Part shown: positions 1-64,000 of the stretch, in pieces
Layout of the letters: each line of letters opens with the position of its first letter
Numbering within the stretch: position 1 is the stretch's first letter
Origin: a virus
IMG/VR virus record: IMGVR_UViG_3300027419_000023
Direction: 5' to 3' (one strand)
Length of the DNA stretch: 64,000 nt
Translations under genes and position numbers: made by a program
The notes under the pieces: generated by a model
The model's input: only the letters and a program-made list of their open reading frames with translations
What the model was told of the DNA's origin: nothing
Database searches by the model: none

Positions 1-34
1 TAATCATATCAGAATTTGGACCAATATAACCAAG

Positions 35-226
35 TTAAGTTTCTCCAGATTTTACAGTCCATGACCTACCAGAACCTAAATTCATATAGGAAGTGGTTAC
101 CATCTCAGCACTTCTGCCAGAATTTAATTGAACTGTATCAGATGGTTGATAACCCAAATCCAAGTAAGACTGATATTCGGATAGGGTGATTTGGCCTGAA
201 CGCCATACATCAATAAGACGAGTCAT
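35..226 (-). CDS. Small putative virion protein with shared N-terminal 'RLIDxxRxGxIT..QY..LL..G..P' module
   Basis: N-terminus aligns with ORFs 16438-16830 and 24533-26863; bipartite motif ends 3 nt upstream of the ATG. Confidence 0.6.
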   Translation of the reverse strand: MTRLIDVWRSGQITLSEYQSYLDLGYQPSDTVQLNSGRSAEMVTTSYMNLGSGRSWTVKSGET

Positions 227-229
227 ATA

Positions 230-263
230 TAATCAAATAAATAGGAATAGCAAATTTTACGTC
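230..263 (-). promoter_or_regulatory. Bipartite late-promoter-like motif GACGTAAAA-N13-TTTATTTGATTA
   Basis: Exact motif repeated upstream of several structural operons. Confidence 0.75.
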
Positions 264-265
264 TA

Positions 266-282
266 ACCAAAAAGTATTTAAA
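266..282 (+). promoter_or_regulatory. Archaeal BRE-TATA promoter (ACCAAAAAGTATTTAAA), back-to-back with the late motif
   Basis: Matches the recurrent CCAAAA(N)2-3-TATA consensus of this window. Confidence 0.55.
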
Positions 283-298
283 GATAAGAAAATAATTT

Positions 299-757
299 CT
301 ATTCTATTCCATCTGGAATAGGGGTGAGATAAGCCACGCTCATAGTTATAGTTCCTATCCAACGTGCTTGTTCAGTTTCCACGATAGATGTATCGATTTT
401 ATCTACATAGATTTTATAGTCGTCTGTAACCTTTTTTCGATTAACTGAAAACAAATATGATATAGCATCCACGATACTTCTGCAATGTTGATCATTATTG
501 CCATAGGATGTGACCACAGTAATCTTAATGGATACTTTCAACTCATCCCAGTCTCGAAGTTGCGTAAAGAAGTAGCTATCTCCACTTTCAGAGACGTATT
601 CGATACCAACTCTAGTATAGTGAGGTGCAATGAGTGATATTGGTTCCCGGAGTAAACCAGTATAATATCGATTGTCTGTTAGTTCGACTAACTCGGCGTC
701 TCCGTGTAGTTCATCCATAATGAACTGAGAAACCGGAGCTATATAAGACGGCATCAA
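299..757 (-). CDS. Putative tail-terminator/head-tail completion protein
   Basis: Size, beta-rich pattern and position after adaptor/closure-like genes. Confidence 0.4.
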   Translation of the reverse strand: MMPSYIAPVSQFIMDELHGDAELVELTDNRYYTGLLREPISLIAPHYTRVGIEYVSESGDSYFFTQLRDWDELKVSIKITVVTSYGNNDQHCRSIVDAISYLFSVNRKKVTDDYKIYVDKIDTSIVETEQARWIGTITMSVAYLTPIPDGIE

Positions 758-1503
758 AAAATCACATCATTCAATGATAAATGTATATTAATATTTAATA
801 TCCAATAATTTATTAATAAGTTAAACCAGTACCATCTATTGTTGCATGTTTTTATATGGCATGGAATACATAGAGGTACAAAAGACCAAGATTTACCATT
901 GCATATGTCCAATTTGTCATAATCTATATGATGAACTGCTAATTTATATTTTCTTCCAGTTGCGGTAAAATTCAATTCTTCTGGTTTACCGCAACATGCG
1001 CATGTTCTATTAAACTTGATTCTTACGTATTCTCTAAATCGATTATTAAATTTAGGACAATAAGGTTCAAAACTAATTCCACCTTTCCAAAATAATGAAT
1101 TTTCTCCACTTTTTATAATAGATTGATTCTCTCGAAATACTGGATCATTCCATATTTCTTTCGATAATGCAGAAATTCTTGCTTTATATTCTGGTGTATT
1201 TGCTCTTATTTTTGCACTAACCGATAATTTTTTACGCAATTCCGTGGATGCCTTTTTACCTTTGTTTGGTGCAGGTATTCCATACATCGGATTATTTTCT
1301 CCAGAATGTTTTTCTGACATATACTTTTTGTATTCTTCTGTATGTTTATGGCCTTTAAATGCACCAGGACAAGGAGAAGGTTTGCCTTCCATATTTTTTC
1401 GTATCCTAACTTTAGTTTCCTCGGAAACTATTCTTCCCTTTAATGATTCGGATAAATGTTTTTTATGCTCTTCTGTTTGCTTACATCCTTTTTTAACCAT
1501 CAA
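754..1503 (-). CDS. NUMOD3-repeat HNH homing endonuclease
   Basis: HTEE/SEET..K NUMOD3-like repeats, CxxC...VHHIDY...LCxxCH; overlaps both neighbours by 4 nt. Confidence 0.85.
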   Translation of the reverse strand: MMVKKGCKQTEEHKKHLSESLKGRIVSEETKVRIRKNMEGKPSPCPGAFKGHKHTEEYKKYMSEKHSGENNPMYGIPAPNKGKKASTELRKKLSVSAKIRANTPEYKARISALSKEIWNDPVFRENQSIIKSGENSLFWKGGISFEPYCPKFNNRFREYVRIKFNRTCACCGKPEELNFTATGRKYKLAVHHIDYDKLDICNGKSWSFVPLCIPCHIKTCNNRWYWFNLLINYWILNINIHLSLNDVIF

Positions 1504-2117
1504 CTATCACCGTCTTGTTTTTTAACTACTCTAAAAGCATATTCCTGTGCAATATATGACGGTGGCGCAGAAATATTTTCAAAGTCGCTTATGGGAACCC
1601 ATATCTGGTCGTCGTAACCTACAATAGATAACGTCATGTCCTTACTTAACGGCGCAGATCTTTCCATGCGGACATAGTGGACAAGTTTACTTCCTAGACC
1701 TAGACTATTTGCTTCTATCTGAGTTGACATGCCACCCATTTGTCCAAACTCGCATTTGTAGGGTCCATAGGTCTGTTGCCAGGACATTGGCATTCCAACG
1801 GAGTCTACTGCCTGTATAAGAACGGTCGTATCTTCCTCAAAATAACTAGATGACAACGTATTTATACTATCGAACGTATTGACAGTATATTGGGTACTTG
1901 TACCGGAAAAACTTATACGTTCTGTTATGGAAGAACTTTCAAAATTACCAACTATCTTAATTCTGCAAGCATCGCTGGCAGTAATAGCTAGTTTGAAATC
2001 CTCGGTAGGATAGCCAGCCACTGTCATAGTAGTGGCTACATCACCGGAAAAAACCGTATTTATATCCTTATATAGGTAGGCTTTGTGAGTGTACCTGAGC
2101 CGATGTGGATAAGCCAT
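1500..2117 (-). CDS. Putative head-closure/neck protein
   Basis: Position in late operon; no diagnostic motif. Confidence 0.35.
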   Translation of the reverse strand: MAYPHRLRYTHKAYLYKDINTVFSGDVATTMTVAGYPTEDFKLAITASDACRIKIVGNFESSSITERISFSGTSTQYTVNTFDSINTLSSSYFEEDTTVLIQAVDSVGMPMSWQQTYGPYKCEFGQMGGMSTQIEANSLGLGSKLVHYVRMERSAPLSKDMTLSIVGYDDQIWVPISDFENISAPPSYIAQEYAFRVVKKQDGDS

Positions 2118-2123
2118 TTTTAA

Positions 2124-2705
2124 TTACCAGTTCGTATAGTTACTTTGGTTGTCTGTATATCCAAGGTCTTCAACTTCATCGCTATCGAAGCCAGTGCTTG
2201 TCGTATCATCATAAGATGGTATGTCAGTACGCTTCCAGCGCCTCGGATAATTCTTTGCATCCCGGATCCTATCGAACGTCATAGATGCTCCTCTACCAGA
2301 AGTAACTAAACTCATCTTAGAGGCGATTTGTAATTCATTTAGCATCTTTTCTAATGCAGTTCTTGGACCAGTATCTTCGCCTCGGCTAAACGATACTCCC
2401 GGGGCTTGGCTCTGGCTTCTAAAACTCCAGTCCGGATTACCTTCCTCAAAGTAATCAGCTATGAGATGACAAAGCATAACGTTTTCTTGGTTTTCTGTAA
2501 CGGAAGTTTCCGGAATATTTCTAGCTGCCAATAAATTAACAAGTTCGTCTATTGCCAGATCTGCATAAAGTCCGAAGCTACTATACAATATGTCTGCGTC
2601 TGTGTTTTCAACTGGAGAAGCATTAGCTTCGTCGTAGGTCTGTATTGGTATGAACCTATAGAAAACCGAGAAAGTGCTAATTAAATCAGAATAAGGATCT
2701 GCCAT
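2124..2705 (-). CDS. Putative head-tail adaptor protein
   Basis: Helical N-half followed by 'SQSQAPGVSFSR' hairpin typical of adaptors; late motif upstream. Confidence 0.45.
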   Translation of the reverse strand: MADPYSDLISTFSVFYRFIPIQTYDEANASPVENTDADILYSSFGLYADLAIDELVNLLAARNIPETSVTENQENVMLCHLIADYFEEGNPDWSFRSQSQAPGVSFSRGEDTGPRTALEKMLNELQIASKMSLVTSGRGASMTFDRIRDAKNYPRRWKRTDIPSYDDTTSTGFDSDEVEDLGYTDNQSNYTNW

Positions 2706-2730
2706 GCAAAATTCACCACGCTTTTAAATA

Positions 2731-2764
2731 TAATCAAATAAATAAGATTGACTTATTTTACGTC
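2731..2764 (-). promoter_or_regulatory. Bipartite late-promoter-like motif (N13)
   Basis: GACGTAAAA-N13-TTTATTTGATTA. Confidence 0.75.
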
Positions 2765-2766
2765 GT

Positions 2767-2783
2767 ACCAAAAGGTATAAATA
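2767..2783 (+). promoter_or_regulatory. BRE-TATA promoter for the ATP-grasp operon
   Basis: ACCAAAAGGTATAAATA ~35 nt upstream of ATG 2818. Confidence 0.7.
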
Positions 2784-2817
2784 CGCGATAATGCTATAGT
2801 AATTTGGTGAGATATAA

Positions 2818-2997
2818 ATGACAGAAACAAATAAAAAAGGACTGACATCAGAAATCCTTACAGATCAAATCGAATGTGCTGATTGTTTGCCTGTAGTATT
2901 TAAAGACAAAGAAGGAAACATTCACTTTATAGATCCGGATGTATTTGTACAAGCTTCCAGAAAACGTATCGTATTATTTGAAGAAAATACAGTATAG
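2818..2997 (+). CDS. Hypothetical 59-aa protein (not in ORF track)
   Basis: GGTGA RBS; MTETNKKGL...EENTV*. Confidence 0.6.
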   Translation: MTETNKKGLTSEILTDQIECADCLPVVFKDKEGNIHFIDPDVFVQASRKRIVLFEENTV

Positions 2998-3007
2998 GGA
3001 AGATGTT

Positions 3008-3763
3008 ATGACCGTAATTTTAGGTTGCCGAAAGTGCCGTCCTACCGGACGACGCCTAGCAGAAGCATTAGGCGCTCGCTACGTAGAAGAAGGCAGAATC
3101 AATACAAATGAACTAGTAATCCGTTATGGAAACGGCTATTCAGCAGACTCTCCTAACATGATTAATAAACAAGAGGCAGTTGCATTGTCGAGTAATAAAC
3201 CTCGATGCAAGGAATTTCTTATCAGACATAATATAAGAACACCAAAATATTATAGCTGGCAAGATGTTCAATTAGGTAGGATACCATTCCCGATAATCGC
3301 AAGGAGGAATAACCATAGTCAGGGTCGATGGTTTTACTTGATAAATTCTACTAGAGACCTGAGGAGATATAGCCCAGAAAATCACTACCTGCAAGAATTT
3401 GTGAACAAAAAAGATGAATACCGACTATTCCTAATGAAGGATCCAGAAGAAAATTGCTACAGGATTATCGAAGCCGATCTTAAAGTTCCTCCAGAAAGCG
3501 ATCCTCATGCAATGATTAGAAATCATACCCATGGAAGCTTCTTTAGGTGGATCCGCGTAAGTTCCCTTGACCGCGGGTTAAAAGAAAATGTGAAAAATGC
3601 CGTAGAAAAGATTGGCCTCGATTTTGCTGCCGTGGATGCATCTACTATCTACAAAGATGGTCAGTTAGATTCGACTATATTTGAAGTAAACTCTGCACCA
3701 GGACTAATTCCGAGAAAAATTGATTTATTTGTATCTAAAATACGTGAATTATATCCAGAATAA
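3008..3763 (+). CDS. RimK/YheCD-like ATP-grasp peptide ligase
   Basis: FPIIAR...HSQG, LQEFV..EYR, LDFAAVD, FEVNSAPG; start moved to ATG 3008. Confidence 0.9.
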   Translation: MTVILGCRKCRPTGRRLAEALGARYVEEGRINTNELVIRYGNGYSADSPNMINKQEAVALSSNKPRCKEFLIRHNIRTPKYYSWQDVQLGRIPFPIIARRNNHSQGRWFYLINSTRDLRRYSPENHYLQEFVNKKDEYRLFLMKDPEENCYRIIEADLKVPPESDPHAMIRNHTHGSFFRWIRVSSLDRGLKENVKNAVEKIGLDFAAVDASTIYKDGQLDSTIFEVNSAPGLIPRKIDLFVSKIRELYPE

Positions 3764-3815
3764 CGAAAATATATTTTTTATAAAATTATTATTTTTATCA
3801 TAATATTTATAAGGT

Positions 3816-4589
3816 ATGATTATGCGAGGAAAATCAACAGATTTAACGAATAAAAAATTTTCTAGATTATATGTAATAGAATTGTATAGTAATAATAAAA
3901 ATGAGCATAAAAAGTGGAGATGTATTTGCGATTGCGGCAATGAAATAGTTGTAGATGGCTGCAATTTAGTAACCGGAAACACTAAAAGTTGTGGGTGTTT
4001 AAATATTGAAAACTTATGTCTACGAAATCCTATGAAACGTCCCGAGGTCGCTGCTAAGTTCGTAGGCGATCTAAATCCGAAAAGAAGACCTGAAGTAATA
4101 GCGAAACAATTAGGTGATCTAAATCCATCTAAACGACCAGAAAATAGGGCTAAAGCATCACAACGAATGATTGGTAATAAAAATCCTATGAAAAATCCAG
4201 ATGTTGCTAAAAATGTAGCAAAACAAATATCTGGTGAGAATAGTCATTTCTGGAAAGGTGGAGTTTATAAACAATTGTATTGCGAAAAATGGACTCCCGA
4301 ACTTAGGAATAGAATACGAGCTTTCTTCAATTATGAATGTATATTATGCGGGAAATCCCAAGAAGAAAACGGGCAAAAACTAGACTGTCATCATATAGGT
4401 TATTATAAAAACGTATGTTGTAACGATAAGCCAGTTAGGTTTGCAGCTTTATGTAGAAGTTGCCATAGTAAAACCACTAGTAAATTTACCAGAGATTACT
4501 GGGAATATATATTAAATAGAATTATAGATGAAATATATAATGGCAAATCATATTATACTAGAATAGAATATAAAATGATCTATGAATAG
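3816..4589 (+). CDS. HNH homing endonuclease, paralog of 754-1503
   Basis: WRCICDCG/TKSCGC N-domain, NPxKRPEV repeats, CILCG...HHIGY...LCRSCH. Confidence 0.85.
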   Translation: MIMRGKSTDLTNKKFSRLYVIELYSNNKNEHKKWRCICDCGNEIVVDGCNLVTGNTKSCGCLNIENLCLRNPMKRPEVAAKFVGDLNPKRRPEVIAKQLGDLNPSKRPENRAKASQRMIGNKNPMKNPDVAKNVAKQISGENSHFWKGGVYKQLYCEKWTPELRNRIRAFFNYECILCGKSQEENGQKLDCHHIGYYKNVCCNDKPVRFAALCRSCHSKTTSKFTRDYWEYILNRIIDEIYNGKSYYTRIEYKMIYE

Positions 4590-4896
4590 GAGTATTTTTA
4601 TGAGGCATAAACAAGCAAAAATTGACGGTATAAAAGTAGATGTTAATATAGCATCATTGATCCAATCATTATGGAATGCTAATATAAATACATATGGGTC
4701 TTGTCAGGAAAAATATCCAGGAAGAGCTTGGATAGGATTTAATACATCAGATGATATATGGAGGTTTGTAAAACTTACTAGTAATCTACAAGACACAAGT
4801 TGGGAAATGTGTGAATATGCTTGCCAAATAATGTTTCCTAATTCGTTGTTTAATGATATAATAAAAGTAGTTTCTAAATGTAATTTATATAGATAG
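4582..4896 (+). CDS. Hypothetical protein
   Basis: ORF with a 'VDxxIAxLIxxLxxxxIxTxxSCQ' pattern. Confidence 0.55.
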   Translation: MNRSIFMRHKQAKIDGIKVDVNIASLIQSLWNANINTYGSCQEKYPGRAWIGFNTSDDIWRFVKLTSNLQDTSWEMCEYACQIMFPNSLFNDIIKVVSKCNLYR

Positions 4897-4936
4897 TTTT
4901 TTATTACTATTTTTTAAAAATAGTTGATACCTTCTT

Positions 4937-5236
4937 TTATTTCCCACTATACTCCTCGGATATTCTTTTCTCTAGTAACACCCACTTTTCGTCAAAGTCA
5001 ATCCTATGATCTTTATTGCCGTTTAATACATGTTGCAACTCGTGGGAGATCGCCCTGATAATCATGTCTAAGGACTTTACTTGAGCCGCATTCAGGATAA
5101 TATGGGCACCCTCTCTCGTGAACTCACAACCAGCTATATGATCGGTTGGCATGTCAGTCGATAAATGTAAGTGGACTGTAATGCCACTTATATCCTCACA
5201 GATATTTTTAATTCTCATCCATTTGATCATTGACAT
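4937..5236 (-). CDS. Small zincin-like metallopeptidase
   Basis: HELQH...H..DF; last gene of the ligase/GATase operon. Confidence 0.6.
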   Translation of the reverse strand: MSMIKWMRIKNICEDISGITVHLHLSTDMPTDHIAGCEFTREGAHIILNAAQVKSLDMIIRAISHELQHVLNGNKDHRIDFDEKWVLLEKRISEEYSGK

Positions 5237-5240
5237 GACC

Positions 5241-5975
5241 TCACTGGCACATCGGGTAACCCTTATTCACCCAATCATTATATTCATTATCGATATCCTC
5301 TTCGGTTATGATGATTGGCTTGCTGTTATGACGATTCTTCCTATTATTGTTACGGTTATTATTAGCACCATAACAATAATTAATATTTTTATATACGTAG
5401 GTTTCTCTTTTGTAACTGTCATTACTGAAGTAAACGCCATTGACTTCCTCGAAGTCACCCCACCTAGTGATGAATCCATCTGGAGATACCTTGACAAATT
5501 TCCCGGATAATACTGCCAGGATATCGTCTCCAATGCTTGGCACGGATGCCATGATCGCAGCAGTCCGGGTATCGTTCATCGGGCCCTTTGGCATGGCGTC
5601 AATCTGTTTGGATGTCACCATATTCACTAGGAGGTTCTTCCAGTCGAAGATCACGCCATTATGGAATAGAACTGGCACGTCTAAATTCCCGCTTATAGAG
5701 AGTTCACTTTTTTCCGTCATTTCATATGGATGAGTCATTTCCCTATTAACTTCACCAGACGTTGCAATCCTGAAGTGTAGTACATGTGGCAAAGGTATGT
5801 CATCGCTAGCATAGAATGTCCTGAGTTCTTCTATTGTCATGAAGCCCTTCTCTACATGTACTTTACCTTCTGGCGTAGCCCAAGCTATGCCAGCTCCGTC
5901 ACTATTGTTTTTGAAACAGTTTTCGAGTTCTTTTTCATTTAATTTCCTTTCCGCAGCTATCGCTATTATACACAT
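5241..5975 (-). CDS. Class II (Ntn) glutamine amidotransferase
   Basis: M-C start, NSDGAG, HFRIATSG, THPY, FHNG, NDT. Confidence 0.92.
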   Translation of the reverse strand: MCIIAIAAERKLNEKELENCFKNNSDGAGIAWATPEGKVHVEKGFMTIEELRTFYASDDIPLPHVLHFRIATSGEVNREMTHPYEMTEKSELSISGNLDVPVLFHNGVIFDWKNLLVNMVTSKQIDAMPKGPMNDTRTAAIMASVPSIGDDILAVLSGKFVKVSPDGFITRWGDFEEVNGVYFSNDSYKRETYVYKNINYCYGANNNRNNNRKNRHNSKPIIITEEDIDNEYNDWVNKGYPMCQ

Positions 5976-5976
5976 T

Positions 5977-7479
5977 TTATGCCTCCACTTCATTTAGTTT
6001 ATTACCAATTGCTCGCAACAGTCCTCTAATAAACGGCGAGTTTGGAATACTCAAACTAGTTCTTCTATCGTATGATATGCCTATACTTAGTACTCTATTT
6101 TCTGGATCCCAGGTATCTACTTTACCAGGCGCTAACATACAGTGACCAAGCGGTATAGTAGCTTTATTAGTTCCGTGAAGTTTTTTACTAAGACCATACA
6201 ACTTTATCGTGACTGGTCGTACTGTCTTGACCTTGTAAATACCTTCGGCCAAAACTTCCTTAACGTACGAATCCCAAGTATTCTGGAATACAACCGTTGG
6301 AATATTTGACCTCTTCAAGATTTGTTCCTTAGCTACTTTCCAGCTGACGACGATACTTTGAGCGGGCTTATAACCATTACCACAGAACTTCATGAAGTAC
6401 TTTGCTTGATTTTTTGTAAGGCTACCATACTTCATATAGTCTTCTACTGTAAGTTTTCCACTATCATATTCAAATACTTCCCCGTTTAAATAGTTTTTGG
6501 ATAGATTACCTACTAACCGTAGCGTTATGCAAGTGATAGCTGGATTCTGGAATAGTGCAGCCGGTGGAGTCCTGTACTCAAATCCGTGTGGTTGAGGTCT
6601 ATATGCACCTAACCGTCTATATTCTTTCCGAGCGTCACCGGATAATTTCATGGAAGGTTCTCCAACAAAATCGTCAAGTAGTGTAAGTAGATTACTATCC
6701 GGTGTCATACGGAATCCTATGCCTACATGAATATGTCCGCCCAACGGATAGCAATCTCCACGGTCAGTTAAATCAAATCTGTTGCCAAGATCTTCTTTGA
6801 ATTCCCTGACAAGCTTTTTAAAATTTTGAGTCACCTTAACTGGATTTCCTGGAGTTGGCCTAAATTCGATTTGATCTCCTGATCCATCCGTACCGATCTG
6901 AGATTCGCAGTCGTAGTCTACTATTTCGTCTGCGGTAACAACGTCTCCATAACGGTCAAATAGCTCGAATTCTGGATCGCATCCGACTGTGACTTCCGAT
7001 ACGGTTTTGAATCGTGCTGACTCATCTGGTATCTTTAAGTGTAGTTTTTCTACCAGTTGTGGCCACAGGGTATTGAACACTCGCAAACATGCACTATCAT
7101 GTGTCCAATCTGTCAATACCAAGGTATTAATAGTTGGCAAATAGTAACCAGCAAACCTTCCTGAGACAAGTATACGTATAGCACTCCTCGATGAAGCATT
7201 ATTAGTATATTGAAGGGTATCATCAAAGAATATCTCAGGTATCGGTCCAGAATACTCTAAGCTTATGGACCCTGCAATATTCACATCCAGTATTCCATTG
7301 GGATATGCATACAGAGCATTTCCTAGGATGTACGGCTCGTTATCGTAATTTCCGAAAGTATCGTGGGAGTGACACGAAACGAAATACTTTCCAACCGTAC
7401 AGGAAGCTTCATCCATTCTTTCATGAAGACGGTTCCTGGGAAAAATGGTTGGTTTTTGGCCAACGAAACTTCTCTTCAT
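5977..7479 (-). CDS. phiEco32-like COOH-NH2 ligase type 2
   Basis: GCDPEF, IGTDG..QIEFRP, GGHIHVG, HGFEYRT. Confidence 0.88.
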   Translation of the reverse strand: MKRSFVGQKPTIFPRNRLHERMDEASCTVGKYFVSCHSHDTFGNYDNEPYILGNALYAYPNGILDVNIAGSISLEYSGPIPEIFFDDTLQYTNNASSRSAIRILVSGRFAGYYLPTINTLVLTDWTHDSACLRVFNTLWPQLVEKLHLKIPDESARFKTVSEVTVGCDPEFELFDRYGDVVTADEIVDYDCESQIGTDGSGDQIEFRPTPGNPVKVTQNFKKLVREFKEDLGNRFDLTDRGDCYPLGGHIHVGIGFRMTPDSNLLTLLDDFVGEPSMKLSGDARKEYRRLGAYRPQPHGFEYRTPPAALFQNPAITCITLRLVGNLSKNYLNGEVFEYDSGKLTVEDYMKYGSLTKNQAKYFMKFCGNGYKPAQSIVVSWKVAKEQILKRSNIPTVVFQNTWDSYVKEVLAEGIYKVKTVRPVTIKLYGLSKKLHGTNKATIPLGHCMLAPGKVDTWDPENRVLSIGISYDRRTSLSIPNSPFIRGLLRAIGNKLNEVEA

Positions 7480-9050
7480 GCTAGTACCTCATGGTACTGG
7501 AGATAACTGCTAATTGCTCTAATGAGTTCTCGGCGTCTAGAACTACCAATACCAGTCATTCTCATGTCAAGGCTAAAACCAATGTTCAGCACATTGTCTC
7601 GCCAGACCGGCTTCGGAGGTTGTCCACCAATGACGCTACTCCCCCTTAACGGTATCGTACACATGTTTTCTCCGCGGTCTGCTTTTAGACCATAGAACGA
7701 AACCACGACAGGTCGAATAGTCTCTATGTTGCTTGCGGACAATTCCTGCCTTATCTGGAATGTAACTCCGTCATGCCACTCATCTCGGAATTCAATATTC
7801 AATGGATGAGTATGGGTAGTTACCACCGGGGCAGCAGGTACTTTCCAACTGGCTCTTATCGATTTCTTTGGCACATAGTTTTCACAAAACCTCATAAAGT
7901 ATTTTGCCTGGTTCTTGGTCAACCCACCTACATTAATATAGTCGTCGAGCGTTGGCCTAGTATTATATTCTAACGTATCCTGGTTGAAGTATTTTTCGCA
8001 TAGGTTCTTGACTAACCGCAACGTTACAAATGTCATCGCAGGATTTTGGAAGACCGCAGCAGGCGTCGACCGATACTCAAATCCATGCTTCTGGGTTCTT
8101 GTGGCACCCAACTGCTTGTACGAAGATCGGGCATCTCCTGACATCTCGATAGTTGGTCTACCGACAAAATCATCTAGGATTACCCGTAGATCGTTCGGTA
8201 CTTCAATTTCCCGGTTCAAACCCACATGGATATGTCCACCTAATGGATAACGGTCACCTTCGTCACTGAGGTCAAACTCCGGATATTTCGTACTGAACTC
8301 CTTGACAAGCTTTCTAATATTTTTCATAACTTGCTGGGGTGTCCCTGGCTGTGGCCTAAACTCTAACTGGGATTGCTGGCCATCCAGGCCAATCGGACTT
8401 GATAAATGGTTACTGCACTGAATTACTGTGCAAGCATTAACAACCTTCCCGTTTTTCGTTACTTCCAACTCTGGGTCGGCACCCATACTAACAGTCAGGC
8501 GTTTAACTGGTTTCTTACTGTCACTTGCATTAATCGCATTTGGACAAGCTGCCAACTGCAATTGAGTTACTATTTGTGGAAATACTTGTCCTAACACAAT
8601 CGTAATGTAATGAATGTGCCACGTCCAGAAGCCCGTTAGCCAGCTATTAATTTCTGGTAGATAGTATCCTGCGACAACTCCATTTACCTTTATGGAAATT
8701 GCATCCATAGGATCACCTATGGTTTGCGTAATATTAGATAGATCGAAGAACTCATTGCATCTAGCATTTTCATTTATGTGAATGCCCATTTCTTCATAGT
8801 ATCCTGGCGAATTTTCGTCAAATACAGTATTAATTGATCTAATAACATTTAGACTTATATTTACCTTAGGCATGATGTACATCGTATCCCGTTGGATGTC
8901 TACGATCTCATCCTCTACCCGAACTGCGTGTACATACTTCTCTACCAATGGAATAATGCTTGCAGCTACGTCATTTAGCCTGCAGTCAGCATTACCGATA
9001 CTTTTTTTACCCGAACTTGGGCTTTTCCCTACAATTGTTTTCTTAGTCAC
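7476..9050 (-). CDS. phiEco32-like COOH-NH2 ligase type 2 (tandem paralog)
   Basis: GADPEL, IGLDG..QLEFRP, GGHIHVG, HGFEYRS. Confidence 0.88.
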   Translation of the reverse strand: MTKKTIVGKSPSSGKKSIGNADCRLNDVAASIIPLVEKYVHAVRVEDEIVDIQRDTMYIMPKVNISLNVIRSINTVFDENSPGYYEEMGIHINENARCNEFFDLSNITQTIGDPMDAISIKVNGVVAGYYLPEINSWLTGFWTWHIHYITIVLGQVFPQIVTQLQLAACPNAINASDSKKPVKRLTVSMGADPELEVTKNGKVVNACTVIQCSNHLSSPIGLDGQQSQLEFRPQPGTPQQVMKNIRKLVKEFSTKYPEFDLSDEGDRYPLGGHIHVGLNREIEVPNDLRVILDDFVGRPTIEMSGDARSSYKQLGATRTQKHGFEYRSTPAAVFQNPAMTFVTLRLVKNLCEKYFNQDTLEYNTRPTLDDYINVGGLTKNQAKYFMRFCENYVPKKSIRASWKVPAAPVVTTHTHPLNIEFRDEWHDGVTFQIRQELSASNIETIRPVVVSFYGLKADRGENMCTIPLRGSSVIGGQPPKPVWRDNVLNIGFSLDMRMTGIGSSRRRELIRAISSYLQYHEVLA

Positions 9051-9085
9051 TTAACTTACCTCCAAATTTAGCATTAAAAAGGGTG

Positions 9086-9136
9086 TATTTATACTTTTTG
9101 GTTATAGGTATATAAGTCAACCAAAGTGTTTAAATA
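9086..9136. promoter_or_regulatory. Divergent pair of BRE-TATA promoters
   Basis: Minus ACCAAAAAGTATAAATA (9086-9102); plus ACCAAAGTGTTTAAATA (9120-9136). Confidence 0.7.
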
Positions 9137-9173
9137 CTACAAAAATAACTATACGAAAAGAATTGGAGGTAAT

Positions 9174-9464
9174 ATGTCAGGACTACTTGAAAAACTAGAA
9201 AAGGTCGTAGAGGATCTTTACTATGACAAGAGAATAGTGTCATTTGAGGAAAAACAACTATCTGAGGATACAATAGAGTACACCTTCGTAGCGAAGCTGT
9301 ATAATAATCCTCCCAGATTAGAATCAACACCAGTTGAAAAAGTTGAACCTACAAAAAAGAAAGTAATATTGAAAAAGGAATTGAAAAAAGAGAAAAAGGA
9401 TGTTGGACCAGTAAAACCACCAAAGCCACCTATGGCCGATATTGTCTCAGTTGGCGGCTATTAA
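9174..9464 (+). CDS. Hypothetical protein with Lys-rich tail
   Basis: GGAGGT RBS before ATG 9174. Confidence 0.65.
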   Translation: MSGLLEKLEKVVEDLYYDKRIVSFEEKQLSEDTIEYTFVAKLYNNPPRLESTPVEKVEPTKKKVILKKELKKEKKDVGPVKPPKPPMADIVSVGGY

Positions 9465-9604
9465 GTACCACTTTTATTATTTTTATTATATAAAACTTTT
9501 CTAATATCTGTATTTTTATTTTGATTTTCGTAACACCTAGGACACATCCAACTATCAGCACTATATAATAATCCACAGTCTGGACACCTTAAATATGCAT
9601 TCAT
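9461..9604 (-). CDS. CPxCG zinc-finger microprotein (47 aa, not in ORF track)
   Basis: MNAYLRCPDCG...WMCPRC. Confidence 0.55.
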   Translation of the reverse strand: MNAYLRCPDCGLLYSADSWMCPRCYENQNKNTDIRKVLYNKNNKSGT

Positions 9605-9699
9605 TTAGTAGACCTATAGCATGTTTTGTGAAATCACTATGGGTAAGTAGTATCCTGTAATATATAGTATTTTGCTATACTACACTATATAAAAACAAT

Positions 9700-9845
9700 T
9701 TTTACCAGCTATTAAAACTACTATATTACTATATAATCACTAACTACTTACTTACTATTACTATATACTTACTATATTACTATATATAGTATAGTAATAT
9801 AAACTATAGTACTATAAGTACTATAGTAAGTAACTATTTTTTAGA
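9700..9845. repeat. AT-rich non-coding block with TATATTACTATA repeats in both orientations
   Basis: 23-bp stretch 9713-9735 is the exact reverse complement of 38818-38840. Confidence 0.75.
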
Positions 9846-9924
9846 GGGCCAATAAGCAAAAAACTTTAAGTAGATAAAAATTATTACAATAAAAATAAAA
9901 AAATTTATTAGCTCTGTAATCATG

Positions 9925-10728
9925 TTATACCGGTTGCAGGCTATTATCTACATATTTATAGCCAATTGGCAACTTGTAAAGAGTGCCCTTTTCGTCTACA
10001 TAATAGCCATCAGGCACAAGGTACGTACCAGAAGGTACTGACGTATCTAGGATCATGTCTCTGTTTAAATTAATACAGAACTGTAACCAGTCATCCGAGG
10101 TTTTAATCTGGGTCTTATTTATGTGCCGCCAGATCGTAAAGTTACCGTAACCAATGACGGTTTCTCCCGAAGTTGGTCTTATAGCTCCGTCTTCAATATT
10201 GTAAAATTTGGCCCGGAAAGTATAATTACCTTCTTCTGCAGAAACAACGGAATCAAAGGAAACATCTCCACTTTCACTTACGGATATTGTGGATGTTGCA
10301 CTCGCCTCGAAACTACCATTGATACTGTTAAAGTCAGCCATATCTCCTGCACCGGCAGCTTCAGACTGATAATGGAACTTGGTCCAACGAGTACCATCCC
10401 CGTCAACAGAATAATCAACTTTTAGATATTTTGTGGACTCGCCATAGGAATTTGTGTCGCTAGTCGCCTTATATTGGATGTCAATGTTTTTCGAGTTATG
10501 AGCTGCGGCTCGGGCGTTTTGATCTTCGCCAAGAATTTCAACGTCTATGGTGCCAGATCCTTTGTAAATTGCTTCCTGGATAAATTGAGATGCATTGCCA
10601 AAATTTCCTGTTACGGCTAGTAATCCTAAGGTTAATGTGCCTAAGGCAACTAGCGCCACTATAAATAATTTTATCGTTCTATAATCACTGTCTTCCATAA
10701 TTTTCCTCGCTAATGTTTCTTTTTGCAA
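9925..10728 (-). CDS. Membrane-anchored beta-rich exported protein
   Basis: N-terminal TM helix, beta-rich ectodomain. Confidence 0.6.
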   Translation of the reverse strand: MQKETLARKIMEDSDYRTIKLFIVALVALGTLTLGLLAVTGNFGNASQFIQEAIYKGSGTIDVEILGEDQNARAAAHNSKNIDIQYKATSDTNSYGESTKYLKVDYSVDGDGTRWTKFHYQSEAAGAGDMADFNSINGSFEASATSTISVSESGDVSFDSVVSAEEGNYTFRAKFYNIEDGAIRPTSGETVIGYGNFTIWRHINKTQIKTSDDWLQFCINLNRDMILDTSVPSGTYLVPDGYYVDEKGTLYKLPIGYKYVDNSLQPV

Positions 10729-10979
10729 TTCTCTAATTCTTTTTTACAATGGCTATAAGCGTCATGGGCTTCTTTCACATAATATAAATTAGTATTAGAG
10801 CATTTTAATAAAACTTTTTCAACTTCGTTCATCCAAACTTCTTGCGCTTGTTTGCACTTGAAGTCGATCCTTTCGTAGTCATTGAATTTTTTAACAGAAT
10901 TGTCCCAGATGACGTAAAGTATTGCAACAGCCATTATTATAATAAACCCGCATATATATTCAACGATAGCATCATTCAT
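10710..10979 (-). CDS. Single-TM hypothetical protein
   Basis: N-terminal hydrophobic helix. Confidence 0.55.
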   Translation of the reverse strand: MNDAIVEYICGFIIIMAVAILYVIWDNSVKKFNDYERIDFKCKQAQEVWMNEVEKVLLKCSNTNLYYVKEAHDAYSHCKKELENCKKKH

Positions 10980-10981
10980 TA

Positions 10982-11194
10982 TTACCTGATGATATCTATC
11001 ATGGCGTCGTTACTACCTCCGTCCGGTAATATATTTGCCACGGACATCGCATTTAATCCATTATAGTGTTCAAATGTTTCTATGTTTGTTAATACTTGGT
11101 CATCACTAAGTTCCGTGGAAGTATTGGAATTATTTCCGACACTAACAAAACATGTTATGACAACCAAGATTAGTATGGCCAAAATACGGTGCAT
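10982..11194 (-). CDS. Small exported/membrane protein
   Basis: Signal-like N-terminus. Confidence 0.5.
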   Translation of the reverse strand: MHRILAILILVVITCFVSVGNNSNTSTELSDDQVLTNIETFEHYNGLNAMSVANILPDGGSNDAMIDIIR

Positions 11195-11205
11195 ACAACA
11201 ATCCT

Positions 11206-11535
11206 CTAAGATACCGTAGTATTTGTACCATTGGATTCTGCTTCTGCTAACGCAACGGCTTTTTCGGTTGCCTTTGATTCAGATTCCGCAGTTTGTCGAT
11301 CTTTGAAATAGGCATTATATGCAGTGTTGACTAGGCCAATCAACGCTCCCACAATCGTAGTAAATACGGCAAGCATTGCTTGATCAATGGATGTTCCTGT
11401 TAGTATAAGATAGACGGCTGCTAGTCCGCACATACCTATGCCAAATACAGCAATTAACGTAAGTAAAAATCGCGTATTCTTAATTTCTTCATGTAAGAAT
11501 CCCATCGGATTCCATTCTATAGGTCCTAATTTCAT
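11206..11535 (-). CDS. Holin-like 2-TM membrane protein
   Basis: Two TM helices and charged C-terminus. Confidence 0.5.
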   Translation of the reverse strand: MKLGPIEWNPMGFLHEEIKNTRFLLTLIAVFGIGMCGLAAVYLILTGTSIDQAMLAVFTTIVGALIGLVNTAYNAYFKDRQTAESESKATEKAVALAEAESNGTNTTVS

Positions 11536-11933
11536 AAAATCACATAATTTCCTGAGCTATTAGTACTATTAGTACTATTAATGCTACTTGTATTGCTTGT
11601 ATTAAGAAACTTTGTTATGCCAAGCCGCCACGTTGTTTCCTCTAGTAATATTTGAGTGTCATAAGTTAATTCCTCAAATTTTTCCTCGGCAGGCAACAAA
11701 GCATCTGTTGGTATAACGACTGGATACAGTCCTCGATCTTCGTGCATTTGTCCAGAAGTCGTAGGTAACAACAAAACAAGTAATATAAAGAATCCCATTT
11801 TCTTAAGAGATTTTTCTAAGGATTGTTTCTCCTTTTTACTAAGTCTTTTATATTTATTATTAATAATATAAGCGAATATTGACGCAGATGCTACAAATAT
11901 TATTAATAGTGTATAAAAAATATAAGATGTCAT
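11532..11933 (-). CDS. Membrane protein
   Basis: TM helix plus second hydrophobic segment; N-x-S/T-rich tail. Confidence 0.55.
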   Translation of the reverse strand: MTSYIFYTLLIIFVASASIFAYIINNKYKRLSKKEKQSLEKSLKKMGFFILLVLLLPTTSGQMHEDRGLYPVVIPTDALLPAEEKFEELTYDTQILLEETTWRLGITKFLNTSNTSSINSTNSTNSSGNYVIL

Positions 11934-11945
11934 AGTGATTGATCC

Positions 11946-12758
11946 TTAAGTAAATGGTTTCTGGTAGAGTTCCTTGGATGGACCTTCCAGTTGACAGTGC
12001 TGTGGTACAATAGATAGAAGTTTATAAGTCAATAAGTTATCGATCTGCCAACGAGATTTCACTAAACCATACGTTCGGATATACAAGCACCACAGGTAAA
12101 TATAGATGTTACGAGGGATGCCATTTACTTTGACTCCGTGAGAGTATTCATTTGAGGCACTTGCTGCCCAAAGTACATGATTTAGGGTAGGAACGAATAC
12201 AGCTCGGTCAGTTTCCAAGACGATGGGCTCTGGAGTAGGTATTGGATTCTCTTCGTACAGTATTTTTATGCCCGGTATAATATGAATGTCTGTAATCTGA
12301 TCGGATTCAATTCCCATGCTATTAGTCAGAGAATCTGCTCTAGTCGAGGTCCCAGAAAAACAAACACCATTTACGAAATCACAGGAAACCCCAGACCTTA
12401 ACTTCGAAAGAACAATCGCAATCATTACGTCGGTAATAACATTAGCACCTGTACGGACATTAATATCACATGGACATATACATTCCATACGGCCATCTGG
12501 TGTATTACCGGGTAAATATGTTCCATGACCAATAAAAACAATGACTATTGAATCGCCGGAATAAGCTCTTCCCACGATGTTAGCCATATAGTTTAGAATG
12601 TTAACTTTCGTGGCGTAAGTGTCTAATAATTTCGTTACCGTAAATCCTTTGGCTACTAACGTATTGGTAACATCCACGACGTCATATTTTGTGCTAGCAA
12701 TTTTATAAGGATCAGGATATCCTGTTCCAATGCCTATTACAAGTGCTAATTTTTTCAT
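11946..12758 (-). CDS. Caspase-like (peptidase C14/metacaspase) protease
   Basis: KKLALVIGI, ATKVNI, FIGHG, DGxxECICPCD, VCFSG (His-Cys dyad). Confidence 0.85.
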   Translation of the reverse strand: MKKLALVIGIGTGYPDPYKIASTKYDVVDVTNTLVAKGFTVTKLLDTYATKVNILNYMANIVGRAYSGDSIVIVFIGHGTYLPGNTPDGRMECICPCDINVRTGANVITDVMIAIVLSKLRSGVSCDFVNGVCFSGTSTRADSLTNSMGIESDQITDIHIIPGIKILYEENPIPTPEPIVLETDRAVFVPTLNHVLWAASASNEYSHGVKVNGIPRNIYIYLWCLYIRTYGLVKSRWQIDNLLTYKLLSIVPQHCQLEGPSKELYQKPFT

Positions 12759-12785
12759 ACCAGTCCAACCATGCAGCAATTAATA

Positions 12786-12820
12786 TAATCAATATAATAG
12801 GCTTTCTAAAAATTTACGTG
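12786..12820 (-). promoter_or_regulatory. Variant late-promoter-like motif (CACGTAAAT-N14-TTATATTGATTA)
   Basis: Close variant of the consensus, upstream of the caspase/membrane operon. Confidence 0.6.
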
Positions 12821-12854
12821 GCAAACCTCCTAAAAAGTTATGGATGGCATCTCC

Positions 12855-13013
12855 TTATTCCTTATGCCATTCTATCCAACCAGACTTCTGCCATTTTTCC
12901 AAACGCGATTTCTGGAATTTAGAGTCGTCACGTTTGACTTCGCTTGGTATGTATTTAGTCGTCTGTCCTTTTTCCTGGTTTGAAAATTCTTTTTTTACTA
13001 TGAAATATCCCAT
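12855..13013 (-). CDS. Hypothetical 52-aa protein (not in ORF track)
   Basis: GGAGA RBS; MGYFIVKKEF...WIEWHKE*. Confidence 0.5.
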   Translation of the reverse strand: MGYFIVKKEFSNQEKGQTTKYIPSEVKRDDSKFQKSRLEKWQKSGWIEWHKE

Positions 13014-13079
13014 TTGGTTATCTCCTTAGATTTGACATTACAATATTTACAACTTTTATCGGGCAAATTGCATACTCGA

Positions 13080-13298
13080 TCAAGACTTCTTGGCTTTTGG
13101 TTTCTTTTCTTTCTCTTTCGCAACCAACTCGGACAGAGCCTTGTAATCGGCATCTACGGTAATTTTAGGGTTGGATGCCAGCACGTTATCCATTTGCTTT
13201 CGGATAGCGGCCAACTGATCGTCAGTTGTCATCGAGGACGTGACATTCTTCCCGATTGCCAGATCAGATAGCAACTTTTTCTTTTCGTCACTAAGCAT
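13080..13298 (-). CDS. Hypothetical protein, fibre-associated
   Basis: Coupled to 13291-13563 in the GC-richer block. Confidence 0.55.
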   Translation of the reverse strand: MLSDEKKKLLSDLAIGKNVTSSMTTDDQLAAIRKQMDNVLASNPKITVDADYKALSELVAKEKEKKPKAKKS

Positions 13299-13563
13299 TG
13301 AATCCTTCCTCCTGAGTTGCCATCGCTTGAGCGAGCTGCAAAATTGCAGTTTTTGCCGCGTCTAAGTAATAAGTCACAGATTCTAGACCAGGCTCAACCT
13401 CAACGGGCAGCGAATATATGAATCGATATGTATCGTATGTATATTCGCCGTTTGCTACTTGCTCATTCCAACGTACAAAAAGCTCTACCGCGAACCCGGT
13501 GGCAGTTCGCGAGATCGGCCCTATATCGATAGCGGGCTGTTGAATGTTAGATTTGTCGATCAT
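13291..13563 (-). CDS. Hypothetical protein, possible fibre chaperone
   Basis: GGTGA RBS; directly downstream of the fibre gene. Confidence 0.55.
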   Translation of the reverse strand: MIDKSNIQQPAIDIGPISRTATGFAVELFVRWNEQVANGEYTYDTYRFIYSLPVEVEPGLESVTYYLDAAKTAILQLAQAMATQEEGFNA

Positions 13564-13572
13564 GAAATCACC

Positions 13573-15372
13573 TTATACATATTCAAGCCGCGAAGAAGTC
13601 GACAGATTCGAAAGCGAGCCGACGCCACCCAGATTGCGATAGCCGACGCCGCAATACTCGCCATAGTACCAAATGCCACCGGCCAGCAAAATGGTCACTT
13701 GCGTGGGTCTATGCCACCACATATAGTCGCACAAGTAGGTGCTCGACGATCCGCCGCCCAGGTTCGGCAGGAGCAGGTACTTTGTGAGATCCTCGAATAA
13801 CGTGGTTTTTGCGTAGTTATCTGGATTTGTGCCGACATTGTATGCCGGTGGAGCCGCTATGGATGACTCGTAGCTCCCTGATGCAAGTGGACACGCCGGG
13901 GTTCCGGTGCCGTCTCGCTTCAGAATCCTGTATGATGCATCCAGAGCATCCAGTCCTATGATGAATTGCCATGTATTTCCCCAGGGATTCTCGATGCCCC
14001 TGTAAACGATTGGCGTCAATCCGTCGGTGCCCGTTCCGGTGCCAGTACCATTGGTGCCAATGTTGGAATCGGCACTTAGCGCCCCATTTAGCTCGCCGTT
14101 GTATCTCCTGCCGGAATTCTTGTTCACGATGCCATGGCCGATTCCAACAGAGGTGCTCTGCGAATTCCAGTTGCAGTACTCTATTGGGTAGAGGATTCTT
14201 GTGATGAGGTCCCAGCCCCAGACATCAGCACAGCCCCATCTGGAAGAGCCAATATTGTTAGCATAAGTCTCGGCTAATTGCCGAGTCAAGCTCAATGCGC
14301 TGCCGACACTCTGGCAGGTCATCATGTCTGCGCCGCCTGTCGAGCCGTCGAACGCCGCCCCGATTGAGAATTCCCCCAGAGTGTCGCCGATTGACCGGGA
14401 TACTCCAATCACATTGCTATCAGGATCTCTGAAGTTCTGGCCGACCGTGAAAGCCGAGCCGTTTCCAGAGCCGCCCTCCAAGAGTATGTACCCTGCCGCG
14501 TTGCTTGTCGCCCATGAACCGGAGGTAACGACGACTTTCGAAACCTTTCCGGTGGCGCCACTTGAGACGCCTGTGATTGTTTCTCCAACCACCGGCTCAT
14601 GGCTGCCTGTGTCGAATGTGAATCGCCGGGATACCATTCTGAGATAGACTTTTCCTGCCGCATTGCCATCGCCGAATGTGCCCGAAGTGACGTAATATCC
14701 TTCGACCGTGCCGGTCATCAGGCTTGTTGCGCCTGTCAGGACTTCGCCGATAACAGGCGCTACCGATCCTGAGTTGAAGTTGACCTCAACTATTTCGCCG
14801 CCAGTGAACGGTTGCCCGCCTGTCTTGCTGATAAGCGATTTTACGCCAGTTGAAGTATTGACAGACAGGCAGCCGAGATATGCTCCCATGTAGGCCTCGG
14901 ATCGCTCGGTGCCGCCCCTCTGGAGGAACCAAGGATGAGCCTCGAAGCCAGTGAACTCGACCGGAGACACCCACACATACTGATATGTTCCGATCAGTTG
15001 AGCCTTGACGTAGCATTTCGGAATTCGGACCATGACGTTTCCGGATGCTCCTGTGAGATCAAGCCCGTCGCCCCTGGCGTTCGCTCCGAAGGTGGGCACT
15101 CCTGCCGCGGTAAGAGTGCAGCGCCAGATGTTCCCGAATACTGGATGGCTGTCGAACCATGCGTGAGTCTTCTGGGCGATCACCGTACCGTAGGCGTCCA
15201 CCTGTTCCAGGACCGGTGAGCTGCTGGCAGTGTTCCAACGGACGCCGATGATGTAGTTGAGTCCGATCTGTAGTTGCTCCCATGTGACTAGGTCTCCGGT
15301 TTCGGAGCCAGGGGCTGCGTTGATTATCTTGAAGCCGCCGGCGTCCCTCAGCCTGCGGGAGAAGCCGGTCAT
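13573..15372 (-). CDS. Receptor-binding/fibre protein with C-terminal C-type-lectin (Mtd/FGE-like) fold
   Basis: VMVRIPK, YRGIENPWGNTWQ, AGGxWxxGxxCG...SRL; two internal 'GEx(L/I)TGxxSxxTGxV' repeats. Confidence 0.75.
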   Translation of the reverse strand: MTGFSRRLRDAGGFKIINAAPGSETGDLVTWEQLQIGLNYIIGVRWNTASSSPVLEQVDAYGTVIAQKTHAWFDSHPVFGNIWRCTLTAAGVPTFGANARGDGLDLTGASGNVMVRIPKCYVKAQLIGTYQYVWVSPVEFTGFEAHPWFLQRGGTERSEAYMGAYLGCLSVNTSTGVKSLISKTGGQPFTGGEIVEVNFNSGSVAPVIGEVLTGATSLMTGTVEGYYVTSGTFGDGNAAGKVYLRMVSRRFTFDTGSHEPVVGETITGVSSGATGKVSKVVVTSGSWATSNAAGYILLEGGSGNGSAFTVGQNFRDPDSNVIGVSRSIGDTLGEFSIGAAFDGSTGGADMMTCQSVGSALSLTRQLAETYANNIGSSRWGCADVWGWDLITRILYPIEYCNWNSQSTSVGIGHGIVNKNSGRRYNGELNGALSADSNIGTNGTGTGTGTDGLTPIVYRGIENPWGNTWQFIIGLDALDASYRILKRDGTGTPACPLASGSYESSIAAPPAYNVGTNPDNYAKTTLFEDLTKYLLLPNLGGGSSSTYLCDYMWWHRPTQVTILLAGGIWYYGEYCGVGYRNLGGVGSLSNLSTSSRLEYV

Positions 15373-15809
15373 ACGTCCATCTCCCGGTATAACACATATC
15401 CGGACACCTGCCCGGAGCTTGATGATTGTAGGTTGAACGCATCATTCTCCAGGCAATCCAGGTACAAGCCGCCGATAAAATCGTCAGAGATGACATCCAC
15501 TTGCATTGACCCAGACAGCGGTGCAGCATCGCTGAGGTAAGTCAGCTTGGTGCTGACACCAAAATCAGCCACGGCAACGATCTTGTAGATGCGTAGCTTC
15601 TTCCCAACACCAGGTGCAGCGATGATCTCGTGAGTATCTGCTGTGGCAAAATCGATCACAGCAGTTTGCAATACATAAGGGGAATCTTCCATGAAGGTTC
15701 GGGAGACATAGACATCCTCGCCACCCTCATGAGTATTGATCACGCCGGCCTTGAACGGGACGTTCCCGTACTCGGCTAAATTAATAGTTTCTAATTCAGG
15801 AGCTGTCAT
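15369..15809 (-). CDS. Putative virion structural protein
   Basis: Beta-rich 'IIAAPGVGKKLRIY' pattern; structural operon. Confidence 0.5.
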   Translation of the reverse strand: MTAPELETINLAEYGNVPFKAGVINTHEGGEDVYVSRTFMEDSPYVLQTAVIDFATADTHEIIAAPGVGKKLRIYKIVAVADFGVSTKLTYLSDAAPLSGSMQVDVISDDFIGGLYLDCLENDAFNLQSSSSGQVSGYVLYREMDV

Positions 15810-15941
15810 AAAATCACCAATGCATCATCATGTAACCAGAGTTCCAACCACAACCATGATCGAGGCTATAAATCACGAAGCCTTTTTTGAAAAGATATAC
15901 AAGTGCTTTGCGAATACTCATTCCAGAACTAAGAATTAACA

Positions 15942-16361
15942 TTATACCTCTTGCCCGTGGATACTGTAATGGCAAAATGATCCAGATAAACCATATACTG
16001 ATAGTTGACTAACACCTTTTAGATAAACTGGAATGCTAGCTCCTTCGGGAACATACCCACCCGATTCATTAGATGCAGTACCATCTACTTCGTAAAATAT
16101 ATCACCTAATCTAGCAGTAAGGATGCAAAAATATGCAGTAGATGTAAATGGAATATCTTGTGCAGCACTTGCCATAGTAAGCATTTCAGTTGCAGTAGTT
16201 TGAATAATATCCGATGTACTAATTTCTCCACTAATACTCAAAGTAGCTGTACCGTCTCCGTTATCGGTAGCCAAACATGGTAATACAGTACCATTAGTAT
16301 CAATAACTGCACATATTCCTTTGGCTCCAACATTTGAACCAGACATGTTAATTTTTGTCAT
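15942..16361 (-). CDS. Putative virion structural protein
   Basis: Beta-rich; structural operon. Confidence 0.5.
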   Translation of the reverse strand: MTKINMSGSNVGAKGICAVIDTNGTVLPCLATDNGDGTATLSISGEISTSDIIQTTATEMLTMASAAQDIPFTSTAYFCILTARLGDIFYEVDGTASNESGGYVPEGASIPVYLKGVSQLSVYGLSGSFCHYSIHGQEV

Positions 16362-16437
16362 ATATCTCCATTGAAATTTAATAAAAGTATTTTATGGCCA
16401 ATGAAACCATAAAATTATATGAATAATTATTACTACA

Positions 16438-16830
16438 CTAATAATCATTAGTATATGCTAGATCATAAGAAGCAGATTGACCATACTCAGTAGATCTAAC
16501 ACTAACAATAATATCAGTACATGGATCACCGATGTATTTACTGAAAGTATTAGAAAATATGTTAGATTCGGTCCTAATAAGAATGTCATCAATATAAATT
16601 TCTATTTTGCATTCCAAATCATAATTAGAATCAGTATTTTCAACTACGATATTTTTAGGCCCGATGCCATCAGTGTCCCAATTCAATATTTCTATCCATG
16701 CATTCGATGGTTCAGGACTTGGTACCATTCCGGCAGAATATAATTCATTTGGATTATGTCCCAATTCTAAAAGATTAATATATTGAATATACGTTATAGT
16801 GCCCCTTCGATATGCATCTAATAATCTCAT
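16438..16830 (-). CDS. Putative virion protein with shared N-terminal module
   Basis: MRLLDAYRRGTITYIQYINLLELGHNP. Confidence 0.65.
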   Translation of the reverse strand: MRLLDAYRRGTITYIQYINLLELGHNPNELYSAGMVPSPEPSNAWIEILNWDTDGIGPKNIVVENTDSNYDLECKIEIYIDDILIRTESNIFSNTFSKYIGDPCTDIIVSVRSTEYGQSASYDLAYTNDY

Positions 16831-16863
16831 ATTATCACGCCCTGGTAAAAAATATGAGATTAT
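16821..16863 (-). promoter_or_regulatory. 13-bp perfect hairpin immediately 3' of a UAG, covering the next RBS and AUG
   Basis: ATAATCTCATATT-N17-AATATGAGATTAT. Confidence 0.6.
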
Positions 16864-17634
16864 CTATGCAGTTACAGTCCATTCTAAGGTAACTAGTATT
16901 TTTCCGCCGGCAGTGCTTTTAGCGCTAGTCAAATAGTAATATCCATCAGCAAGCACTACATTATTGGTTGTTGGGCTTGCACTGTATTCCGTATTGAGGG
17001 CAGCTGAAGCTGATGCCGTCAAAACACCACTAGATGAAGCTCCCGTTGAATTACCACATGTTACGGTACCGCTATCAGTAGCAGCTAGTGCCTTCATTAC
17101 GATACCACGGATCTTGCCAATAGTAACCTTCATAGGGAAGTAGATTCTAGTAGTGGTTTGCTCTCCAGTTTCGAAACTCATCGGAACTGTAGTAATTCCT
17201 TTAAGTAGGGCTGCTTCCAGATGAGCTATCTTTGCAGATACGGTTAGAACTCCACTAGTATCCGTAAGCCCTGTAGCCGAAGCTGTTCCTGCCATGATAT
17301 CTGCTAGAGGAATAGCAGCTTGAGTAAACGTAACTTCCTTGAGACTGTCACCGTCTGCGCTATCATTAATCATGAAACTATCTGCAGCAACCGGTGTGGT
17401 TTTGGCATCCAGTCCAGCAATAGCAACGGTCATTACGCCGTCTGTCTCATCAAGGCCTGTTGCAGTGACTGTTCCAGCAATATCTTCTACGACATCTGCC
17501 ATTACGACTTTCTTGGCAATACCGCTCTTCAGGAAAACAAAGCTATCAGTAGCCATGTCTTCTACAGCGGCATCAAGAGAAGCATAAGAAGCTTTTTGAG
17601 GACCAGTTAATTTTGAAAATTTTTGAGGTGGCAT
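16864..17634 (-). CDS. Putative head fibre/decoration protein
   Basis: Ala/Thr-rich with two 'DIxAGTxxATGLxxTxGVxTV' repeats; follows the capsid gene. Confidence 0.55.
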   Translation of the reverse strand: MPPQKFSKLTGPQKASYASLDAAVEDMATDSFVFLKSGIAKKVVMADVVEDIAGTVTATGLDETDGVMTVAIAGLDAKTTPVAADSFMINDSADGDSLKEVTFTQAAIPLADIMAGTASATGLTDTSGVLTVSAKIAHLEAALLKGITTVPMSFETGEQTTTRIYFPMKVTIGKIRGIVMKALAATDSGTVTCGNSTGASSSGVLTASASAALNTEYSASPTTNNVVLADGYYYLTSAKSTAGGKILVTLEWTVTA

Positions 17635-17684
17635 ATTTTTATAAACTCCATGTAATTTATGTTTTTGTTATAATTACCATACTT

Positions 17685-17716
17685 AAATAAGTGAAAAGAT
17701 AAAAATTCACTTATTT
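17685..17716 (-). terminator. Hairpin downstream of the capsid gene
   Basis: AAATAAGTGAA/TTCACTTATTT 11-bp stem. Confidence 0.4.
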
Positions 17717-17735
17717 GTTTTAATTAACGTGGTCT

Positions 17736-18665
17736 CTAAGAAGCCTTGGTGTTAATTTCTACAAACGCCTCAGGACTATGGATTTCAATTGGGCAAACCC
17801 ATTCCTTGACCTCAACCCAGAAGTTTCCACCCTTCTCCTTGGGATAGTCGTCAGCCACGTCGATTTCCTGGCTTACAACGAATTCAGCTGCCTGTGGACT
17901 GTAAGGTATCACGTAAGCGTAGCCAGTTGGAGTGAACTGAGACTCGATCATCCAACTGCGATCTGCTTCACCCTTTCCAAAGAGTTTGCCAATATAGTCG
18001 GCAAATGGAACTCTCTCGGAGTCAGTCTTATAGAGGTTATACATGGTTGCCCTATCAGCTACTAGTCCCCAGGGCTTGAACCTCGGGTCCATAAACTTGA
18101 TAGCATTAACTATGTCTTCGTACGGATCAAGGGTATCGCCGCTAGAGTCCCATGGACCCATATTTACGACATCATTGCCGGTTGCAGTGTCGCTAGTATT
18201 AAGTACCTTTCCACGAGTATTGACATGAGCTACATCTACGATACCATTGATACCGAGAGAACTATCGCCATTAATCGCAGTGTAATCCTCAGTAGCATGG
18301 ATCTTGGCCATGACTTCGTTGATCTCTGCGGTCTTCATGACTGGGCCTTGAGTCTTAGCTAGGTCTCTCTCGTTAATATAGAAACCAGTACCAATCTGAT
18401 ACATTTCGTGTTTTTCTACGCCAGCTGCGATCTGGATTGGGTCTGGGCTAGCACCTTTGGCAACTATTCCAGCTCTACCAGAAGTTGTCTGGATATGAGT
18501 AATCGCGTCAATATCGATCTGGGTTCCGACATCCCTATAGGGTAGAATATTCCTTGCGATAAGTTCTGGTCTGTAATTCAGCTCGTAATCGTTAATGGTT
18601 TGTACCCAAGCTGTAACTACTTCCTCGGGAATAAACGAACCGTAATGTAAAGTTGTGTCTGCCAT
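17736..18665 (-). CDS. Major capsid protein (HK97 fold, encapsulin/linocin-like)
   Basis: 309 aa; LIARNILP, EDYTAINGD..LGINGI, PIEIHSPEAFVEI; follows protease and decoration genes. Confidence 0.85.
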   Translation of the reverse strand: MADTTLHYGSFIPEEVVTAWVQTINDYELNYRPELIARNILPYRDVGTQIDIDAITHIQTTSGRAGIVAKGASPDPIQIAAGVEKHEMYQIGTGFYINERDLAKTQGPVMKTAEINEVMAKIHATEDYTAINGDSSLGINGIVDVAHVNTRGKVLNTSDTATGNDVVNMGPWDSSGDTLDPYEDIVNAIKFMDPRFKPWGLVADRATMYNLYKTDSERVPFADYIGKLFGKGEADRSWMIESQFTPTGYAYVIPYSPQAAEFVVSQEIDVADDYPKEKGGNFWVEVKEWVCPIEIHSPEAFVEINTKAS

Positions 18666-18721
18666 AATTTTTTAAACTCCTTGAATTTAAATACGTTATA
18701 AAATATTTAAGGTGTATTACC

Positions 18722-19420
18722 TTAAATAAGTTCGACCTCCACTTGGGTCAGTTTGTAAGCATAGAGGTTGCCGGAATGAGCAAGAGGAGTCTTGACCATC
18801 TGGATAGCCGTACTAGAATAATCAGAATCTGCGACCATATTAACTTCTGCATGATTATCGGAATCAAGTACGATATAGTCACCGTCTCTCAATGCCAGAT
18901 AATCCTTGATGGTCGAAGATCCAAAGGTCACGATATCGTTGCTAATTGAAGTGAAGTTCTGCTTGTAATTAGCGGATCCACTATCAGCCATATCTAGAAC
19001 TCGGCCAAACGAATATAGAGTTTTTGTAGTTCCTGTGGTTTCCGGAACGACAACACCTAAAGTTTCGGTACCAGCTCCTAAGGCGGTAGAATCTACTTGT
19101 AACCGCATAAAGTCGCCAGTATCGATAGTTTGCCCACCAAGCATCCAAACGTTTGCGGTACCGGTTGCCACGTAAGGTACTATCTTGCCGGCAGCATAGA
19201 AACCATCGTACGGTCTCTGTTCTCGGTTGTCGTTAATAGCAACACCCAAATAATCATACGTGGAAGTTGCAGTGCAAACAGTTGCTTCGATTGTTCCGTC
19301 GGCTGCTCTATGAACAACTGCACCAAACGGAATTTCGCTGGCAGCGATGCCAGTTCTAATAATACCATGACCTGCGGTTAAAACACCTTTCTTGGTCATA
19401 TAAGTTGGAATTGTAGCCAT
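18722..19420 (-). CDS. Capsid decoration/cement protein
   Basis: AxxxIPFGxVV, YLGVA, VPYVATGTANV; between scaffold and capsid genes. Confidence 0.7.
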   Translation of the reverse strand: MATIPTYMTKKGVLTAGHGIIRTGIAASEIPFGAVVHRAADGTIEATVCTATSTYDYLGVAINDNREQRPYDGFYAAGKIVPYVATGTANVWMLGGQTIDTGDFMRLQVDSTALGAGTETLGVVVPETTGTTKTLYSFGRVLDMADSGSANYKQNFTSISNDIVTFGSSTIKDYLALRDGDYIVLDSDNHAEVNMVADSDYSSTAIQMVKTPLAHSGNLYAYKLTQVEVELI

Positions 19421-19445
19421 AAGTTTTTAAGCTCCTAAATAATTA

Positions 19446-19478
19446 TAATCAAATAAATAAGAAAAGAGATTTTACGTC
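19446..19478 (-). promoter_or_regulatory. Bipartite late-promoter-like motif (N12) for the decoration/capsid operon
   Basis: GACGTAAAA-N12-TTTATTTGATTA. Confidence 0.78.
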
Positions 19479-19486
19479 TCTTATTC

Positions 19487-22411
19487 CTAGTGCGATCTCT
19501 TGCCAAACATATCTTTTTGGCTCTTCTTTAGCATGTCGCGTGCGGACTGAAGCGAAGCCGCATTATCTCCTTCGGCAGCAGGCTGTCCCCTCGCGTTCAT
19601 CTTAGGTAGCTCTGCTTTCAGGATGCCAGGGTTTGCATCGAAATAAGCCCAGCCAGCTGCTTTAAAGCCATCGTAGTGAGTTTGGGCTTCGGTTCTTGCC
19701 TTAGCATTCAGTTTCAGAGAGAAAGCCTCGAAATCTGCAGCAGCCTTCTTTTCGATAAGTTCCTGTTCCGCGGCATTCTGTTTCTGGACAAGGTCCTCGA
19801 CTTGCGCGGTCAGTTCGGCGATCTTAGTGTCCCTTTCATTGAGCTTCTGTTCAAAAGCCTCGTTCATCTTCTGTACGTCTAAGTCAGCTTCAATATATGT
19901 GTTCGTCATATTATTACCATGTGTATCGATATATCGTGAATCCATTTTTTCAGTAGGTTCTTCTTCCATTTCAGAAGTTTCCTCTTCGGTTTTTACGGGA
20001 CATTTCTTGTTCTTCATTTCGAAAAACATACATTCATTACCATCGGCATCTTTAGTCATGCCTTTTTTTGTCTCATTAAGTTTTGTCATGTTATTATTAC
20101 CTGTAAGTGTTTTAAAATTAGAATTATTATATTTATCTTTCATATTGGATGGTATTAGTCCAGACTTAACATACGTTTTGGACCAATTAATTGCGTCTTG
20201 CTCACTTTCAATATGCTTGTAGACGTTAGTTATAGTCGGATTACTACCAATACGAATAGCATTTAATTTAATAGTGAAACTATCATTTTCCTGAATTACT
20301 TCAGCACGTCGCTTATCATTATAAAAGACTTTAGGTTCATAGCCGTGTTCGTTTAGCATGAAACCGCAACCGTCTTTCGTACTACAAGCTCCAATACCAT
20401 TAGCTAACTCAGCAAAGTGATAAAAGTGATAACCACCGTCTTCAATTGCGTTATACTTGGTACCGTTGAGGTCACCCGACGTCATGCTCGTATGCGTAGT
20501 ATATGCAATAGAACCATCATACGGAGTACCTGACTTAATACGGGTCATGTCTTCGGGTGTCAACTTATCCTTATAATAACGCGCGACGGCTACAACGTCT
20601 TTCTTGTCTGGTCTTGCCGTAACATTCATAAGTTTACCGATGCGATTGTGCTTATAGGTTACGAGTTCTGTTGGTGCAGTATGACCTTTCAAAATTGGTT
20701 GACCTTCAAGCCAGTGTGCATCTTTCCCGAAGTACTCAAACTTTTTGAGTGTAGGAATACCGTCCGTTCCAGTGAACACTCCTTCGCGCATAGGTACAAC
20801 AGGCACGTCAATTACTTGATCGTCTTCATAGATGATCTTAGAACCAGCCGGAGATGAATTCATTTTGATTTCATCTGACGCAACTATGTCTAATCCGCCT
20901 GGAGAATGTTCATCTTCAAGAAAAGTTTCGTTACGTTTCATTCTTCTACTTTTAGACTTATTATAATCTGTCTTATATGGGTTATTAGAAACACTGAATA
21001 ACTTTTTTGAAACAGATTTGTCCCAATGCTTTAATTCAGAATCATCTGCATCATGAATAGGCTCCCGACTTGAAACTTCTTCAACTTCACCAGACTTCTT
21101 GACAGCAAATAACCCACTAGCAAACTGATGTAATTGATCACCTGGTTCTAACCTAATCTTTTCTAATTTATCAGACATTATATTAGCATTACCATAATAT
21201 GCATTAGACGGTTTTTTCTCGCCCGTTTTTGTCCATACTGATATAGGACTTTTAATATCAACTGATATCAATTGATTTGGTCTAGTTTTTAAGCCTCTGG
21301 ATAAATCTATCTTTACATTATTATCACGAGTAAATGATGTATCGGTCCACTTTACATCAGAACCCTTTTTACTCGTACTTCCGCCGCATGACCCTGGGCC
21401 AGTGCCTGACTTTTCAGAATCAGGACAGTTAGCGTTTTCTTTATAAGCTTCCATATGGCGTTCGGTGAAATCCATTTGATCTTCAGTCAGTGGCATTCCT
21501 TCGCGATTCTTAATAAAAATAATTTTCTTTTGGATGTTCCGATTAGCAACGCCCGTTTGATTACCAGAAGCCAAATCCCAGGAATGATCAAGTGCCTTAT
21601 GACAGTAGTGAGGTCCACCGTTGACTATAGCTCCAACCGGATATCTATAGGAATTTGAGTCTTGGCCACTACCAGCATCCACATCCAGATACCACTTCAT
21701 AAGGGACCGTTTGGAAACTTTTCCGGATTCGTCAGTTGCCCAACTCATCATGTCGGATTTGGCAGCTACAGGATCCCAAGGCATTTGATGCTCTTCTGGC
21801 TCTATGAGTTCCCCAGACTCTTCATCCTCGGATTCCATAGGTTCCTCGTCGTAATCCTCGGAAACACCTTCCGGTTCAGAACTCTCCATGAAGGTTTCAT
21901 CGTCTGGATGTTCCTCAACCTCGCTAATGGAAACTTCCGAGTCTATTGTACTTTCCAGAAGTTCAGGTAAATCTTGCTGACGAACGTTACCGAAGAGTTT
22001 ATCAGGTACTTTGTCTATTGGAACTTGCTCTGGAATGACGTCACCTTTCCGGGTAACAATGTTACCATCTAATTTCATTTCTTTAGAGCTGGTAGTATTA
22101 TCATTTCCCAAAGTAAGATCACTACCATTCGTAAATCCTGAAGCATCTTCTTTGACCTCAGAATCCTGTTCTTTCTTAGCCATCTCTAGTTCTATTGGTT
22201 TTTCATTGTGTTCTTTTAGCCATTTCTTAACGGCTTTAGGCGTCCATTTTTCCTTTGAGAAGTGATAACTCTGGGTTGACGTTTTCTCTTCATCTCCCTC
22301 TTTTTTTACTCCCAATAACATCTGTATTCCGTCGCCAAGATCCTTAGTCACTATCCGGTCATATTGACCTGGATCCGAGATCCTAGCGGCGTGATACTCC
22401 TTGAAGGGTAT
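19487..22411 (-). CDS. Prohead protease/scaffold polyprotein with an inserted tagged domain; probable ATA start
   Basis: VVPMREGV, PILKGH, SIAY, HFAEL..GIGACSxxDGCG protease; C-terminal coiled coil; frame extends 20 codons above the GTG to ATA with GGAG RBS. Confidence 0.8.
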   Translation of the reverse strand: MPFKEYHAARISDPGQYDRIVTKDLGDGIQMLLGVKKEGDEEKTSTQSYHFSKEKWTPKAVKKWLKEHNEKPIELEMAKKEQDSEVKEDASGFTNGSDLTLGNDNTTSSKEMKLDGNIVTRKGDVIPEQVPIDKVPDKLFGNVRQQDLPELLESTIDSEVSISEVEEHPDDETFMESSEPEGVSEDYDEEPMESEDEESGELIEPEEHQMPWDPVAAKSDMMSWATDESGKVSKRSLMKWYLDVDAGSGQDSNSYRYPVGAIVNGGPHYCHKALDHSWDLASGNQTGVANRNIQKKIIFIKNREGMPLTEDQMDFTERHMEAYKENANCPDSEKSGTGPGSCGGSTSKKGSDVKWTDTSFTRDNNVKIDLSRGLKTRPNQLISVDIKSPISVWTKTGEKKPSNAYYGNANIMSDKLEKIRLEPGDQLHQFASGLFAVKKSGEVEEVSSREPIHDADDSELKHWDKSVSKKLFSVSNNPYKTDYNKSKSRRMKRNETFLEDEHSPGGLDIVASDEIKMNSSPAGSKIIYEDDQVIDVPVVPMREGVFTGTDGIPTLKKFEYFGKDAHWLEGQPILKGHTAPTELVTYKHNRIGKLMNVTARPDKKDVVAVARYYKDKLTPEDMTRIKSGTPYDGSIAYTTHTSMTSGDLNGTKYNAIEDGGYHFYHFAELANGIGACSTKDGCGFMLNEHGYEPKVFYNDKRRAEVIQENDSFTIKLNAIRIGSNPTITNVYKHIESEQDAINWSKTYVKSGLIPSNMKDKYNNSNFKTLTGNNNMTKLNETKKGMTKDADGNECMFFEMKNKKCPVKTEEETSEMEEEPTEKMDSRYIDTHGNNMTNTYIEADLDVQKMNEAFEQKLNERDTKIAELTAQVEDLVQKQNAAEQELIEKKAAADFEAFSLKLNAKARTEAQTHYDGFKAAGWAYFDANPGILKAELPKMNARGQPAAEGDNAASLQSARDMLKKSQKDMFGKRSH
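21380..21427. repeat. 48-bp perfect direct repeat, copy 1 (CPDSEKSGTGPGSCGG)
   Basis: Identical to 23487-23534. Confidence 0.95.
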
Positions 22412-22459
22412 AATAATCAGCTCCTGGATAAATAATGAGATATTGTCAATACATTATAG

Positions 22460-22549
22460 TAATCAAATAAACGAATGGAATGGTAATTTTACGTCTACAT
22501 ACCTAAATATATATAATCATAATAAAATAGATATGATGGATTTTACGGC
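22460..22549 (-). promoter_or_regulatory. Tandem late-promoter-like motifs (exact 22460-22495, variant 22514-22549)
   Basis: GACGTAAAA-N15-TTTATTTGATTA plus GCCGTAAAA-N14-TTTATTATGATTA. Confidence 0.7.
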
Positions 22550-22553
22550 TACT

Positions 22554-23597
22554 CTAAGTAATTAACTTTTCAATTAATTTTATTCTATTAGGATACCAGG
22601 ATCTTATAGCTCGTTGAGTAGCCTCATTTCTATAATATTGTTTAACCGTATCTGCAAAATCTTCGGCTAACTTAACTTCATCAGGTACTAATGAAGCATA
22701 TTCAGATGACCATTTATGACCATTAATAGAGATCGCATTTTTAGCGTCTGCGTCTACAGCTTTTTTCCAGGCTGGATTCGTCAAACTCCACATATTGCCA
22801 TTTCCTAAACTAAGATCTAAATTATGGGAAGCTTCATGTACTATATATTCCTTTATATATCTATCTTTATTAGGATTCTCGTATAAAGTTATCCTCTTTT
22901 CTGTCGGTAACGAAAATCCAGATACTCCACCTATTACCGCTTCTTCTATACTGCTACCAGATGTAGATGATTTTAAGGCGCTAGGAAATCCAGATAATTC
23001 TATTGTATTAATCTGCTTTTTAAGTGTGTCTGGTAGTGATGACAAAACCTTTGTTATGCGATCTTTTGACACCGGATTTCCATTCTTATCTATAAATATT
23101 TTTATATTATCAATAGAATGAATATTAGCATCCGACACTCTACCTTCATTAAATGCATAAGATTTTTGCGATGTGATATCATTAGGTATTATGGATTTTG
23201 TAGTATCAGTTTTTTTGATTGTCTTCTTAGGTTCGGATTTATTATATTCGGATAAACGTTTTGTTTGTTTTTCATCAGTAACAGGAATAGAACTGATTGA
23301 CTTACTCCTTGACGAAGTAGATGGTAATTTATTAGTCCTATTAATATATTGCATTTTCATATATTTCTGGAATGCTTCTATCTCTTTTATATTCATTCCT
23401 CTGTCCGGATCAGAAAAATCAAATTTATTACCGTTTTCGTCTATATATATTTTACCATGTATTTCTTCTTTGCTTTTATTTTGTGATCCGCCGCATGACC
23501 CTGGGCCAGTGCCTGACTTTTCAGAATCAGGACAATTGGAGTTTAACTTTATATCTAGTTCATAAAAACGGTTTTTCTTCCCTACGAATTTATACAA
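22554..23597 (-). CDS. Tagged zincin-like metallopeptidase (putative virion-packaged effector)
   Basis: N-terminal KLNSNCPDSEKSGTGPGSCGG; HEASH...SEYA...EDFAD...YPNR. Confidence 0.78.
   Translation of the reverse strand: MYKFVGKKNRFYELDIKLNSNCPDSEKSGTGPGSCGGSQNKSKEEIHGKIYIDENGNKFDFSDPDRGMNIKEIEAFQKYMKMQYINRTNKLPSTSSRSKSISSIPVTDEKQTKRLSEYNKSEPKKTIKKTDTTKSIIPNDITSQKSYAFNEGRVSDANIHSIDNIKIFIDKNGNPVSKDRITKVLSSLPDTLKKQINTIELSGFPSALKSSTSGSSIEEAVIGGVSGFSLPTEKRITLYENPNKDRYIKEYIVHEASHNLDLSLGNGNMWSLTNPAWKKAVDADAKNAISINGHKWSSEYASLVPDEVKLAEDFADTVKQYYRNEATQRAIRSWYPNRIKLIEKLIT
23487..23534. repeat. 48-bp perfect direct repeat, copy 2
   Basis: Identical to 21380-21427. Confidence 0.95.
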
Positions 23598-23667
23598 TTC
23601 AATTACCTACCAAAAACTATTTATTCTAATACCACTTATTAGTACTTGGAGTGAAATAAGATGTCAA

Positions 23668-23784
23668 ATGAAGAGATTCCTATACTCCGAAATGAAGCAT
23701 GGACGTACCCTCAAGCACGTTGCTACCAAAAACGGAGTTGACATCAAGCTCTGTCGGAAAGCCCTAAAAGAAATAGAGGGTTAA
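23668..23784 (+). CDS. Possible 38-aa HTH-like microprotein
   Basis: GRTLKHVATKNGVDIKLCRKAL; BRE-TATA-like site near 23609. Confidence 0.35.
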   Translation: MKRFLYSEMKHGRTLKHVATKNGVDIKLCRKALKEIEG

Positions 23785-23951
23785 GCCTTCTCGTTCTTTT
23801 TTCTCTGCTTTCTACCCTTTTTGAGCACGACTTGTCCTTCCGGCACGTCTATGATTACTTGCTCTTTTGGCTCCTCAACTTTCACAACTATCTGTCCTTC
23901 AGGTTCATCAACTGCTATGTATTCCCAGTTACCTTTATTTTGTTTCCACAT
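23781..23951 (-). CDS. 56-aa hypothetical late protein (not in ORF track)
   Basis: MWKQNKGNWEYIAVDEPEGQ...; directly downstream of a late motif. Confidence 0.6.
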   Translation of the reverse strand: MWKQNKGNWEYIAVDEPEGQIVVKVEEPKEQVIIDVPEGQVVLKKGRKQRKKNEKA

Positions 23952-23990
23952 TATTTTTCATTCCTTGCTATGGTTGTATTATATTTTTTA

Positions 23991-24044
23991 TAATCAAATA
24001 AATAGTATACCGCGTATTTTACGTCGGACCAAAAAGTATAAATA
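23991..24044. promoter_or_regulatory. Late motif (minus, 23991-24025) back-to-back with BRE-TATA (plus, 24028-24044)
   Basis: Same geometry as at 230, 2731 and 34231. Confidence 0.75.
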
Positions 24045-24066
24045 TCTAGGTTGTATACTTTATGCT

Positions 24067-24402
24067 ATGAAGAAAACGCCTGTTTGCTACGATCTAAAAG
24101 ACATCGATCTTGAAGATGAAACCAACAACATACTCCTTAATATGTCAGGTGGTCTTTTGCCTGAGCATCTAACGTCAGATGAAATAAAGTTACTTGAACA
24201 ACGTTTCGGCGGAGATTGGTTCCATGAATTAGGATACGAAGAAAAGGATGGTTATAAAAATCCAGAAATCGATCTCATTGTTAGAATAACCAAAGAAAAA
24301 CAATTATTTGAAGGTTCCTGCGATGACTGGTATTGGTTTAGTTCATCTGCTATAGATGAATTAATAGCAGAAGTAAACAGATTAAGATTACTAATAAAAT
24401 AA
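24067..24402 (+). CDS. Hypothetical protein
   Basis: Start moved to ATG 24067, just after the TATA promoter. Confidence 0.55.
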   Translation: MKKTPVCYDLKDIDLEDETNNILLNMSGGLLPEHLTSDEIKLLEQRFGGDWFHELGYEEKDGYKNPEIDLIVRITKEKQLFEGSCDDWYWFSSSAIDELIAEVNRLRLLIK

Positions 24403-24532
24403 TTCCGACCAAAAGCTTTATATACTAGTAATACTAAGTATACCTTGCCCAACCAAACATCAAGGACCAGGACTCAGATCTTTCTGGGTTCTGTTCTCTT
24501 TGATTAGAGCGGGTGGGGGTAACATATCAATA

Positions 24533-26863
24533 TTAATCCGAGTACCATATTGTACAATCATTACCGTTTGATATAGTCGCTAAATTTATTGTATTATATT
24601 GAACATCAATTTCTGCTATTACTTGGTCAGACTGAGCCTTCATGACTTTGTAAACTGCATCGTCTCTGAGCATGGAACACGGCAAACCAAATATGTCATT
24701 TACACCAATACCAAGAGTCATTCTAGTGCCTGCATCATAGCCAATAACAGAAGTAACCTTGGAAAATGCATGATTGGTAGACCACGATCCAACCTCTGCC
24801 GGCACGTCAACAGTCTCAGATCCAACCTCGCCATTAGCAAATTTTCCATTTATCGTGACCTGTCCTGAAATAGGTGTGCCAGTTCCAGCCTGAGTAACAG
24901 TAATGCATCTGGGTTGGTCTGGATTCGTGACATCGGTGTGAGTGCCTGAGAGATCCTGAACACTACCATGAATCAAAGTAGAAGCTGCTGCTTTGCAGTT
25001 CCTGTAAATTATCGCTATCGAGCTGCCTATTATGGCAGCTTTGTATTGGGTGTCTACCAGTGGGTTGGTGACCGTGCTCTCGAAGAGGACTGACTTCTTG
25101 TCGATCCTGATAGCGCCTGCAATGTTTGATGTATCACCATCGCCCGGTATTAGAATACCATTAGTTGCATTCTTTATCGTCACTCTCTCGATGGTGCAGC
25201 TCCCGGAAACCCCTACAGGGTCTTCCCATTCGTTGTTTGCTTGGATGGCGGTTAGTCCTCCGTCGAACTTTCCTGAGATATTCACATCAGTGAGTTCATC
25301 ACAAATGCGCATTAGAATGCCAGTTGAAGCTACAGATCGCAAGTCTACAGATACATCGCATTTAGTGAGGTTTTGAAGCATTGCCAAAGCGCCGCCTGGG
25401 ACCAGAGTGCCGCTTGAGATGACAGTTACATTGGCTTTGCATCTGGTTAGAGATGCCAGGCAAACTTGCACTCCGCTTAATATCTCCTCATCGAAGAACT
25501 CATCTGCAGTCCGGTAGACTCTGATATTACTATCTGACATCCCCCTGATGTAAGACCCATACGTAGAATTGACATCTACAATCTCGATGTCACAGGACCG
25601 GGCGTTATGGGTGGCCACTGACACGAATCCATAGGTCATGGAGTCGTAGGTCTTCACTCTGATCTTGGCATTCTTGACTGAAGGCCCACCTACCAGGAAC
25701 CCATAGTCCTGATACATGGAGACATCGACATCGGCGTTATTGCATCCGCCCATGATGGTGACTCCCCATCCTGACCATATATCATGCTCTTCGTCATCTA
25801 CAGCATAGGTAGCATTGGCGTTATTGTGCTTCGTGACGCATCCTCGAACGATAATAGGTTCGAGGTTATTTCCCCTGCCTTCAGCTATGAAGATTCCCTG
25901 GTAGTTGCTCTCGGCCTCGCAGTTGACCAGCTTGCAGCCATTACGGACAAAGAAGCCACTGCCATAGACCAAGTTGGCAGTCTTGATTATGCCGTTATTT
26001 CTGGACGTGCAGTTGACAAACTGGACATTATAGACATATGGGGCCTGCTCTAAGTGAAATCCGCTTTCCAGGCATCCTTCAGCATGGCAATTGATCAACT
26101 GAATATCCTGGATTGTCATGATGTTTGTGGGGCATTCATTCAGGTCAAATCCTACGTACCAATCGTCGTTGGTTGCAGTTGCCCCGCATCTGATTGCCTG
26201 GCAATTGATATAACGCTGGTTCTTTATTACTTTTGCTGATCCGACGTGGTCACCCTCATTTAAAAATCCATGTCTGCAACAGTCTATTGCAGTACAATTT
26301 TCAAAAACATGGTCGTCCAGAGTTGTATATGGATTGACATGCACTTTAAACGCGCCGCCCAGGTTAGATGAAACCGCTCCATCAGCAGAGACAACTATGT
26401 CCCTGCATAGCGTGTGACTGGATGTGATCAATACAGCACCGACGTTTACTCTAAAGCCCTGAATCATTGTGTATTGGTTAGCCAGACATATGTTTTTTGT
26501 GCCATCTGTGAATGTAATCGTGGTTCCGGATTCGGCTATCAAACTGCCATATTCTGGTAGAATTATATCATCGTTAGATGTATAATTTCCATGATTTATA
26601 TAAATATTTTTATAGTTTTCAAATAAATAATTAATTACATAATCAAATGATTCGTTACGAATTATTTCGGTACCATGTCGATTATTTGCAATGATGATGG
26701 AATCGGTTTTGCTAATATAAATTTCTGGAATACTGGTTATAATAGTACTTGAAATTATTGTAGCTGAATCATATATACTATTTGGCTTAAATCCATTATT
26801 TAATAGTTGTTGATATTGACTGTATGTCAATATTGATCGTCGGAAGGCATCAATTAGTCTCAA
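24533..26863 (-). CDS. Pectin-lyase-like parallel beta-helix spike with shared N-terminal module
   Basis: Repeated 'F(I/E/V)NCxAxxC' rungs; N-terminus MRLIDAFRRSILTYSQYQQLLNNGFKP. Confidence 0.8.
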   Translation of the reverse strand: MRLIDAFRRSILTYSQYQQLLNNGFKPNSIYDSATIISSTIITSIPEIYISKTDSIIIANNRHGTEIIRNESFDYVINYLFENYKNIYINHGNYTSNDDIILPEYGSLIAESGTTITFTDGTKNICLANQYTMIQGFRVNVGAVLITSSHTLCRDIVVSADGAVSSNLGGAFKVHVNPYTTLDDHVFENCTAIDCCRHGFLNEGDHVGSAKVIKNQRYINCQAIRCGATATNDDWYVGFDLNECPTNIMTIQDIQLINCHAEGCLESGFHLEQAPYVYNVQFVNCTSRNNGIIKTANLVYGSGFFVRNGCKLVNCEAESNYQGIFIAEGRGNNLEPIIVRGCVTKHNNANATYAVDDEEHDIWSGWGVTIMGGCNNADVDVSMYQDYGFLVGGPSVKNAKIRVKTYDSMTYGFVSVATHNARSCDIEIVDVNSTYGSYIRGMSDSNIRVYRTADEFFDEEILSGVQVCLASLTRCKANVTVISSGTLVPGGALAMLQNLTKCDVSVDLRSVASTGILMRICDELTDVNISGKFDGGLTAIQANNEWEDPVGVSGSCTIERVTIKNATNGILIPGDGDTSNIAGAIRIDKKSVLFESTVTNPLVDTQYKAAIIGSSIAIIYRNCKAAASTLIHGSVQDLSGTHTDVTNPDQPRCITVTQAGTGTPISGQVTINGKFANGEVGSETVDVPAEVGSWSTNHAFSKVTSVIGYDAGTRMTLGIGVNDIFGLPCSMLRDDAVYKVMKAQSDQVIAEIDVQYNTINLATISNGNDCTIWYSD

Positions 26864-26919
26864 ATTATAATCTACCTCTTATCAAGTTAACTAAATCATT
26901 TCATTGCATGTTAATTCAT

Positions 26920-29292
26920 TTATTTGTCATGTATTATACCGGACAGTACTTTGGATGATGAGGTATTAATAGTAGTATTTCCTCCGCCGCAACTACCCGG
27001 ACCGGTACCGTTCTTTTCTTCATCCTTGCAGTTTGCATTCAACTTCACGGCAGCATCCTGTAAGATAAGGTAAGCCGCGGCTTCCTGGAGGTAAGCACTA
27101 TTCGTCTTCATACTGTCAAGAACCTTCTTAATTTCCGCGGTCATTTCGCTGCTTGATAAACTCTTATCGACGCCAATAGAATCTGTTTTCGTATAGTACT
27201 TCGCAAGTGTTCCGGCTTTCATTTTCATGACTAGGAACTGCGAGGGAAGTTGAGTTGGCTCAATGTCTTTAATTGCTTCCAGTACTTTTGGATTGTCGGT
27301 TTTATCCTGGGAAATTACCCGTAGTGGCTTACTGTTCGTGGTCTTGTAGTCCGTCGTATGGAAGCCACCAAGTTCGGGATTAAACGTACTGGAAACTTCC
27401 TGGAAAGTCGATCCAGTTGAAGTACTTTCTTTCTCTGGACCGCACTTATTACTGTCGTCGTAAGTACCAGCCTTGCATTTCTTGTTGAGCTTCAGGAATT
27501 CAGTGACTTCCTCCAAGTACCGTTCATTGCGTCTCATGCTAGTAATACTTTCTACCACATATCTAGTATAGTATTTTTCTTTCTTTACATCCAATAACTT
27601 ATATTTTTGATCTGTTTTTAAAATAACTTCATGGAGCGGTGGTATATTGTCATCAAATTTCTGTTTCTTTTCGTAGTTTTCTACAAACAATCCAGGCGTT
27701 CCTTGTTTAGCATGCAACTCTATGATAACCGGATTTTTTCCTGGGAACAATTCCTTGCCATTGAGCATATCTCTCGATAATGCAGTTGAGTAAGCTTTTG
27801 CTATTTCCTCTGATCCAGAAAACGAAGCAAATCCGCCAGTTTCTGCATATATAGTATTTTTATCTTTTGGGAAGTATTTATCTAGTGCTTCCGGGGAAAT
27901 ACCGCGATACAGAATTACGTCTTGTTGTAGAGGTGATTGGTCTATTAATTTATTTAATTTATTTTTATATTCTAAATTTTCGGTACTCTTTTTATCCCTT
28001 AAAGATTCATTTATAAATTTACTAGAGTGAATATATTTTGATAATATTTCCGAGTTTTCTGGATTGCTTACTATAGCTTTATCAGAATTTTTTAAGTTAT
28101 CCATATAATTATTAGAAGGTTTCCAGGATAAGGATTTATTTATATAATATTCTTTAATTTTTGATACAGAACCAGAAATACTTCCATATTTATCTGGTTT
28201 TATATTATCAAATAGTTTTTGTTCAGTATTGTCAGATTCATCAGGTAGCTTACATTTATTACTCCCGTCTGGACTGTCTTCCTTGCGGCACTTGTAATTC
28301 AATTTCATGAAGGAAGCAACGTCATTGAGAAGGGAATTGAGTTTCTGGCTACATGCATTACTATCATCATACGTACCTACCTTGCATTTACGATTCTGCT
28401 TGATAAAGGAAGCAACGTCATTGAGATAGGAAGCATCCTGTCTAATATACTCGTCTGGTAACTCATCGTAATCCTCTTCTGTAAGACTTGTTAAAACGCA
28501 TCTACACGAAGGATGAATGGGAGGGGACGTCACGTTAGTACCTTCAAAAACTTCACCAATATTTGTTACTTGCCCTTGTAACGACGAACAAATTTCGCAT
28601 GACCGTTCATCCAAAGCACAATTCCAAATAACTTTTGTATGATTAGCATTCTTTGCACGAGCCATTATTCCTTCGTTTTCGGCTTTTACCTTTTCTGTTC
28701 TATAAATCGTTTCAAGACGTGATTTAGAATTTGCATAATCTTCTTTAAATGACGATGCGAATTTGTCTTCACCCATGCCCCAGTTATTTAGCATTTGTAT
28801 TTTGAGACGTTCACAATCAGTTTGTGTAAGCGTTTTCACTAATTCTAAACCATGATTAGTAAAATATTGCTTTGCATAATCTGTAACTTGTTTTGGAGCC
28901 GGAGCAGGAACAAGCACGCTTTGTTTTGCATCAGGTGGTAATTCTACTGTTCCTGACATACCTTTTATATACGATGGCAATACGAATGGAATAAAAATGC
29001 TAGACCACAATAACCAATTTTTTTTGATTAATTTTGGTTTTATTTCGTCTTCCATGTCATAATAATCGTCTAATAGTTCTTCGGGAATATCTGAGATATC
29101 TACTTCGATTTCGTTTACTATTGAATCGAGCCTGTCTTTAAAACTTTTAGAAGATATAATTTGATTAATAGGTATTTTTGGTAGCGTTTTTATTTTATTA
29201 TTTGAAATAACAACTTTCTTAGGTAACTTATTTTCAGATTTTGATATGTTTTTTGGTAGTATTTTCTTTATTTTTTTATTTTTTGTTGCCAT
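26920..29292 (-). CDS. MuF/gp7-like head morphogenesis protein fused to a VIP2-like ADP-ribosyltransferase, with four Cys-loop tags
   Basis: RLETIYRTE, DERSCEIC, PPIHPSCRC (MuF); YRG...FASFS...HEVIL (R-S-E ART). Confidence 0.88.
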   Translation of the reverse strand: MATKNKKIKKILPKNISKSENKLPKKVVISNNKIKTLPKIPINQIISSKSFKDRLDSIVNEIEVDISDIPEELLDDYYDMEDEIKPKLIKKNWLLWSSIFIPFVLPSYIKGMSGTVELPPDAKQSVLVPAPAPKQVTDYAKQYFTNHGLELVKTLTQTDCERLKIQMLNNWGMGEDKFASSFKEDYANSKSRLETIYRTEKVKAENEGIMARAKNANHTKVIWNCALDERSCEICSSLQGQVTNIGEVFEGTNVTSPPIHPSCRCVLTSLTEEDYDELPDEYIRQDASYLNDVASFIKQNRKCKVGTYDDSNACSQKLNSLLNDVASFMKLNYKCRKEDSPDGSNKCKLPDESDNTEQKLFDNIKPDKYGSISGSVSKIKEYYINKSLSWKPSNNYMDNLKNSDKAIVSNPENSEILSKYIHSSKFINESLRDKKSTENLEYKNKLNKLIDQSPLQQDVILYRGISPEALDKYFPKDKNTIYAETGGFASFSGSEEIAKAYSTALSRDMLNGKELFPGKNPVIIELHAKQGTPGLFVENYEKKQKFDDNIPPLHEVILKTDQKYKLLDVKKEKYYTRYVVESITSMRRNERYLEEVTEFLKLNKKCKAGTYDDSNKCGPEKESTSTGSTFQEVSSTFNPELGGFHTTDYKTTNSKPLRVISQDKTDNPKVLEAIKDIEPTQLPSQFLVMKMKAGTLAKYYTKTDSIGVDKSLSSSEMTAEIKKVLDSMKTNSAYLQEAAAYLILQDAAVKLNANCKDEEKNGTGPGSCGGGNTTINTSSSKVLSGIIHDK

Positions 29293-30512
29293 TATACTAC
29301 CTCAGTATTACCGATAGAATTAATATCAAATTCTACGTTTTCATTAATATATGATTCCATTTTTATTATATCATCAAGTCTTATAATTCTAAGTGTTTCC
29401 GTAGGATATTTTTCAAGAAAAGAATTTATTTTATATTTTGAATAATCGTCCATCCAACCTTTAACTTCCCACCAGATATTATAATTTTTTATATAAAAAT
29501 CCGGATGATATAAATGATTATCAATATTAAAGGACTCTGGTTCGTATTCCCAATCAAGATTTAATGAGTCTAAAACTTTAGCAATTCTCACTTCATATGA
29601 CGATCTTAAGTATATCTTTTCTCCTTTTTTAGAAACGAACCAACATCCATTTCCTCTACTATGCATAGGATGGTTTTTATATATACCATCTAACCAATGT
29701 TGAAAAGCTATATCAGATAGTTTTTTATGTTGTTCTTCTGAATGCATTATATCAAGCATTCGTTCACGATTTTCAGGTATGCTCCAGAACTCTTTACTTT
29801 TTTCAGATATCAGTTGTTTTGTTTCTGGTGATCTAGATTTCCCATATATAGGATTATCAGGACCAGTTAACACACCACTACGATTTTTGGACATCAATTC
29901 TAATGATTCCTTAGTATGTTTTTTACCGTAGAACGGATTCTTTTCTCCGACATATCGGCCTTTCATACTAATGGAAAGTTTTAATTTTTGTTCATCAGAC
30001 ATCGGCTTTCCGTAGTTTGGATGGTTTTCTCCAGACATTATTTCTGTAAAATTTCTCTTATTTTCCAACGATTGATGGGTACCATATGATGGATTATATA
30101 TTCCCATTACGGCTTCTGAATGATCTCTAATAGGAATTTCAAATCGTTTTAACCAATTTCGAATCATTAAATCATCACATGATGCGATATCAGCAATTTT
30201 TTGCATGGACTTATGTTGAGTGATATATTGATCTTCTAGCCATTCTTTGTTCGTATATATTTTTCCATCATGTTTCTTAAGCCATGCTTTTGAAATTTTT
30301 TCCTTTGCCTCGACGGAGATTTTACAACCTTTTCTTGATCTTCCATCAATACCAGCCAACCTCATATATCTTGAAACCGTATCATAACTAACATTAAGGT
30401 TGTTAGCTATAGTAATAATATCTTTTTTCAAAATTACATATTCATTATATAACCAATCTTTATTATTAAGAAGTTGTTTAATATTAGTTGGTATACGAAC
30501 CATGAAAATCAC
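29292..30512 (-). CDS. NUMOD3-repeat PD-(D/E)xK homing-type endonuclease
   Basis: GExNPxYGK repeats; RSSYE, YEP, PDFYI, EVKG. Confidence 0.8.
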   Translation of the reverse strand: MIFMVRIPTNIKQLLNNKDWLYNEYVILKKDIITIANNLNVSYDTVSRYMRLAGIDGRSRKGCKISVEAKEKISKAWLKKHDGKIYTNKEWLEDQYITQHKSMQKIADIASCDDLMIRNWLKRFEIPIRDHSEAVMGIYNPSYGTHQSLENKRNFTEIMSGENHPNYGKPMSDEQKLKLSISMKGRYVGEKNPFYGKKHTKESLELMSKNRSGVLTGPDNPIYGKSRSPETKQLISEKSKEFWSIPENRERMLDIMHSEEQHKKLSDIAFQHWLDGIYKNHPMHSRGNGCWFVSKKGEKIYLRSSYEVRIAKVLDSLNLDWEYEPESFNIDNHLYHPDFYIKNYNIWWEVKGWMDDYSKYKINSFLEKYPTETLRIIRLDDIIKMESYINENVEFDINSIGNTEVV

Positions 30513-30571
30513 TCAAAAAAACGAATTTATTATCATTATAACTATTATTATAGTATTTAAATGTATTGGTC

Positions 30572-30901
30572 CTATTCTTTTTTATCAAAGTATTTAGTCT
30601 TTTTTAGTGTTTTCATGACTTCGGGCTCTATGCTTTTCAGGATAGTTTCGAGCTGCCGATCAAGGTCCTTAGTAGTTGAGAAGCTATCTAGGGTCATGTT
30701 TTGTTTAGGGGATTCTTCGTTTTCATCAGAATTAGATATGTTTCCCCAATTTTCGAATATAACATTATCATCTTTATCGTATTCGATTATGCGAACCTGA
30801 GTTGCCGTATCCTTTTCCGTTTCGTTATTATTTTCATCTATATATACTATATCTGCCCTAATCCCGCCGTTAGGTGTTTTACTGTCAATATGTTCTATCA
30901 T
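30572..30901 (-). CDS. Hypothetical protein
   Basis: TPNGG...IIEYD; coupled to the upstream peptidase gene. Confidence 0.6.
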   Translation of the reverse strand: MIEHIDSKTPNGGIRADIVYIDENNNETEKDTATQVRIIEYDKDDNVIFENWGNISNSDENEESPKQNMTLDSFSTTKDLDRQLETILKSIEPEVMKTLKKTKYFDKKE

Positions 30902-32559
30902 TTAGATTTCCTAGACTTTTTGTCAGCATTTATTCTAGCTTGCATCGATGACGGCTTGTCCCGGTTCAATGGTAATCCACTATTATAGTGCTTGTCGAGA
31001 ATATCATATCTATTAGGATAAGAGACTTTCATTAAATCTGGTTGATTTATGAACATCTCTACTGAATCTGCATAATCTTCGTGATTACTCTTGTGCAATT
31101 TAGCATAATCTGTTATAAATCCTTTTTTATCGTTTTTCATTGCAGAATTCCATTCTGTTCCGTCACTATAATAATCCCATCCTACATTATCGTCAGTATG
31201 GCCAGATTCGTGTGCTATTAGTTGAGTAGTCAATTTCTTCTTTTCACTACTAGAAGAATACAAATTTATGTTATCATCACCTGCGGATCCAGCAGACTTA
31301 AAGTTCACGTTCAACTTGTTAGACCAATATTCGTCATCTTTACTTTTACCATCTACGATATTAATACGTGATACGTTACTTCTAAGGGTATCGGGCATTA
31401 ATGACAGAATTCCATATACTTCTTTTACGTCGTATACTTGATTTTTTGGATTGTCAGGACTATAAATGACAACACCATCATCAAATTCATGGATAGTTGC
31501 TTTGATTTTATTTTTACCATTTATTATATAATCTTTCTTTTCTGAAGATACTACATGAGCATCATATGCAGTATTAATAATTTCTTCTTTTATGTTTGAC
31601 AACTCTTCCCTGTTATTTTGCATTTCGGAATATGCTAGAGATATTTCTTTTTGTTTATTATTTATTAATTTAGTATCCTCTGCATCATAGGACTTACTTA
31701 TTTTACCGGCATCTTTTAGTATCTTTGACAATTCTTCTTTTTTATAAGTTTCTGTTAGCCCATTCGAAGTTATTGTTATGTCATTTTTGCTAACTGAATC
31801 AATATAAATATCGCCTATACTTTCAGAATTCCATGTTTCTCCTGATGCCATAGAACTTACAGAATTATCAAACGATTTATTTTTATATTTTTCTTTTGCA
31901 GAGGTCTTTATCTCCATTAATTCTGAGCCTAGTGTATCAAGTTTTTTACGATCATTTACCTTTTGTGAAATTTCATTGTATTGTATTTTTAGATTTTTAA
32001 ATTTTTCAACTTTACTATTAGGTTGTATTTTCTTGCCGTTTATGTCTAATCCTTTCTTACGTAATGCATCTCTAGCCATATTTGCTAGTAGTTCGTTTTC
32101 AGGTGACGTATCATTAGCCGCTTTTACCATATTTGAGGTTGTAGCATCTAATTCGTCTCTGGGAATATTATTAGAATCTTTTATATTATTACTTTTAGTT
32201 GTTTTTAATTTATCAACAGCCAGTCGTAATTCTTTATAGGTTTCCTTGCTAACTTTACCGGATGCTAACTCGGATTTAGCTTTGTCAATTAATGATCGAA
32301 CATCCTTTACGTTTTCTAATAGTATTGGATCCTTGATTTTGGCAATCCGTTTTTCTGCTTTACTAGAAACTTTTTCGGCTCTTTTACCACGTCTTTCGTC
32401 AACTCCTTTTTGTTTTTCGGCCTTAAGTTTTTGTTCGGTTTCGAAATTCTTTTTAGCTTCTTCCTTGTTCTTACCACAACTGAAACCTTCTCCATATTTA
32501 TCTTTTGGGCACTTATAGTTTAACTTTTGATAAAATGGAATAATATCCTCGTATCTCAT
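30898..32559 (-). CDS. Tagged coiled-coil protein with C-terminal zincin-like peptidase
   Basis: N-terminal KLNYKCPKDKYGEGFSCG; HESGH...TDYA...EDYAD...YPNR. Confidence 0.78.
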   Translation of the reverse strand: MRYEDIIPFYQKLNYKCPKDKYGEGFSCGKNKEEAKKNFETEQKLKAEKQKGVDERRGKRAEKVSSKAEKRIAKIKDPILLENVKDVRSLIDKAKSELASGKVSKETYKELRLAVDKLKTTKSNNIKDSNNIPRDELDATTSNMVKAANDTSPENELLANMARDALRKKGLDINGKKIQPNSKVEKFKNLKIQYNEISQKVNDRKKLDTLGSELMEIKTSAKEKYKNKSFDNSVSSMASGETWNSESIGDIYIDSVSKNDITITSNGLTETYKKEELSKILKDAGKISKSYDAEDTKLINNKQKEISLAYSEMQNNREELSNIKEEIINTAYDAHVVSSEKKDYIINGKNKIKATIHEFDDGVVIYSPDNPKNQVYDVKEVYGILSLMPDTLRSNVSRINIVDGKSKDDEYWSNKLNVNFKSAGSAGDDNINLYSSSSEKKKLTTQLIAHESGHTDDNVGWDYYSDGTEWNSAMKNDKKGFITDYAKLHKSNHEDYADSVEMFINQPDLMKVSYPNRYDILDKHYNSGLPLNRDKPSSMQARINADKKSRKSK

Positions 32560-32561
32560 AT

Positions 32562-34199
32562 TTATTCCTCGTAACCGGCAAGTAGTCCTTCGGCTTCAGA
32601 TAGCAAGCTATTTATATCTTCTGGATTCTCTTCAATGGTTCCTTCTTCCCCGAAAGCTGGTAGTTCGCCCATATTTTCAGGTTCCTCGCTACCACCGAAC
32701 ATGCCTTCCATTCCAGGCATTCCACCAGGTTGCCCTCCTGGGGGTTGTTGGCCGCCAGTTCTCCAGATGTTAAGTTCTCGTTCCAGCACCTCTCTTTCCG
32801 TCAACCCGTCCATCCAGGGTGCTGGGTCTAGTGCAGGTAACCCAACTTCTATGCGGGCCTCATTGAGTGTGGTAAGATGTAAGTTAAATTTCTGTAGAGC
32901 AAGACTCTCGACTTTCTGTTGGTCTGGCGGGATCAGATTCGCCCAGTCCATTTCAATCCGGTAGCCCTCGTAACCATTCAGCTCTAAAAACTTATTCCAA
33001 AGGAGGTTCTCGAACTGGATGCTACACAAGGACTGCCAACCCTGGACCATCATTTTCAGGAGTTCCAAAAGGGGCGAAGATGTCGTTGAAATCGCTTGAG
33101 CTGCAACTTCTAAAATATCCCTGGGAAAAATATGATAGATGGCTTCCTTGATAAGGTACTGGTCAATTTCCGTGGGATTGAACGGAATCGAAGGTCGCTC
33201 CCATTGCAAGTTGATGCCTTCGGGGACAGCTACGGCAAGATCTGAATTTTGGTTTTCTACTACGACCCGAGCCATGTCCCAGAGGTCAGTGAGCATTACG
33301 TCTGCTGGAGTCGTAGTCGCACCAGGTACCGCGCTCGTAACACTCAATGGTATCTGGTTGGCTTCTAAGGCCTTTAAATAAGATTGAGGTATACCTACGG
33401 TCGCAATTTGTTTCGGACTTCCAATTCTGGTTACCGTCTGCATGACTCTCTTGCGCACGAATTCCAATTGGGCTATTGTCGACGTGATACCTGCGAGGTA
33501 AGGCTCGCCGTCCACATAGCTTGACCTTATGTCCTTAATATGTATGAGTTGTTCGGTAGGGATCTGTACGGGTACCCCAGTAGAACCATAAGGATCTTGC
33601 AGTTGCCAATACTGGTATTCATTGGATGTCTTGTCGAAAACAATGCCCTTAAGAATGTTACCGACGACGTAACGAGTTCGGTCTCCAATTGCTCCGGCTG
33701 GAGCTTGCCGAAAAGACTGGGCTGGTAATCTCTGCACGACGTCTGGTACAACATAGCCATCTTCGTCTTCCTTCCAGGTCAATTCGAAAATAGCACTGCC
33801 GTAGGTTACGACGTCGTACATAGCTTGAGAGCACATAATAGTTGTACGCAGTCGACGCTCAATTTCCTCCAGCTTGATTTTAAGTTGCTTGTCGCTATCC
33901 TCGTCGGGTTCCGAATCTGCTGGCGGTATAATATTGAACTCGAACCAAGGAAACGCAATAAGCTGTAGCTGCCATAGGGATCGAGCTACAGGAGGAGCAC
34001 GAGCCGTCTGCTCTAGTAATTTGACGTCGACTCTCCTGCCTGAAAATGTAGTATTGATATTCGGGAATGGGGCTCCAACCGGTCCAGACTTCTTGCTTTT
34101 GTTGGTTGGGTTTGCTCCAATGTCTGGTTTTATAGCCTTCTTTCTGCCCTTCTTAGGTGGTTTAGCAATATTATCAGTAATGAATGTATTTTCTGTCAT
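32562..34199 (-). CDS. Portal protein
   Basis: YGSAIFEL, IPTEQLIHI, TLNEARIEVGLP; position upstream of MuF and protease. Confidence 0.85.
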   Translation of the reverse strand: MTENTFITDNIAKPPKKGRKKAIKPDIGANPTNKSKKSGPVGAPFPNINTTFSGRRVDVKLLEQTARAPPVARSLWQLQLIAFPWFEFNIIPPADSEPDEDSDKQLKIKLEEIERRLRTTIMCSQAMYDVVTYGSAIFELTWKEDEDGYVVPDVVQRLPAQSFRQAPAGAIGDRTRYVVGNILKGIVFDKTSNEYQYWQLQDPYGSTGVPVQIPTEQLIHIKDIRSSYVDGEPYLAGITSTIAQLEFVRKRVMQTVTRIGSPKQIATVGIPQSYLKALEANQIPLSVTSAVPGATTTPADVMLTDLWDMARVVVENQNSDLAVAVPEGINLQWERPSIPFNPTEIDQYLIKEAIYHIFPRDILEVAAQAISTTSSPLLELLKMMVQGWQSLCSIQFENLLWNKFLELNGYEGYRIEMDWANLIPPDQQKVESLALQKFNLHLTTLNEARIEVGLPALDPAPWMDGLTEREVLERELNIWRTGGQQPPGGQPGGMPGMEGMFGGSEEPENMGELPAFGEEGTIEENPEDINSLLSEAEGLLAGYEE

Positions 34200-34230
34200 A
34201 GTAAGTAACCTGGAAGTAAATTACAATAGT

Positions 34231-34283
34231 TAATCAAATAAATGGTATGTGCTAGTTTTACGTCTAACCAAAAAGTATTTAAC
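34231..34283. promoter_or_regulatory. Late motif for the portal operon (minus, 34231-34264) back-to-back with BRE-TATA (plus, 34267-34283)
   Basis: GACGTAAAA-N13-TTTATTTGATTA; ACCAAAAAGTATTTAAC. Confidence 0.78.
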
Positions 34284-34306
34284 TACCTAAAAAGATACAA
34301 CTTATT

Positions 34307-34540
34307 ATGATGTGGAACTTCAGGAAAATGGCATTACTAATGGCTGCATTAGTAGTTTTCTTGGTACCGTGCGTATTCTGGGCAATAATATGCAGTATTC
34401 TATCGTTGGATCCAATAGTAGCATTTCTCGGAGGATTCATAGTAGGATTCATAACCATTATGAATATAAATGAAGCATTTAAACAAATCTTTATCCAACA
34501 TTACGAGTGGTTCGAACGTGGCTGGATCAGACTTTGGTAA
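34307..34540 (+). CDS. Small 2-TM membrane protein
   Basis: Hydrophobic helices; first gene after the TATA promoter. Confidence 0.6.
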   Translation: MMWNFRKMALLMAALVVFLVPCVFWAIICSILSLDPIVAFLGGFIVGFITIMNINEAFKQIFIQHYEWFERGWIRLW

Positions 34541-34713
34541 CTAATATAGAGGTGAATAAAAATGGATAATTGGGAAATTCTATTGTTAATAGCTGCCGTA
34601 ATGAATATAGTTGTCGCGTTTGTATTGCCAGGTTTTGAAGGTGCAGCTAATCTACTAGTAGGACTCGCATGCTTAGTAGCATACATTATTCTTGAATGAA
34701 CATGGAGGTTGCA

Positions 34714-34917
34714 ATGAGAGCTAGAGATATTAAGCCCGGGATGCCAGTATTATTGGGAAGTAGGTATTTTCCGAACGAAGTACCCGGCATCGTAATAGGA
34801 ATTCCATATAAAGTTGGCTACAGTCGCATATCCAGATGCGATGTAATGACCTATGATGGCGTTAATATAACAGCTAGCGTACGTAATATATCAGTATGCG
34901 GTCGTCGTTCCTTATGA
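34714..34917 (+). CDS. Small SH3/KOW-like paralog A1
   Basis: MRARDIKPGxPV...GIV...VMTxDG. Confidence 0.6.
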   Translation: MRARDIKPGMPVLLGSRYFPNEVPGIVIGIPYKVGYSRISRCDVMTYDGVNITASVRNISVCGRRSL

Positions 34918-35144
34918 AACTACGAGAATGTAAGATAGGGCTACCAGTAAGAGTAAAATCAGTATATCATTCTCATCCACTCGAAGGCTTTATATACAGA
35001 ATAGGGAAATTAGAATTACCTCAGAATAGTTGGGATGATACCATAAAAGTAGTTTACGTTATGCTAACAACAGGTGATCATATTACAATGAGATCCTTAA
35101 GTCGACTTAACCCCATCCAGAGGAATGGTCATGAAACCACATGA
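34914..35144 (+). CDS. Paralog A2
   Basis: MKLRECKIG...GFI...VMLTTG. Confidence 0.6.
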   Translation: MKLRECKIGLPVRVKSVYHSHPLEGFIYRIGKLELPQNSWDDTIKVVYVMLTTGDHITMRSLSRLNPIQRNGHETT

Positions 35145-35319
35145 ATGCACGCCCGGTAAAGCAATATACCATAAGTATGATTTCTATGCTATAATCGCAA
35201 GGCAGACAAGGATAAGTAATATTACCGGCAAATTGATGATTAGAGTAATAAGAACAAATGGATCCGAATTCTGGGCATATCCAGAGAGTATGATCGATAT
35301 GGAAATGGTTGAGAAGTAG
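35131..35319 (+). CDS. Paralog A3
   Basis: MKPHECTPG...VIRTNG. Confidence 0.6.
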   Translation: MKPHECTPGKAIYHKYDFYAIIARQTRISNITGKLMIRVIRTNGSEFWAYPESMIDMEMVEK

Positions 35320-35431
35320 TGACTCGGAGCATATATGTTAACTACTGGAAAATCTATATATGTTGTTCCTAAAGGGCCGCATCCAGATGGCTTCGTAACT
35401 AGACTTATTCATCCTTGGGAGAGGTAATTCC

Positions 35432-35722
35432 ATGAGAAAATCTGATTGCAAACCAGGAATAGCAGTGGATATCAATACGAGTATTTGGGTACCACGTTCT
35501 GGTACTCGTTACTATGACACTTATAGACTTAGGCTAGATGACCCATCCGGCATCATAACGAAATATCGTACTATAGAAACTATGGGCCGGAACTATCACT
35601 ATACTATTGAGTTTGGCAAACGTAAAAAGATCTATCAAACCGAATGCAAAATCGGCGTAATGTTAACCACCGGAGATCTAGTTTATGTCTTTCCTAATGA
35701 GATGACTAGGAGGCAACCATAG
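35432..35722 (+). CDS. Paralog A4
   Basis: MRKSDCKPG...GII...VMLTTG. Confidence 0.6.
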   Translation: MRKSDCKPGIAVDINTSIWVPRSGTRYYDTYRLRLDDPSGIITKYRTIETMGRNYHYTIEFGKRKKIYQTECKIGVMLTTGDLVYVFPNEMTRRQP

Positions 35723-35907
35723 TGGACATATCTGAATGTAAACTAGGTTTAGCAGTAATTCATCGAGTTGGAGTAGAAGGAATTATAGTATCATTACCAA
35801 AGAAACGTAATATGAATATGCATCATAATTTATACTCGGTTGATATCATAACAACAGAAGGATTTCGCGAAATGTCCTTCTTAGAAAACTTATCACTAAA
35901 AAAATAG
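35722..35907 (+). CDS. Paralog A5
   Basis: MDISECKLG...GII...IITTEG. Confidence 0.6.
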   Translation: MDISECKLGLAVIHRVGVEGIIVSLPKKRNMNMHHNLYSVDIITTEGFREMSFLENLSLKK

Positions 35908-35916
35908 GTAAATGTT

Positions 35917-36105
35917 ATGCAACCAGAAGACTGCAAAATAGGAACTTCCGTGATATATCGTGGCATAATAATCCATGATATAGCAGGATTTATAATAAAA
36001 TTGCCATATTATCCAGAATACGATAAAATTAATTTATTTGTAAGAATAATGACAGTATGCGGTAATGATATAGTAGTGAGAATAGAACGTCTGGAAAAAT
36101 TATAA
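35917..36105 (+). CDS. Paralog A6
   Basis: MQPEDCKIG...GFI...IMTVCG. Confidence 0.6.
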   Translation: MQPEDCKIGTSVIYRGIIIHDIAGFIIKLPYYPEYDKINLFVRIMTVCGNDIVVRIERLEKL

Positions 36106-36178
36106 ATTTGGTCCATCCGTATGAATTATTACAATATCGTTGCAGTCTGATACGAGTAGAGCTATGTTATCAGGTACC

Positions 36179-36526
36179 TTACTTTTCCGTATAATGATCC
36201 TGATAATCTAAAAAGCTATGATAACTCAGGATTGATTCTGATTCTTTTATAATAGTTACTTCCATTGCTTTCTGCAAAAGTTTATCGTGGTTTTTCGCAT
36301 AGCGTTTAATTAATGTTTTTATTTTATAATAAGATTTTCTATTCGGTTTTAATCCATAGTACCTATTATGTATTCCACAATGGCATTTATGGCAAACATC
36401 TAATGTATTGTTATGAATACCGGTTAACATATTTCTTGGTATAATATGATGTCGCTCTATACTATTATGTTCATCTCCGTACGTGCCGCATATGAAGCAT
36501 ATTTTAGGACTTATTATTGTCGCCAT
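36179..36526 (-). CDS. Small HNH endonuclease
   Basis: CFICG...HHIIP...N...CHKCHCGIH. Confidence 0.8.
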   Translation of the reverse strand: MATIISPKICFICGTYGDEHNSIERHHIIPRNMLTGIHNNTLDVCHKCHCGIHNRYYGLKPNRKSYYKIKTLIKRYAKNHDKLLQKAMEVTIIKESESILSYHSFLDYQDHYTEK

Positions 36527-36604
36527 AGCATCACTGGTAGTTATATGTTGTCTGGGAATAAATACTTTATGGTCGGGTATAAAAAATAAAAAAAGGGAAA
36601 GCAG

Positions 36605-37255
36605 TTACGGTCCAGCGGTCCATTGTTTCATGACTAGGTATTTCGACTGTCCATTCTGCGATCTTTCCAGTGAGGATAATCTCTGCTCGATGATAGCAAC
36701 CCGTTTCTGGAGGGCATATATTCTTTCTGCTAATGTTTCTGGGATACTGTACAGATCATCAGAATATTTGCGGGCCTCTTCTTGTCGCTTCTCGATGGCA
36801 GATAGTCGCGCGTCTGTTTTTTCATTGAATTGGTTTTGGGGCGTGTTGATCGGCGGAGCAAGATGCTTGGCAACTTCTTCCGGCGTAAGTTTTCTCAAGT
36901 TATCGGCTGTATAAAAAGCTGTTTCATATCCGCTATAACAATCTACGCAATTTCGAATGCCGCCAAAGCCGAGAATATCTTGACATTCATGAGGACCGTT
37001 AGTTATGCAAAACACATTTTTTTCTTGAAATTGAGAGAAATATGTTGGCGATCCAATTATCTCAACCCAGTCACCGACCTTCAAACTCGGTACTAGCTCC
37101 AAAGATCCCCAAGGAAACCAAGGTAGATCACGAGTCGAAAAGTATATATCGTCGCGCTCAGTGATTTTAAATCTTTTTCCGATATGGGCATTACTACCGC
37201 ATCTAGTTGGTCCTGTCACAACTACTTCGTCTCCGATATTGAAATGCACTTTCAA
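36605..37255 (-). CDS. Hypothetical protein: two KOW/SH3-like repeats plus coiled coil
   Basis: FNIGDEV / LKVGDWV repeats. Confidence 0.6.
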   Translation of the reverse strand: MKVHFNIGDEVVVTGPTRCGSNAHIGKRFKITERDDIYFSTRDLPWFPWGSLELVPSLKVGDWVEIIGSPTYFSQFQEKNVFCITNGPHECQDILGFGGIRNCVDCYSGYETAFYTADNLRKLTPEEVAKHLAPPINTPQNQFNEKTDARLSAIEKRQEEARKYSDDLYSIPETLAERIYALQKRVAIIEQRLSSLERSQNGQSKYLVMKQWTAGP

Positions 37256-38699
37256 ACCTCCATGTTATTGTAAGTTCGCTTAGTTTAAATACTTTTTGGT
37301 CAATCAGATTCTACTAGGGCAATCAATATTGCAAAGATCAAAGCAAGTATTCCTGCGGCTACGTGGCCTATGTAAAAACAACCAACCAGTCAGTGCTATC
37401 ATTCCCAATGTTATAAATGGCATTCCCATACTTATTCAACCTCCTTAACCAAATATGTGATTCCACGTCCTTTCCAGCCATTCAACATCTGGAGTTTATT
37501 GCGAATGAAATGGGCTTCCCATTCCAGCCAGTATCTCCCGGGAAGTATCTTAGCTTCGGATGCCTCCTCGTCGTTATAATACCAAATGATTATGAACATG
37601 GAAATCCTTGAAAAATATTAGTTAGGTTCGTAGCACTACCGGAAGTTCACTAGCAAGTATTGCAAACCTAACATCGATACGGCTACTCCAATCCATCTTG
37701 CCCACTATTTATCACACTTAATAAATGCAGCCATCCCAACGTAAAATACAAATATTGCTATTAAATTTTCCAAGCTAATCATTCTAATCTCCTCCAATCA
37801 TTGGCTCGGTATTGTTCTTTACTAGGTCCAGTAAAGCCGCATACTTTTTCTTAGCTAGTTCGGTCTTCTCGGAACCAAGCTCTCCTTCCAAGACTCTTAC
37901 TAGGAGCTTGAGCAAACAAATTTCCTGTTCGGCGTCTTTCAACGTGTACTTCTGGTAGTGTAGCCTCTTGCCGTACTTTTCGCAAGGCTTATAGGTCACG
38001 TATGGAACCAGGTCCTTTTTCAAGGCATCAATTTCGGAATCCTTAATTCGGATTTCAAGTTTAAGACCACGTATTTCGTTTTCCAAATGGAAAACTTTCC
38101 TTGTATTGAATATGTCCATGTCAGGCCTCCTATTTTCAAGAAAGAAAAGAACTGCAAACGCAGTCCTTACCTTCTTGGTTTGTTTGGGCACTCTACTATA
38201 AGTACTACCTGTACTTAAAGCTTTTGGTACTTTTGCTCTTCTAACATCATTATTATCTTTGCGATCTTTCGAGCATTATCGTTGTTTCCGGTTATTCTTT
38301 CGTCAAGTGCATGCTTTTCCAAACATGATATGATATTATATAAATCATGATCGGTTATTTTAATAGTCATTTCGATTGGTGGGATTGGTTCCAAACGATC
38401 TAAACGCATTTTTAAAACACTATGGTTGATGTAACCCATTTCAATATCACGTCCGTTTATAACTTAGTAAGTTTCAAACTTTTGGTTACTTACCACTTAA
38501 TTTATCTTCTTGATTAAATTTTCTTAGTATTTCTAATGCTTTGCGATTTATGATTTCAGTTTGTTCTTGTTCACGAACTATTCTATCTAATTCTATTACT
38601 CCTAGTTCCATGTATGTCATTGATATCACTAAGTTATTTCTTAGCTATAAGTATTTAAAGCTTTTGACTAATGATACTGTAATTATTTCTTTTTCTCTC

Positions 38700-38965
38700 T
38701 TTTTCTTATAGTAATATATATTACTATATATTACTTATATTACTATATATAGTAGTAATAGTAATATAGTATATAATATATATAGTAATATAGTAGAATA
38801 AGTAGCTAGATACAGTATATATAGTAATATAGTAGTTTTATTAGTAAAGTATTTTTGTTTTTAATAGGCTAAGTAGAGAGAAGTACCCTATTGTTAGGAC
38901 TAAATATTAAACGAGTAGCCAATAACGATTTCTTCAAAAACTAGCAAAAATAGTAATATAGTTAG
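38700..38965. repeat. Second AT-rich block with TATAGTAATATA repeats
   Basis: Several 12-mer copies in both orientations; inverted match to 9713-9735. Confidence 0.75.
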
Positions 38966-39907
38966 TTTATACCTGAACGTCCTTTGATATCTTATGTATT
39001 AGGAAATCGTGACGGGTTTCAATTACTTCCGTTTCTATTCCTTGAGACCTCATGTCCTCAGCAACATCATGAGCGAATCTCCATTCCTTGGTATTGGTCA
39101 GTTCCACTTCGATAGTCCCGAATCCATACCGAATGCTATAAAATATTCCCCATGGATCTAAGATTTCCTTCTGGATTCTGACAGATGAGAATCCCGGCGT
39201 TGGGTCTGCGATCCAAGGCAATTAAATCACCTCAGAAAGCTTGCCAACTTCGCATACGATTACTTCTTCCTGTTTGTAGAGCGGACCACGAGCTATGAGC
39301 AGCTTGGACGCGAAATCTCCGAAGTTCTTTCTGGCCAGGATATCCGAATACCAGATATCTTTTACGAAACGATAAATCGCTAGTTCCAAGTTGCTAGTGG
39401 AATGTACCGAAAGTCCTGGAGATTCGAAACCAAGTTCGTTTGACTTCCATATGGCGTATTGCATAATCTTAGGCGATGTTACCATTCAAATCATCCCGAA
39501 TTTCTCTTTTAATGCCAACAATCGTTTATCGGTTTTCTCCATGAGTATCGAGCATTCCTCTTTTGTCATTGCTCGTTGGTGATCCATTACAAACATAGTA
39601 GCATCGTATGAAGTCCATGCAACAGATAACGACTTTTCTAGTTCCTTTATGTAATCGGTTACTGGGTTAGCGGGCATCTCAGGCCACCTCACCGTGAAAT
39701 TTTTTTGCGATCACAAATGCTAGATCGATCCCAAAAGTGGGAATGAAACCTCTCATCGAGATCCGGAAACCTATTTCATCCATTGCCATATCTTTCTCGT
39801 TCGGAAAGACTACATGAAATCTTCTCTGAGGCTCTCTGGCAAGGATTGCTTTTGCTTCTTCGTATTGCATCTTATTTCACCTTCAAGTACTAATAGTACC
39901 TACGAGA

Positions 39908-39950
39908 ATAAATAGTTTTTGGTCGAGCTACTAAGCCAAATGTATAAATA
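39908..39950. promoter_or_regulatory. Divergent BRE-TATA promoter pair
   Basis: Minus ACCAAAAACTATTTAT; plus GCCAAATGTATAAATA. Confidence 0.65.
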
Positions 39951-39973
39951 GTAGTAAAAACTAAACTAACGTT

Positions 39974-40411
39974 ATGAAAGTTATTGACTACGATCCATCG
40001 GAAAAGATCCCTCCGATTATGGAGAAGGATATAAATAGTAAGCTAATAATATCGACGTTAGTATCTCCGACTAAAATACTTTTTCTTAGTTACATGCAAA
40101 AAGAAAATATATCAGGGAATAAATTACGATTTCGCGGAATTTGTTTCGGTGGGGTAGACAAGATGGATACTAAAAATACTCGTGATCCTGTAACCTGGTC
40201 AGATAGTCCTAACCACGGAGAAACTATAATAGAACTACTAATCAATCTATATGAAAGTTATTCCGAAATAAACTGGATAGTAACATTCCTTATATTAGAA
40301 TCCGATAGTGATCTACGAGACTTTATGACCAGTTATAATCTGCATGGAACTCCGTTCGGATCCGAATTATTAACCTATTGGAAACGTCTAACAAATACAG
40401 AGGTAATGTAA
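39974..40411 (+). CDS. Paralog family B, member 1
   Basis: MKVIDYDP...IPPIMEKD...ILESDSDL. Confidence 0.65.
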   Translation: MKVIDYDPSEKIPPIMEKDINSKLIISTLVSPTKILFLSYMQKENISGNKLRFRGICFGGVDKMDTKNTRDPVTWSDSPNHGETIIELLINLYESYSEINWIVTFLILESDSDLRDFMTSYNLHGTPFGSELLTYWKRLTNTEVM

Positions 40412-40646
40412 TGTCTCTTAAAGTCGGTCAGTCAATTACTCTAGGAGATGGTCGTCAAGGCATCATAAAGTATATAAGTCCCAGGAAAGAACTAGTAAAC
40501 GAATATGCAACAGGTGACTCATATCCGACTAGTTCGTATGAACGTCGAGAAGTCACTGTCATTTTAAGGAATGGCTTTCAGGTTACTACGAAATTGAGAA
40601 CTGGATCTAGTTATTTGGGAACAAACATATGGTCGAGGTTTTACTA

Positions 40647-41138
40647 ATGTTACGAGAAATATTTAATAAGTTTAGCGGTCAGAAACCGTCAGAACAGGTG
40701 GCCAAAGCACGTCATGCCGAAGATGAGACATTCAATTCTAACCTAACGTTATCTGAATGCAGTGACAAGTTGATCAGGAAGTACGTTCCCGAGGAATATT
40801 TATATGACGTTGAATGTACAAGAGCTGAGAAACTCGTAACAGACAGTAATTTCGATTATTATATCGTAATAAACAAAGACGATTTCGGTAATAAATTATA
40901 TCGTATTCATATATATAAACAGGATTTGGTTAATACTAGACATACAAATAGAACAACAAGTCTTTCTGATTCCGAAACTTGCAAGTTCATCATCGAACAT
41001 TTCGAGGACATCAAAAAGTATCTATTGTCCCGAGTGGATAAAATTCAAGAGGAAACCAACGCTAAGAAAAACGAAAGGATTAGAACTCAACACTGCCTAA
41101 GCAAGTTGAATAGACTTATAGAGAGTGATCGACTTTGA
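40647..41138 (+). CDS. Hypothetical protein
   Basis: GAGGT RBS before ATG 40647. Confidence 0.6.
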   Translation: MLREIFNKFSGQKPSEQVAKARHAEDETFNSNLTLSECSDKLIRKYVPEEYLYDVECTRAEKLVTDSNFDYYIVINKDDFGNKLYRIHIYKQDLVNTRHTNRTTSLSDSETCKFIIEHFEDIKKYLLSRVDKIQEETNAKKNERIRTQHCLSKLNRLIESDRL

Positions 41139-41557
41139 AAACAATAAGCAAGGATCCAGTTATTTGTATACCAAACGTCATGGAATGTGACATCAACAAG
41201 AAAATAATATTATTATATCTTCAAGATGAAGATACGAAATGGCTTTATGTTGCAGTGAAAATCGAGGATTTTATAGGTTTTATAGGTTGGTTTGGATGTA
41301 GTGTATCATGGAGCATTCCAGCCTACTGGAAGATAAAAAATTCCCTAATCGAACTCATATCAGAACCATATTCGAATCAATATAGTAGTTTCGAAAAGGA
41401 CATTTACATATTGGATTCATTGGAGGAACTTGAAATTAAACTAAGTGAAATGCCTTGCGAAATCAGTTGTGTCCTTAGAGACACAATACTATATTATGGC
41501 AATAGAATATGGATAAAGGAGATAGATTTAAATGAAACTACAATACGTTCCACATGA
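41135..41557 (+). CDS. Paralog family B, member 2
   Basis: MKTISKDP...IPNVMECD...YILDSLEEL. Confidence 0.65.
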   Translation: MKTISKDPVICIPNVMECDINKKIILLYLQDEDTKWLYVAVKIEDFIGFIGWFGCSVSWSIPAYWKIKNSLIELISEPYSNQYSSFEKDIYILDSLEELEIKLSEMPCEISCVLRDTILYYGNRIWIKEIDLNETTIRST

Positions 41558-41912
41558 CTACGATTATATGGAGCCTTAGGATATGTACGAAACGTTGTTT
41601 AATTTTATTACGGAAATTATAATACCGATACTGATATTACTTGCCATAATATTCGTGGGATCGTATGCAACGATTTTCTATACAATTGCCGCCTTTCCAA
41701 TAACGATAGTTCTTGGTTTGTTATGGATGGTTTATATAGTACATATAGGAGTTTAGTTTATGTTAAGAAATATTAGCATATTTAATGTCATACCGGAAAC
41801 CAACTGTAAGATCAGCCAACTAACCAAAGATCTATATGCATGGCATGACCCATTTTACAATATACCGTTTGAATCATCCCGTTATTGCAAATGCTGTGGT
41901 AGGAGGTTATAA

Positions 41913-42503
41913 ATGCCAACCTTTCAAAAGCCTTACGAGGCCTGGCAGTATGCATTGAATACCATAGATACGCATGGTAGTAAAGTCCATACTGAAGACA
42001 ATGCCCTGATCAGGGAATATCTAAACTTACACTTGGAAGTTTTGCATCCATTGGAAGGATATCCGTTGCCAGGTTCGGGTTGGGATCTGCCGGCTTTGGA
42101 TAAGTATGCATCTGATCTTTGCGAACAGTCCTATGACTTGAAAGGCTTCGACTATAACTACTGCGAACGGATGTCCCGGCAACTATACTATGCGAAGAAA
42201 ATGTTGAGGAATTATCCGACCACGAGAAGAGCTACCGTTTACTTATGGTTGCCAGAAAAAGATCTGGAAACATCCTTACATAAACCATGTCAGATCGTAG
42301 CTGATTATAAGCAACGGGAGGGTAAACTTTACGCTACTCATTTCTTTCGGTCGCATGACATAAGAGATGCTTGGCCGACCAACGTGTACGGACTAGCAAC
42401 CCTACAGAAGTCAATTGCCGAAGAACTTGGCTGTGACACGGGTTCGTTGACCACGTTCAGCGTGTCCGCACATTATTACATAGAGAAATCAAAAAGTATT
42501 TAA
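41913..42503 (+). CDS. thyA: Thymidylate synthase (short archaeal type)
   Basis: TRRA, PC, FRSHD, PTN, SAHYY. Confidence 0.85.
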   Translation: MPTFQKPYEAWQYALNTIDTHGSKVHTEDNALIREYLNLHLEVLHPLEGYPLPGSGWDLPALDKYASDLCEQSYDLKGFDYNYCERMSRQLYYAKKMLRNYPTTRRATVYLWLPEKDLETSLHKPCQIVADYKQREGKLYATHFFRSHDIRDAWPTNVYGLATLQKSIAEELGCDTGSLTTFSVSAHYYIEKSKSI

Positions 42504-42535
42504 CGTCTAACACTAACTAACATACGGTGATAGTA

Positions 42536-43081
42536 ATGGCTCTTAGTAATTGGGAAACAGCGGCATGGGACAAAAATGGCAATCCTATGCCTGGCGTTCT
42601 TACCATAGGTAGTATATCCACAGAGATATACAAGAACTGGATATATGTTAGAGATAGCGAGACCTGGAAATCTGAATCGTGTGGTTTCGGACACAACGTC
42701 GTCATGGAAATCCAGTTCGGCGACATACAGTACCGAGGATTCCGAATTAAGGCAATTCGCGGTCTTCAGAATTCCATAATGGCCGTAATACAATATGGAT
42801 ATAGTAGTGACGACAACTACCAAGTCATGTATGCAATCGGAGCTTATGCGTATTCTCGTAGGAAGTGCGTAGGTATAGTGCCAAACACGGTCAAGAAGTT
42901 TAGAGAATCAAAATTCTTTAGGGACGAGCTTATAGAATTTCCGGAATTCAAAGGTCTTGAGCAATACAATCAAGGTGATGCATTCATAGTCAAAGAGTTG
43001 TTCGGAGAACGTCCTGAGATAATCGCCACAAAAATAGGAGAATGCAAACCAACCATATTAGAGAGGATGCTCAGCAAGTAG
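42536..43081 (+). CDS. Hypothetical protein
   Basis: GGTGA RBS; MALSNWETAAW. Confidence 0.6.
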   Translation: MALSNWETAAWDKNGNPMPGVLTIGSISTEIYKNWIYVRDSETWKSESCGFGHNVVMEIQFGDIQYRGFRIKAIRGLQNSIMAVIQYGYSSDDNYQVMYAIGAYAYSRRKCVGIVPNTVKKFRESKFFRDELIEFPEFKGLEQYNQGDAFIVKELFGERPEIIATKIGECKPTILERMLSK

Positions 43082-43091
43082 AGCTGGTAAT

Positions 43092-43499
43092 ATGAGAATC
43101 ATTACAAGGAATCCATCTCAATTCGTACCCAATCTTAGGGAGAGCGACCGCTATGAAAATCTGGTAATAGCGGATATAAAGGATTCTGATTCTTATCAAC
43201 GCATAGCTTGCGTTATCAATTCTGACAATAATTTGTTGACTTGGTACGGTAGCTATGATCTAAAGAATCCAAGAAGAAATGATTCACATTGCTATGAATG
43301 GGCGTGGCGCACTACTAGAAATTTATTGTTTCTAATATCAAAGTCTTGGAGGTATTGGACATCAAACGGCGATGACCTAAAAATGTACGTAGCAGAATCA
43401 CCTCAGGACGTCGTAGATGCTCTCGAAGACGCCGGAGTTACTACCCATACGGTACTTCTCGAAATCTTGGAAAAGTTCCCAAAGGAAGTAACCCAATGA
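43092..43499 (+). CDS. Paralog family B, member 3
   Basis: MRIITRNP...VPNLRESD...YVAESPQDV. Confidence 0.7.
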   Translation: MRIITRNPSQFVPNLRESDRYENLVIADIKDSDSYQRIACVINSDNNLLTWYGSYDLKNPRRNDSHCYEWAWRTTRNLLFLISKSWRYWTSNGDDLKMYVAESPQDVVDALEDAGVTTHTVLLEILEKFPKEVTQ

Positions 43500-43891
43500 G
43501 AACCATTACAAAGAATCCATCTGATGTTGTACCTAACCTACTGGAATGCGACCGCTATAAGTCATTAATCGTAATTGGAATATCGCGGTCATTTGATAAC
43601 GTACGGGAAGTAGCATGCATATTTAACACTCCAAGAAATTGTCTTAATTGGTTCGGCGACCGACTGACCAGCGAAGGCTACGAATGGTTCTGGGAGAGCG
43701 AACCAGAAACAACCCTAGTTGATTTTATCATAAGGTCTTGGACTACCTGGACAAGATCGTGCCATCATCTTGAGATCTATATATTAGAAGATCTCCCGGA
43801 AGTTATAACAACCCTAGATAAGCTAGGTGTACCGCTCGGAGCCCTACGAGAAAATATAATTTCGAAATGCCCACAATCCTGGAGGAAGTGA
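43496..43891 (+). CDS. Paralog family B, member 4
   Basis: MRTITKNP...VPNLLECD...YILEDLPEV. Confidence 0.7.
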   Translation: MRTITKNPSDVVPNLLECDRYKSLIVIGISRSFDNVREVACIFNTPRNCLNWFGDRLTSEGYEWFWESEPETTLVDFIIRSWTTWTRSCHHLEIYILEDLPEVITTLDKLGVPLGALRENIISKCPQSWRK

Positions 43892-43897
43892 TACCAT

Positions 43898-44263
43898 ATG
43901 AAAGAAATTAAGTTTTATCCGGACAGATCTTACGCTACCAGAATGATAAGTACTGGAACAATATCACTGGAAGAAGCTATTTCACTATGCAAGACGTATG
44001 GACTCATAGTAATGGTTCTAAAATCATCGAATGACGAGCTTGAATTCTTTCAAATCATTCGTGTATTACCAAACAACACGGTAGTAGTACTAGAAGGATG
44101 TGATTGTACAAATCGAATACATCAACCTTGGCATAATAGTAATGTTAATAATTTTATGGAAGGAATAATACATGGTTTTCCGCATACTGAGGGATATTAC
44201 GTAGAATCATTTAGAGAGGTTGTCAAGATAATTAGCGTTACTTTTCCGGGTTGGATGCTATGA
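43898..44263 (+). CDS. Possible divergent family B member
   Basis: Similar size; YYVESFREV near the C-terminus. Confidence 0.45.
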   Translation: MKEIKFYPDRSYATRMISTGTISLEEAISLCKTYGLIVMVLKSSNDELEFFQIIRVLPNNTVVVLEGCDCTNRIHQPWHNSNVNNFMEGIIHGFPHTEGYYVESFREVVKIISVTFPGWML

Positions 44264-44634
44264 AGATTATTACCAAGAATCCCAGAGATGTGGTTCCTAA
44301 CATTTTAGAAAAGGATTTAGACGATAAAATATTTATAGTACTGACAGACATAGGCCACTCGACGTATCTGAGTTTTGTCGAAGAGATATCTACTGGCGGC
44401 ATGAAGTATCAGACAAGTGTTGGTAATATATGCGGGAGTATCGTCTGGTTAGGTTATTATTCCTCTACTCTAGTGGAACTACTCATACGAGAATTTAACA
44501 TATCTGGAGTTAATAATCCCAGAATTATAATACTAGAGAGTCCGGAAGATGTAGAGTATTTCATAAAGGATTATGACGTGACAAATAGTGAGTTAATTCA
44601 CAAAATAAAAAGAGCAAGCTCAGTGAGGTGGTAA
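44260..44634 (+). CDS. Paralog family B, member 5
   Basis: MKIITKNP...VPNILEKD...IILESPEDV. Confidence 0.7.
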   Translation: MKIITKNPRDVVPNILEKDLDDKIFIVLTDIGHSTYLSFVEEISTGGMKYQTSVGNICGSIVWLGYYSSTLVELLIREFNISGVNNPRIIILESPEDVEYFIKDYDVTNSELIHKIKRASSVRW

Positions 44635-44635
44635 T

Positions 44636-45001
44636 ATGAGAACTATTACGAGAAGCCCTGTAAATACCGTGCCAACTCTATTGGAAAGAGACATAACTAA
44701 CAATATCGTGATAGTAGTAGAAATCATCCCACCAGAGACATACCTCTGCATTTGCGAGAAAGTTCAAAATCTATGGTGCGAAGCAATCATCGGTGTAACT
44801 AATGGAAATACTATGTGGCCCGGTTTTGCAGAGCCCACCTTAATAGACTTATTAATAAAGGAATATAAATATTTTGGTGATATATGCGATAGGATCGTTA
44901 TTTTAGAATCCCGTCAGGACGTAGATAAATTCATCAAGGACTATAGTATCAGTAATAATTCGATATTGGGAAGATTATTTAGTAAGTCGTTTAAACAGTA
45001 A
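44636..45001 (+). CDS. Paralog family B, member 6
   Basis: MRTITRSP...VPTLLERD...VILESRQDV. Confidence 0.7.
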   Translation: MRTITRSPVNTVPTLLERDITNNIVIVVEIIPPETYLCICEKVQNLWCEAIIGVTNGNTMWPGFAEPTLIDLLIKEYKYFGDICDRIVILESRQDVDKFIKDYSISNNSILGRLFSKSFKQ

Positions 45002-45006
45002 GTATG

Positions 45007-47610
45007 CTAACCTTCCCAGCCACCTCCCAACCGTATAGCTTTTTTGGGTAACTTGGGCAACACAAAATTACTTCTATTATTTAAATAAAAGATTGCTTGG
45101 GTGAGAGCGTCGACTTGATCGTCGTGACGAGACGTGGGGAACGCTGCCAGCTCTTCGAGTAGGTCATGAAGCCAGGGAGCATTTTTGGGTTGAGGTAGCC
45201 ACACGTTACCGGACTCTATGTACGGTGTGATGGCTTGGGCTCTAACTACTTTGCCGCCCTGGGGTTCAATTGGAATGAGGCCTGGTAGCTCTCTCTTAAG
45301 CATTGTGATGACTGCAGGACCGTTTGCCTTATCTTCTATTAGTTTAGCGGTGACTCTCGGCCACTTAGCAGAAAGTGTCCTAATATTCTGCATGGTTGTT
45401 ATAATATCCATGCGGTCACGTTTCTGGTCTAGCAAATAGAAATCTCCACCTTTACGACCCCAGATTTGAATTACAACGTAGTCGGTACCGTCGGTTTCCT
45501 TGAACGTGCAATCCGCTGATAGCACTACTATATCCATATGATTTTGAAGGCTTAATGGTTCCGCTGGATAGAATTGGTTTCTGTTGGGAGGCACTGCTAT
45601 CGGATCTCCCCACCAACCCCTATTAAAGATGGTGCCTCCTGGAGGACTTGGTCTCTGTTGGTATAGGGACGACCAGGTATAAGTTCCCGCGGATATCTTA
45701 GTGGCTTCGATATCTTCCAAGGAACCGTACCGCCATGACCACAAACATTCTCCAATTTGTCGTGGGTCCTCTAGCTCTAACGGATCCTCGGCAATCATTG
45801 GAAATTTCAGGACGGTCCATTGCTCTGCCTTCGGATTAGATGCCGCAAGTGACAGTAGTCGACCTGCCAAGTCATCTGCGTGCCAACGAGTCAGCGTAAT
45901 TAATATCCGGGCATCTTGATTAAGTCGTCTGGTATAAAAATCGTTTACATACCAATTATACGTTGTATTTCGGATAGTAATGGATTCTGCGTCTTGTCGA
46001 CCTCGCAACGGATCATCTATGATACCATAGAAAAATCTCTTGCCAGTGATAGATCCGCCGACTCCCGCGCACTTATAGTAGCCTTTGTGGCCAACTATCT
46101 CGAAGTTTCCTCGGTTACGAGAAGCTGTACTGCCAACTAAACTGTTCCGGCCATTCCTACTGCTCAGGGAGACTTCTGGGAATACCTCTCGGTAGGCATC
46201 ACTGTCCATGATGCGTTGCACGTCGATATTCATGTCTTCGACTAGAGATGCTGCATAGGACGTAGCCATTATACCTACGTTCGGATTCTTGCCGAATATC
46301 CATGCGGGCAGACGCCGAGAAACCAGTTCACTGTTATGTACAACGATATCATTTGCAGTAAATGTATGATCATTCTCTATTTCTATACATCTACATTTAT
46401 GTTTGCCTACTGGAATTATACTTACAATTCTATCAGCATCATACCTATTATCAACAAATCTATTTGCTTTTACATTCCAATTAGAAAGTTTATTTTTCTT
46501 TGATCCTATTAACCTAATATACTTTTTAAACAGGTAAGAATTTGTCGCATCGGATATATTCAATGACCAAGATATATATGGTTTGCCTTTATATTTGCTA
46601 TTTTTTTGTCTTAATGTAGTTGATATTCCTAGGCGTAACATCAAACTTTGTATGGATCTCAATAAATCTCTACTAACAGAATAAAGCATTATCGTACAAT
46701 TGTTTCTATCACTATTCTTTAATCCTATATATCCATCACATGAAAAATACGACCCTATAAAAGCGGCAATTTGTTCATTTGTGCCTTTATATATCCATTC
46801 AGGTATTCGTTTCGTATATGACGTACCTACAAGACCTTTATTTCGTAGCCATTGTTTAATGCCGCCAATCACATCATACCTATATTTACCATGAGGTGAC
46901 TTATACCATTTAAATCCTAATTTTTCGATATGTTTCGTAAAATCTTTTATAATAATTTGATCGGCATTTGTAAAATTGCTAGAGTTTGATCCTTGATTAT
47001 TGGAGTTAGTTGATCCGTCACCAATAAAGTAACCAGCGATTATAAATTCATCTAATGTATTTGTTGCCGCTGGCTGTATTTTTTGATTAGTTGATATTGC
47101 TAAATAGTCTCCCAATTCAAGTTCTGATGCATTTTTCCATCCATCTGATGTTAGAAATGTATGGTCATATGCTGTTATACATTTTCTACCGTGATATGTT
47201 GATATTTCAAGGCATTCTAATTCGCCTTGATCATATATCTCTTTAACGACATCCGGTTCTCCATTTCCATTTATTACAACATCATTTATTTGTATATCAC
47301 CTAATTTTTTATATATGCCGTTATACATTAATACGGGTGTATCTATTGATAACGGTTTACCTGAACCTGGCGGCATAAATATCATTAGGCGCTTTAGATC
47401 TCCAAATGCCCATCTCTCCAAATAATCACATATGATTTTATGGTGCCAGTTCGTGTTGTAATCCGGAGAAGTGTACTGCGTAAAGTCTAGTAAGTGTTTG
47501 CGAGCCTTGGCTTTCGCTAGAGCACGTTTGCCGCGTTCTTTATTCAAAAGCAATGGAGATGGACTGCCATCCGGATTTGTTAGGGAAGACTTTAATATTG
47601 GTAAGGACAT
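45007..47610 (-). CDS. terL: Terminase large subunit (intein-containing)
   Basis: PPGSGK|SE Walker A, IIDDP, TRWHxDD, LYQQRP, IEDKANG, HDDQVDA. Confidence 0.95.
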   Translation of the reverse strand: MSLPILKSSLTNPDGSPSPLLLNKERGKRALAKAKARKHLLDFTQYTSPDYNTNWHHKIICDYLERWAFGDLKRLMIFMPPGSGKPLSIDTPVLMYNGIYKKLGDIQINDVVINGNGEPDVVKEIYDQGELECLEISTYHGRKCITAYDHTFLTSDGWKNASELELGDYLAISTNQKIQPAATNTLDEFIIAGYFIGDGSTNSNNQGSNSSNFTNADQIIIKDFTKHIEKLGFKWYKSPHGKYRYDVIGGIKQWLRNKGLVGTSYTKRIPEWIYKGTNEQIAAFIGSYFSCDGYIGLKNSDRNNCTIMLYSVSRDLLRSIQSLMLRLGISTTLRQKNSKYKGKPYISWSLNISDATNSYLFKKYIRLIGSKKNKLSNWNVKANRFVDNRYDADRIVSIIPVGKHKCRCIEIENDHTFTANDIVVHNSELVSRRLPAWIFGKNPNVGIMATSYAASLVEDMNIDVQRIMDSDAYREVFPEVSLSSRNGRNSLVGSTASRNRGNFEIVGHKGYYKCAGVGGSITGKRFFYGIIDDPLRGRQDAESITIRNTTYNWYVNDFYTRRLNQDARILITLTRWHADDLAGRLLSLAASNPKAEQWTVLKFPMIAEDPLELEDPRQIGECLWSWRYGSLEDIEATKISAGTYTWSSLYQQRPSPPGGTIFNRGWWGDPIAVPPNRNQFYPAEPLSLQNHMDIVVLSADCTFKETDGTDYVVIQIWGRKGGDFYLLDQKRDRMDIITTMQNIRTLSAKWPRVTAKLIEDKANGPAVITMLKRELPGLIPIEPQGGKVVRAQAITPYIESGNVWLPQPKNAPWLHDLLEELAAFPTSRHDDQVDALTQAIFYLNNRSNFVLPKLPKKAIRLGGGWEG
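46333..47355 (-). mobile_element. 341-aa intein with LAGLIDADG endonuclease in the TerL Walker A
   Basis: Starts PLSIDTPV, ends VVHN|S; AGYFIGDG and IGSYFSCDG motifs; more AT-rich than the exteins. Confidence 0.92.
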
Positions 47611-47655
47611 AATAACGACCAAAATGTTTAAATATAAAACAACTAATAACTACTT

Positions 47656-47982
47656 ATGAAACACGTTATTCCAGAAGGAAAGGCAGTAGAAAAATTGAAT
47701 GGTAATACGATTTCTACGAAGCATATAGATATTAATAAAATAGTAGTGGTTACCCGACGCACGATATATAAAACAGACGAACTTTTCATGCTGGTCCAGA
47801 CCGCTGAATTGCCTGGAAAATGGCATTTGGCTAGTTTAACCCATTCAGTAAATCACTTATATCACAGGAATGCATCTACTCCCTTTGAGATACTTGACGA
47901 AATTACCTACAAAGATGACCACATATATCAATTCGAAGATCCGTCTGAGTTTGTTCAGTGGTTATCCAAGAATATAAGTTAA
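47656..47982 (+). CDS. Hypothetical protein, possibly distant family B
   Basis: Own BRE-TATA promoter at 47618-47634; IYQFEDPSEF. Confidence 0.55.
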   Translation: MKHVIPEGKAVEKLNGNTISTKHIDINKIVVVTRRTIYKTDELFMLVQTAELPGKWHLASLTHSVNHLYHRNASTPFEILDEITYKDDHIYQFEDPSEFVQWLSKNIS

Positions 47983-48218
47983 TTCGTTTTTGTGGGTACT
48001 TTACTGACAGAAAGTGAAGTACCTTCTCGCTCGCCATCGAAACTTACTATCCTGAGTACGATGTTGCCAAGGCCGTTCTTCTTGCAAGGTTCGCAAATGG
48101 TTTTTTTGTCCATTAGGACCTTCACGTTGTTGGATGACAATGACTTGTTGGACTGCAATGACGTTTTGTTATGGCAGTTAGGACACTCTAAAAAAATTTT
48201 CATGAATATTATCCTCAT
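47979..48218 (-). CDS. Zinc-ribbon protein
   Basis: CPNC...CEPC. Confidence 0.55.
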   Translation of the reverse strand: MRIIFMKIFLECPNCHNKTSLQSNKSLSSNNVKVLMDKKTICEPCKKNGLGNIVLRIVSFDGEREGTSLSVSKVPTKTN

Positions 48219-48629
48219 GTTATTTATAGTAATTATCTAATAAATTCCTTTTACAGGTAAACCAGCTAATGCTCTTTCAGCTAGGTAATCTCCGAATAAT
48301 CCTTCAATTACTTCTTCGTATCCCCAATGCCATAGGAAATAGTAGGTATCGGATTCATAGTACTTAACGGATGCAAGTTCCCTTTTCCAGGCTTGTCGTC
48401 TCCTAGTTCTGATCCGGTAATCCTTCCAGCCTCTCATACGTCCCCATTGTTGCCAGGGATGGTAGTCTCTTATAGTGTATTTAAATAAGTTTTGCTCAGG
48501 TATCTTGTTAGAAGTTATCCAACCACGGTATCCTGGTCCCAACAATAATGGATGCTTATTGTATGCTCGGAGAGTTCTGGTCAAAGAAGTCAACTCCTTA
48601 TTAACTTATTATAAGGGCATTGCTAACAT

Positions 48630-49067
48630 TTACAGTCGGAACTTAACTTGGTAACCGCGGCCAGGTACTCTATATTTCCGCGGATTATCGTAGTTCTGAG
48701 CTGGTCCAGTACCTAACGTATAAAGACCGGACAATAGTGATCCTTCCCAATGGAACGGTCTGTTACCACGCTGTGAACCAGTATCCAGTACGGGTTCGTT
48801 CTCCTTGTAGAGATACCAGTTCTTTTGCTCGCCAGAAGCAAACATGTTGTACGTATGGTCACTGATACCTCCGGTCTTCTTGTCAATGATAGTTAGGTAA
48901 CTGACGGAACCGCTAGTACCGTCTTGTTGTACGACTCGCTTCTGTTTGATGGTCAGGTCTTCGAACTTTAACAGTAAAGTGATGTCGTCGGTCGGAGTTG
49001 CATCCTCGGATGTACTGGTAGGTTCTATCATTTCTTCTCCGCTTTCAGGTTTAGATTTTCTTCCCAT
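48630..49067 (-). CDS. Hypothetical protein
   Basis: GGAGA RBS. Confidence 0.6.
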   Translation of the reverse strand: MGRKSKPESGEEMIEPTSTSEDATPTDDITLLLKFEDLTIKQKRVVQQDGTSGSVSYLTIIDKKTGGISDHTYNMFASGEQKNWYLYKENEPVLDTGSQRGNRPFHWEGSLLSGLYTLGTGPAQNYDNPRKYRVPGRGYQVKFRL

Positions 49068-49085
49068 GGTTTATTCTCCTTGTTC

Positions 49086-49190
49086 TTACGTTCCTTCTTT
49101 GTCTAACTTTTTCTGGCAACTGGCACAAATTGGCTTCTCCCAGTTCGGGATCTTCTTGCCGCAGATCTTACATTTCTTAATGGAAATCAC
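49086..49190 (-). CDS. C4 zinc-finger microprotein (not in ORF track)
   Basis: KKCKICGKKIPNWEKPICASC. Confidence 0.5.
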   Translation of the reverse strand: MISIKKCKICGKKIPNWEKPICASCQKKLDKEGT

Positions 49191-49199
49191 CGCTAAAAG

Positions 49200-49250
49200 T
49201 TTCAGTCGGGATTCGAACCCAAGAAACACTACCAAAAATAGTAACTGAAA
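49200..49250 (-). ncRNA. Miniature tRNA-like element (acceptor stem plus T-arm, single middle hairpin)
   Basis: TTTCAGT/ACTGAAA stem enclosing TGGG-TTCGAAT-CCCG. Confidence 0.45.
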
Positions 49251-49292
49251 ACAGAACTATATAACACGATAAATAAAGATGGATGACGGGAC

Positions 49293-49748
49293 TTACACCC
49301 AGCCCCAGACACCATTACTACCAAGCTTATAGACTCCGCCCATACGGCTTGCGGACAGCCAGGACACTACTCCCCAGGCAGCAAGATCGTCGTTATTCTT
49401 AATGCCGAGTTCTCCGGATTCGACAGTTGGCAACACGTAATATGCCGTATGGATGCCAAGGTTACCGCGATCAGGCAGCTCTACGTCGAAGGTCGTGTCC
49501 CCAGTAGCTAACGAGATATTGCCCTCGTCCTTAACGGTCTGTCCAAACACGTTAATGAACTTCAGGTTGCCGACTACTGGAGCACTTGGATTAGTTACTG
49601 TGACCTTGTCTCCCGTTGGGTCGATCATACTAAGGTAGGGCGCCCCCTTACCAAAGACATCGCTGTTATAAGGTATACCAGCTGCTGCAAGTCCAAGCAC
49701 GATACCAAGGGCCATTACAAGCCCTACCAACTTTCCAAGCGTTGTCAT
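49293..49748 (-). CDS. Secreted protein with signal peptide
   Basis: MTTLGKLVGLVMALGIVLGLAAA|. Confidence 0.65.
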   Translation of the reverse strand: MTTLGKLVGLVMALGIVLGLAAAGIPYNSDVFGKGAPYLSMIDPTGDKVTVTNPSAPVVGNLKFINVFGQTVKDEGNISLATGDTTFDVELPDRGNLGIHTAYYVLPTVESGELGIKNNDDLAAWGVVSWLSASRMGGVYKLGSNGVWGWV

Positions 49749-50370
49749 TTTTTATCCTCTCCAAGTTTTTCTTAACAATAACTACTATACGTTATTCATA
49801 TATAAAGGTTTTGGTTAGGTACGTTCAACTACCGGACATAACCCACAGTACAGGACGATACCCTGTTCTGTATTGTATTTTCGGAGCATACCACATTGTT
49901 CCGAACATAATATTAGGCTTTTCTTCCCTATGGAAAGTAATGGACATATTGATAGACCAAGTTCAATCAATGTTCCACCTGCTCCAAGAATATTTTAATA
50001 TAATATGCCCTATAATATAAGATACAAATATTACTAATAATATCGAGATGAAGTAAACACCTAGTAAATTGCCCCACATATCAATAGCTATGTAAAAAAA
50101 AGACTACCGTGGATATAACAAAGAATCCAACTAGGATCGTAAATATTACTTCCAACCAGTCCATAAGATCAATCCATCCGTAGTCCCAGTTGGTTGGCAA
50201 ACCATCCCAGAACATACATGAATAGTGGCAGCAAGAGTAACATATAATATCCAACGATACTACATAAGATAAGGACACCAGAGCTCACTATTACTATCAT
50301 ACCTATTAGTATTAACAACATTAAGCCGTTAAACATTGTATCAAGTATCGACATTTCTTGTTTCATAATA

Positions 50371-51021
50371 TCACTCCATGTTACTATCTAGTATTTTAAC
50401 TTTTTGGTTTTCAATTACGGCGTATCGATAACGATCGGGACCGAACCCAACTTCGCAATACGGGTCAATGCTTACGAAGTTAATCAATTTAGGACCGTAC
50501 TTATCTATCCAGCCTGGTGGAGTATGGCCTACGATCTGACGTAGTCCGACTTTAGGTGCATAATATTCGCTAGGACGATACCACAGTATGGACTGGTCAC
50601 TCCAATGGTCTCGCAACGGCATGGCATTCAAATAGTCGGATATCTCGTGGGCCGTATTTAAGTCCATATCGAAGTACCTGTCGTAAAATACCTGAGATAA
50701 GCCAGCATGACTTATCAAAATGTCGTCTTGGTACGTTGACAACTTGAAACTATCAAACAGGGAATCTAACTTACTGTAAATTTCCTTGCCATACGTGGAC
50801 GTTGGATGGATATGCTGGCCGATCAGCGGAGCTAAGTCATGATTGCCCCACAATAATTCGGCATTGTTTTCCAATAGGACGTCCAGGCAGCCCATTGGGT
50901 CAGGTCCGATATCCAAAAGATCTCCAGAAAATATTAGACGGTCCCAGGACTTAGCGTGCTCTAGGACGTTCGTAACGAGATGTGGTTGACCGTGGCAATC
51001 TGAGAGTACTAATGTTTTCAT
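50371..51021 (-). CDS. Calcineurin-like metallophosphoesterase
   Basis: DxHG, GDLLD, GNHD, SHAG, GHT. Confidence 0.9.
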   Translation of the reverse strand: MKTLVLSDCHGQPHLVTNVLEHAKSWDRLIFSGDLLDIGPDPMGCLDVLLENNAELLWGNHDLAPLIGQHIHPTSTYGKEIYSKLDSLFDSFKLSTYQDDILISHAGLSQVFYDRYFDMDLNTAHEISDYLNAMPLRDHWSDQSILWYRPSEYYAPKVGLRQIVGHTPPGWIDKYGPKLINFVSIDPYCEVGFGPDRYRYAVIENQKVKILDSNME

Positions 51022-51524
51022 GAGGGTGGTATCTCCAGGTCGCCCGTAGGAGAAGTTACAATATCCAATTTGTTATGATCGCGGCAATCTTTGGTAACTT
51101 CGAGAGACTCAAAGAATTCCTTGTTATCTCTGTTTCTATGATTCTCGGCTAATCTATTGATCCGAGTCATAAGCTCATCCGGAATCTCTCGGTATAACTG
51201 GTCTAATGTGTCATCTCGCTGGCCGGACCAAGAATCTTGATCTGTTAACGATGGCCAGCCAAAACAAGACCATTCTGCATTGAACTTTATTTCCTGGAAG
51301 CCAACTGCCTTAAGTTCCCTGATCACATCCTCATGAATGTCTTGATATGAAACTCCGTCGTAACATATTCGGCGAGGGTTACTTTCAACTATGTCGGAGA
51401 GTACTTTTATTATAGCCTGGGAAACATATTCATGAAGTTGATCTGGAGTTAGTTCCTGGTCAAAAGCTAGTTGAGCGTATTCACTTTCCTCGTAGGAACC
51501 GAAGCCGACATTATAAATATACAT
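51018..51524 (-). CDS. Hypothetical protein
   Basis: GGAGGT RBS. Confidence 0.6.
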   Translation of the reverse strand: MYIYNVGFGSYEESEYAQLAFDQELTPDQLHEYVSQAIIKVLSDIVESNPRRICYDGVSYQDIHEDVIRELKAVGFQEIKFNAEWSCFGWPSLTDQDSWSGQRDDTLDQLYREIPDELMTRINRLAENHRNRDNKEFFESLEVTKDCRDHNKLDIVTSPTGDLEIPPS

Positions 51525-51773
51525 TTTAGACCTCCACGGTGATAATACTAATTGAATTGTTCATTTTTAACAAGTTTCCATTAAAATCTATTATATAGGT
51601 GTGGCCACTGTCGTTGAACGTGGTCCTCGCCAATATGACAATTGGTACTGACTGTGCTTGAACAGTTGTTTGAATTTCCTCGGAAGGCTCCTCTTCCAGG
51701 TATGTTAATAAAGTAACGGCACCCACGATTATTGTTGCGAGAGCCGCTAATACCGTTATGGTTTCAATTAGTT

Positions 51774-52214
51774 TCATTGCATTGCCTGAAGATATTCTAA
51801 AGCTGCTTGATATTTAGTACGCACCCGAATTTGGTCGGCTTCTGGCAAGCAACTCAACCTACTATCAGAGCTATTATCCCGGATGTCTGCTAGTTTGACC
51901 AGTCGGGCATCTCCAGTGGGATCATTTAGGATACGTTGCCAGTACTGCGGATTTGGTTCGTTCCGTATGTGAGTTAGGGCGACCAATGAATTAACCACGT
52001 TGTGAGGCAGGCCCATAGTAACCAAGTCCATAATGGTTGCTGGAGTGTCTTCAAGCACGTCATGTAGGACTGCAATACATTTCTGGTGTTCGGTTGTTAA
52101 CGTATTATCCAGCATGACCCGCAACGGATGATAAAGGTAAGGTAAACCTACTTTATCCAGTTGTCCGGAATGCTGTATGGTTGCGTATACGATAGAACGG
52201 TCTAATAAATTCAA
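51774..52214 (-). CDS. HD-domain hydrolase (SpoT-hydrolase/Mesh1-like)
   Basis: HxGQxDKxGxPYxxHP, LHDVLED, VKLADIxDN. Confidence 0.88.
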   Translation of the reverse strand: MNLLDRSIVYATIQHSGQLDKVGLPYLYHPLRVMLDNTLTTEHQKCIAVLHDVLEDTPATIMDLVTMGLPHNVVNSLVALTHIRNEPNPQYWQRILNDPTGDARLVKLADIRDNSSDSRLSCLPEADQIRVRTKYQAALEYLQAMQ

Positions 52215-52269
52215 TGATTAAACCTCCCTGGATTTAAGTACTTTATAGTACTATTTATACCTTTTGGAA

Positions 52270-52343
52270 TGCTAATGCCTGGATTCGAACCAGGGACCCT
52301 TTCCGAATGCGTACTCAGTACCATGCCGCTAGATTACATTAGC
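52270..52343 (-). tRNA. tRNA-like gene with non-canonical anticodon arm (T-ACG in loop; pseudo-tRNA?)
   Basis: 7-bp GCTAATG/CATTAGC acceptor and perfect CCTGG-TTCGAAT-CCAGG T-arm; anticodon loop is 6 or 8 nt. Confidence 0.6.
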
Positions 52344-52613
52344 AGAATTTTGTGCGTACTCGTTTAACCTGTTGTACCCGTACAACGAGCGCCTCGAACT
52401 CCGGCAGGTTCAATAGATCGTAGGTAGCGCCTTTCTACTTACTAATGACAGGAATTATTTACTTCACTAAAGTTTCCTTCTTGACCTTAGTGAAGTGCTC
52501 AACTGCAATACGTTTTATAATGGGTTCCGTGCCTTTGATCACATGTGGTGCTAAGCACCTGGTTCTGTCTGGTTCGATCTCTGGCCACATTACGTTACAA
52601 CCTATAGGTGTAA

Positions 52614-52686
52614 AGCCACGAGTCGGATTTGAACCGACAACCTGGCGATTACTGGTCGCCTGCACTTCCAATTGTGCTTCCGTGGC
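52614..52686 (-). tRNA. tRNA-Thr(AGT)
   Basis: GCCACGG acceptor, GCAC/GTGC D-arm, GGCGA-CCAGTAA-TCGCC, GTCGG-TTCAAAT-CCGAC, U73. Confidence 0.82.
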
Positions 52687-52690
52687 AAAT

Positions 52691-52760
52691 TAGGTACGCC
52701 GGATTCGAACCGGTCATCCTTGTAGGACTTTTCCAACTATCGGCTTCCTGCCCGTACCTA
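52691..52760 (-). tRNA. Degenerate tRNA-Ser(GGA)-like element, 8/4 acceptor/T fold
   Basis: TAGGTACG/CGTACCTA, CCGG-TTCGAAT-CCGG, TT-GGA-AA loop with weak stem, extra TCCT/AGGA arm. Confidence 0.45.
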
Positions 52761-53377
52761 ACTTTTTTTTTGCCGCATCCGCCGCGCCACTAGGTATATT
52801 ATACGGCTCCTAGTACCTTATTGCCATAAATAACTTTACTTCATTTATGGTAATAATGACTACTTGTTATTAGTATTTAAAGCTTTTGGTACTTCATATT
52901 TCCAAATATTTCGGAGTTCCTGCTTATACATCAGCCTTCTGTGCTTCGATCTCTGCCAGTCATAACAATACGAACACTTATGGCGTTCCTGCTGTTTATA
53001 AGGATGGTACTCCAAATCGGAGTACTTTACCCGAGATACAAAGCCTTTCTTATTGTAGGCTCGTATAGTGCCGGTCATGTTTGTTACTGCATTCGTTCCT
53101 GATCGTAATGTATGTCAATGCAATAAATAATACTATCAGTCGTTCCTAATTCAACATGCTTTACGATATTACTATTACTAGGTCGATCATTTTTATACTT
53201 CTCTTCCATTTGCGAAGCAATCTTCCTTAGCTCCTCTGGAGTCGTGAACCAATGCATCGTGTTTTCTATGAAACCGTTATCCATTATGGTCATCTCCTTG
53301 GTATAGTTAGTAATAGTTGCTTTACTATAAATAGTTTTTGGTTGGATAATTTTATAAAAAAAAATAAAAAAGATTTC

Positions 53378-54118
53378 CTAATGTAACCTTCTCGGTACAT
53401 TAGTTGACTGGACTTTGTAAACCGTATTGGACGTAATCGGCCTCGGTTCTTCATCTCGGAATGCAATCCTAAGGTAAATTACGGTCTCTGGCTCGTCATA
53501 CGACAACTGGTTTATTTCAGAGAATCGCTGATGGCTGTGACCACTAAGGCCTACTCCGCCGCCTGTTAGATTATTGCTATGGCAACAGGACGTCGTAACA
53601 CAACTAGACGGTTCATAATTTCTGGTAACATTACATAATTTATTATTGACAGCCGTACTGTAATAGTGTCCATCATAGTAATAGTTGTCAAATTCAGTTA
53701 TTTTCTTATGACAATCAGAATAATAGTATGGCCATGTATAGTCCCAAGTAATCTGAACTTTGTTATCCTGTTGATTGCCTGGCTTCCAGACGACTTTGAT
53801 TAGGCCGTTATCGTTGCTGGTTGGGTCTAAGCCGATTTGTTCGGCTTCCTGGCTGTCATTGCGATATGCAGTAAATTTACCGAAGTCATTAACAGGATGC
53901 TCTATTGTAATGCTCTGGTTTGCCGGTACTCGAAAAGTTCCTATGTAGCGGCCTTGTACCCAAACTTCGGCATCTGAGGGCTTATTAGCACCGCAATACT
54001 TATGGCCGTTATGCAAGCGCAGTGAAAAGTTTTGACCATGCCTTAATACTACGTGTCCTTCTGACGTTTCTTCTTGTGCCTGTGGCACGTTCACACTAAA
54101 TCCGTTTAAACTAGACAT
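53378..54118 (-). CDS. Hypothetical beta-rich protein
   Basis: GGAG RBS before ATG 54118. Confidence 0.6.
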   Translation of the reverse strand: MSSLNGFSVNVPQAQEETSEGHVVLRHGQNFSLRLHNGHKYCGANKPSDAEVWVQGRYIGTFRVPANQSITIEHPVNDFGKFTAYRNDSQEAEQIGLDPTSNDNGLIKVVWKPGNQQDNKVQITWDYTWPYYYSDCHKKITEFDNYYYDGHYYSTAVNNKLCNVTRNYEPSSCVTTSCCHSNNLTGGGVGLSGHSHQRFSEINQLSYDEPETVIYLRIAFRDEEPRPITSNTVYKVQSTNVPRRLH

Positions 54119-54252
54119 ATTTGTTACTCCATTCGAAAGCCGTTCTGGCAATCGGAGTGCCCTACCAATGAGGGCTACAAATAAACACCTCCTAAAAATA
54201 AGTACGCCAAGAGTTATTTCTTGGGCTTTGGTTTACATTTACCTGGCATAGT

Positions 54253-54690
54253 TTAGGCTCCTACCTTAAAGGGCTTCTTGCCCATGCTTGGATTCTTAGC
54301 GATATAGCACTGAGGGTTAATACCGTACTTGGCCATATAGGGATATTTTCCGAGGGCTTTACCGCCACTACCAGGTCTATATACAGTAACACCCAGATCG
54401 GAATACGAACCAGCAGGTATCTTTTCCTTGGTCGGATCTAGCATGGGTAAACATCCGCACCAATCTTCATCCTCGGAAACTTCTCCGACCCAACTGTCAA
54501 TAAGGGATTCTTCTTCTGGCACAGTGTCATCTAGCTTTAAGGCCCTGCAACATTCTGGACAGCTTACTAGAACTTTTCCTCCCATTTCCTTCTTATGTCT
54601 CAACGCTAGCTTAATTTCTCGTGCTTTAATCTCGATGTCCTTTTCGCATACTGGACATATTGTACTTATCTTAGTTGTCTTAGTTGTCAT
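54253..54690 (-). CDS. Zn-binding hypothetical protein
   Basis: CPVC...CPEC. Confidence 0.6.
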   Translation of the reverse strand: MTTKTTKISTICPVCEKDIEIKAREIKLALRHKKEMGGKVLVSCPECCRALKLDDTVPEEESLIDSWVGEVSEDEDWCGCLPMLDPTKEKIPAGSYSDLGVTVYRPGSGGKALGKYPYMAKYGINPQCYIAKNPSMGKKPFKVGA

Positions 54691-54708
54691 TGTTAATTAT
54701 CTCCGTAT

Positions 54709-55248
54709 TTATACCTTTTGGTCGTTGTCTTCCATCGTAGCAAGGAACTTTTCGTACGCTTTGATCTGGTCATCTGTCCACGTATCCATTAGGGCCACGT
54801 CTGGGTCCACGCTTGATTCTACACGAACCGTCTGTATGGGAGGCCTTAGCGCAAGATAGTTCTTACTTAATTGGTCATAGAGTTTGACGTACTTCTCATG
54901 CCAATGTTTGTTTCGGCTACCGTCATCTCCGACTTCCAGGACAAATTCATTGCTAGTTCCGTCTAGAATGTCTTCGATACGTTCCAATTCTTTTTCGTAG
55001 CGAGCTAAAATCTTAGGTGCGTATCCAGATACCCTCTCAGCTATTGTCTGGCTAAGATGAGCATCTGCAGTTCTGGTAGCCTCTTCTGCGTGTTGTCTTG
55101 CTTTTCTAACATGTTCCCATATTCCTACTTCTGAAACATCCACACCAAATTTTTCATGTAGTATCTTTTTTAATTCCGGAGTAGAAAGAGAACAATTATC
55201 AAGAATATATTTTTTTGCTTCCGGTGTTATTACATACGGTGTTGCCAT
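54709..55248 (-). CDS. Putative terminase small subunit
   Basis: N-terminal HTH-like segment, long helices, acidic C-terminus; downstream of an internal late motif. Confidence 0.45.
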   Translation of the reverse strand: MATPYVITPEAKKYILDNCSLSTPELKKILHEKFGVDVSEVGIWEHVRKARQHAEEATRTADAHLSQTIAERVSGYAPKILARYEKELERIEDILDGTSNEFVLEVGDDGSRNKHWHEKYVKLYDQLSKNYLALRPPIQTVRVESSVDPDVALMDTWTDDQIKAYEKFLATMEDNDQKV

Positions 55249-55249
55249 A

Positions 55250-55735
55250 TCAAACCTTTCTTAAATCCCGTGCAGTACGCTTCCAGATTTTTTTACCGCC
55301 TTCGGTAGAATATTCCATTTCGTATCCGTCTTTCATCATAGTCGGTAGACCTGTTTCTGGATTAATACGTTCTCTAGGAGCATTTCCGATTGTCTTATAT
55401 AATTCATCATGACGTTTAATTATGTCGTCGATTTGTTTTCCGCTATTTAATCTATCCATGGCAAGTTTAGCAAAATCTTTATCCCGGAAGGCATATTTTT
55501 TACCATTTGCGGAAGTGACTACAAATCTATTACGGCCTTCCTGTTCTGTCATGACGGACTTGTTAGAATCAGCTACTTTTTCCTGTGATTGTCCTTCATC
55601 AGATGATTTACCTCCACAACTACCAGGTCCAGTTCCGTTTTGTTCTTCTGCTTTACACCGATAATTCATCTTTATGTCGTCAGATTCAGTAAGGTATAAA
55701 GGTCCGGTTGTTTTTTTACTAATAATATATTTCAT
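55250..55735 (-). CDS. Tagged small protein (putative virion cargo)
   Basis: IKMNYRCKAEEQNGTGPGSCGG. Confidence 0.7.
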   Translation of the reverse strand: MKYIISKKTTGPLYLTESDDIKMNYRCKAEEQNGTGPGSCGGKSSDEGQSQEKVADSNKSVMTEQEGRNRFVVTSANGKKYAFRDKDFAKLAMDRLNSGKQIDDIIKRHDELYKTIGNAPRERINPETGLPTMMKDGYEMEYSTEGGKKIWKRTARDLRKV

Positions 55736-56087
55736 AATTCCTCATAGTAATGATAATGCGTTTAATAATTGTAATTCCAGATGGCGACTTTGGGTCTCCC
55801 TACATTTCTGGATAAGCCGGTTTGCCAGCTTGACCAAGTATCTTGGATTACTTCTATTATATTTAACGTTGGCAATTAATTCTGTTAGGACAGCCACCCT
55901 AGTTTCCAAATCAAAACTAACCGAATGTTCGTAGGGCTCATCGATAACGATATTCTTGTATTCTCGGATAGGATTCAGTTCAGGAATTTCATCTAGCTCT
56001 AGCCAGAATCTTGCTTCGTCATCCAAAATATTCAGGTCCACGAAACGCTCAATGGACGTTAAAATAAGTTCTTCCATGGAATATTGG

Positions 56088-56594
56088 TCACCCGTAGCTC
56101 ATTACACTAACGTCTTTTGGTACGGTAACTGTATTCTTTTCAGCATCTTCTTTGGCTCTAGCTTCCTGAGCTTTCTGCACGACATAATCGATCGTAGACC
56201 GTTTGATTGAGGAGAAGGTTTCCAGAGACATTTCTGGTTGCAGGTCTACAATTACCACATCCGGACTAGTAATGGTGCCCTGACTGTTGTATTCCTTGCC
56301 AGTTTTTGCATCAACTTCGTGTAGGAAAAAGTCTATTCCTGCAAACGAATTTGGTTTTACATCAGTAGCAAAATATTTTTGGCCGCCGGAAAACAAAATA
56401 TATCGAGCTGGTGATTCAGTTTGAGGAACATTCTCAGACTCCTCGCAATCCGGACATTCGCATTCCGGCTGGCTTTCTGACATAGCATCCAGGAAATCGT
56501 CAATGAATGCATTGAAACGTTCGTCGAGTTCCTTGAGTAATCCTTCCCGGAATTCAGCTAGATCTTCCTTAGTAACGATAATATCTTCAGTCAT
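56088..56594 (-). CDS. Acidic hypothetical protein
   Basis: GAGGT RBS; CECPDC. Confidence 0.6.
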   Translation of the reverse strand: MTEDIIVTKEDLAEFREGLLKELDERFNAFIDDFLDAMSESQPECECPDCEESENVPQTESPARYILFSGGQKYFATDVKPNSFAGIDFFLHEVDAKTGKEYNSQGTITSPDVVIVDLQPEMSLETFSSIKRSTIDYVVQKAQEARAKEDAEKNTVTVPKDVSVMSYG

Positions 56595-57164
56595 TTAACC
56601 TCTCTTTGAATTCTTTGAATACGCACGTGTATAATAATAATCTACAGCACCTTCGTCTATATCTTCCCAGTACTGACGGTAAATATTTGACGCGAAACTA
56701 TATTTATTACTGTATTTCCTAGTTGAATACTCTAAGTTTCTTTCAAGCGTAATAGCTGGAATATCTATTATTAGGAAGCATACAGTACATACAAGATCGC
56801 CGTGGTCATCGTACCGTAATAATCCGCCGCACTGGTCACAGAACAGCCTCTTTTCTTGGTTCCAGTCTTCGCAGCAACCTACCCGACTACTATAGCTATC
56901 AGGCGGTTTACTAAATTTTGCTTGGCTGTGCCGATCTATTACATATCGTTGCTTCTCTTCCAGTGTATCGAATAAAATAATTTGTTTATTAATCAATATA
57001 AAGGGCTGCTGGGGAGATTTTACGTCTCCGTGAGCATTATATTGCTTTTGCTTCTTGATATAACATTCCTTACAATACGTGTGGAGATGACTATATGTGT
57101 CGTCCCGGTAATAAGCATTTTGCGAATTCAATAGTTTTCCGCATTTTCGGCACGTCGAGAACAT
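56595..57164 (-). CDS. Double zinc-finger protein with TFB/TFIIB-type zinc ribbon
   Basis: CRKC..CKEC at the N-terminus; CDQCGG.LRYDD.GDLVCTVC.LII. Confidence 0.65.
   Translation of the reverse strand: MFSTCRKCGKLLNSQNAYYRDDTYSHLHTYCKECYIKKQKQYNAHGDVKSPQQPFILINKQIILFDTLEEKQRYVIDRHSQAKFSKPPDSYSSRVGCCEDWNQEKRLFCDQCGGLLRYDDHGDLVCTVCFLIIDIPAITLERNLEYSTRKYSNKYSFASNIYRQYWEDIDEGAVDYYYTRAYSKNSKRG
56990..57026 (-). promoter_or_regulatory. Late-promoter-like motif inside the TFB-ribbon gene
   Basis: GACGTAAAA-N15-TTTATATTGATTA. Confidence 0.6.
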
Positions 57165-57491
57165 CCTCTTGAACCAAATTTCGATACATTCAGCTGTTAG
57201 AATTTCTTGGGAAATAGTAGCGCCACCTTAGAAAAATAGATTTGATAAAATAGTAACTAAGGTATTATATAATATACTAGTATATAAAGGTTTTGGTTGA
57301 AAAAAATTTATTTCTTGTCTTCTTCTCGACTAATTACATTGCCGTCTTTATCTAGATTTATGAATAACTTTAATGCAGTACAATACGTAGCAAATGTACA
57401 CATATCATTCACCCACTTAACTTTCGCGATAAGTGCAATACATTTCTCACCAATACAAGGCATTCTTGTAAATGGACATATAGGAGCATTA

Positions 57492-57839
57492 CTATTCATG
57501 GATGGTTACCTCCCTAGATTCTTCTATCCGTTTCCGGCACTCAGGACACCTTCTAGCTAACTCGATTAAGTTAGCCTCAGAATCAACGTGACCTTCATGC
57601 CAGGACTTGAATTCAGGTAGTGGACTTTTATGGTTATAACTGCGACGAGCCATCTCTTGCGCAAGTTCGTCGTGACGACTCCTTATGTTATGGACTTCAA
57701 CTAATCCCGTCGTAATGTACTTGGTACCAGACAACCTCTTACCATGTAGTATTGTGCCGACTAAAGTATGACATTCCCTATGCTCTGCGTTTAAATGACG
57801 GAAACATTCTAATCTTGGGTCAACCATCCACATTCTCAT
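57492..57839 (-). CDS. Pyrimidine-dimer DNA glycosylase (T4 endonuclease V-like)
   Basis: MRMW.V.P....HL.AEHRECH...RHDELAQEM.RR.Y.H.SP. Confidence 0.85.
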   Translation of the reverse strand: MRMWMVDPRLECFRHLNAEHRECHTLVGTILHGKRLSGTKYITTGLVEVHNIRSRHDELAQEMARRSYNHKSPLPEFKSWHEGHVDSEANLIELARRCPECRKRIEESREVTIHE

Positions 57840-58074
57840 AGTTTGTTATACGTGTTTTTACTAAATAAATGTTTTGGTCGAGAAAATACATAACTAGCAA
57901 TAAATATTTTAAGTTTTCACGCAATTTTAGGTCGGTGTATTCCTCGTTTTCGCTAACTCTTTGTCTACTTGTTTCTCTCGTTCTGCATATTCTTCATTGG
58001 TCACAAAACGTAGTCCTTTTGAAATCGGTCTAAATATAAATTCGTATCCAAAAAATGTAAATCGCATGTCTTAC

Positions 58075-58782
58075 CTATCCTCTGTGAATCTTCTCTAAGG
58101 CGGCTTGCGACTCTCGCTCAATACGTTCGCCTTTTTCTTTGGCTGACATCCAAGGCAGATCAACGTCTTTGTAATGCTCTTTTATCTGCTCTCTGTCGAT
58201 TTCTTCCCATATCAAAGCTCCTTTTGCCGCTAGGAATTCTTTCTCTAGCCTATCAATATATGCCGCTTTCACATACTTCTCACCATTGATTTCTATAGGG
58301 CCATCTGGTTCATATGCGGTTTTGTATCCTTGCAAGCCAAGCTCTTTGGTAGCCCACTTATTCCAATTATCTCTTACTGATTGTGGTATTTCTCGCGTCC
58401 AATCGCAATATGGCCATCTCAGGTCGTTTGGCAGCCTGCCGCAATTGCATGAGGTATACTAGCCGATTTGAGCCGTTCGATCTATTGCGATCTGTTGCCA
58501 TTTGACAAGCTCTTTCATCAGGTCGCCAATATCTTCATCCCGGCGCGTCATGTTTGCCTTCGCCGCGCATTCCAGTACTCGGAGGCGTTTAATCTCCGCA
58601 AATATTTCAGGATATTCCTTAGCCAGTTGTGCAGCAGCATCTATCGTGTAATCATGAAACGCTTTGCCATCGCTTGATAATTTGTTTGCTCGCTCTTGGA
58701 TGAGAGCTGCTTTCAAGATATCAATCTGTTTATTGAGTGTCGCGTGATACTCATCGCATACATCACAGTCTGCTCGGCTCAT
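58075..58782 (-). CDS. Hypothetical protein interrupted by one in-frame TAG (58459-58461)
   Basis: ORFs 58459-58782 and 58075-58335 are in one frame with 41 open codons between. Confidence 0.55.
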
Positions 58783-59600
58783 AGTTTTCCCTCCCGGTGA
58801 AGTTGCTCGCGGGCCTCATCAACAACTATCGGTTCGTATCGTGCCCAATGTCCTACGGAATCTCCTGGCACATGACATATCCGCCTGGCTCGTTCTTCCA
58901 CCAGTGCATTGCCACGCTCTCGCTTCGCCTGGCCGAGCTTCTTGAGGGCGGTGCGCTGCTTGGCGATGAGTCGATCCTTATCATCATCTGTCAATATTTG
59001 GCGCACTAGTTGCCGATTCTCTTCTTCCAGCTCGGCTATTCGCTCAATCGCCAGTTTAGCCAGTATCCACGGCGCGTCATCAGTGCCCAATATAGCAGCG
59101 ACCCTTTCATGCACGCCCCGCTCACTGTGGAATCCACTTTTGTAATACTCCAGGTCTGCTTCCAACTCCGCTATGTGCTTGGCTTGCCCTTCATATTGAT
59201 CTATCCAAAATTTGGCGGTATCTAGTGCGAATTGTGTTCTTTTTGATGGGCCCAACACAGCCATGTTGCTAAATTCCTTTTCTCTTGCTTGTAGCCGCTC
59301 GATTTCATCCAACTCCTTCCCACGTTTGCCAGATCGCTTTCCGAGTACCTTAAGGGCAGCTTTCTGTTTCTCTATTATCAACGTGTCCGAATCCACCATG
59401 TACTGAAGATCTAAATTCCTATGGTTACTTTCGACTACCTTTTGTTCAAGCTTAGTAACTTGTTTACGAAGGTTAACAATCTCATCCCGTGCCCAAAATA
59501 ATTGCCGGCAAGCTTCTTTTACATACGGTTGATTACAATATGGTGAATTCTTACATTCAATAAGGACTCGTTGGGTCTCTTGCATACTAAAGTTGGTCAT
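58779..59600 (-). CDS. Coiled-coil protein with internal repeats
   Basis: IxKQxxALKxLG and IAELE each occur twice. Confidence 0.6.
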   Translation of the reverse strand: MTNFSMQETQRVLIECKNSPYCNQPYVKEACRQLFWARDEIVNLRKQVTKLEQKVVESNHRNLDLQYMVDSDTLIIEKQKAALKVLGKRSGKRGKELDEIERLQAREKEFSNMAVLGPSKRTQFALDTAKFWIDQYEGQAKHIAELEADLEYYKSGFHSERGVHERVAAILGTDDAPWILAKLAIERIAELEEENRQLVRQILTDDDKDRLIAKQRTALKKLGQAKRERGNALVEERARRICHVPGDSVGHWARYEPIVVDEAREQLHREGKL

Positions 59601-60552
59601 TTCATAACCTCATCGCAATATTGGTTTGCTTTCTTGAGCATAGTGCGTCCTGATTTTCCTACCATTTTTGCATGCTTACAAATTCCATACATGCCACCGT
59701 CTTCTAAATCAAAATCAAAATTTTTGCAGTTTCGGCATATAGGATCTAATTTTGAAGCTACTTGAAATGCATTCATCTAATTCACCTCATATTTGTTATT
59801 ACGTTACCATAATATATGCTTTTTGGTCATTAAATTTATTCACTATTTTTTATAATATTTTCAAAGATACCGTCTTGATAATATTGCCAGGCCTTGTAAA
59901 TAGTTTCGAATTCTAGACCATTAACAAGAGTTGGACCTTCTCTGTTCTTTTTATTTTGTAAGACAAATTCAAAGGTCTGCTCGGTATCCTTTAACTTGAT
60001 ATGAACACAGCCGTATCTCCTTATGTGTTTTATATACCAAAACTTTAAGTAAAATATATTATACGGCCTATATAATTCCAGAAATCGCTGGTATCCTGAA
60101 GGATAATTAGTTCTCCATTCCGTATCTATTTCATCTTCGATATGAACCATCTCCTTACTCTAGTTAAAGCCGGTTGATTAATGGAATATACTTGATTTAG
60201 GAAATTAAGTTGACCCTCTATGTATCCTTTAAATAGTAACATTCTGGAATATAATCCGAGCCAGGCAACTTCTTTATCATAAAGACTGTATAACCATGAT
60301 TACGGATTACTACTATTCCTGGAAGACCTTCTGGTATGTACCACACGGAACCATCTTGGTCTGGATGCAACTTAATGATATGCATGTTAGCCTTCCTATG
60401 CTAAGTTTTCCTCGGGATCTATATTATACTTTTTTATCCACCACGTCTTTGAAGCAAGTATACGACTTTTAACTTCTAGGTATTTGACTTCTTTACTATT
60501 AGTATCGTCCAATACTACTTTTTCGAATTTCATAAAATCACGTTACTAGCAA

Positions 60553-61041
60553 TTAATATGATTTATATAAAATTGCTCCTATTTTATCGAGTTCGTCGAA
60601 ACACCATGTATAGAAAAATCTATTGTCAGAAAATTTAACACACTTTTGATCATGATCCGACAAATTATCAAGCAATCCATGTTCCTGCATTTTTATCAAT
60701 GATATGACTATATAATTATTAGTCGAATCTATTATCATTTTGATAGTATTCGCCACCCCGGCTTTAGGAATTTCATTACCTCCAAGTGTCATATCGATAT
60801 TTTCGCCGAGTACTCCTGACCGTAATGATATAGTACCATTCTCGCGATGTCCCTGTATAGTAAATGTTTTTCCCTCACGATCGAGATAAAATGAGGTATT
60901 ATTTTCAGCATTCAGTTTATTTATTGCTTCGATGCAAATAGATGCTTTATGACTTTTTCCGACTCTGGATACAATAATTTTTCGTTGTTTATTCAAAACA
61001 ACTTGATTTAGCAATTTATTAATAGATGGAAAGGTAGACAT
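60553..61041 (-). CDS. Hypothetical protein
   Basis: GAGGTGA RBS. Confidence 0.6.
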   Translation of the reverse strand: MSTFPSINKLLNQVVLNKQRKIIVSRVGKSHKASICIEAINKLNAENNTSFYLDREGKTFTIQGHRENGTISLRSGVLGENIDMTLGGNEIPKAGVANTIKMIIDSTNNYIVISLIKMQEHGLLDNLSDHDQKCVKFSDNRFFYTWCFDELDKIGAILYKSY

Positions 61042-61292
61042 TTAATTCACCTCAATAATTCGCCCTATGATAGTTTTATCAGTACTCGACCTATATATGT
61101 CAATCCAGCTAGTTGTTTTATCTGAATTCCACCATGAAAAGTCGGCGGTCGGATACAATAAAAAACAGTCTTCCATTGCGTTATCTATATCACTATATTG
61201 TTCGTTAAGAGACTCAATTTGTAGCGTATACATATTTCAGTCCTCAATACGATATTCTCATTTAGTGTATAAATAGTTTATGGTAAGAAAAA

Positions 61293-62267
61293 TTATTTAG
61301 GCGGCCATTCCTTTATTAGATTCAGATTATATAAAGTTCTTCCATCAAAATATGCTTCTGGAATACAAGTCAAACGTTTAAATTGTGCACGTGTGGTTGT
61401 TATATTCCAATCACAAGGGCATTTATCAATAAAATCTTTTTCTGTCATAATAACATATCTTTGAAATATATTTCTAGATATTGCAAGAGGTCGCTCTGAA
61501 TCACCGAAGTTTAGTCTGTTTGGTCCTTGTGATACAGGATAATTAGTATATAAAACTTCAGTCCTATAAGTAGTTGCTTTACCGCTTGCAGATACTATAG
61601 GTATGTCATGATATTTTATAATCGGATTACCAAACGATTCATTTAAATCATCGCATTCGTATTCAGATAAAGCCCATTTATATTTAGCATTTTTAAGCAG
61701 TTCTATCATTCGTGGTCTATCAAAACTATCTGGCCTATATATACCAACATTTCCTGCTAAATAAGGAGGATCTAGGTATACGAACGATTCACTATCAAGA
61801 GGTAATGAATCTAATAATTCTATGGCATCTAATGAATACAATTCTGTATGGTGTAATAATTGTTTTGATAATAATATCCGATTTTTATAATCTGCAAGAT
61901 TATGGCCTCTATAACCAGTTATACCAGCGTTTTTTGTGCCTCCTGCCCATAAGACTAATGGTTCTAATATATTATATATATTTATATTAGTTTTTCTTAG
62001 TTCTAATACATCTTCTTTCGTTCTTAATTCTGGCAATATTTCTCCTTTATACGCTTTAATTGACTCAAAAAATGGAATCATTTGATTATCGTTCAAACAC
62101 CATCTAGTGTATCCATTTATCATTTTCATCAAGAAAAACATATTCCCTCTGCCAGCAAAAGGTTCGAAATAAGTAGAACCTTTAAGTGGGCACCACCTCA
62201 ATATAAATCTGCGGAGTCTTGCTTTACCTCCTCGGTATGTAAAATATGGAGCATCAACTAATTTCAT
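61293..62267 (-). CDS. Dam-like N6-adenine DNA methyltransferase
   Basis: YRGGK, EPFAGxG, LND, YLDPPY. Confidence 0.88.
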   Translation of the reverse strand: MKLVDAPYFTYRGGKARLRRFILRWCPLKGSTYFEPFAGRGNMFFLMKMINGYTRWCLNDNQMIPFFESIKAYKGEILPELRTKEDVLELRKTNINIYNILEPLVLWAGGTKNAGITGYRGHNLADYKNRILLSKQLLHHTELYSLDAIELLDSLPLDSESFVYLDPPYLAGNVGIYRPDSFDRPRMIELLKNAKYKWALSEYECDDLNESFGNPIIKYHDIPIVSASGKATTYRTEVLYTNYPVSQGPNRLNFGDSERPLAISRNIFQRYVIMTEKDFIDKCPCDWNITTTRAQFKRLTCIPEAYFDGRTLYNLNLIKEWPPK

Positions 62268-62283
62268 TTTATTTCTTCCTTGA

Positions 62284-62958
62284 TTATGTATATGGCAAAG
62301 GATCTTTGGTCTCATTTAATTCGAATGCCTCTATACGTTCAATGCAAGTCGGACAAGTTCCGCATGAAAGTTCTCCTGCATTATAGCAGCTGCGTGTTAT
62401 CTCATATGGCACACCTAAATTCAGACCAATCTTTACAATCTCGGCTTTCGTTAGATGAATAAATGGTGCCTCGATCCGAACAGGATGCCATAAGGTGGAA
62501 ATTCGAGTAGCTTCATTCAGAGCACTTAAGTAATTGGGCCTACAGTCTGGGTAGATAGCAGCATCCCCATTATGAGCCGCATACATCACGGTATTGATTC
62601 TACGAGCAGCTGCAATTCCTACTGCAATCGAAAGTAGAATTTGGTTACGATTAGGTACAACCGTTATCTTTGCAGACTCCTCTGTATACCCACAATTAGG
62701 TACAGCTATGTCTGGATTAGTAAGTGCACTAGAGTTAATATATCCAAATATAGGTTTAACATCAATGATATCATGCTGGATTTCTATTTCTTGCTCGCGA
62801 ATATACTTTATCATATTGCAAGCACAATCTATCTCTTTGGAATGTCTCTGCCCATAGTCAAATGTAATTGCATCCACATCGTCTCCGGAACTCAATAGAT
62901 CCCAAAGAAGTGTCGATGAGTCCATCCCACCCGAAAAAATTAATAGAACTTTACTCAT
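62284..62958 (-). CDS. queC: 7-cyano-7-deazaguanine synthase
   Basis: FSGGMDS, FDYGQRH, VPNRN, YPDCRP, TRSCY, CGTCPTC. Confidence 0.96.
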   Translation of the reverse strand: MSKVLLIFSGGMDSSTLLWDLLSSGDDVDAITFDYGQRHSKEIDCACNMIKYIREQEIEIQHDIIDVKPIFGYINSSALTNPDIAVPNCGYTEESAKITVVPNRNQILLSIAVGIAAARRINTVMYAAHNGDAAIYPDCRPNYLSALNEATRISTLWHPVRIEAPFIHLTKAEIVKIGLNLGVPYEITRSCYNAGELSCGTCPTCIERIEAFELNETKDPLPYT

Positions 62959-63476
62959 TTTAGTAACTCCAATGTTTCCGATTTAAGACTTGCATTCTCT
63001 TTAAAAATCCCTCTAATAGCAGAACTTTCGGTAATTCCTGTCATCCTAGCTCCTCTTACTGTCATACAGCTATGGCATGCTTCTATTTTAACCATAACAC
63101 CTTTAACTCCTGGTATCCATTTAGTAAGATAATCAGCGATCTGGGCAGTCATATATTCCTGGAGTTGAGGCCGAGAAGCAAATTTTCTTACTGTTCTAGC
63201 GACTTTACTGAGCCCTATAATATGGGTACTCGGAAGGTATGCGATTGAAGCCTTTCCTGAAAAATTCATTAAATGATGTTGACAAAATGAAGTAAATTCT
63301 ATATTCTTGACTATTATCAAATCATCGCTAGTAGCTTCAAATACTCCTCTGCCTCGTTCAAGTTCGTCCCAGTCTCGCCAAAATTTAAATTCCTCCATCA
63401 TACGGTTAACACGATCTGGGGTATTTGCTTTGGCTTCTTCATCAAAAAGTTCATCTGGAAAATTAAGTCCTATCAT
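62955..63476 (-). CDS. folE: GTP cyclohydrolase I
   Basis: TPxRV, SxCQHH, IGLSK, QLQE, HSCMTVRG. Confidence 0.93.
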   Translation of the reverse strand: MIGLNFPDELFDEEAKANTPDRVNRMMEEFKFWRDWDELERGRGVFEATSDDLIIVKNIEFTSFCQHHLMNFSGKASIAYLPSTHIIGLSKVARTVRKFASRPQLQEYMTAQIADYLTKWIPGVKGVMVKIEACHSCMTVRGARMTGITESSAIRGIFKENASLKSETLELLK

Positions 63477-63497
63477 TTATATTCAACTCAAAAATAT

Positions 63498-63905
63498 TTA
63501 AAGGTATTCTTCTGCATAATTCTCTTCTGATTCATGTACTCTAATTGTTATATGGTCGTTTTTATTAAGATGAATTATATTAACGAAATCATATAAAATA
63601 ATACTTGCTATATTTTCTGCGGTTGGATTACTATCGACAATTAGTATATCCATGCCAAGTTTTTGTAGAGGAACAAGTAAAGGATCCTCTTTATTCAATA
63701 TAGTTTTATGATCAAACTTTTCTGAAAAATATTGTTTTATAGACCTATAATCTATTAGCATTCCACAAGAATCAAGTTTACGATCGGACTGAATAAGAAC
63801 GTTCACTTTCCATGTATGTCCATGTAAATTATTACAACTACCAGAATAATTAAGCAAACGATGTGCAGCCGAAAATGTTATATTTTGAGATAATTTTAAT
63901 GTCAT
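63498..63905 (-). CDS. queD: 6-carboxytetrahydropterin synthase
   Basis: FSAAHRL, CxxLHGHTW, FDH, PTAEN, VHES. Confidence 0.93.
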   Translation of the reverse strand: MTLKLSQNITFSAAHRLLNYSGSCNNLHGHTWKVNVLIQSDRKLDSCGMLIDYRSIKQYFSEKFDHKTILNKEDPLLVPLQKLGMDILIVDSNPTAENIASIILYDFVNIIHLNKNDHITIRVHESEENYAEEYL

Positions 63906-64000
63906 TTTATCTTCTCCTATATAAATAGTTCCTATATGTTTTAATTCTTCTATTGAATTTATTTTTTCTAATTTTAAAATATCATCTATATATAATACTC

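Follow-up and report, generated by a model that had tools for sequence, protein, structure and literature searches.

To our knowledge, archaeal viruses have no RNA polymerase of their own, and in the known cases small repressors or activators regulate promoters of the canonical BRE/TATA type. Furthermore, we know of almost nothing on how gene expression is ordered in large archaeal tailed viruses, and separately controlled promoter classes have barely been studied in archaeal viruses. In T4-type phages, late promoters (TATAAATA) are read by gp55/gp33 together with the sliding clamp. The closest precedent for the element described here is the set of class I and II intergenic repeats (IRs) of halovirus HF2 and other members of Haloferacalesvirus (PMC8707807), conserved blocks that span both TATA and start site and hold their position across the genus. 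These repeats drive a 35-kb late transcript, and reporter plasmids show them to be active in the absence of virus (PMC8707807). Late promoters of beta- and gamma-herpesviruses carry a TATT box and depend on a viral TBP-like protein and a viral pre-initiation complex (PMC6541308, PMC8360532), and the promoters of SIRV1/2 contain a virus-specific GTC element downstream of TATA, with Sta1, SvtR, AvtR, and F55 as regulators (PMC5569661, PMC1635249). Moreover, the virus ANMV-1 (KP703175) encodes a TBP gene (PMC4372165).

We analyzed a 64,000-nucleotide stretch of viral DNA (the window; IMG/VR record IMGVR_UViG_3300027419_000023) together with related IMG/VR contigs. Scanning the window for GACGTAAAA-N13-15-TTTATTTGATTA revealed six exact matches, all on the minus strand, compared to 0 matches in 100 dinucleotide-preserving shuffles (0 expected by chance). 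Both these six exact copies and the three variants, all on the minus strand, that had been listed in a preliminary description of this DNA were borne out. That description had considered the motif virus-specific; it is, however, not limited to a single virus but common to a whole family, and in approximately 18 related contigs the two-box core precedes the corresponding genes, namely those for portal, protease/scaffold, and capsid and those of the neck region. Across these relatives, the shared core is CGTAAAA-N13-18-TTATTTGATTA. Within approximately 432 kb (window and relatives), 31 of 31 non-redundant exact copies of box 2 (TTATTTGATTA) have CGTAAAA 13-18 nt upstream, and box 2 was never encountered without box 1. 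The invariant part of box 1 is CGTAAAA only; the two preceding bases differ among lineages (GA, AA, GT, TT, or AT), the leading GA being lineage-specific. This box retains an A/T run (TAAAAT), carries an invariant CG, and lacks a sense-oriented BRE. Box 2 is an invariant 11-mer that is absent from canonical promoters, and between the two boxes lie 13 to 18 nt of spacer without covarying sequence. All exact copies of this element, hereafter class 2, are intergenic and upstream of genes, the one exception being an embedded copy that is itself conserved. A ninth GACGTAAAA (31423-31431), located within a coding region and lacking a convincing second box, is probably a chance occurrence. The relatives originate from groundwater, wastewater, sediment, and bioreactor samples; one of them (L067) belongs to a MAG that carries the label Bacteroides sp., and runs labelled RNA-Seq behaved as DNA contigs.

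The exact copy at 230..263 (minus strand, as for all class-2 sites in the window; box 1 263-255, box 2 241-230) precedes a 63-aa gene (35-226, MTRLID...), to which the ATG that had been described 3 nt past the motif indeed belongs. The predicted start at this site is G234 or A233 (minus strand). Orthologous sites in L006, L014, and L036 retain the motif, but with leaders of 21-26 nt that contain an SD. The copy at 2731..2764 precedes an operon of four ORFs running from 2705 to 299, one of which encodes a NUMOD3 endonuclease, and also precedes the orthologues in L006 and L007; that at 23991..24025 heads a 56-aa gene (23781-23951), with the motif likewise upstream of the orthologues in L001 and L067. 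The portal/MuF-ADP-ribosyltransferase operon (34199 to approximately 24533) is headed by the copy at 34231..34264, which also precedes portal orthologues in L040 and L013 and is the sole conserved element separating this operon from the oppositely oriented upstream genes. Since the upstream neighbors of these four sites (34231, 2731, 23991, and 230) are on the opposite strand, a promoter is required at each of them.

The remaining two exact copies are located within co-directional gene runs. That at 19446..19478, 8 nt past the stop of a 954-aa gene, heads a 232-aa gene, the major capsid gene (17736-18665), and further genes; an alignment of four orthologous regions showed both boxes to be invariant, with substitutions and indels in spacer and leader, the leader indels being downstream of GATTATAAT. 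The copy at 22460..22495 heads this 954-aa gene, which is protease/scaffold-like, and is the proximal member of a tandem pair, the distal one being a degenerate variant (GCCGTAAAA ... TTATTATGATTA, 22514..22549) located 54 bp upstream. Tandem pairs spaced 50-56 bp apart were also found in L001, L002, and L067. Another degenerate variant (CACGTAAAT ... TATATTGATTA, 12786..12820) precedes a caspase-like gene (11946-12779) and the subsequent small genes, and the caspase orthologue of L002 has a weak counterpart upstream. The labels portal, MuF, major capsid protein, tail protein, and caspase are supported by profiles or homology. Hence, of the operon labels proposed previously, portal, capsid, and caspase hold, whereas for neck and TerS-like no profile or homology support was found among the window ORFs. 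Most genes downstream of the class-2 elements carry no functional assignment. The TerL gene, which is usually late, is not behind the two-box motif, and this speaks against a late class.

Accessory genes had been described as using canonical CCAAAA-TATA promoters, and this second class (class 1) was confirmed, with approximately 19 intergenic copies of CCAAAA-NN-TATA in the window. Its form is CCAAAA-NN-TWTWWATA, and it serves operons other than those headed by class 2, among them accessory and replication genes. In 10 of the approximately 19 cases, an SD or ATG starts 21-24 nt past the TATA 8-mer, four being leaderless, and no class-1 SD begins before position 20 past TATA. Several class-1 promoters on the plus strand are divergent to class-2 sites: one at 267..282, 3 nt from box 1 of the 230 site and with no ORF downstream; one at 2768..2783, abutting the 2731 site, with an SD that begins 22 nt past TATA; one at 24029..24044, abutting the 23991 site, with the ATG 22 nt past TATA and thus a leaderless message; and one at 34268..34283, abutting the 34231 site, with the ATG 23 nt past TATA. 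The fixed 2-nt abutment of the two elements is local to this genome: in general, box 1 is preceded either by coding sequence or by the inverted CCAAAA of a divergent promoter, at gaps of 3-18 nt in the relatives. Phage-database homologues of the capsid and portal proteins comprise only ANMV-1 and viruses with recorded hosts among the Methanosarcinales and Methanomicrobiales. Judged by the geometry of class 1 and by these exclusively archaeal database relatives, the viral setting is archaeal.

Downstream of class-2 elements, SDs start 9-15 nt past box 2 in 12 of 20 cases, and at the 230 site the N-terminus of the MTRLID protein, whose ATG follows box 2 by 3 nt, is kept in the orthologues. Because of these two distances, the start is predicted at or just past GATTA; transcription probably begins at the G or A of TTT-GA-TTA, with the predicted pyrimidine-purine step T|G in TTT-G-ATTA. 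With this predicted start, CGTAAAA would fall into the TATA slot: the distance from the end of box 1 to the G of TTTGATTA, the predicted start, is 19-23 bp (mode 21-22), compared to 21-24 bp measured for class 1. The genome's own TATA-to-start distance thus supports the earlier placement of GACGTAAAA where a TATA box would be. Within box 1, A/T is confined to TAAAAT, as opposed to the 8-bp A/T-rich TATA of a canonical archaeal promoter, which ends about 22 bp before the start, and class-2 sites have no purine-rich sense-strand BRE (CCAAAA in this genome) directly upstream of box 1. Nevertheless, to call the element TATA-less, as had been done, is too strong, since the TAAAAT run remains in the TATA slot.

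Orthologous class-2 sites before the portal, protease/scaffold, capsid-operon, 2124-2705, and MTRLID genes were identified in 3-5 genomes each. Their positions hold between relatives with approximately 50% protein identity, and among related contigs the boxes are invariant, whereas spacers and leaders are diverged and indel-bearing. In a 97.5-kb relative, all nine class-2 sites are located within 42-83 kb, the particle-gene half, on the gene strand; the first 42 kb contain 0 of 9 class-2 sites compared to 16 of 27 class-1 sites (Fisher p=0.002). Likewise, in a relative with 81% identity, a non-structural stretch of 20.5 kb harbors eight class-1 sites on the gene strand, and the embedded site is its only class-2 element. 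The orthologous sites and the partition in the 97.5-kb relative support the earlier proposal of a distinct, strand-specific promoter-like element that heads particle operons. The two-box element thus looks like a second, family-specific promoter class of archaeal tailed viruses. The explanation proposed below is, taken as a whole, about as likely as not; that the particle operons may be under separate (late) temporal control appears somewhat likely. In this family, a single genome combines two promoter architectures that differ sharply, follow gene function, and are conserved in many environmental relatives. With its predicted starts, two boxes, and few conserved small proteins, the family offers a handle for archaeal in vitro transcription. 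Moreover, in contigs of the family that otherwise resist annotation, the motif can mark particle-gene operons as well as accessory cassettes that have been inserted, and it helps to identify these contigs as archaeal.

Like the HF2 repeats, class-2 elements are virus-specific blocks of an archaeal tailed virus that occur only at operon heads, are conserved in sequence and position among related viruses, and include the (here predicted) start site; one HF2 class drives a long morphogenesis transcript, and compact bidirectional arrangements are found in both systems. However, the HF2 repeats have a recognizable TATA at -26 as well as a BRE and are active without infection (PMC8707807), whereas here CGTAAAA lies in the TATA slot without a sense BRE, the spacer is variable and unconserved, and the genome has canonical promoters as well. 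The two sets share no sequence similarity, and host lineage and composition differ (36-38% G+C here). With late promoters of herpesviruses, which also use a host Pol II-like polymerase, class 2 shares a non-canonical element in the TATA slot of structural genes and canonical TATA promoters elsewhere; herpesviruses are eukaryotic viruses with a known viral TBP mimic, though, and the likeness is one of mechanism only. T4 late promoters are likewise short, virus-specific, and dedicated to particle genes, and they too do without the upstream element of the host, but they follow bacterial sigma-replacement chemistry with a single box at -10, as opposed to two boxes in an archaeal setting in which no gp55-like gene was identified. 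SIRV1/2 promoters resemble class 2 in having extra virus-specific cis elements, and the SIRV1/2 regulators are gene-specific and set timing; unlike class 2, these crenarchaeal virus promoters retain a canonical BRE/TATA, with GTC as a short add-on. The more distantly related ANMV-1 (KP703175; 37% identity in the capsid protein), from which the two-box motif is absent, demonstrates that a general transcription factor can be encoded by viruses of the wider group themselves.

In the mechanism that we propose, the class-2 element would head the portal/MuF, protease-scaffold, capsid, and neck-region operons as well as the caspase cassette, and everything else would be driven by the ordinary BRE/TATA promoters. 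Box 2, at about -6 to +5, would form the melted region and initiator, and box 1 (xCGTAAAA) would occupy the position that the TATA 8-mer has in canonical promoters. Because box 1 carries an invariant CG without a sense BRE, and box 2 is invariant and absent from canonical promoters, recognition may involve a sequence-specific contact other than that of TBP/TFB on BRE/TATA, which could be supplied by a virus-encoded factor or by an alternative host TBP/TFB paralogue. A dedicated viral factor for class-2 promoters can be suggested only tentatively from these sequence features. No TBP or TFIIB-cyclin Pfam match was found among the approximately 58 window ORFs scanned, PF00352 and PF00382 gave no match at E<=1 in five relatives (284 kb of fragments with at most 69% completeness), and tblastn with the TBP of ANMV-1 was negative in the sequence of the motif-bearing family, which in this respect differs from ANMV-1 and from the herpesvirus type of pre-initiation complex. 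It seems rather unlikely that these viruses of approximately 135 kb turn the host RNA polymerase to particle genes via a non-TBP, non-TFB specificity factor of their own. Such a factor would recognize CGTAAAA and/or TTATTTGATTA, replacing the BRE-TFB contact, and a candidate would be a conserved two-Zn-finger protein whose gene carries an embedded class-2 promoter; if true, no sigma-like or late-factor-like promoter switch would have been described in an archaeal virus before.

Alternatively, class 2 could be an ordinary promoter read by standard host TBP/TFB alone, with CGTAAAAT as a weak TATA and TTTGATTA as a strong initiator, its conservation reflecting selection for a fixed high strength or promoter-cassette spread, as in the HF2 repeats. 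The TAAAAT run at the right distance might suffice for host TBP/TFB, no viral counterpart of these was detected in the window ORFs and five partial relatives, and the HF2 intergenic-repeat promoters are equally conserved yet work without infection (PMC8707807). However, the invariance of the CG of box 1 and of 11 of 11 box 2 positions at approximately 50% protein identity exceeds the known demands of TBP or an initiator, a sense BRE is lacking although all canonical promoters in the same genomes have CCAAAA, and the two promoter classes are strictly split according to gene function. We consider this explanation rather unlikely.

It is much less probable that box 2 (TTTATTTG or GATTATAA) is the true TATA, with a start approximately 22 nt downstream and box 1 as an activator or repressor site. 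While box 2 together with its flank (GATTATAWTA) is rich in A/T and resembles a TATA box, and archaeal activators of the Ptr2 type bind directly upstream of BRE/TATA (PMC5569661), the conserved start codon at the 230 site and the SDs 9-15 nt past box 2 in 12 of 20 cases would then lie upstream of the predicted start, class-1 SDs never occur before position 20 past TATA, and the leader indels downstream of GATTATAAT argue against this assignment as well.

Slightly less probable still, and in our view very improbable, is a bacteriophage with a sigma-type promoter, in which CGTAAA would be the -35 and TATTTG the -10 element for a phage or alternative sigma factor. The spacing of 15-20 bp (mode 17-18) would fit the sigma-70 norm of 17 +/- 1 bp, the 230 site would be leaderless, starting 7 nt past TATTTG, and the MAG label of L067 points in the same direction. 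However, the BRE-TATA of class 1, with SD or ATG 21-24 nt past TATA and four leaderless cases, is not a bacterial geometry, and TATTTG lacks the T at -7 that, along with an A at -11, is conserved in sigma-70-type -10 hexamers. Genes of Bacteroidota generally lack strong SDs, which the genes of this virus have. In addition, the database relatives of capsid and portal are only archaeal viruses, one of which encodes a TBP (PMC4372165). Finally, it is scarcely credible that the element, instead of being a promoter, acts in the 5' leader at the RNA level, where it would govern processing, stability, or translation: although the element is strand-specific and directly upstream of SDs, and the 19446 and 22460 copies could be transcribed from upstream, the other four exact sites have no co-directional transcription unit upstream, no fold is shared (z-scores -0.5 to +1.3, the structure differing from site to site), and the spacer, at 13 to 18 nt, has no covarying sequence.

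The candidate regulator named above, and no more than a candidate, is P0001, a protein with two Zn-fingers encoded at 56595..57164 (minus strand) behind a class-1 promoter at 57296; its profile searches returned matches to Zn_Ribbon_TF, all of them sub-threshold. In frame within this ORF lies the class-2 variant GACGTAAAA + TTTATATTGATTA (56990..57026, minus strand), which probably serves as an internal promoter of the genes that extend from 56594 to approximately 54709. The embedded motif occupies the same codons in four lineages, and since the synonymous choices are identical among them (approximately 1e-4 by codon usage), this copy is conserved at the DNA level.

A scan of the 64-kb window for the two-box pattern GACGTAAAA-N10-18-TTTATTTGATTA (box 1 with the core CGTAAAA, box 2 ending in GATTA) returned 6 matches, all on the minus strand, which reproduced the exact copies at 230, 2731, 19446, 22460, 23991, and 34231 of the preliminary description, and no match was found in any of 100 dinucleotide-preserving shuffles of the window. 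GACGTAAAA by itself occurs 8 times in the window, compared to 0.8 expected occurrences, and exact TTTATTTGATTA is confined to the six full-motif sites. The three variants described earlier are likewise present on the minus strand: at 12786-12820, box 1 is CACGTAAAT and box 2 TATATTGATTA; at 22514-22549, GCCGTAAAA is combined with TTATTATGATTA, and the 22460 copy follows 54 bp downstream; and at 56990-57026, GACGTAAAA is followed by TTTATATTGATTA. An additional GACGTAAAA at 31395-31431 on the minus strand lies within the ORF 30898-32559 and is followed 13 nt on by TTCTGTCATTA, differing from box 2 at 3 positions; this is probably a chance match, although it could be a weak internal promoter before an endonuclease gene.

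The motif had been considered virus-specific. Its exact 9+12 form had no match in IMG/VR, but its core is common to related viruses and is a family trait. The core CGTAAAA-N12-18-TTATTTGATTA was found at 62 IMG/VR loci, approximately 27 of which, on approximately 18 contigs, belong to true relatives of the window as judged by tblastn (protein identity typically ~50%, and 86-93% for the capsid protein), with up to 9 motif copies per related contig; the other approximately 35 are unrelated single matches, a number consistent with chance in IMG/VR. Across 33 non-redundant instances, the spacer between the boxes measures 13-18 nt (mode 14-16) and is unconserved in sequence. The dinucleotide ahead of CGTAAAA varies by lineage (GA in the window, AA and GT/TT in the related loci L001 and L002, respectively), and the bases flanking box 1 (A on its 5' side, T on its 3' side) as well as TA(A/T)TA past GATTA are moderately conserved. 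Since all 31 copies of exact box 2 in ~432 kb are preceded by box 1, the two boxes form one unit. ANMV-1 and vir525, archaeal viruses that are less closely related, do not carry the two-box motif. Relatives were scanned in place of the virus's own genome, comprising two whole genomes (G001 and G002), three whole records (G003-G005), and locus L079, which belongs to a 133-kb ENA record; a further relative, carrying P0008, measures 137.7 kb.

The element also recurs at orthologous positions. It precedes the portal gene in the window and the related loci L040 and L013, a 56-aa gene in the window, L001, and L067, the gene 2124-2705 in the window, L006, and L007, and the gene for a protein starting with MTRLID in the window, L006, L014, and L036. 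Two copies in tandem, separated by 50-56 bp, precede the protease/scaffold gene, and the element is found again before a 232-aa gene, itself preceding the capsid gene, both in the window, L001, L002, and L067. In a four-genome alignment of the capsid-operon site, boxes 1 and 2 are invariant, while spacer and leader carry substitutions and an indel of approximately 15 nt; on this alignment, the invariant boxes amid diverged surroundings are a phylogenetic footprint. Furthermore, at 34231, 2731, 23991, and 230, the genes next upstream are read from the opposite strand, so that a promoter is necessary, and the two-box element is the sole conserved sequence available there. Overall, we are highly confident that the two-box element is a promoter.

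At 22351-22423 (minus strand), the reading frame of the 954-aa protease/scaffold-like ORF continues without a stop codon upstream of the GTG start, and translation probably begins at the CTG 22423-22421, directly after AGGAG. The aligned codon is CTG in L067, ATG in L001, and GTG in L002, and the CTG may be a non-canonical start codon.

With regard to gene function, the two-box element (class 2) heads every operon with recognisable virion genes in the window, with the exception of the large terminase gene (TerL). The region from ~36 to 64 kb and the accessory cassettes among the virion operons use canonical CCAAAA-NN-TATA (BRE/TATA) promoters (class 1), as had been proposed for accessory genes. 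In a 97.5-kb relative with complete sequence, 9/9 class 2 sites are located at 42-83 kb on the particle-gene strand and 0/9 in the first 42 kb, which hold 16 of the 27 class 1 sites (Fisher's exact p = 0.002). An 81%-identical relative has eight class 1 sites on the gene strand of a non-structural stretch of 20.5 kb, in which class 2 is represented only by a copy embedded in an ORF. Within the reach of these sequences, the reading passes the refutation test named in the preliminary description, that of copies unrelated to structural genes. We lean toward the view that class 2 operons are under separate control.

Class 1 provides an internal ruler for the position of transcription starts. The pattern CCAAAA-NN-(8-bp A/T box) was found at approximately 19 intergenic sites in the window (e.g., 2768, 9101, 23610, 24029, 37299, and 57877), and in 10 of these a Shine-Dalgarno sequence (SD) or leaderless ATG follows 21-24 nt past the 8-mer, most commonly 22 nt. 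These distances are those of archaeal BRE-TATA-start geometry with leaders of minimal length, and messages appear to begin right at the SD or start codon, with 22-23 nt from the TATA end to the start. The diversity of the 8-mers is also more in keeping with TBP recognition than with a T4 late promoter or a bacterial -10 box. The TerL ATG (47610) lies 21 nt past TTTTATAT, in an A/T block common to the divergent class 1 promoter 47619 (plus strand), whose own ATG follows approximately 21 nt past its TATA; the block at 47600-47660 looks like a bidirectional TATA yielding two leaderless messages.

The start point of class 2 can be approached in the same way. At site 230, the start codon follows 3 nt past GATTA, in agreement with the preliminary description, and the MTRLID/MVRLID N-terminus is kept in the orthologues, which have 21-26 nt leaders with SDs. 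Elsewhere, the SD starts 9-15 nt past GATTA in 12 of 20 scorable instances. These ATG and SD positions place the start at or within a few nucleotides of GATTA and contradict the idea that box 2 is a TATA box at -26. It is thus likely, judging from these distances, that transcription starts within box 2. The +1 position would be the G or A of TTT-GA-TTA, a pyrimidine-purine step, and class 1 starts likewise show T-G and T-A steps. With this +1, xCGTAAAA would end 19-23 nt upstream (mode 21-22), which equals the class 1 ruler and agrees with the earlier proposal that box 1 occupies the TATA slot. The designation of these promoters as TATA-less was, however, overstated, as box 1 retains TAAAAT. 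Box 1 lacks the CCAAAA BRE, and its CG never varies; box 2, which would cover the melted region and the start, is likewise invariant over 11 nt. Together, these features suggest a sequence-specific contact beyond BRE/TATA recognition. Such a contact would be made by a viral factor or by an alternative TBP/TFB paralogue of the host and would define a separately timed promoter class. At four window sites, the element abuts a divergent class 1 promoter at 2 nt, but since this gap varies from 3 to 18 nt in relatives, a fixed abutment is not part of the mechanism.

That a dedicated viral factor reads class 2 is the higher-value reading, but we hold it only tentatively. Its chief competitor is the view that TBP/TFB of the host suffice, as for the promoter-bearing intergenic repeats of HF2, the closest known case, which are similarly conserved and active without the virus (PMC8707807). 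In the scanned window ORFs and five relatives, no gene for TBP or a TFIIB-cyclin protein was found, PCNA_N had no match in the five relatives, and Pfam and PHROGs gave nothing useful for most small ORFs. ANMV-1 (L069, KP703175), by contrast, encodes a genuine TBP (PMC4372165); its gene, at 2966-3559, matches PF00352 (E = 1.3e-12) and lies two genes ahead of the terminase gene. In the window, a two-zinc-finger protein (P0001; ORF 56595-57164, minus strand) is a candidate, and only a candidate, for a viral promoter factor. Its gene is located behind a class 1 promoter and directly upstream of a class 2 unit. Its Zn_Ribbon_TF score is below the cut-off, the Atlas look-alikes Zn_Ribbon_TF and Pox_VLTF3 (0.81-0.84) are leads only, and an AlphaFold model from 8 sequences reached a pLDDT of 44. 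The nearest analogies to class 2 in mechanism are the late TATT promoters of herpesviruses and the late promoters of T4. According to reviews, archaeal viruses depend on canonical BRE/TATA promoters and small regulators; compared to these, a second, BRE-less architecture that follows gene function and is kept throughout a family adds a variation to a known type.

A bacterial sigma-type promoter would fit arithmetically with a 17-18 bp spacing, and one relative is binned in a Bacteroides metagenome-assembled genome (MAG); however, the class 1 geometry is archaeal and the viral homologues are exclusively archaeal, leaving this reading only a small probability. Window products include a portal-like protein, a MuF-ADP-ribosyltransferase fusion, the major capsid protein, a tail protein, and a caspase-like protease. 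Among 50,697 phage records, capsid and portal homologues were found in archaeal viruses only. The ANMV-1 capsid protein is 37% identical to that of the window, both share the order of a protease-like gene, a ~230-aa gene, and the capsid gene, and the portal is 28-30% identical to those of two viruses with Methanosarcinales and Methanomicrobiales as recorded host. The binned relative, L067 (NZ_JAQVBV010000061.1, 17 kb), was the single match in a genome_contigs search. Its capsid protein shares 93% identity with that of the window, it has four two-box copies, and the MAG bears the label Bacteroides sp. We regard the contig as that of an archaeal virus, very likely misbinned, and not as host evidence. 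The window sequence occurs in sequencing runs of metagenomes sampled from groundwater, wastewater, sediment, and bioreactors, and 4 runs labelled RNA-Seq correspond to Logan contigs flagged as "probably DNA," which yielded no information on start, strand, or level. An RNA element is contradicted by the lack of a common fold among the sites and by the four sites without co-directional transcription upstream.

The 56990 variant is embedded, in frame, in the two-zinc-finger ORF, and this arrangement was found in four lineages (window/L079, L052, L044, and L082). The GTA-AAA and TTG-ATT-AAT codons are identical in all four, with a chance probability, based on window codon usage, of 0.01 for one lineage and ~1e-4 for two further independent lineages; the embedded signal is therefore under selection at the DNA level. 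The likeliest reason is that it acts from within the ORF as a promoter of the genes downstream.

Several additional features of the window should be mentioned. A perfect CCAAAA-NN-TATA at 267-282 (plus strand) has no ORF behind it and is directed antisense into the gene 299-757; it may be an antisense-RNA promoter or the remnant of a promoter module that was duplicated, and sites 230 and 34231 have 27 identical bases in common there. In a contig from a different sample, only 3 letters, other than those of the window, separate 24033 from 24402, indicating a strain in which the plus-strand gene 24067-24402 is cut out between two class 1 promoters and, thus, a promoter-bounded accessory cassette; the spacer of the 23991 motif differs by 1 nt in other strains. 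A tRNA gene at 52614-52686 (minus strand; Rfam, 54.7 bits) has the anticodon AGT (Thr), an A34 threonine tRNA being unusual in archaea, and a second tRNA-like ARAGORN call at 52269-52344 (minus strand), whose anticodon loop is odd, is not matched in Rfam. Finally, NUMOD3-bearing endonuclease-like ORFs are located within particle-gene operons at 754-1503 and 29292-30512 (minus strand), and TerL bears a LAGLIDADG intein, so that the structural module is heavily colonised by selfish elements.
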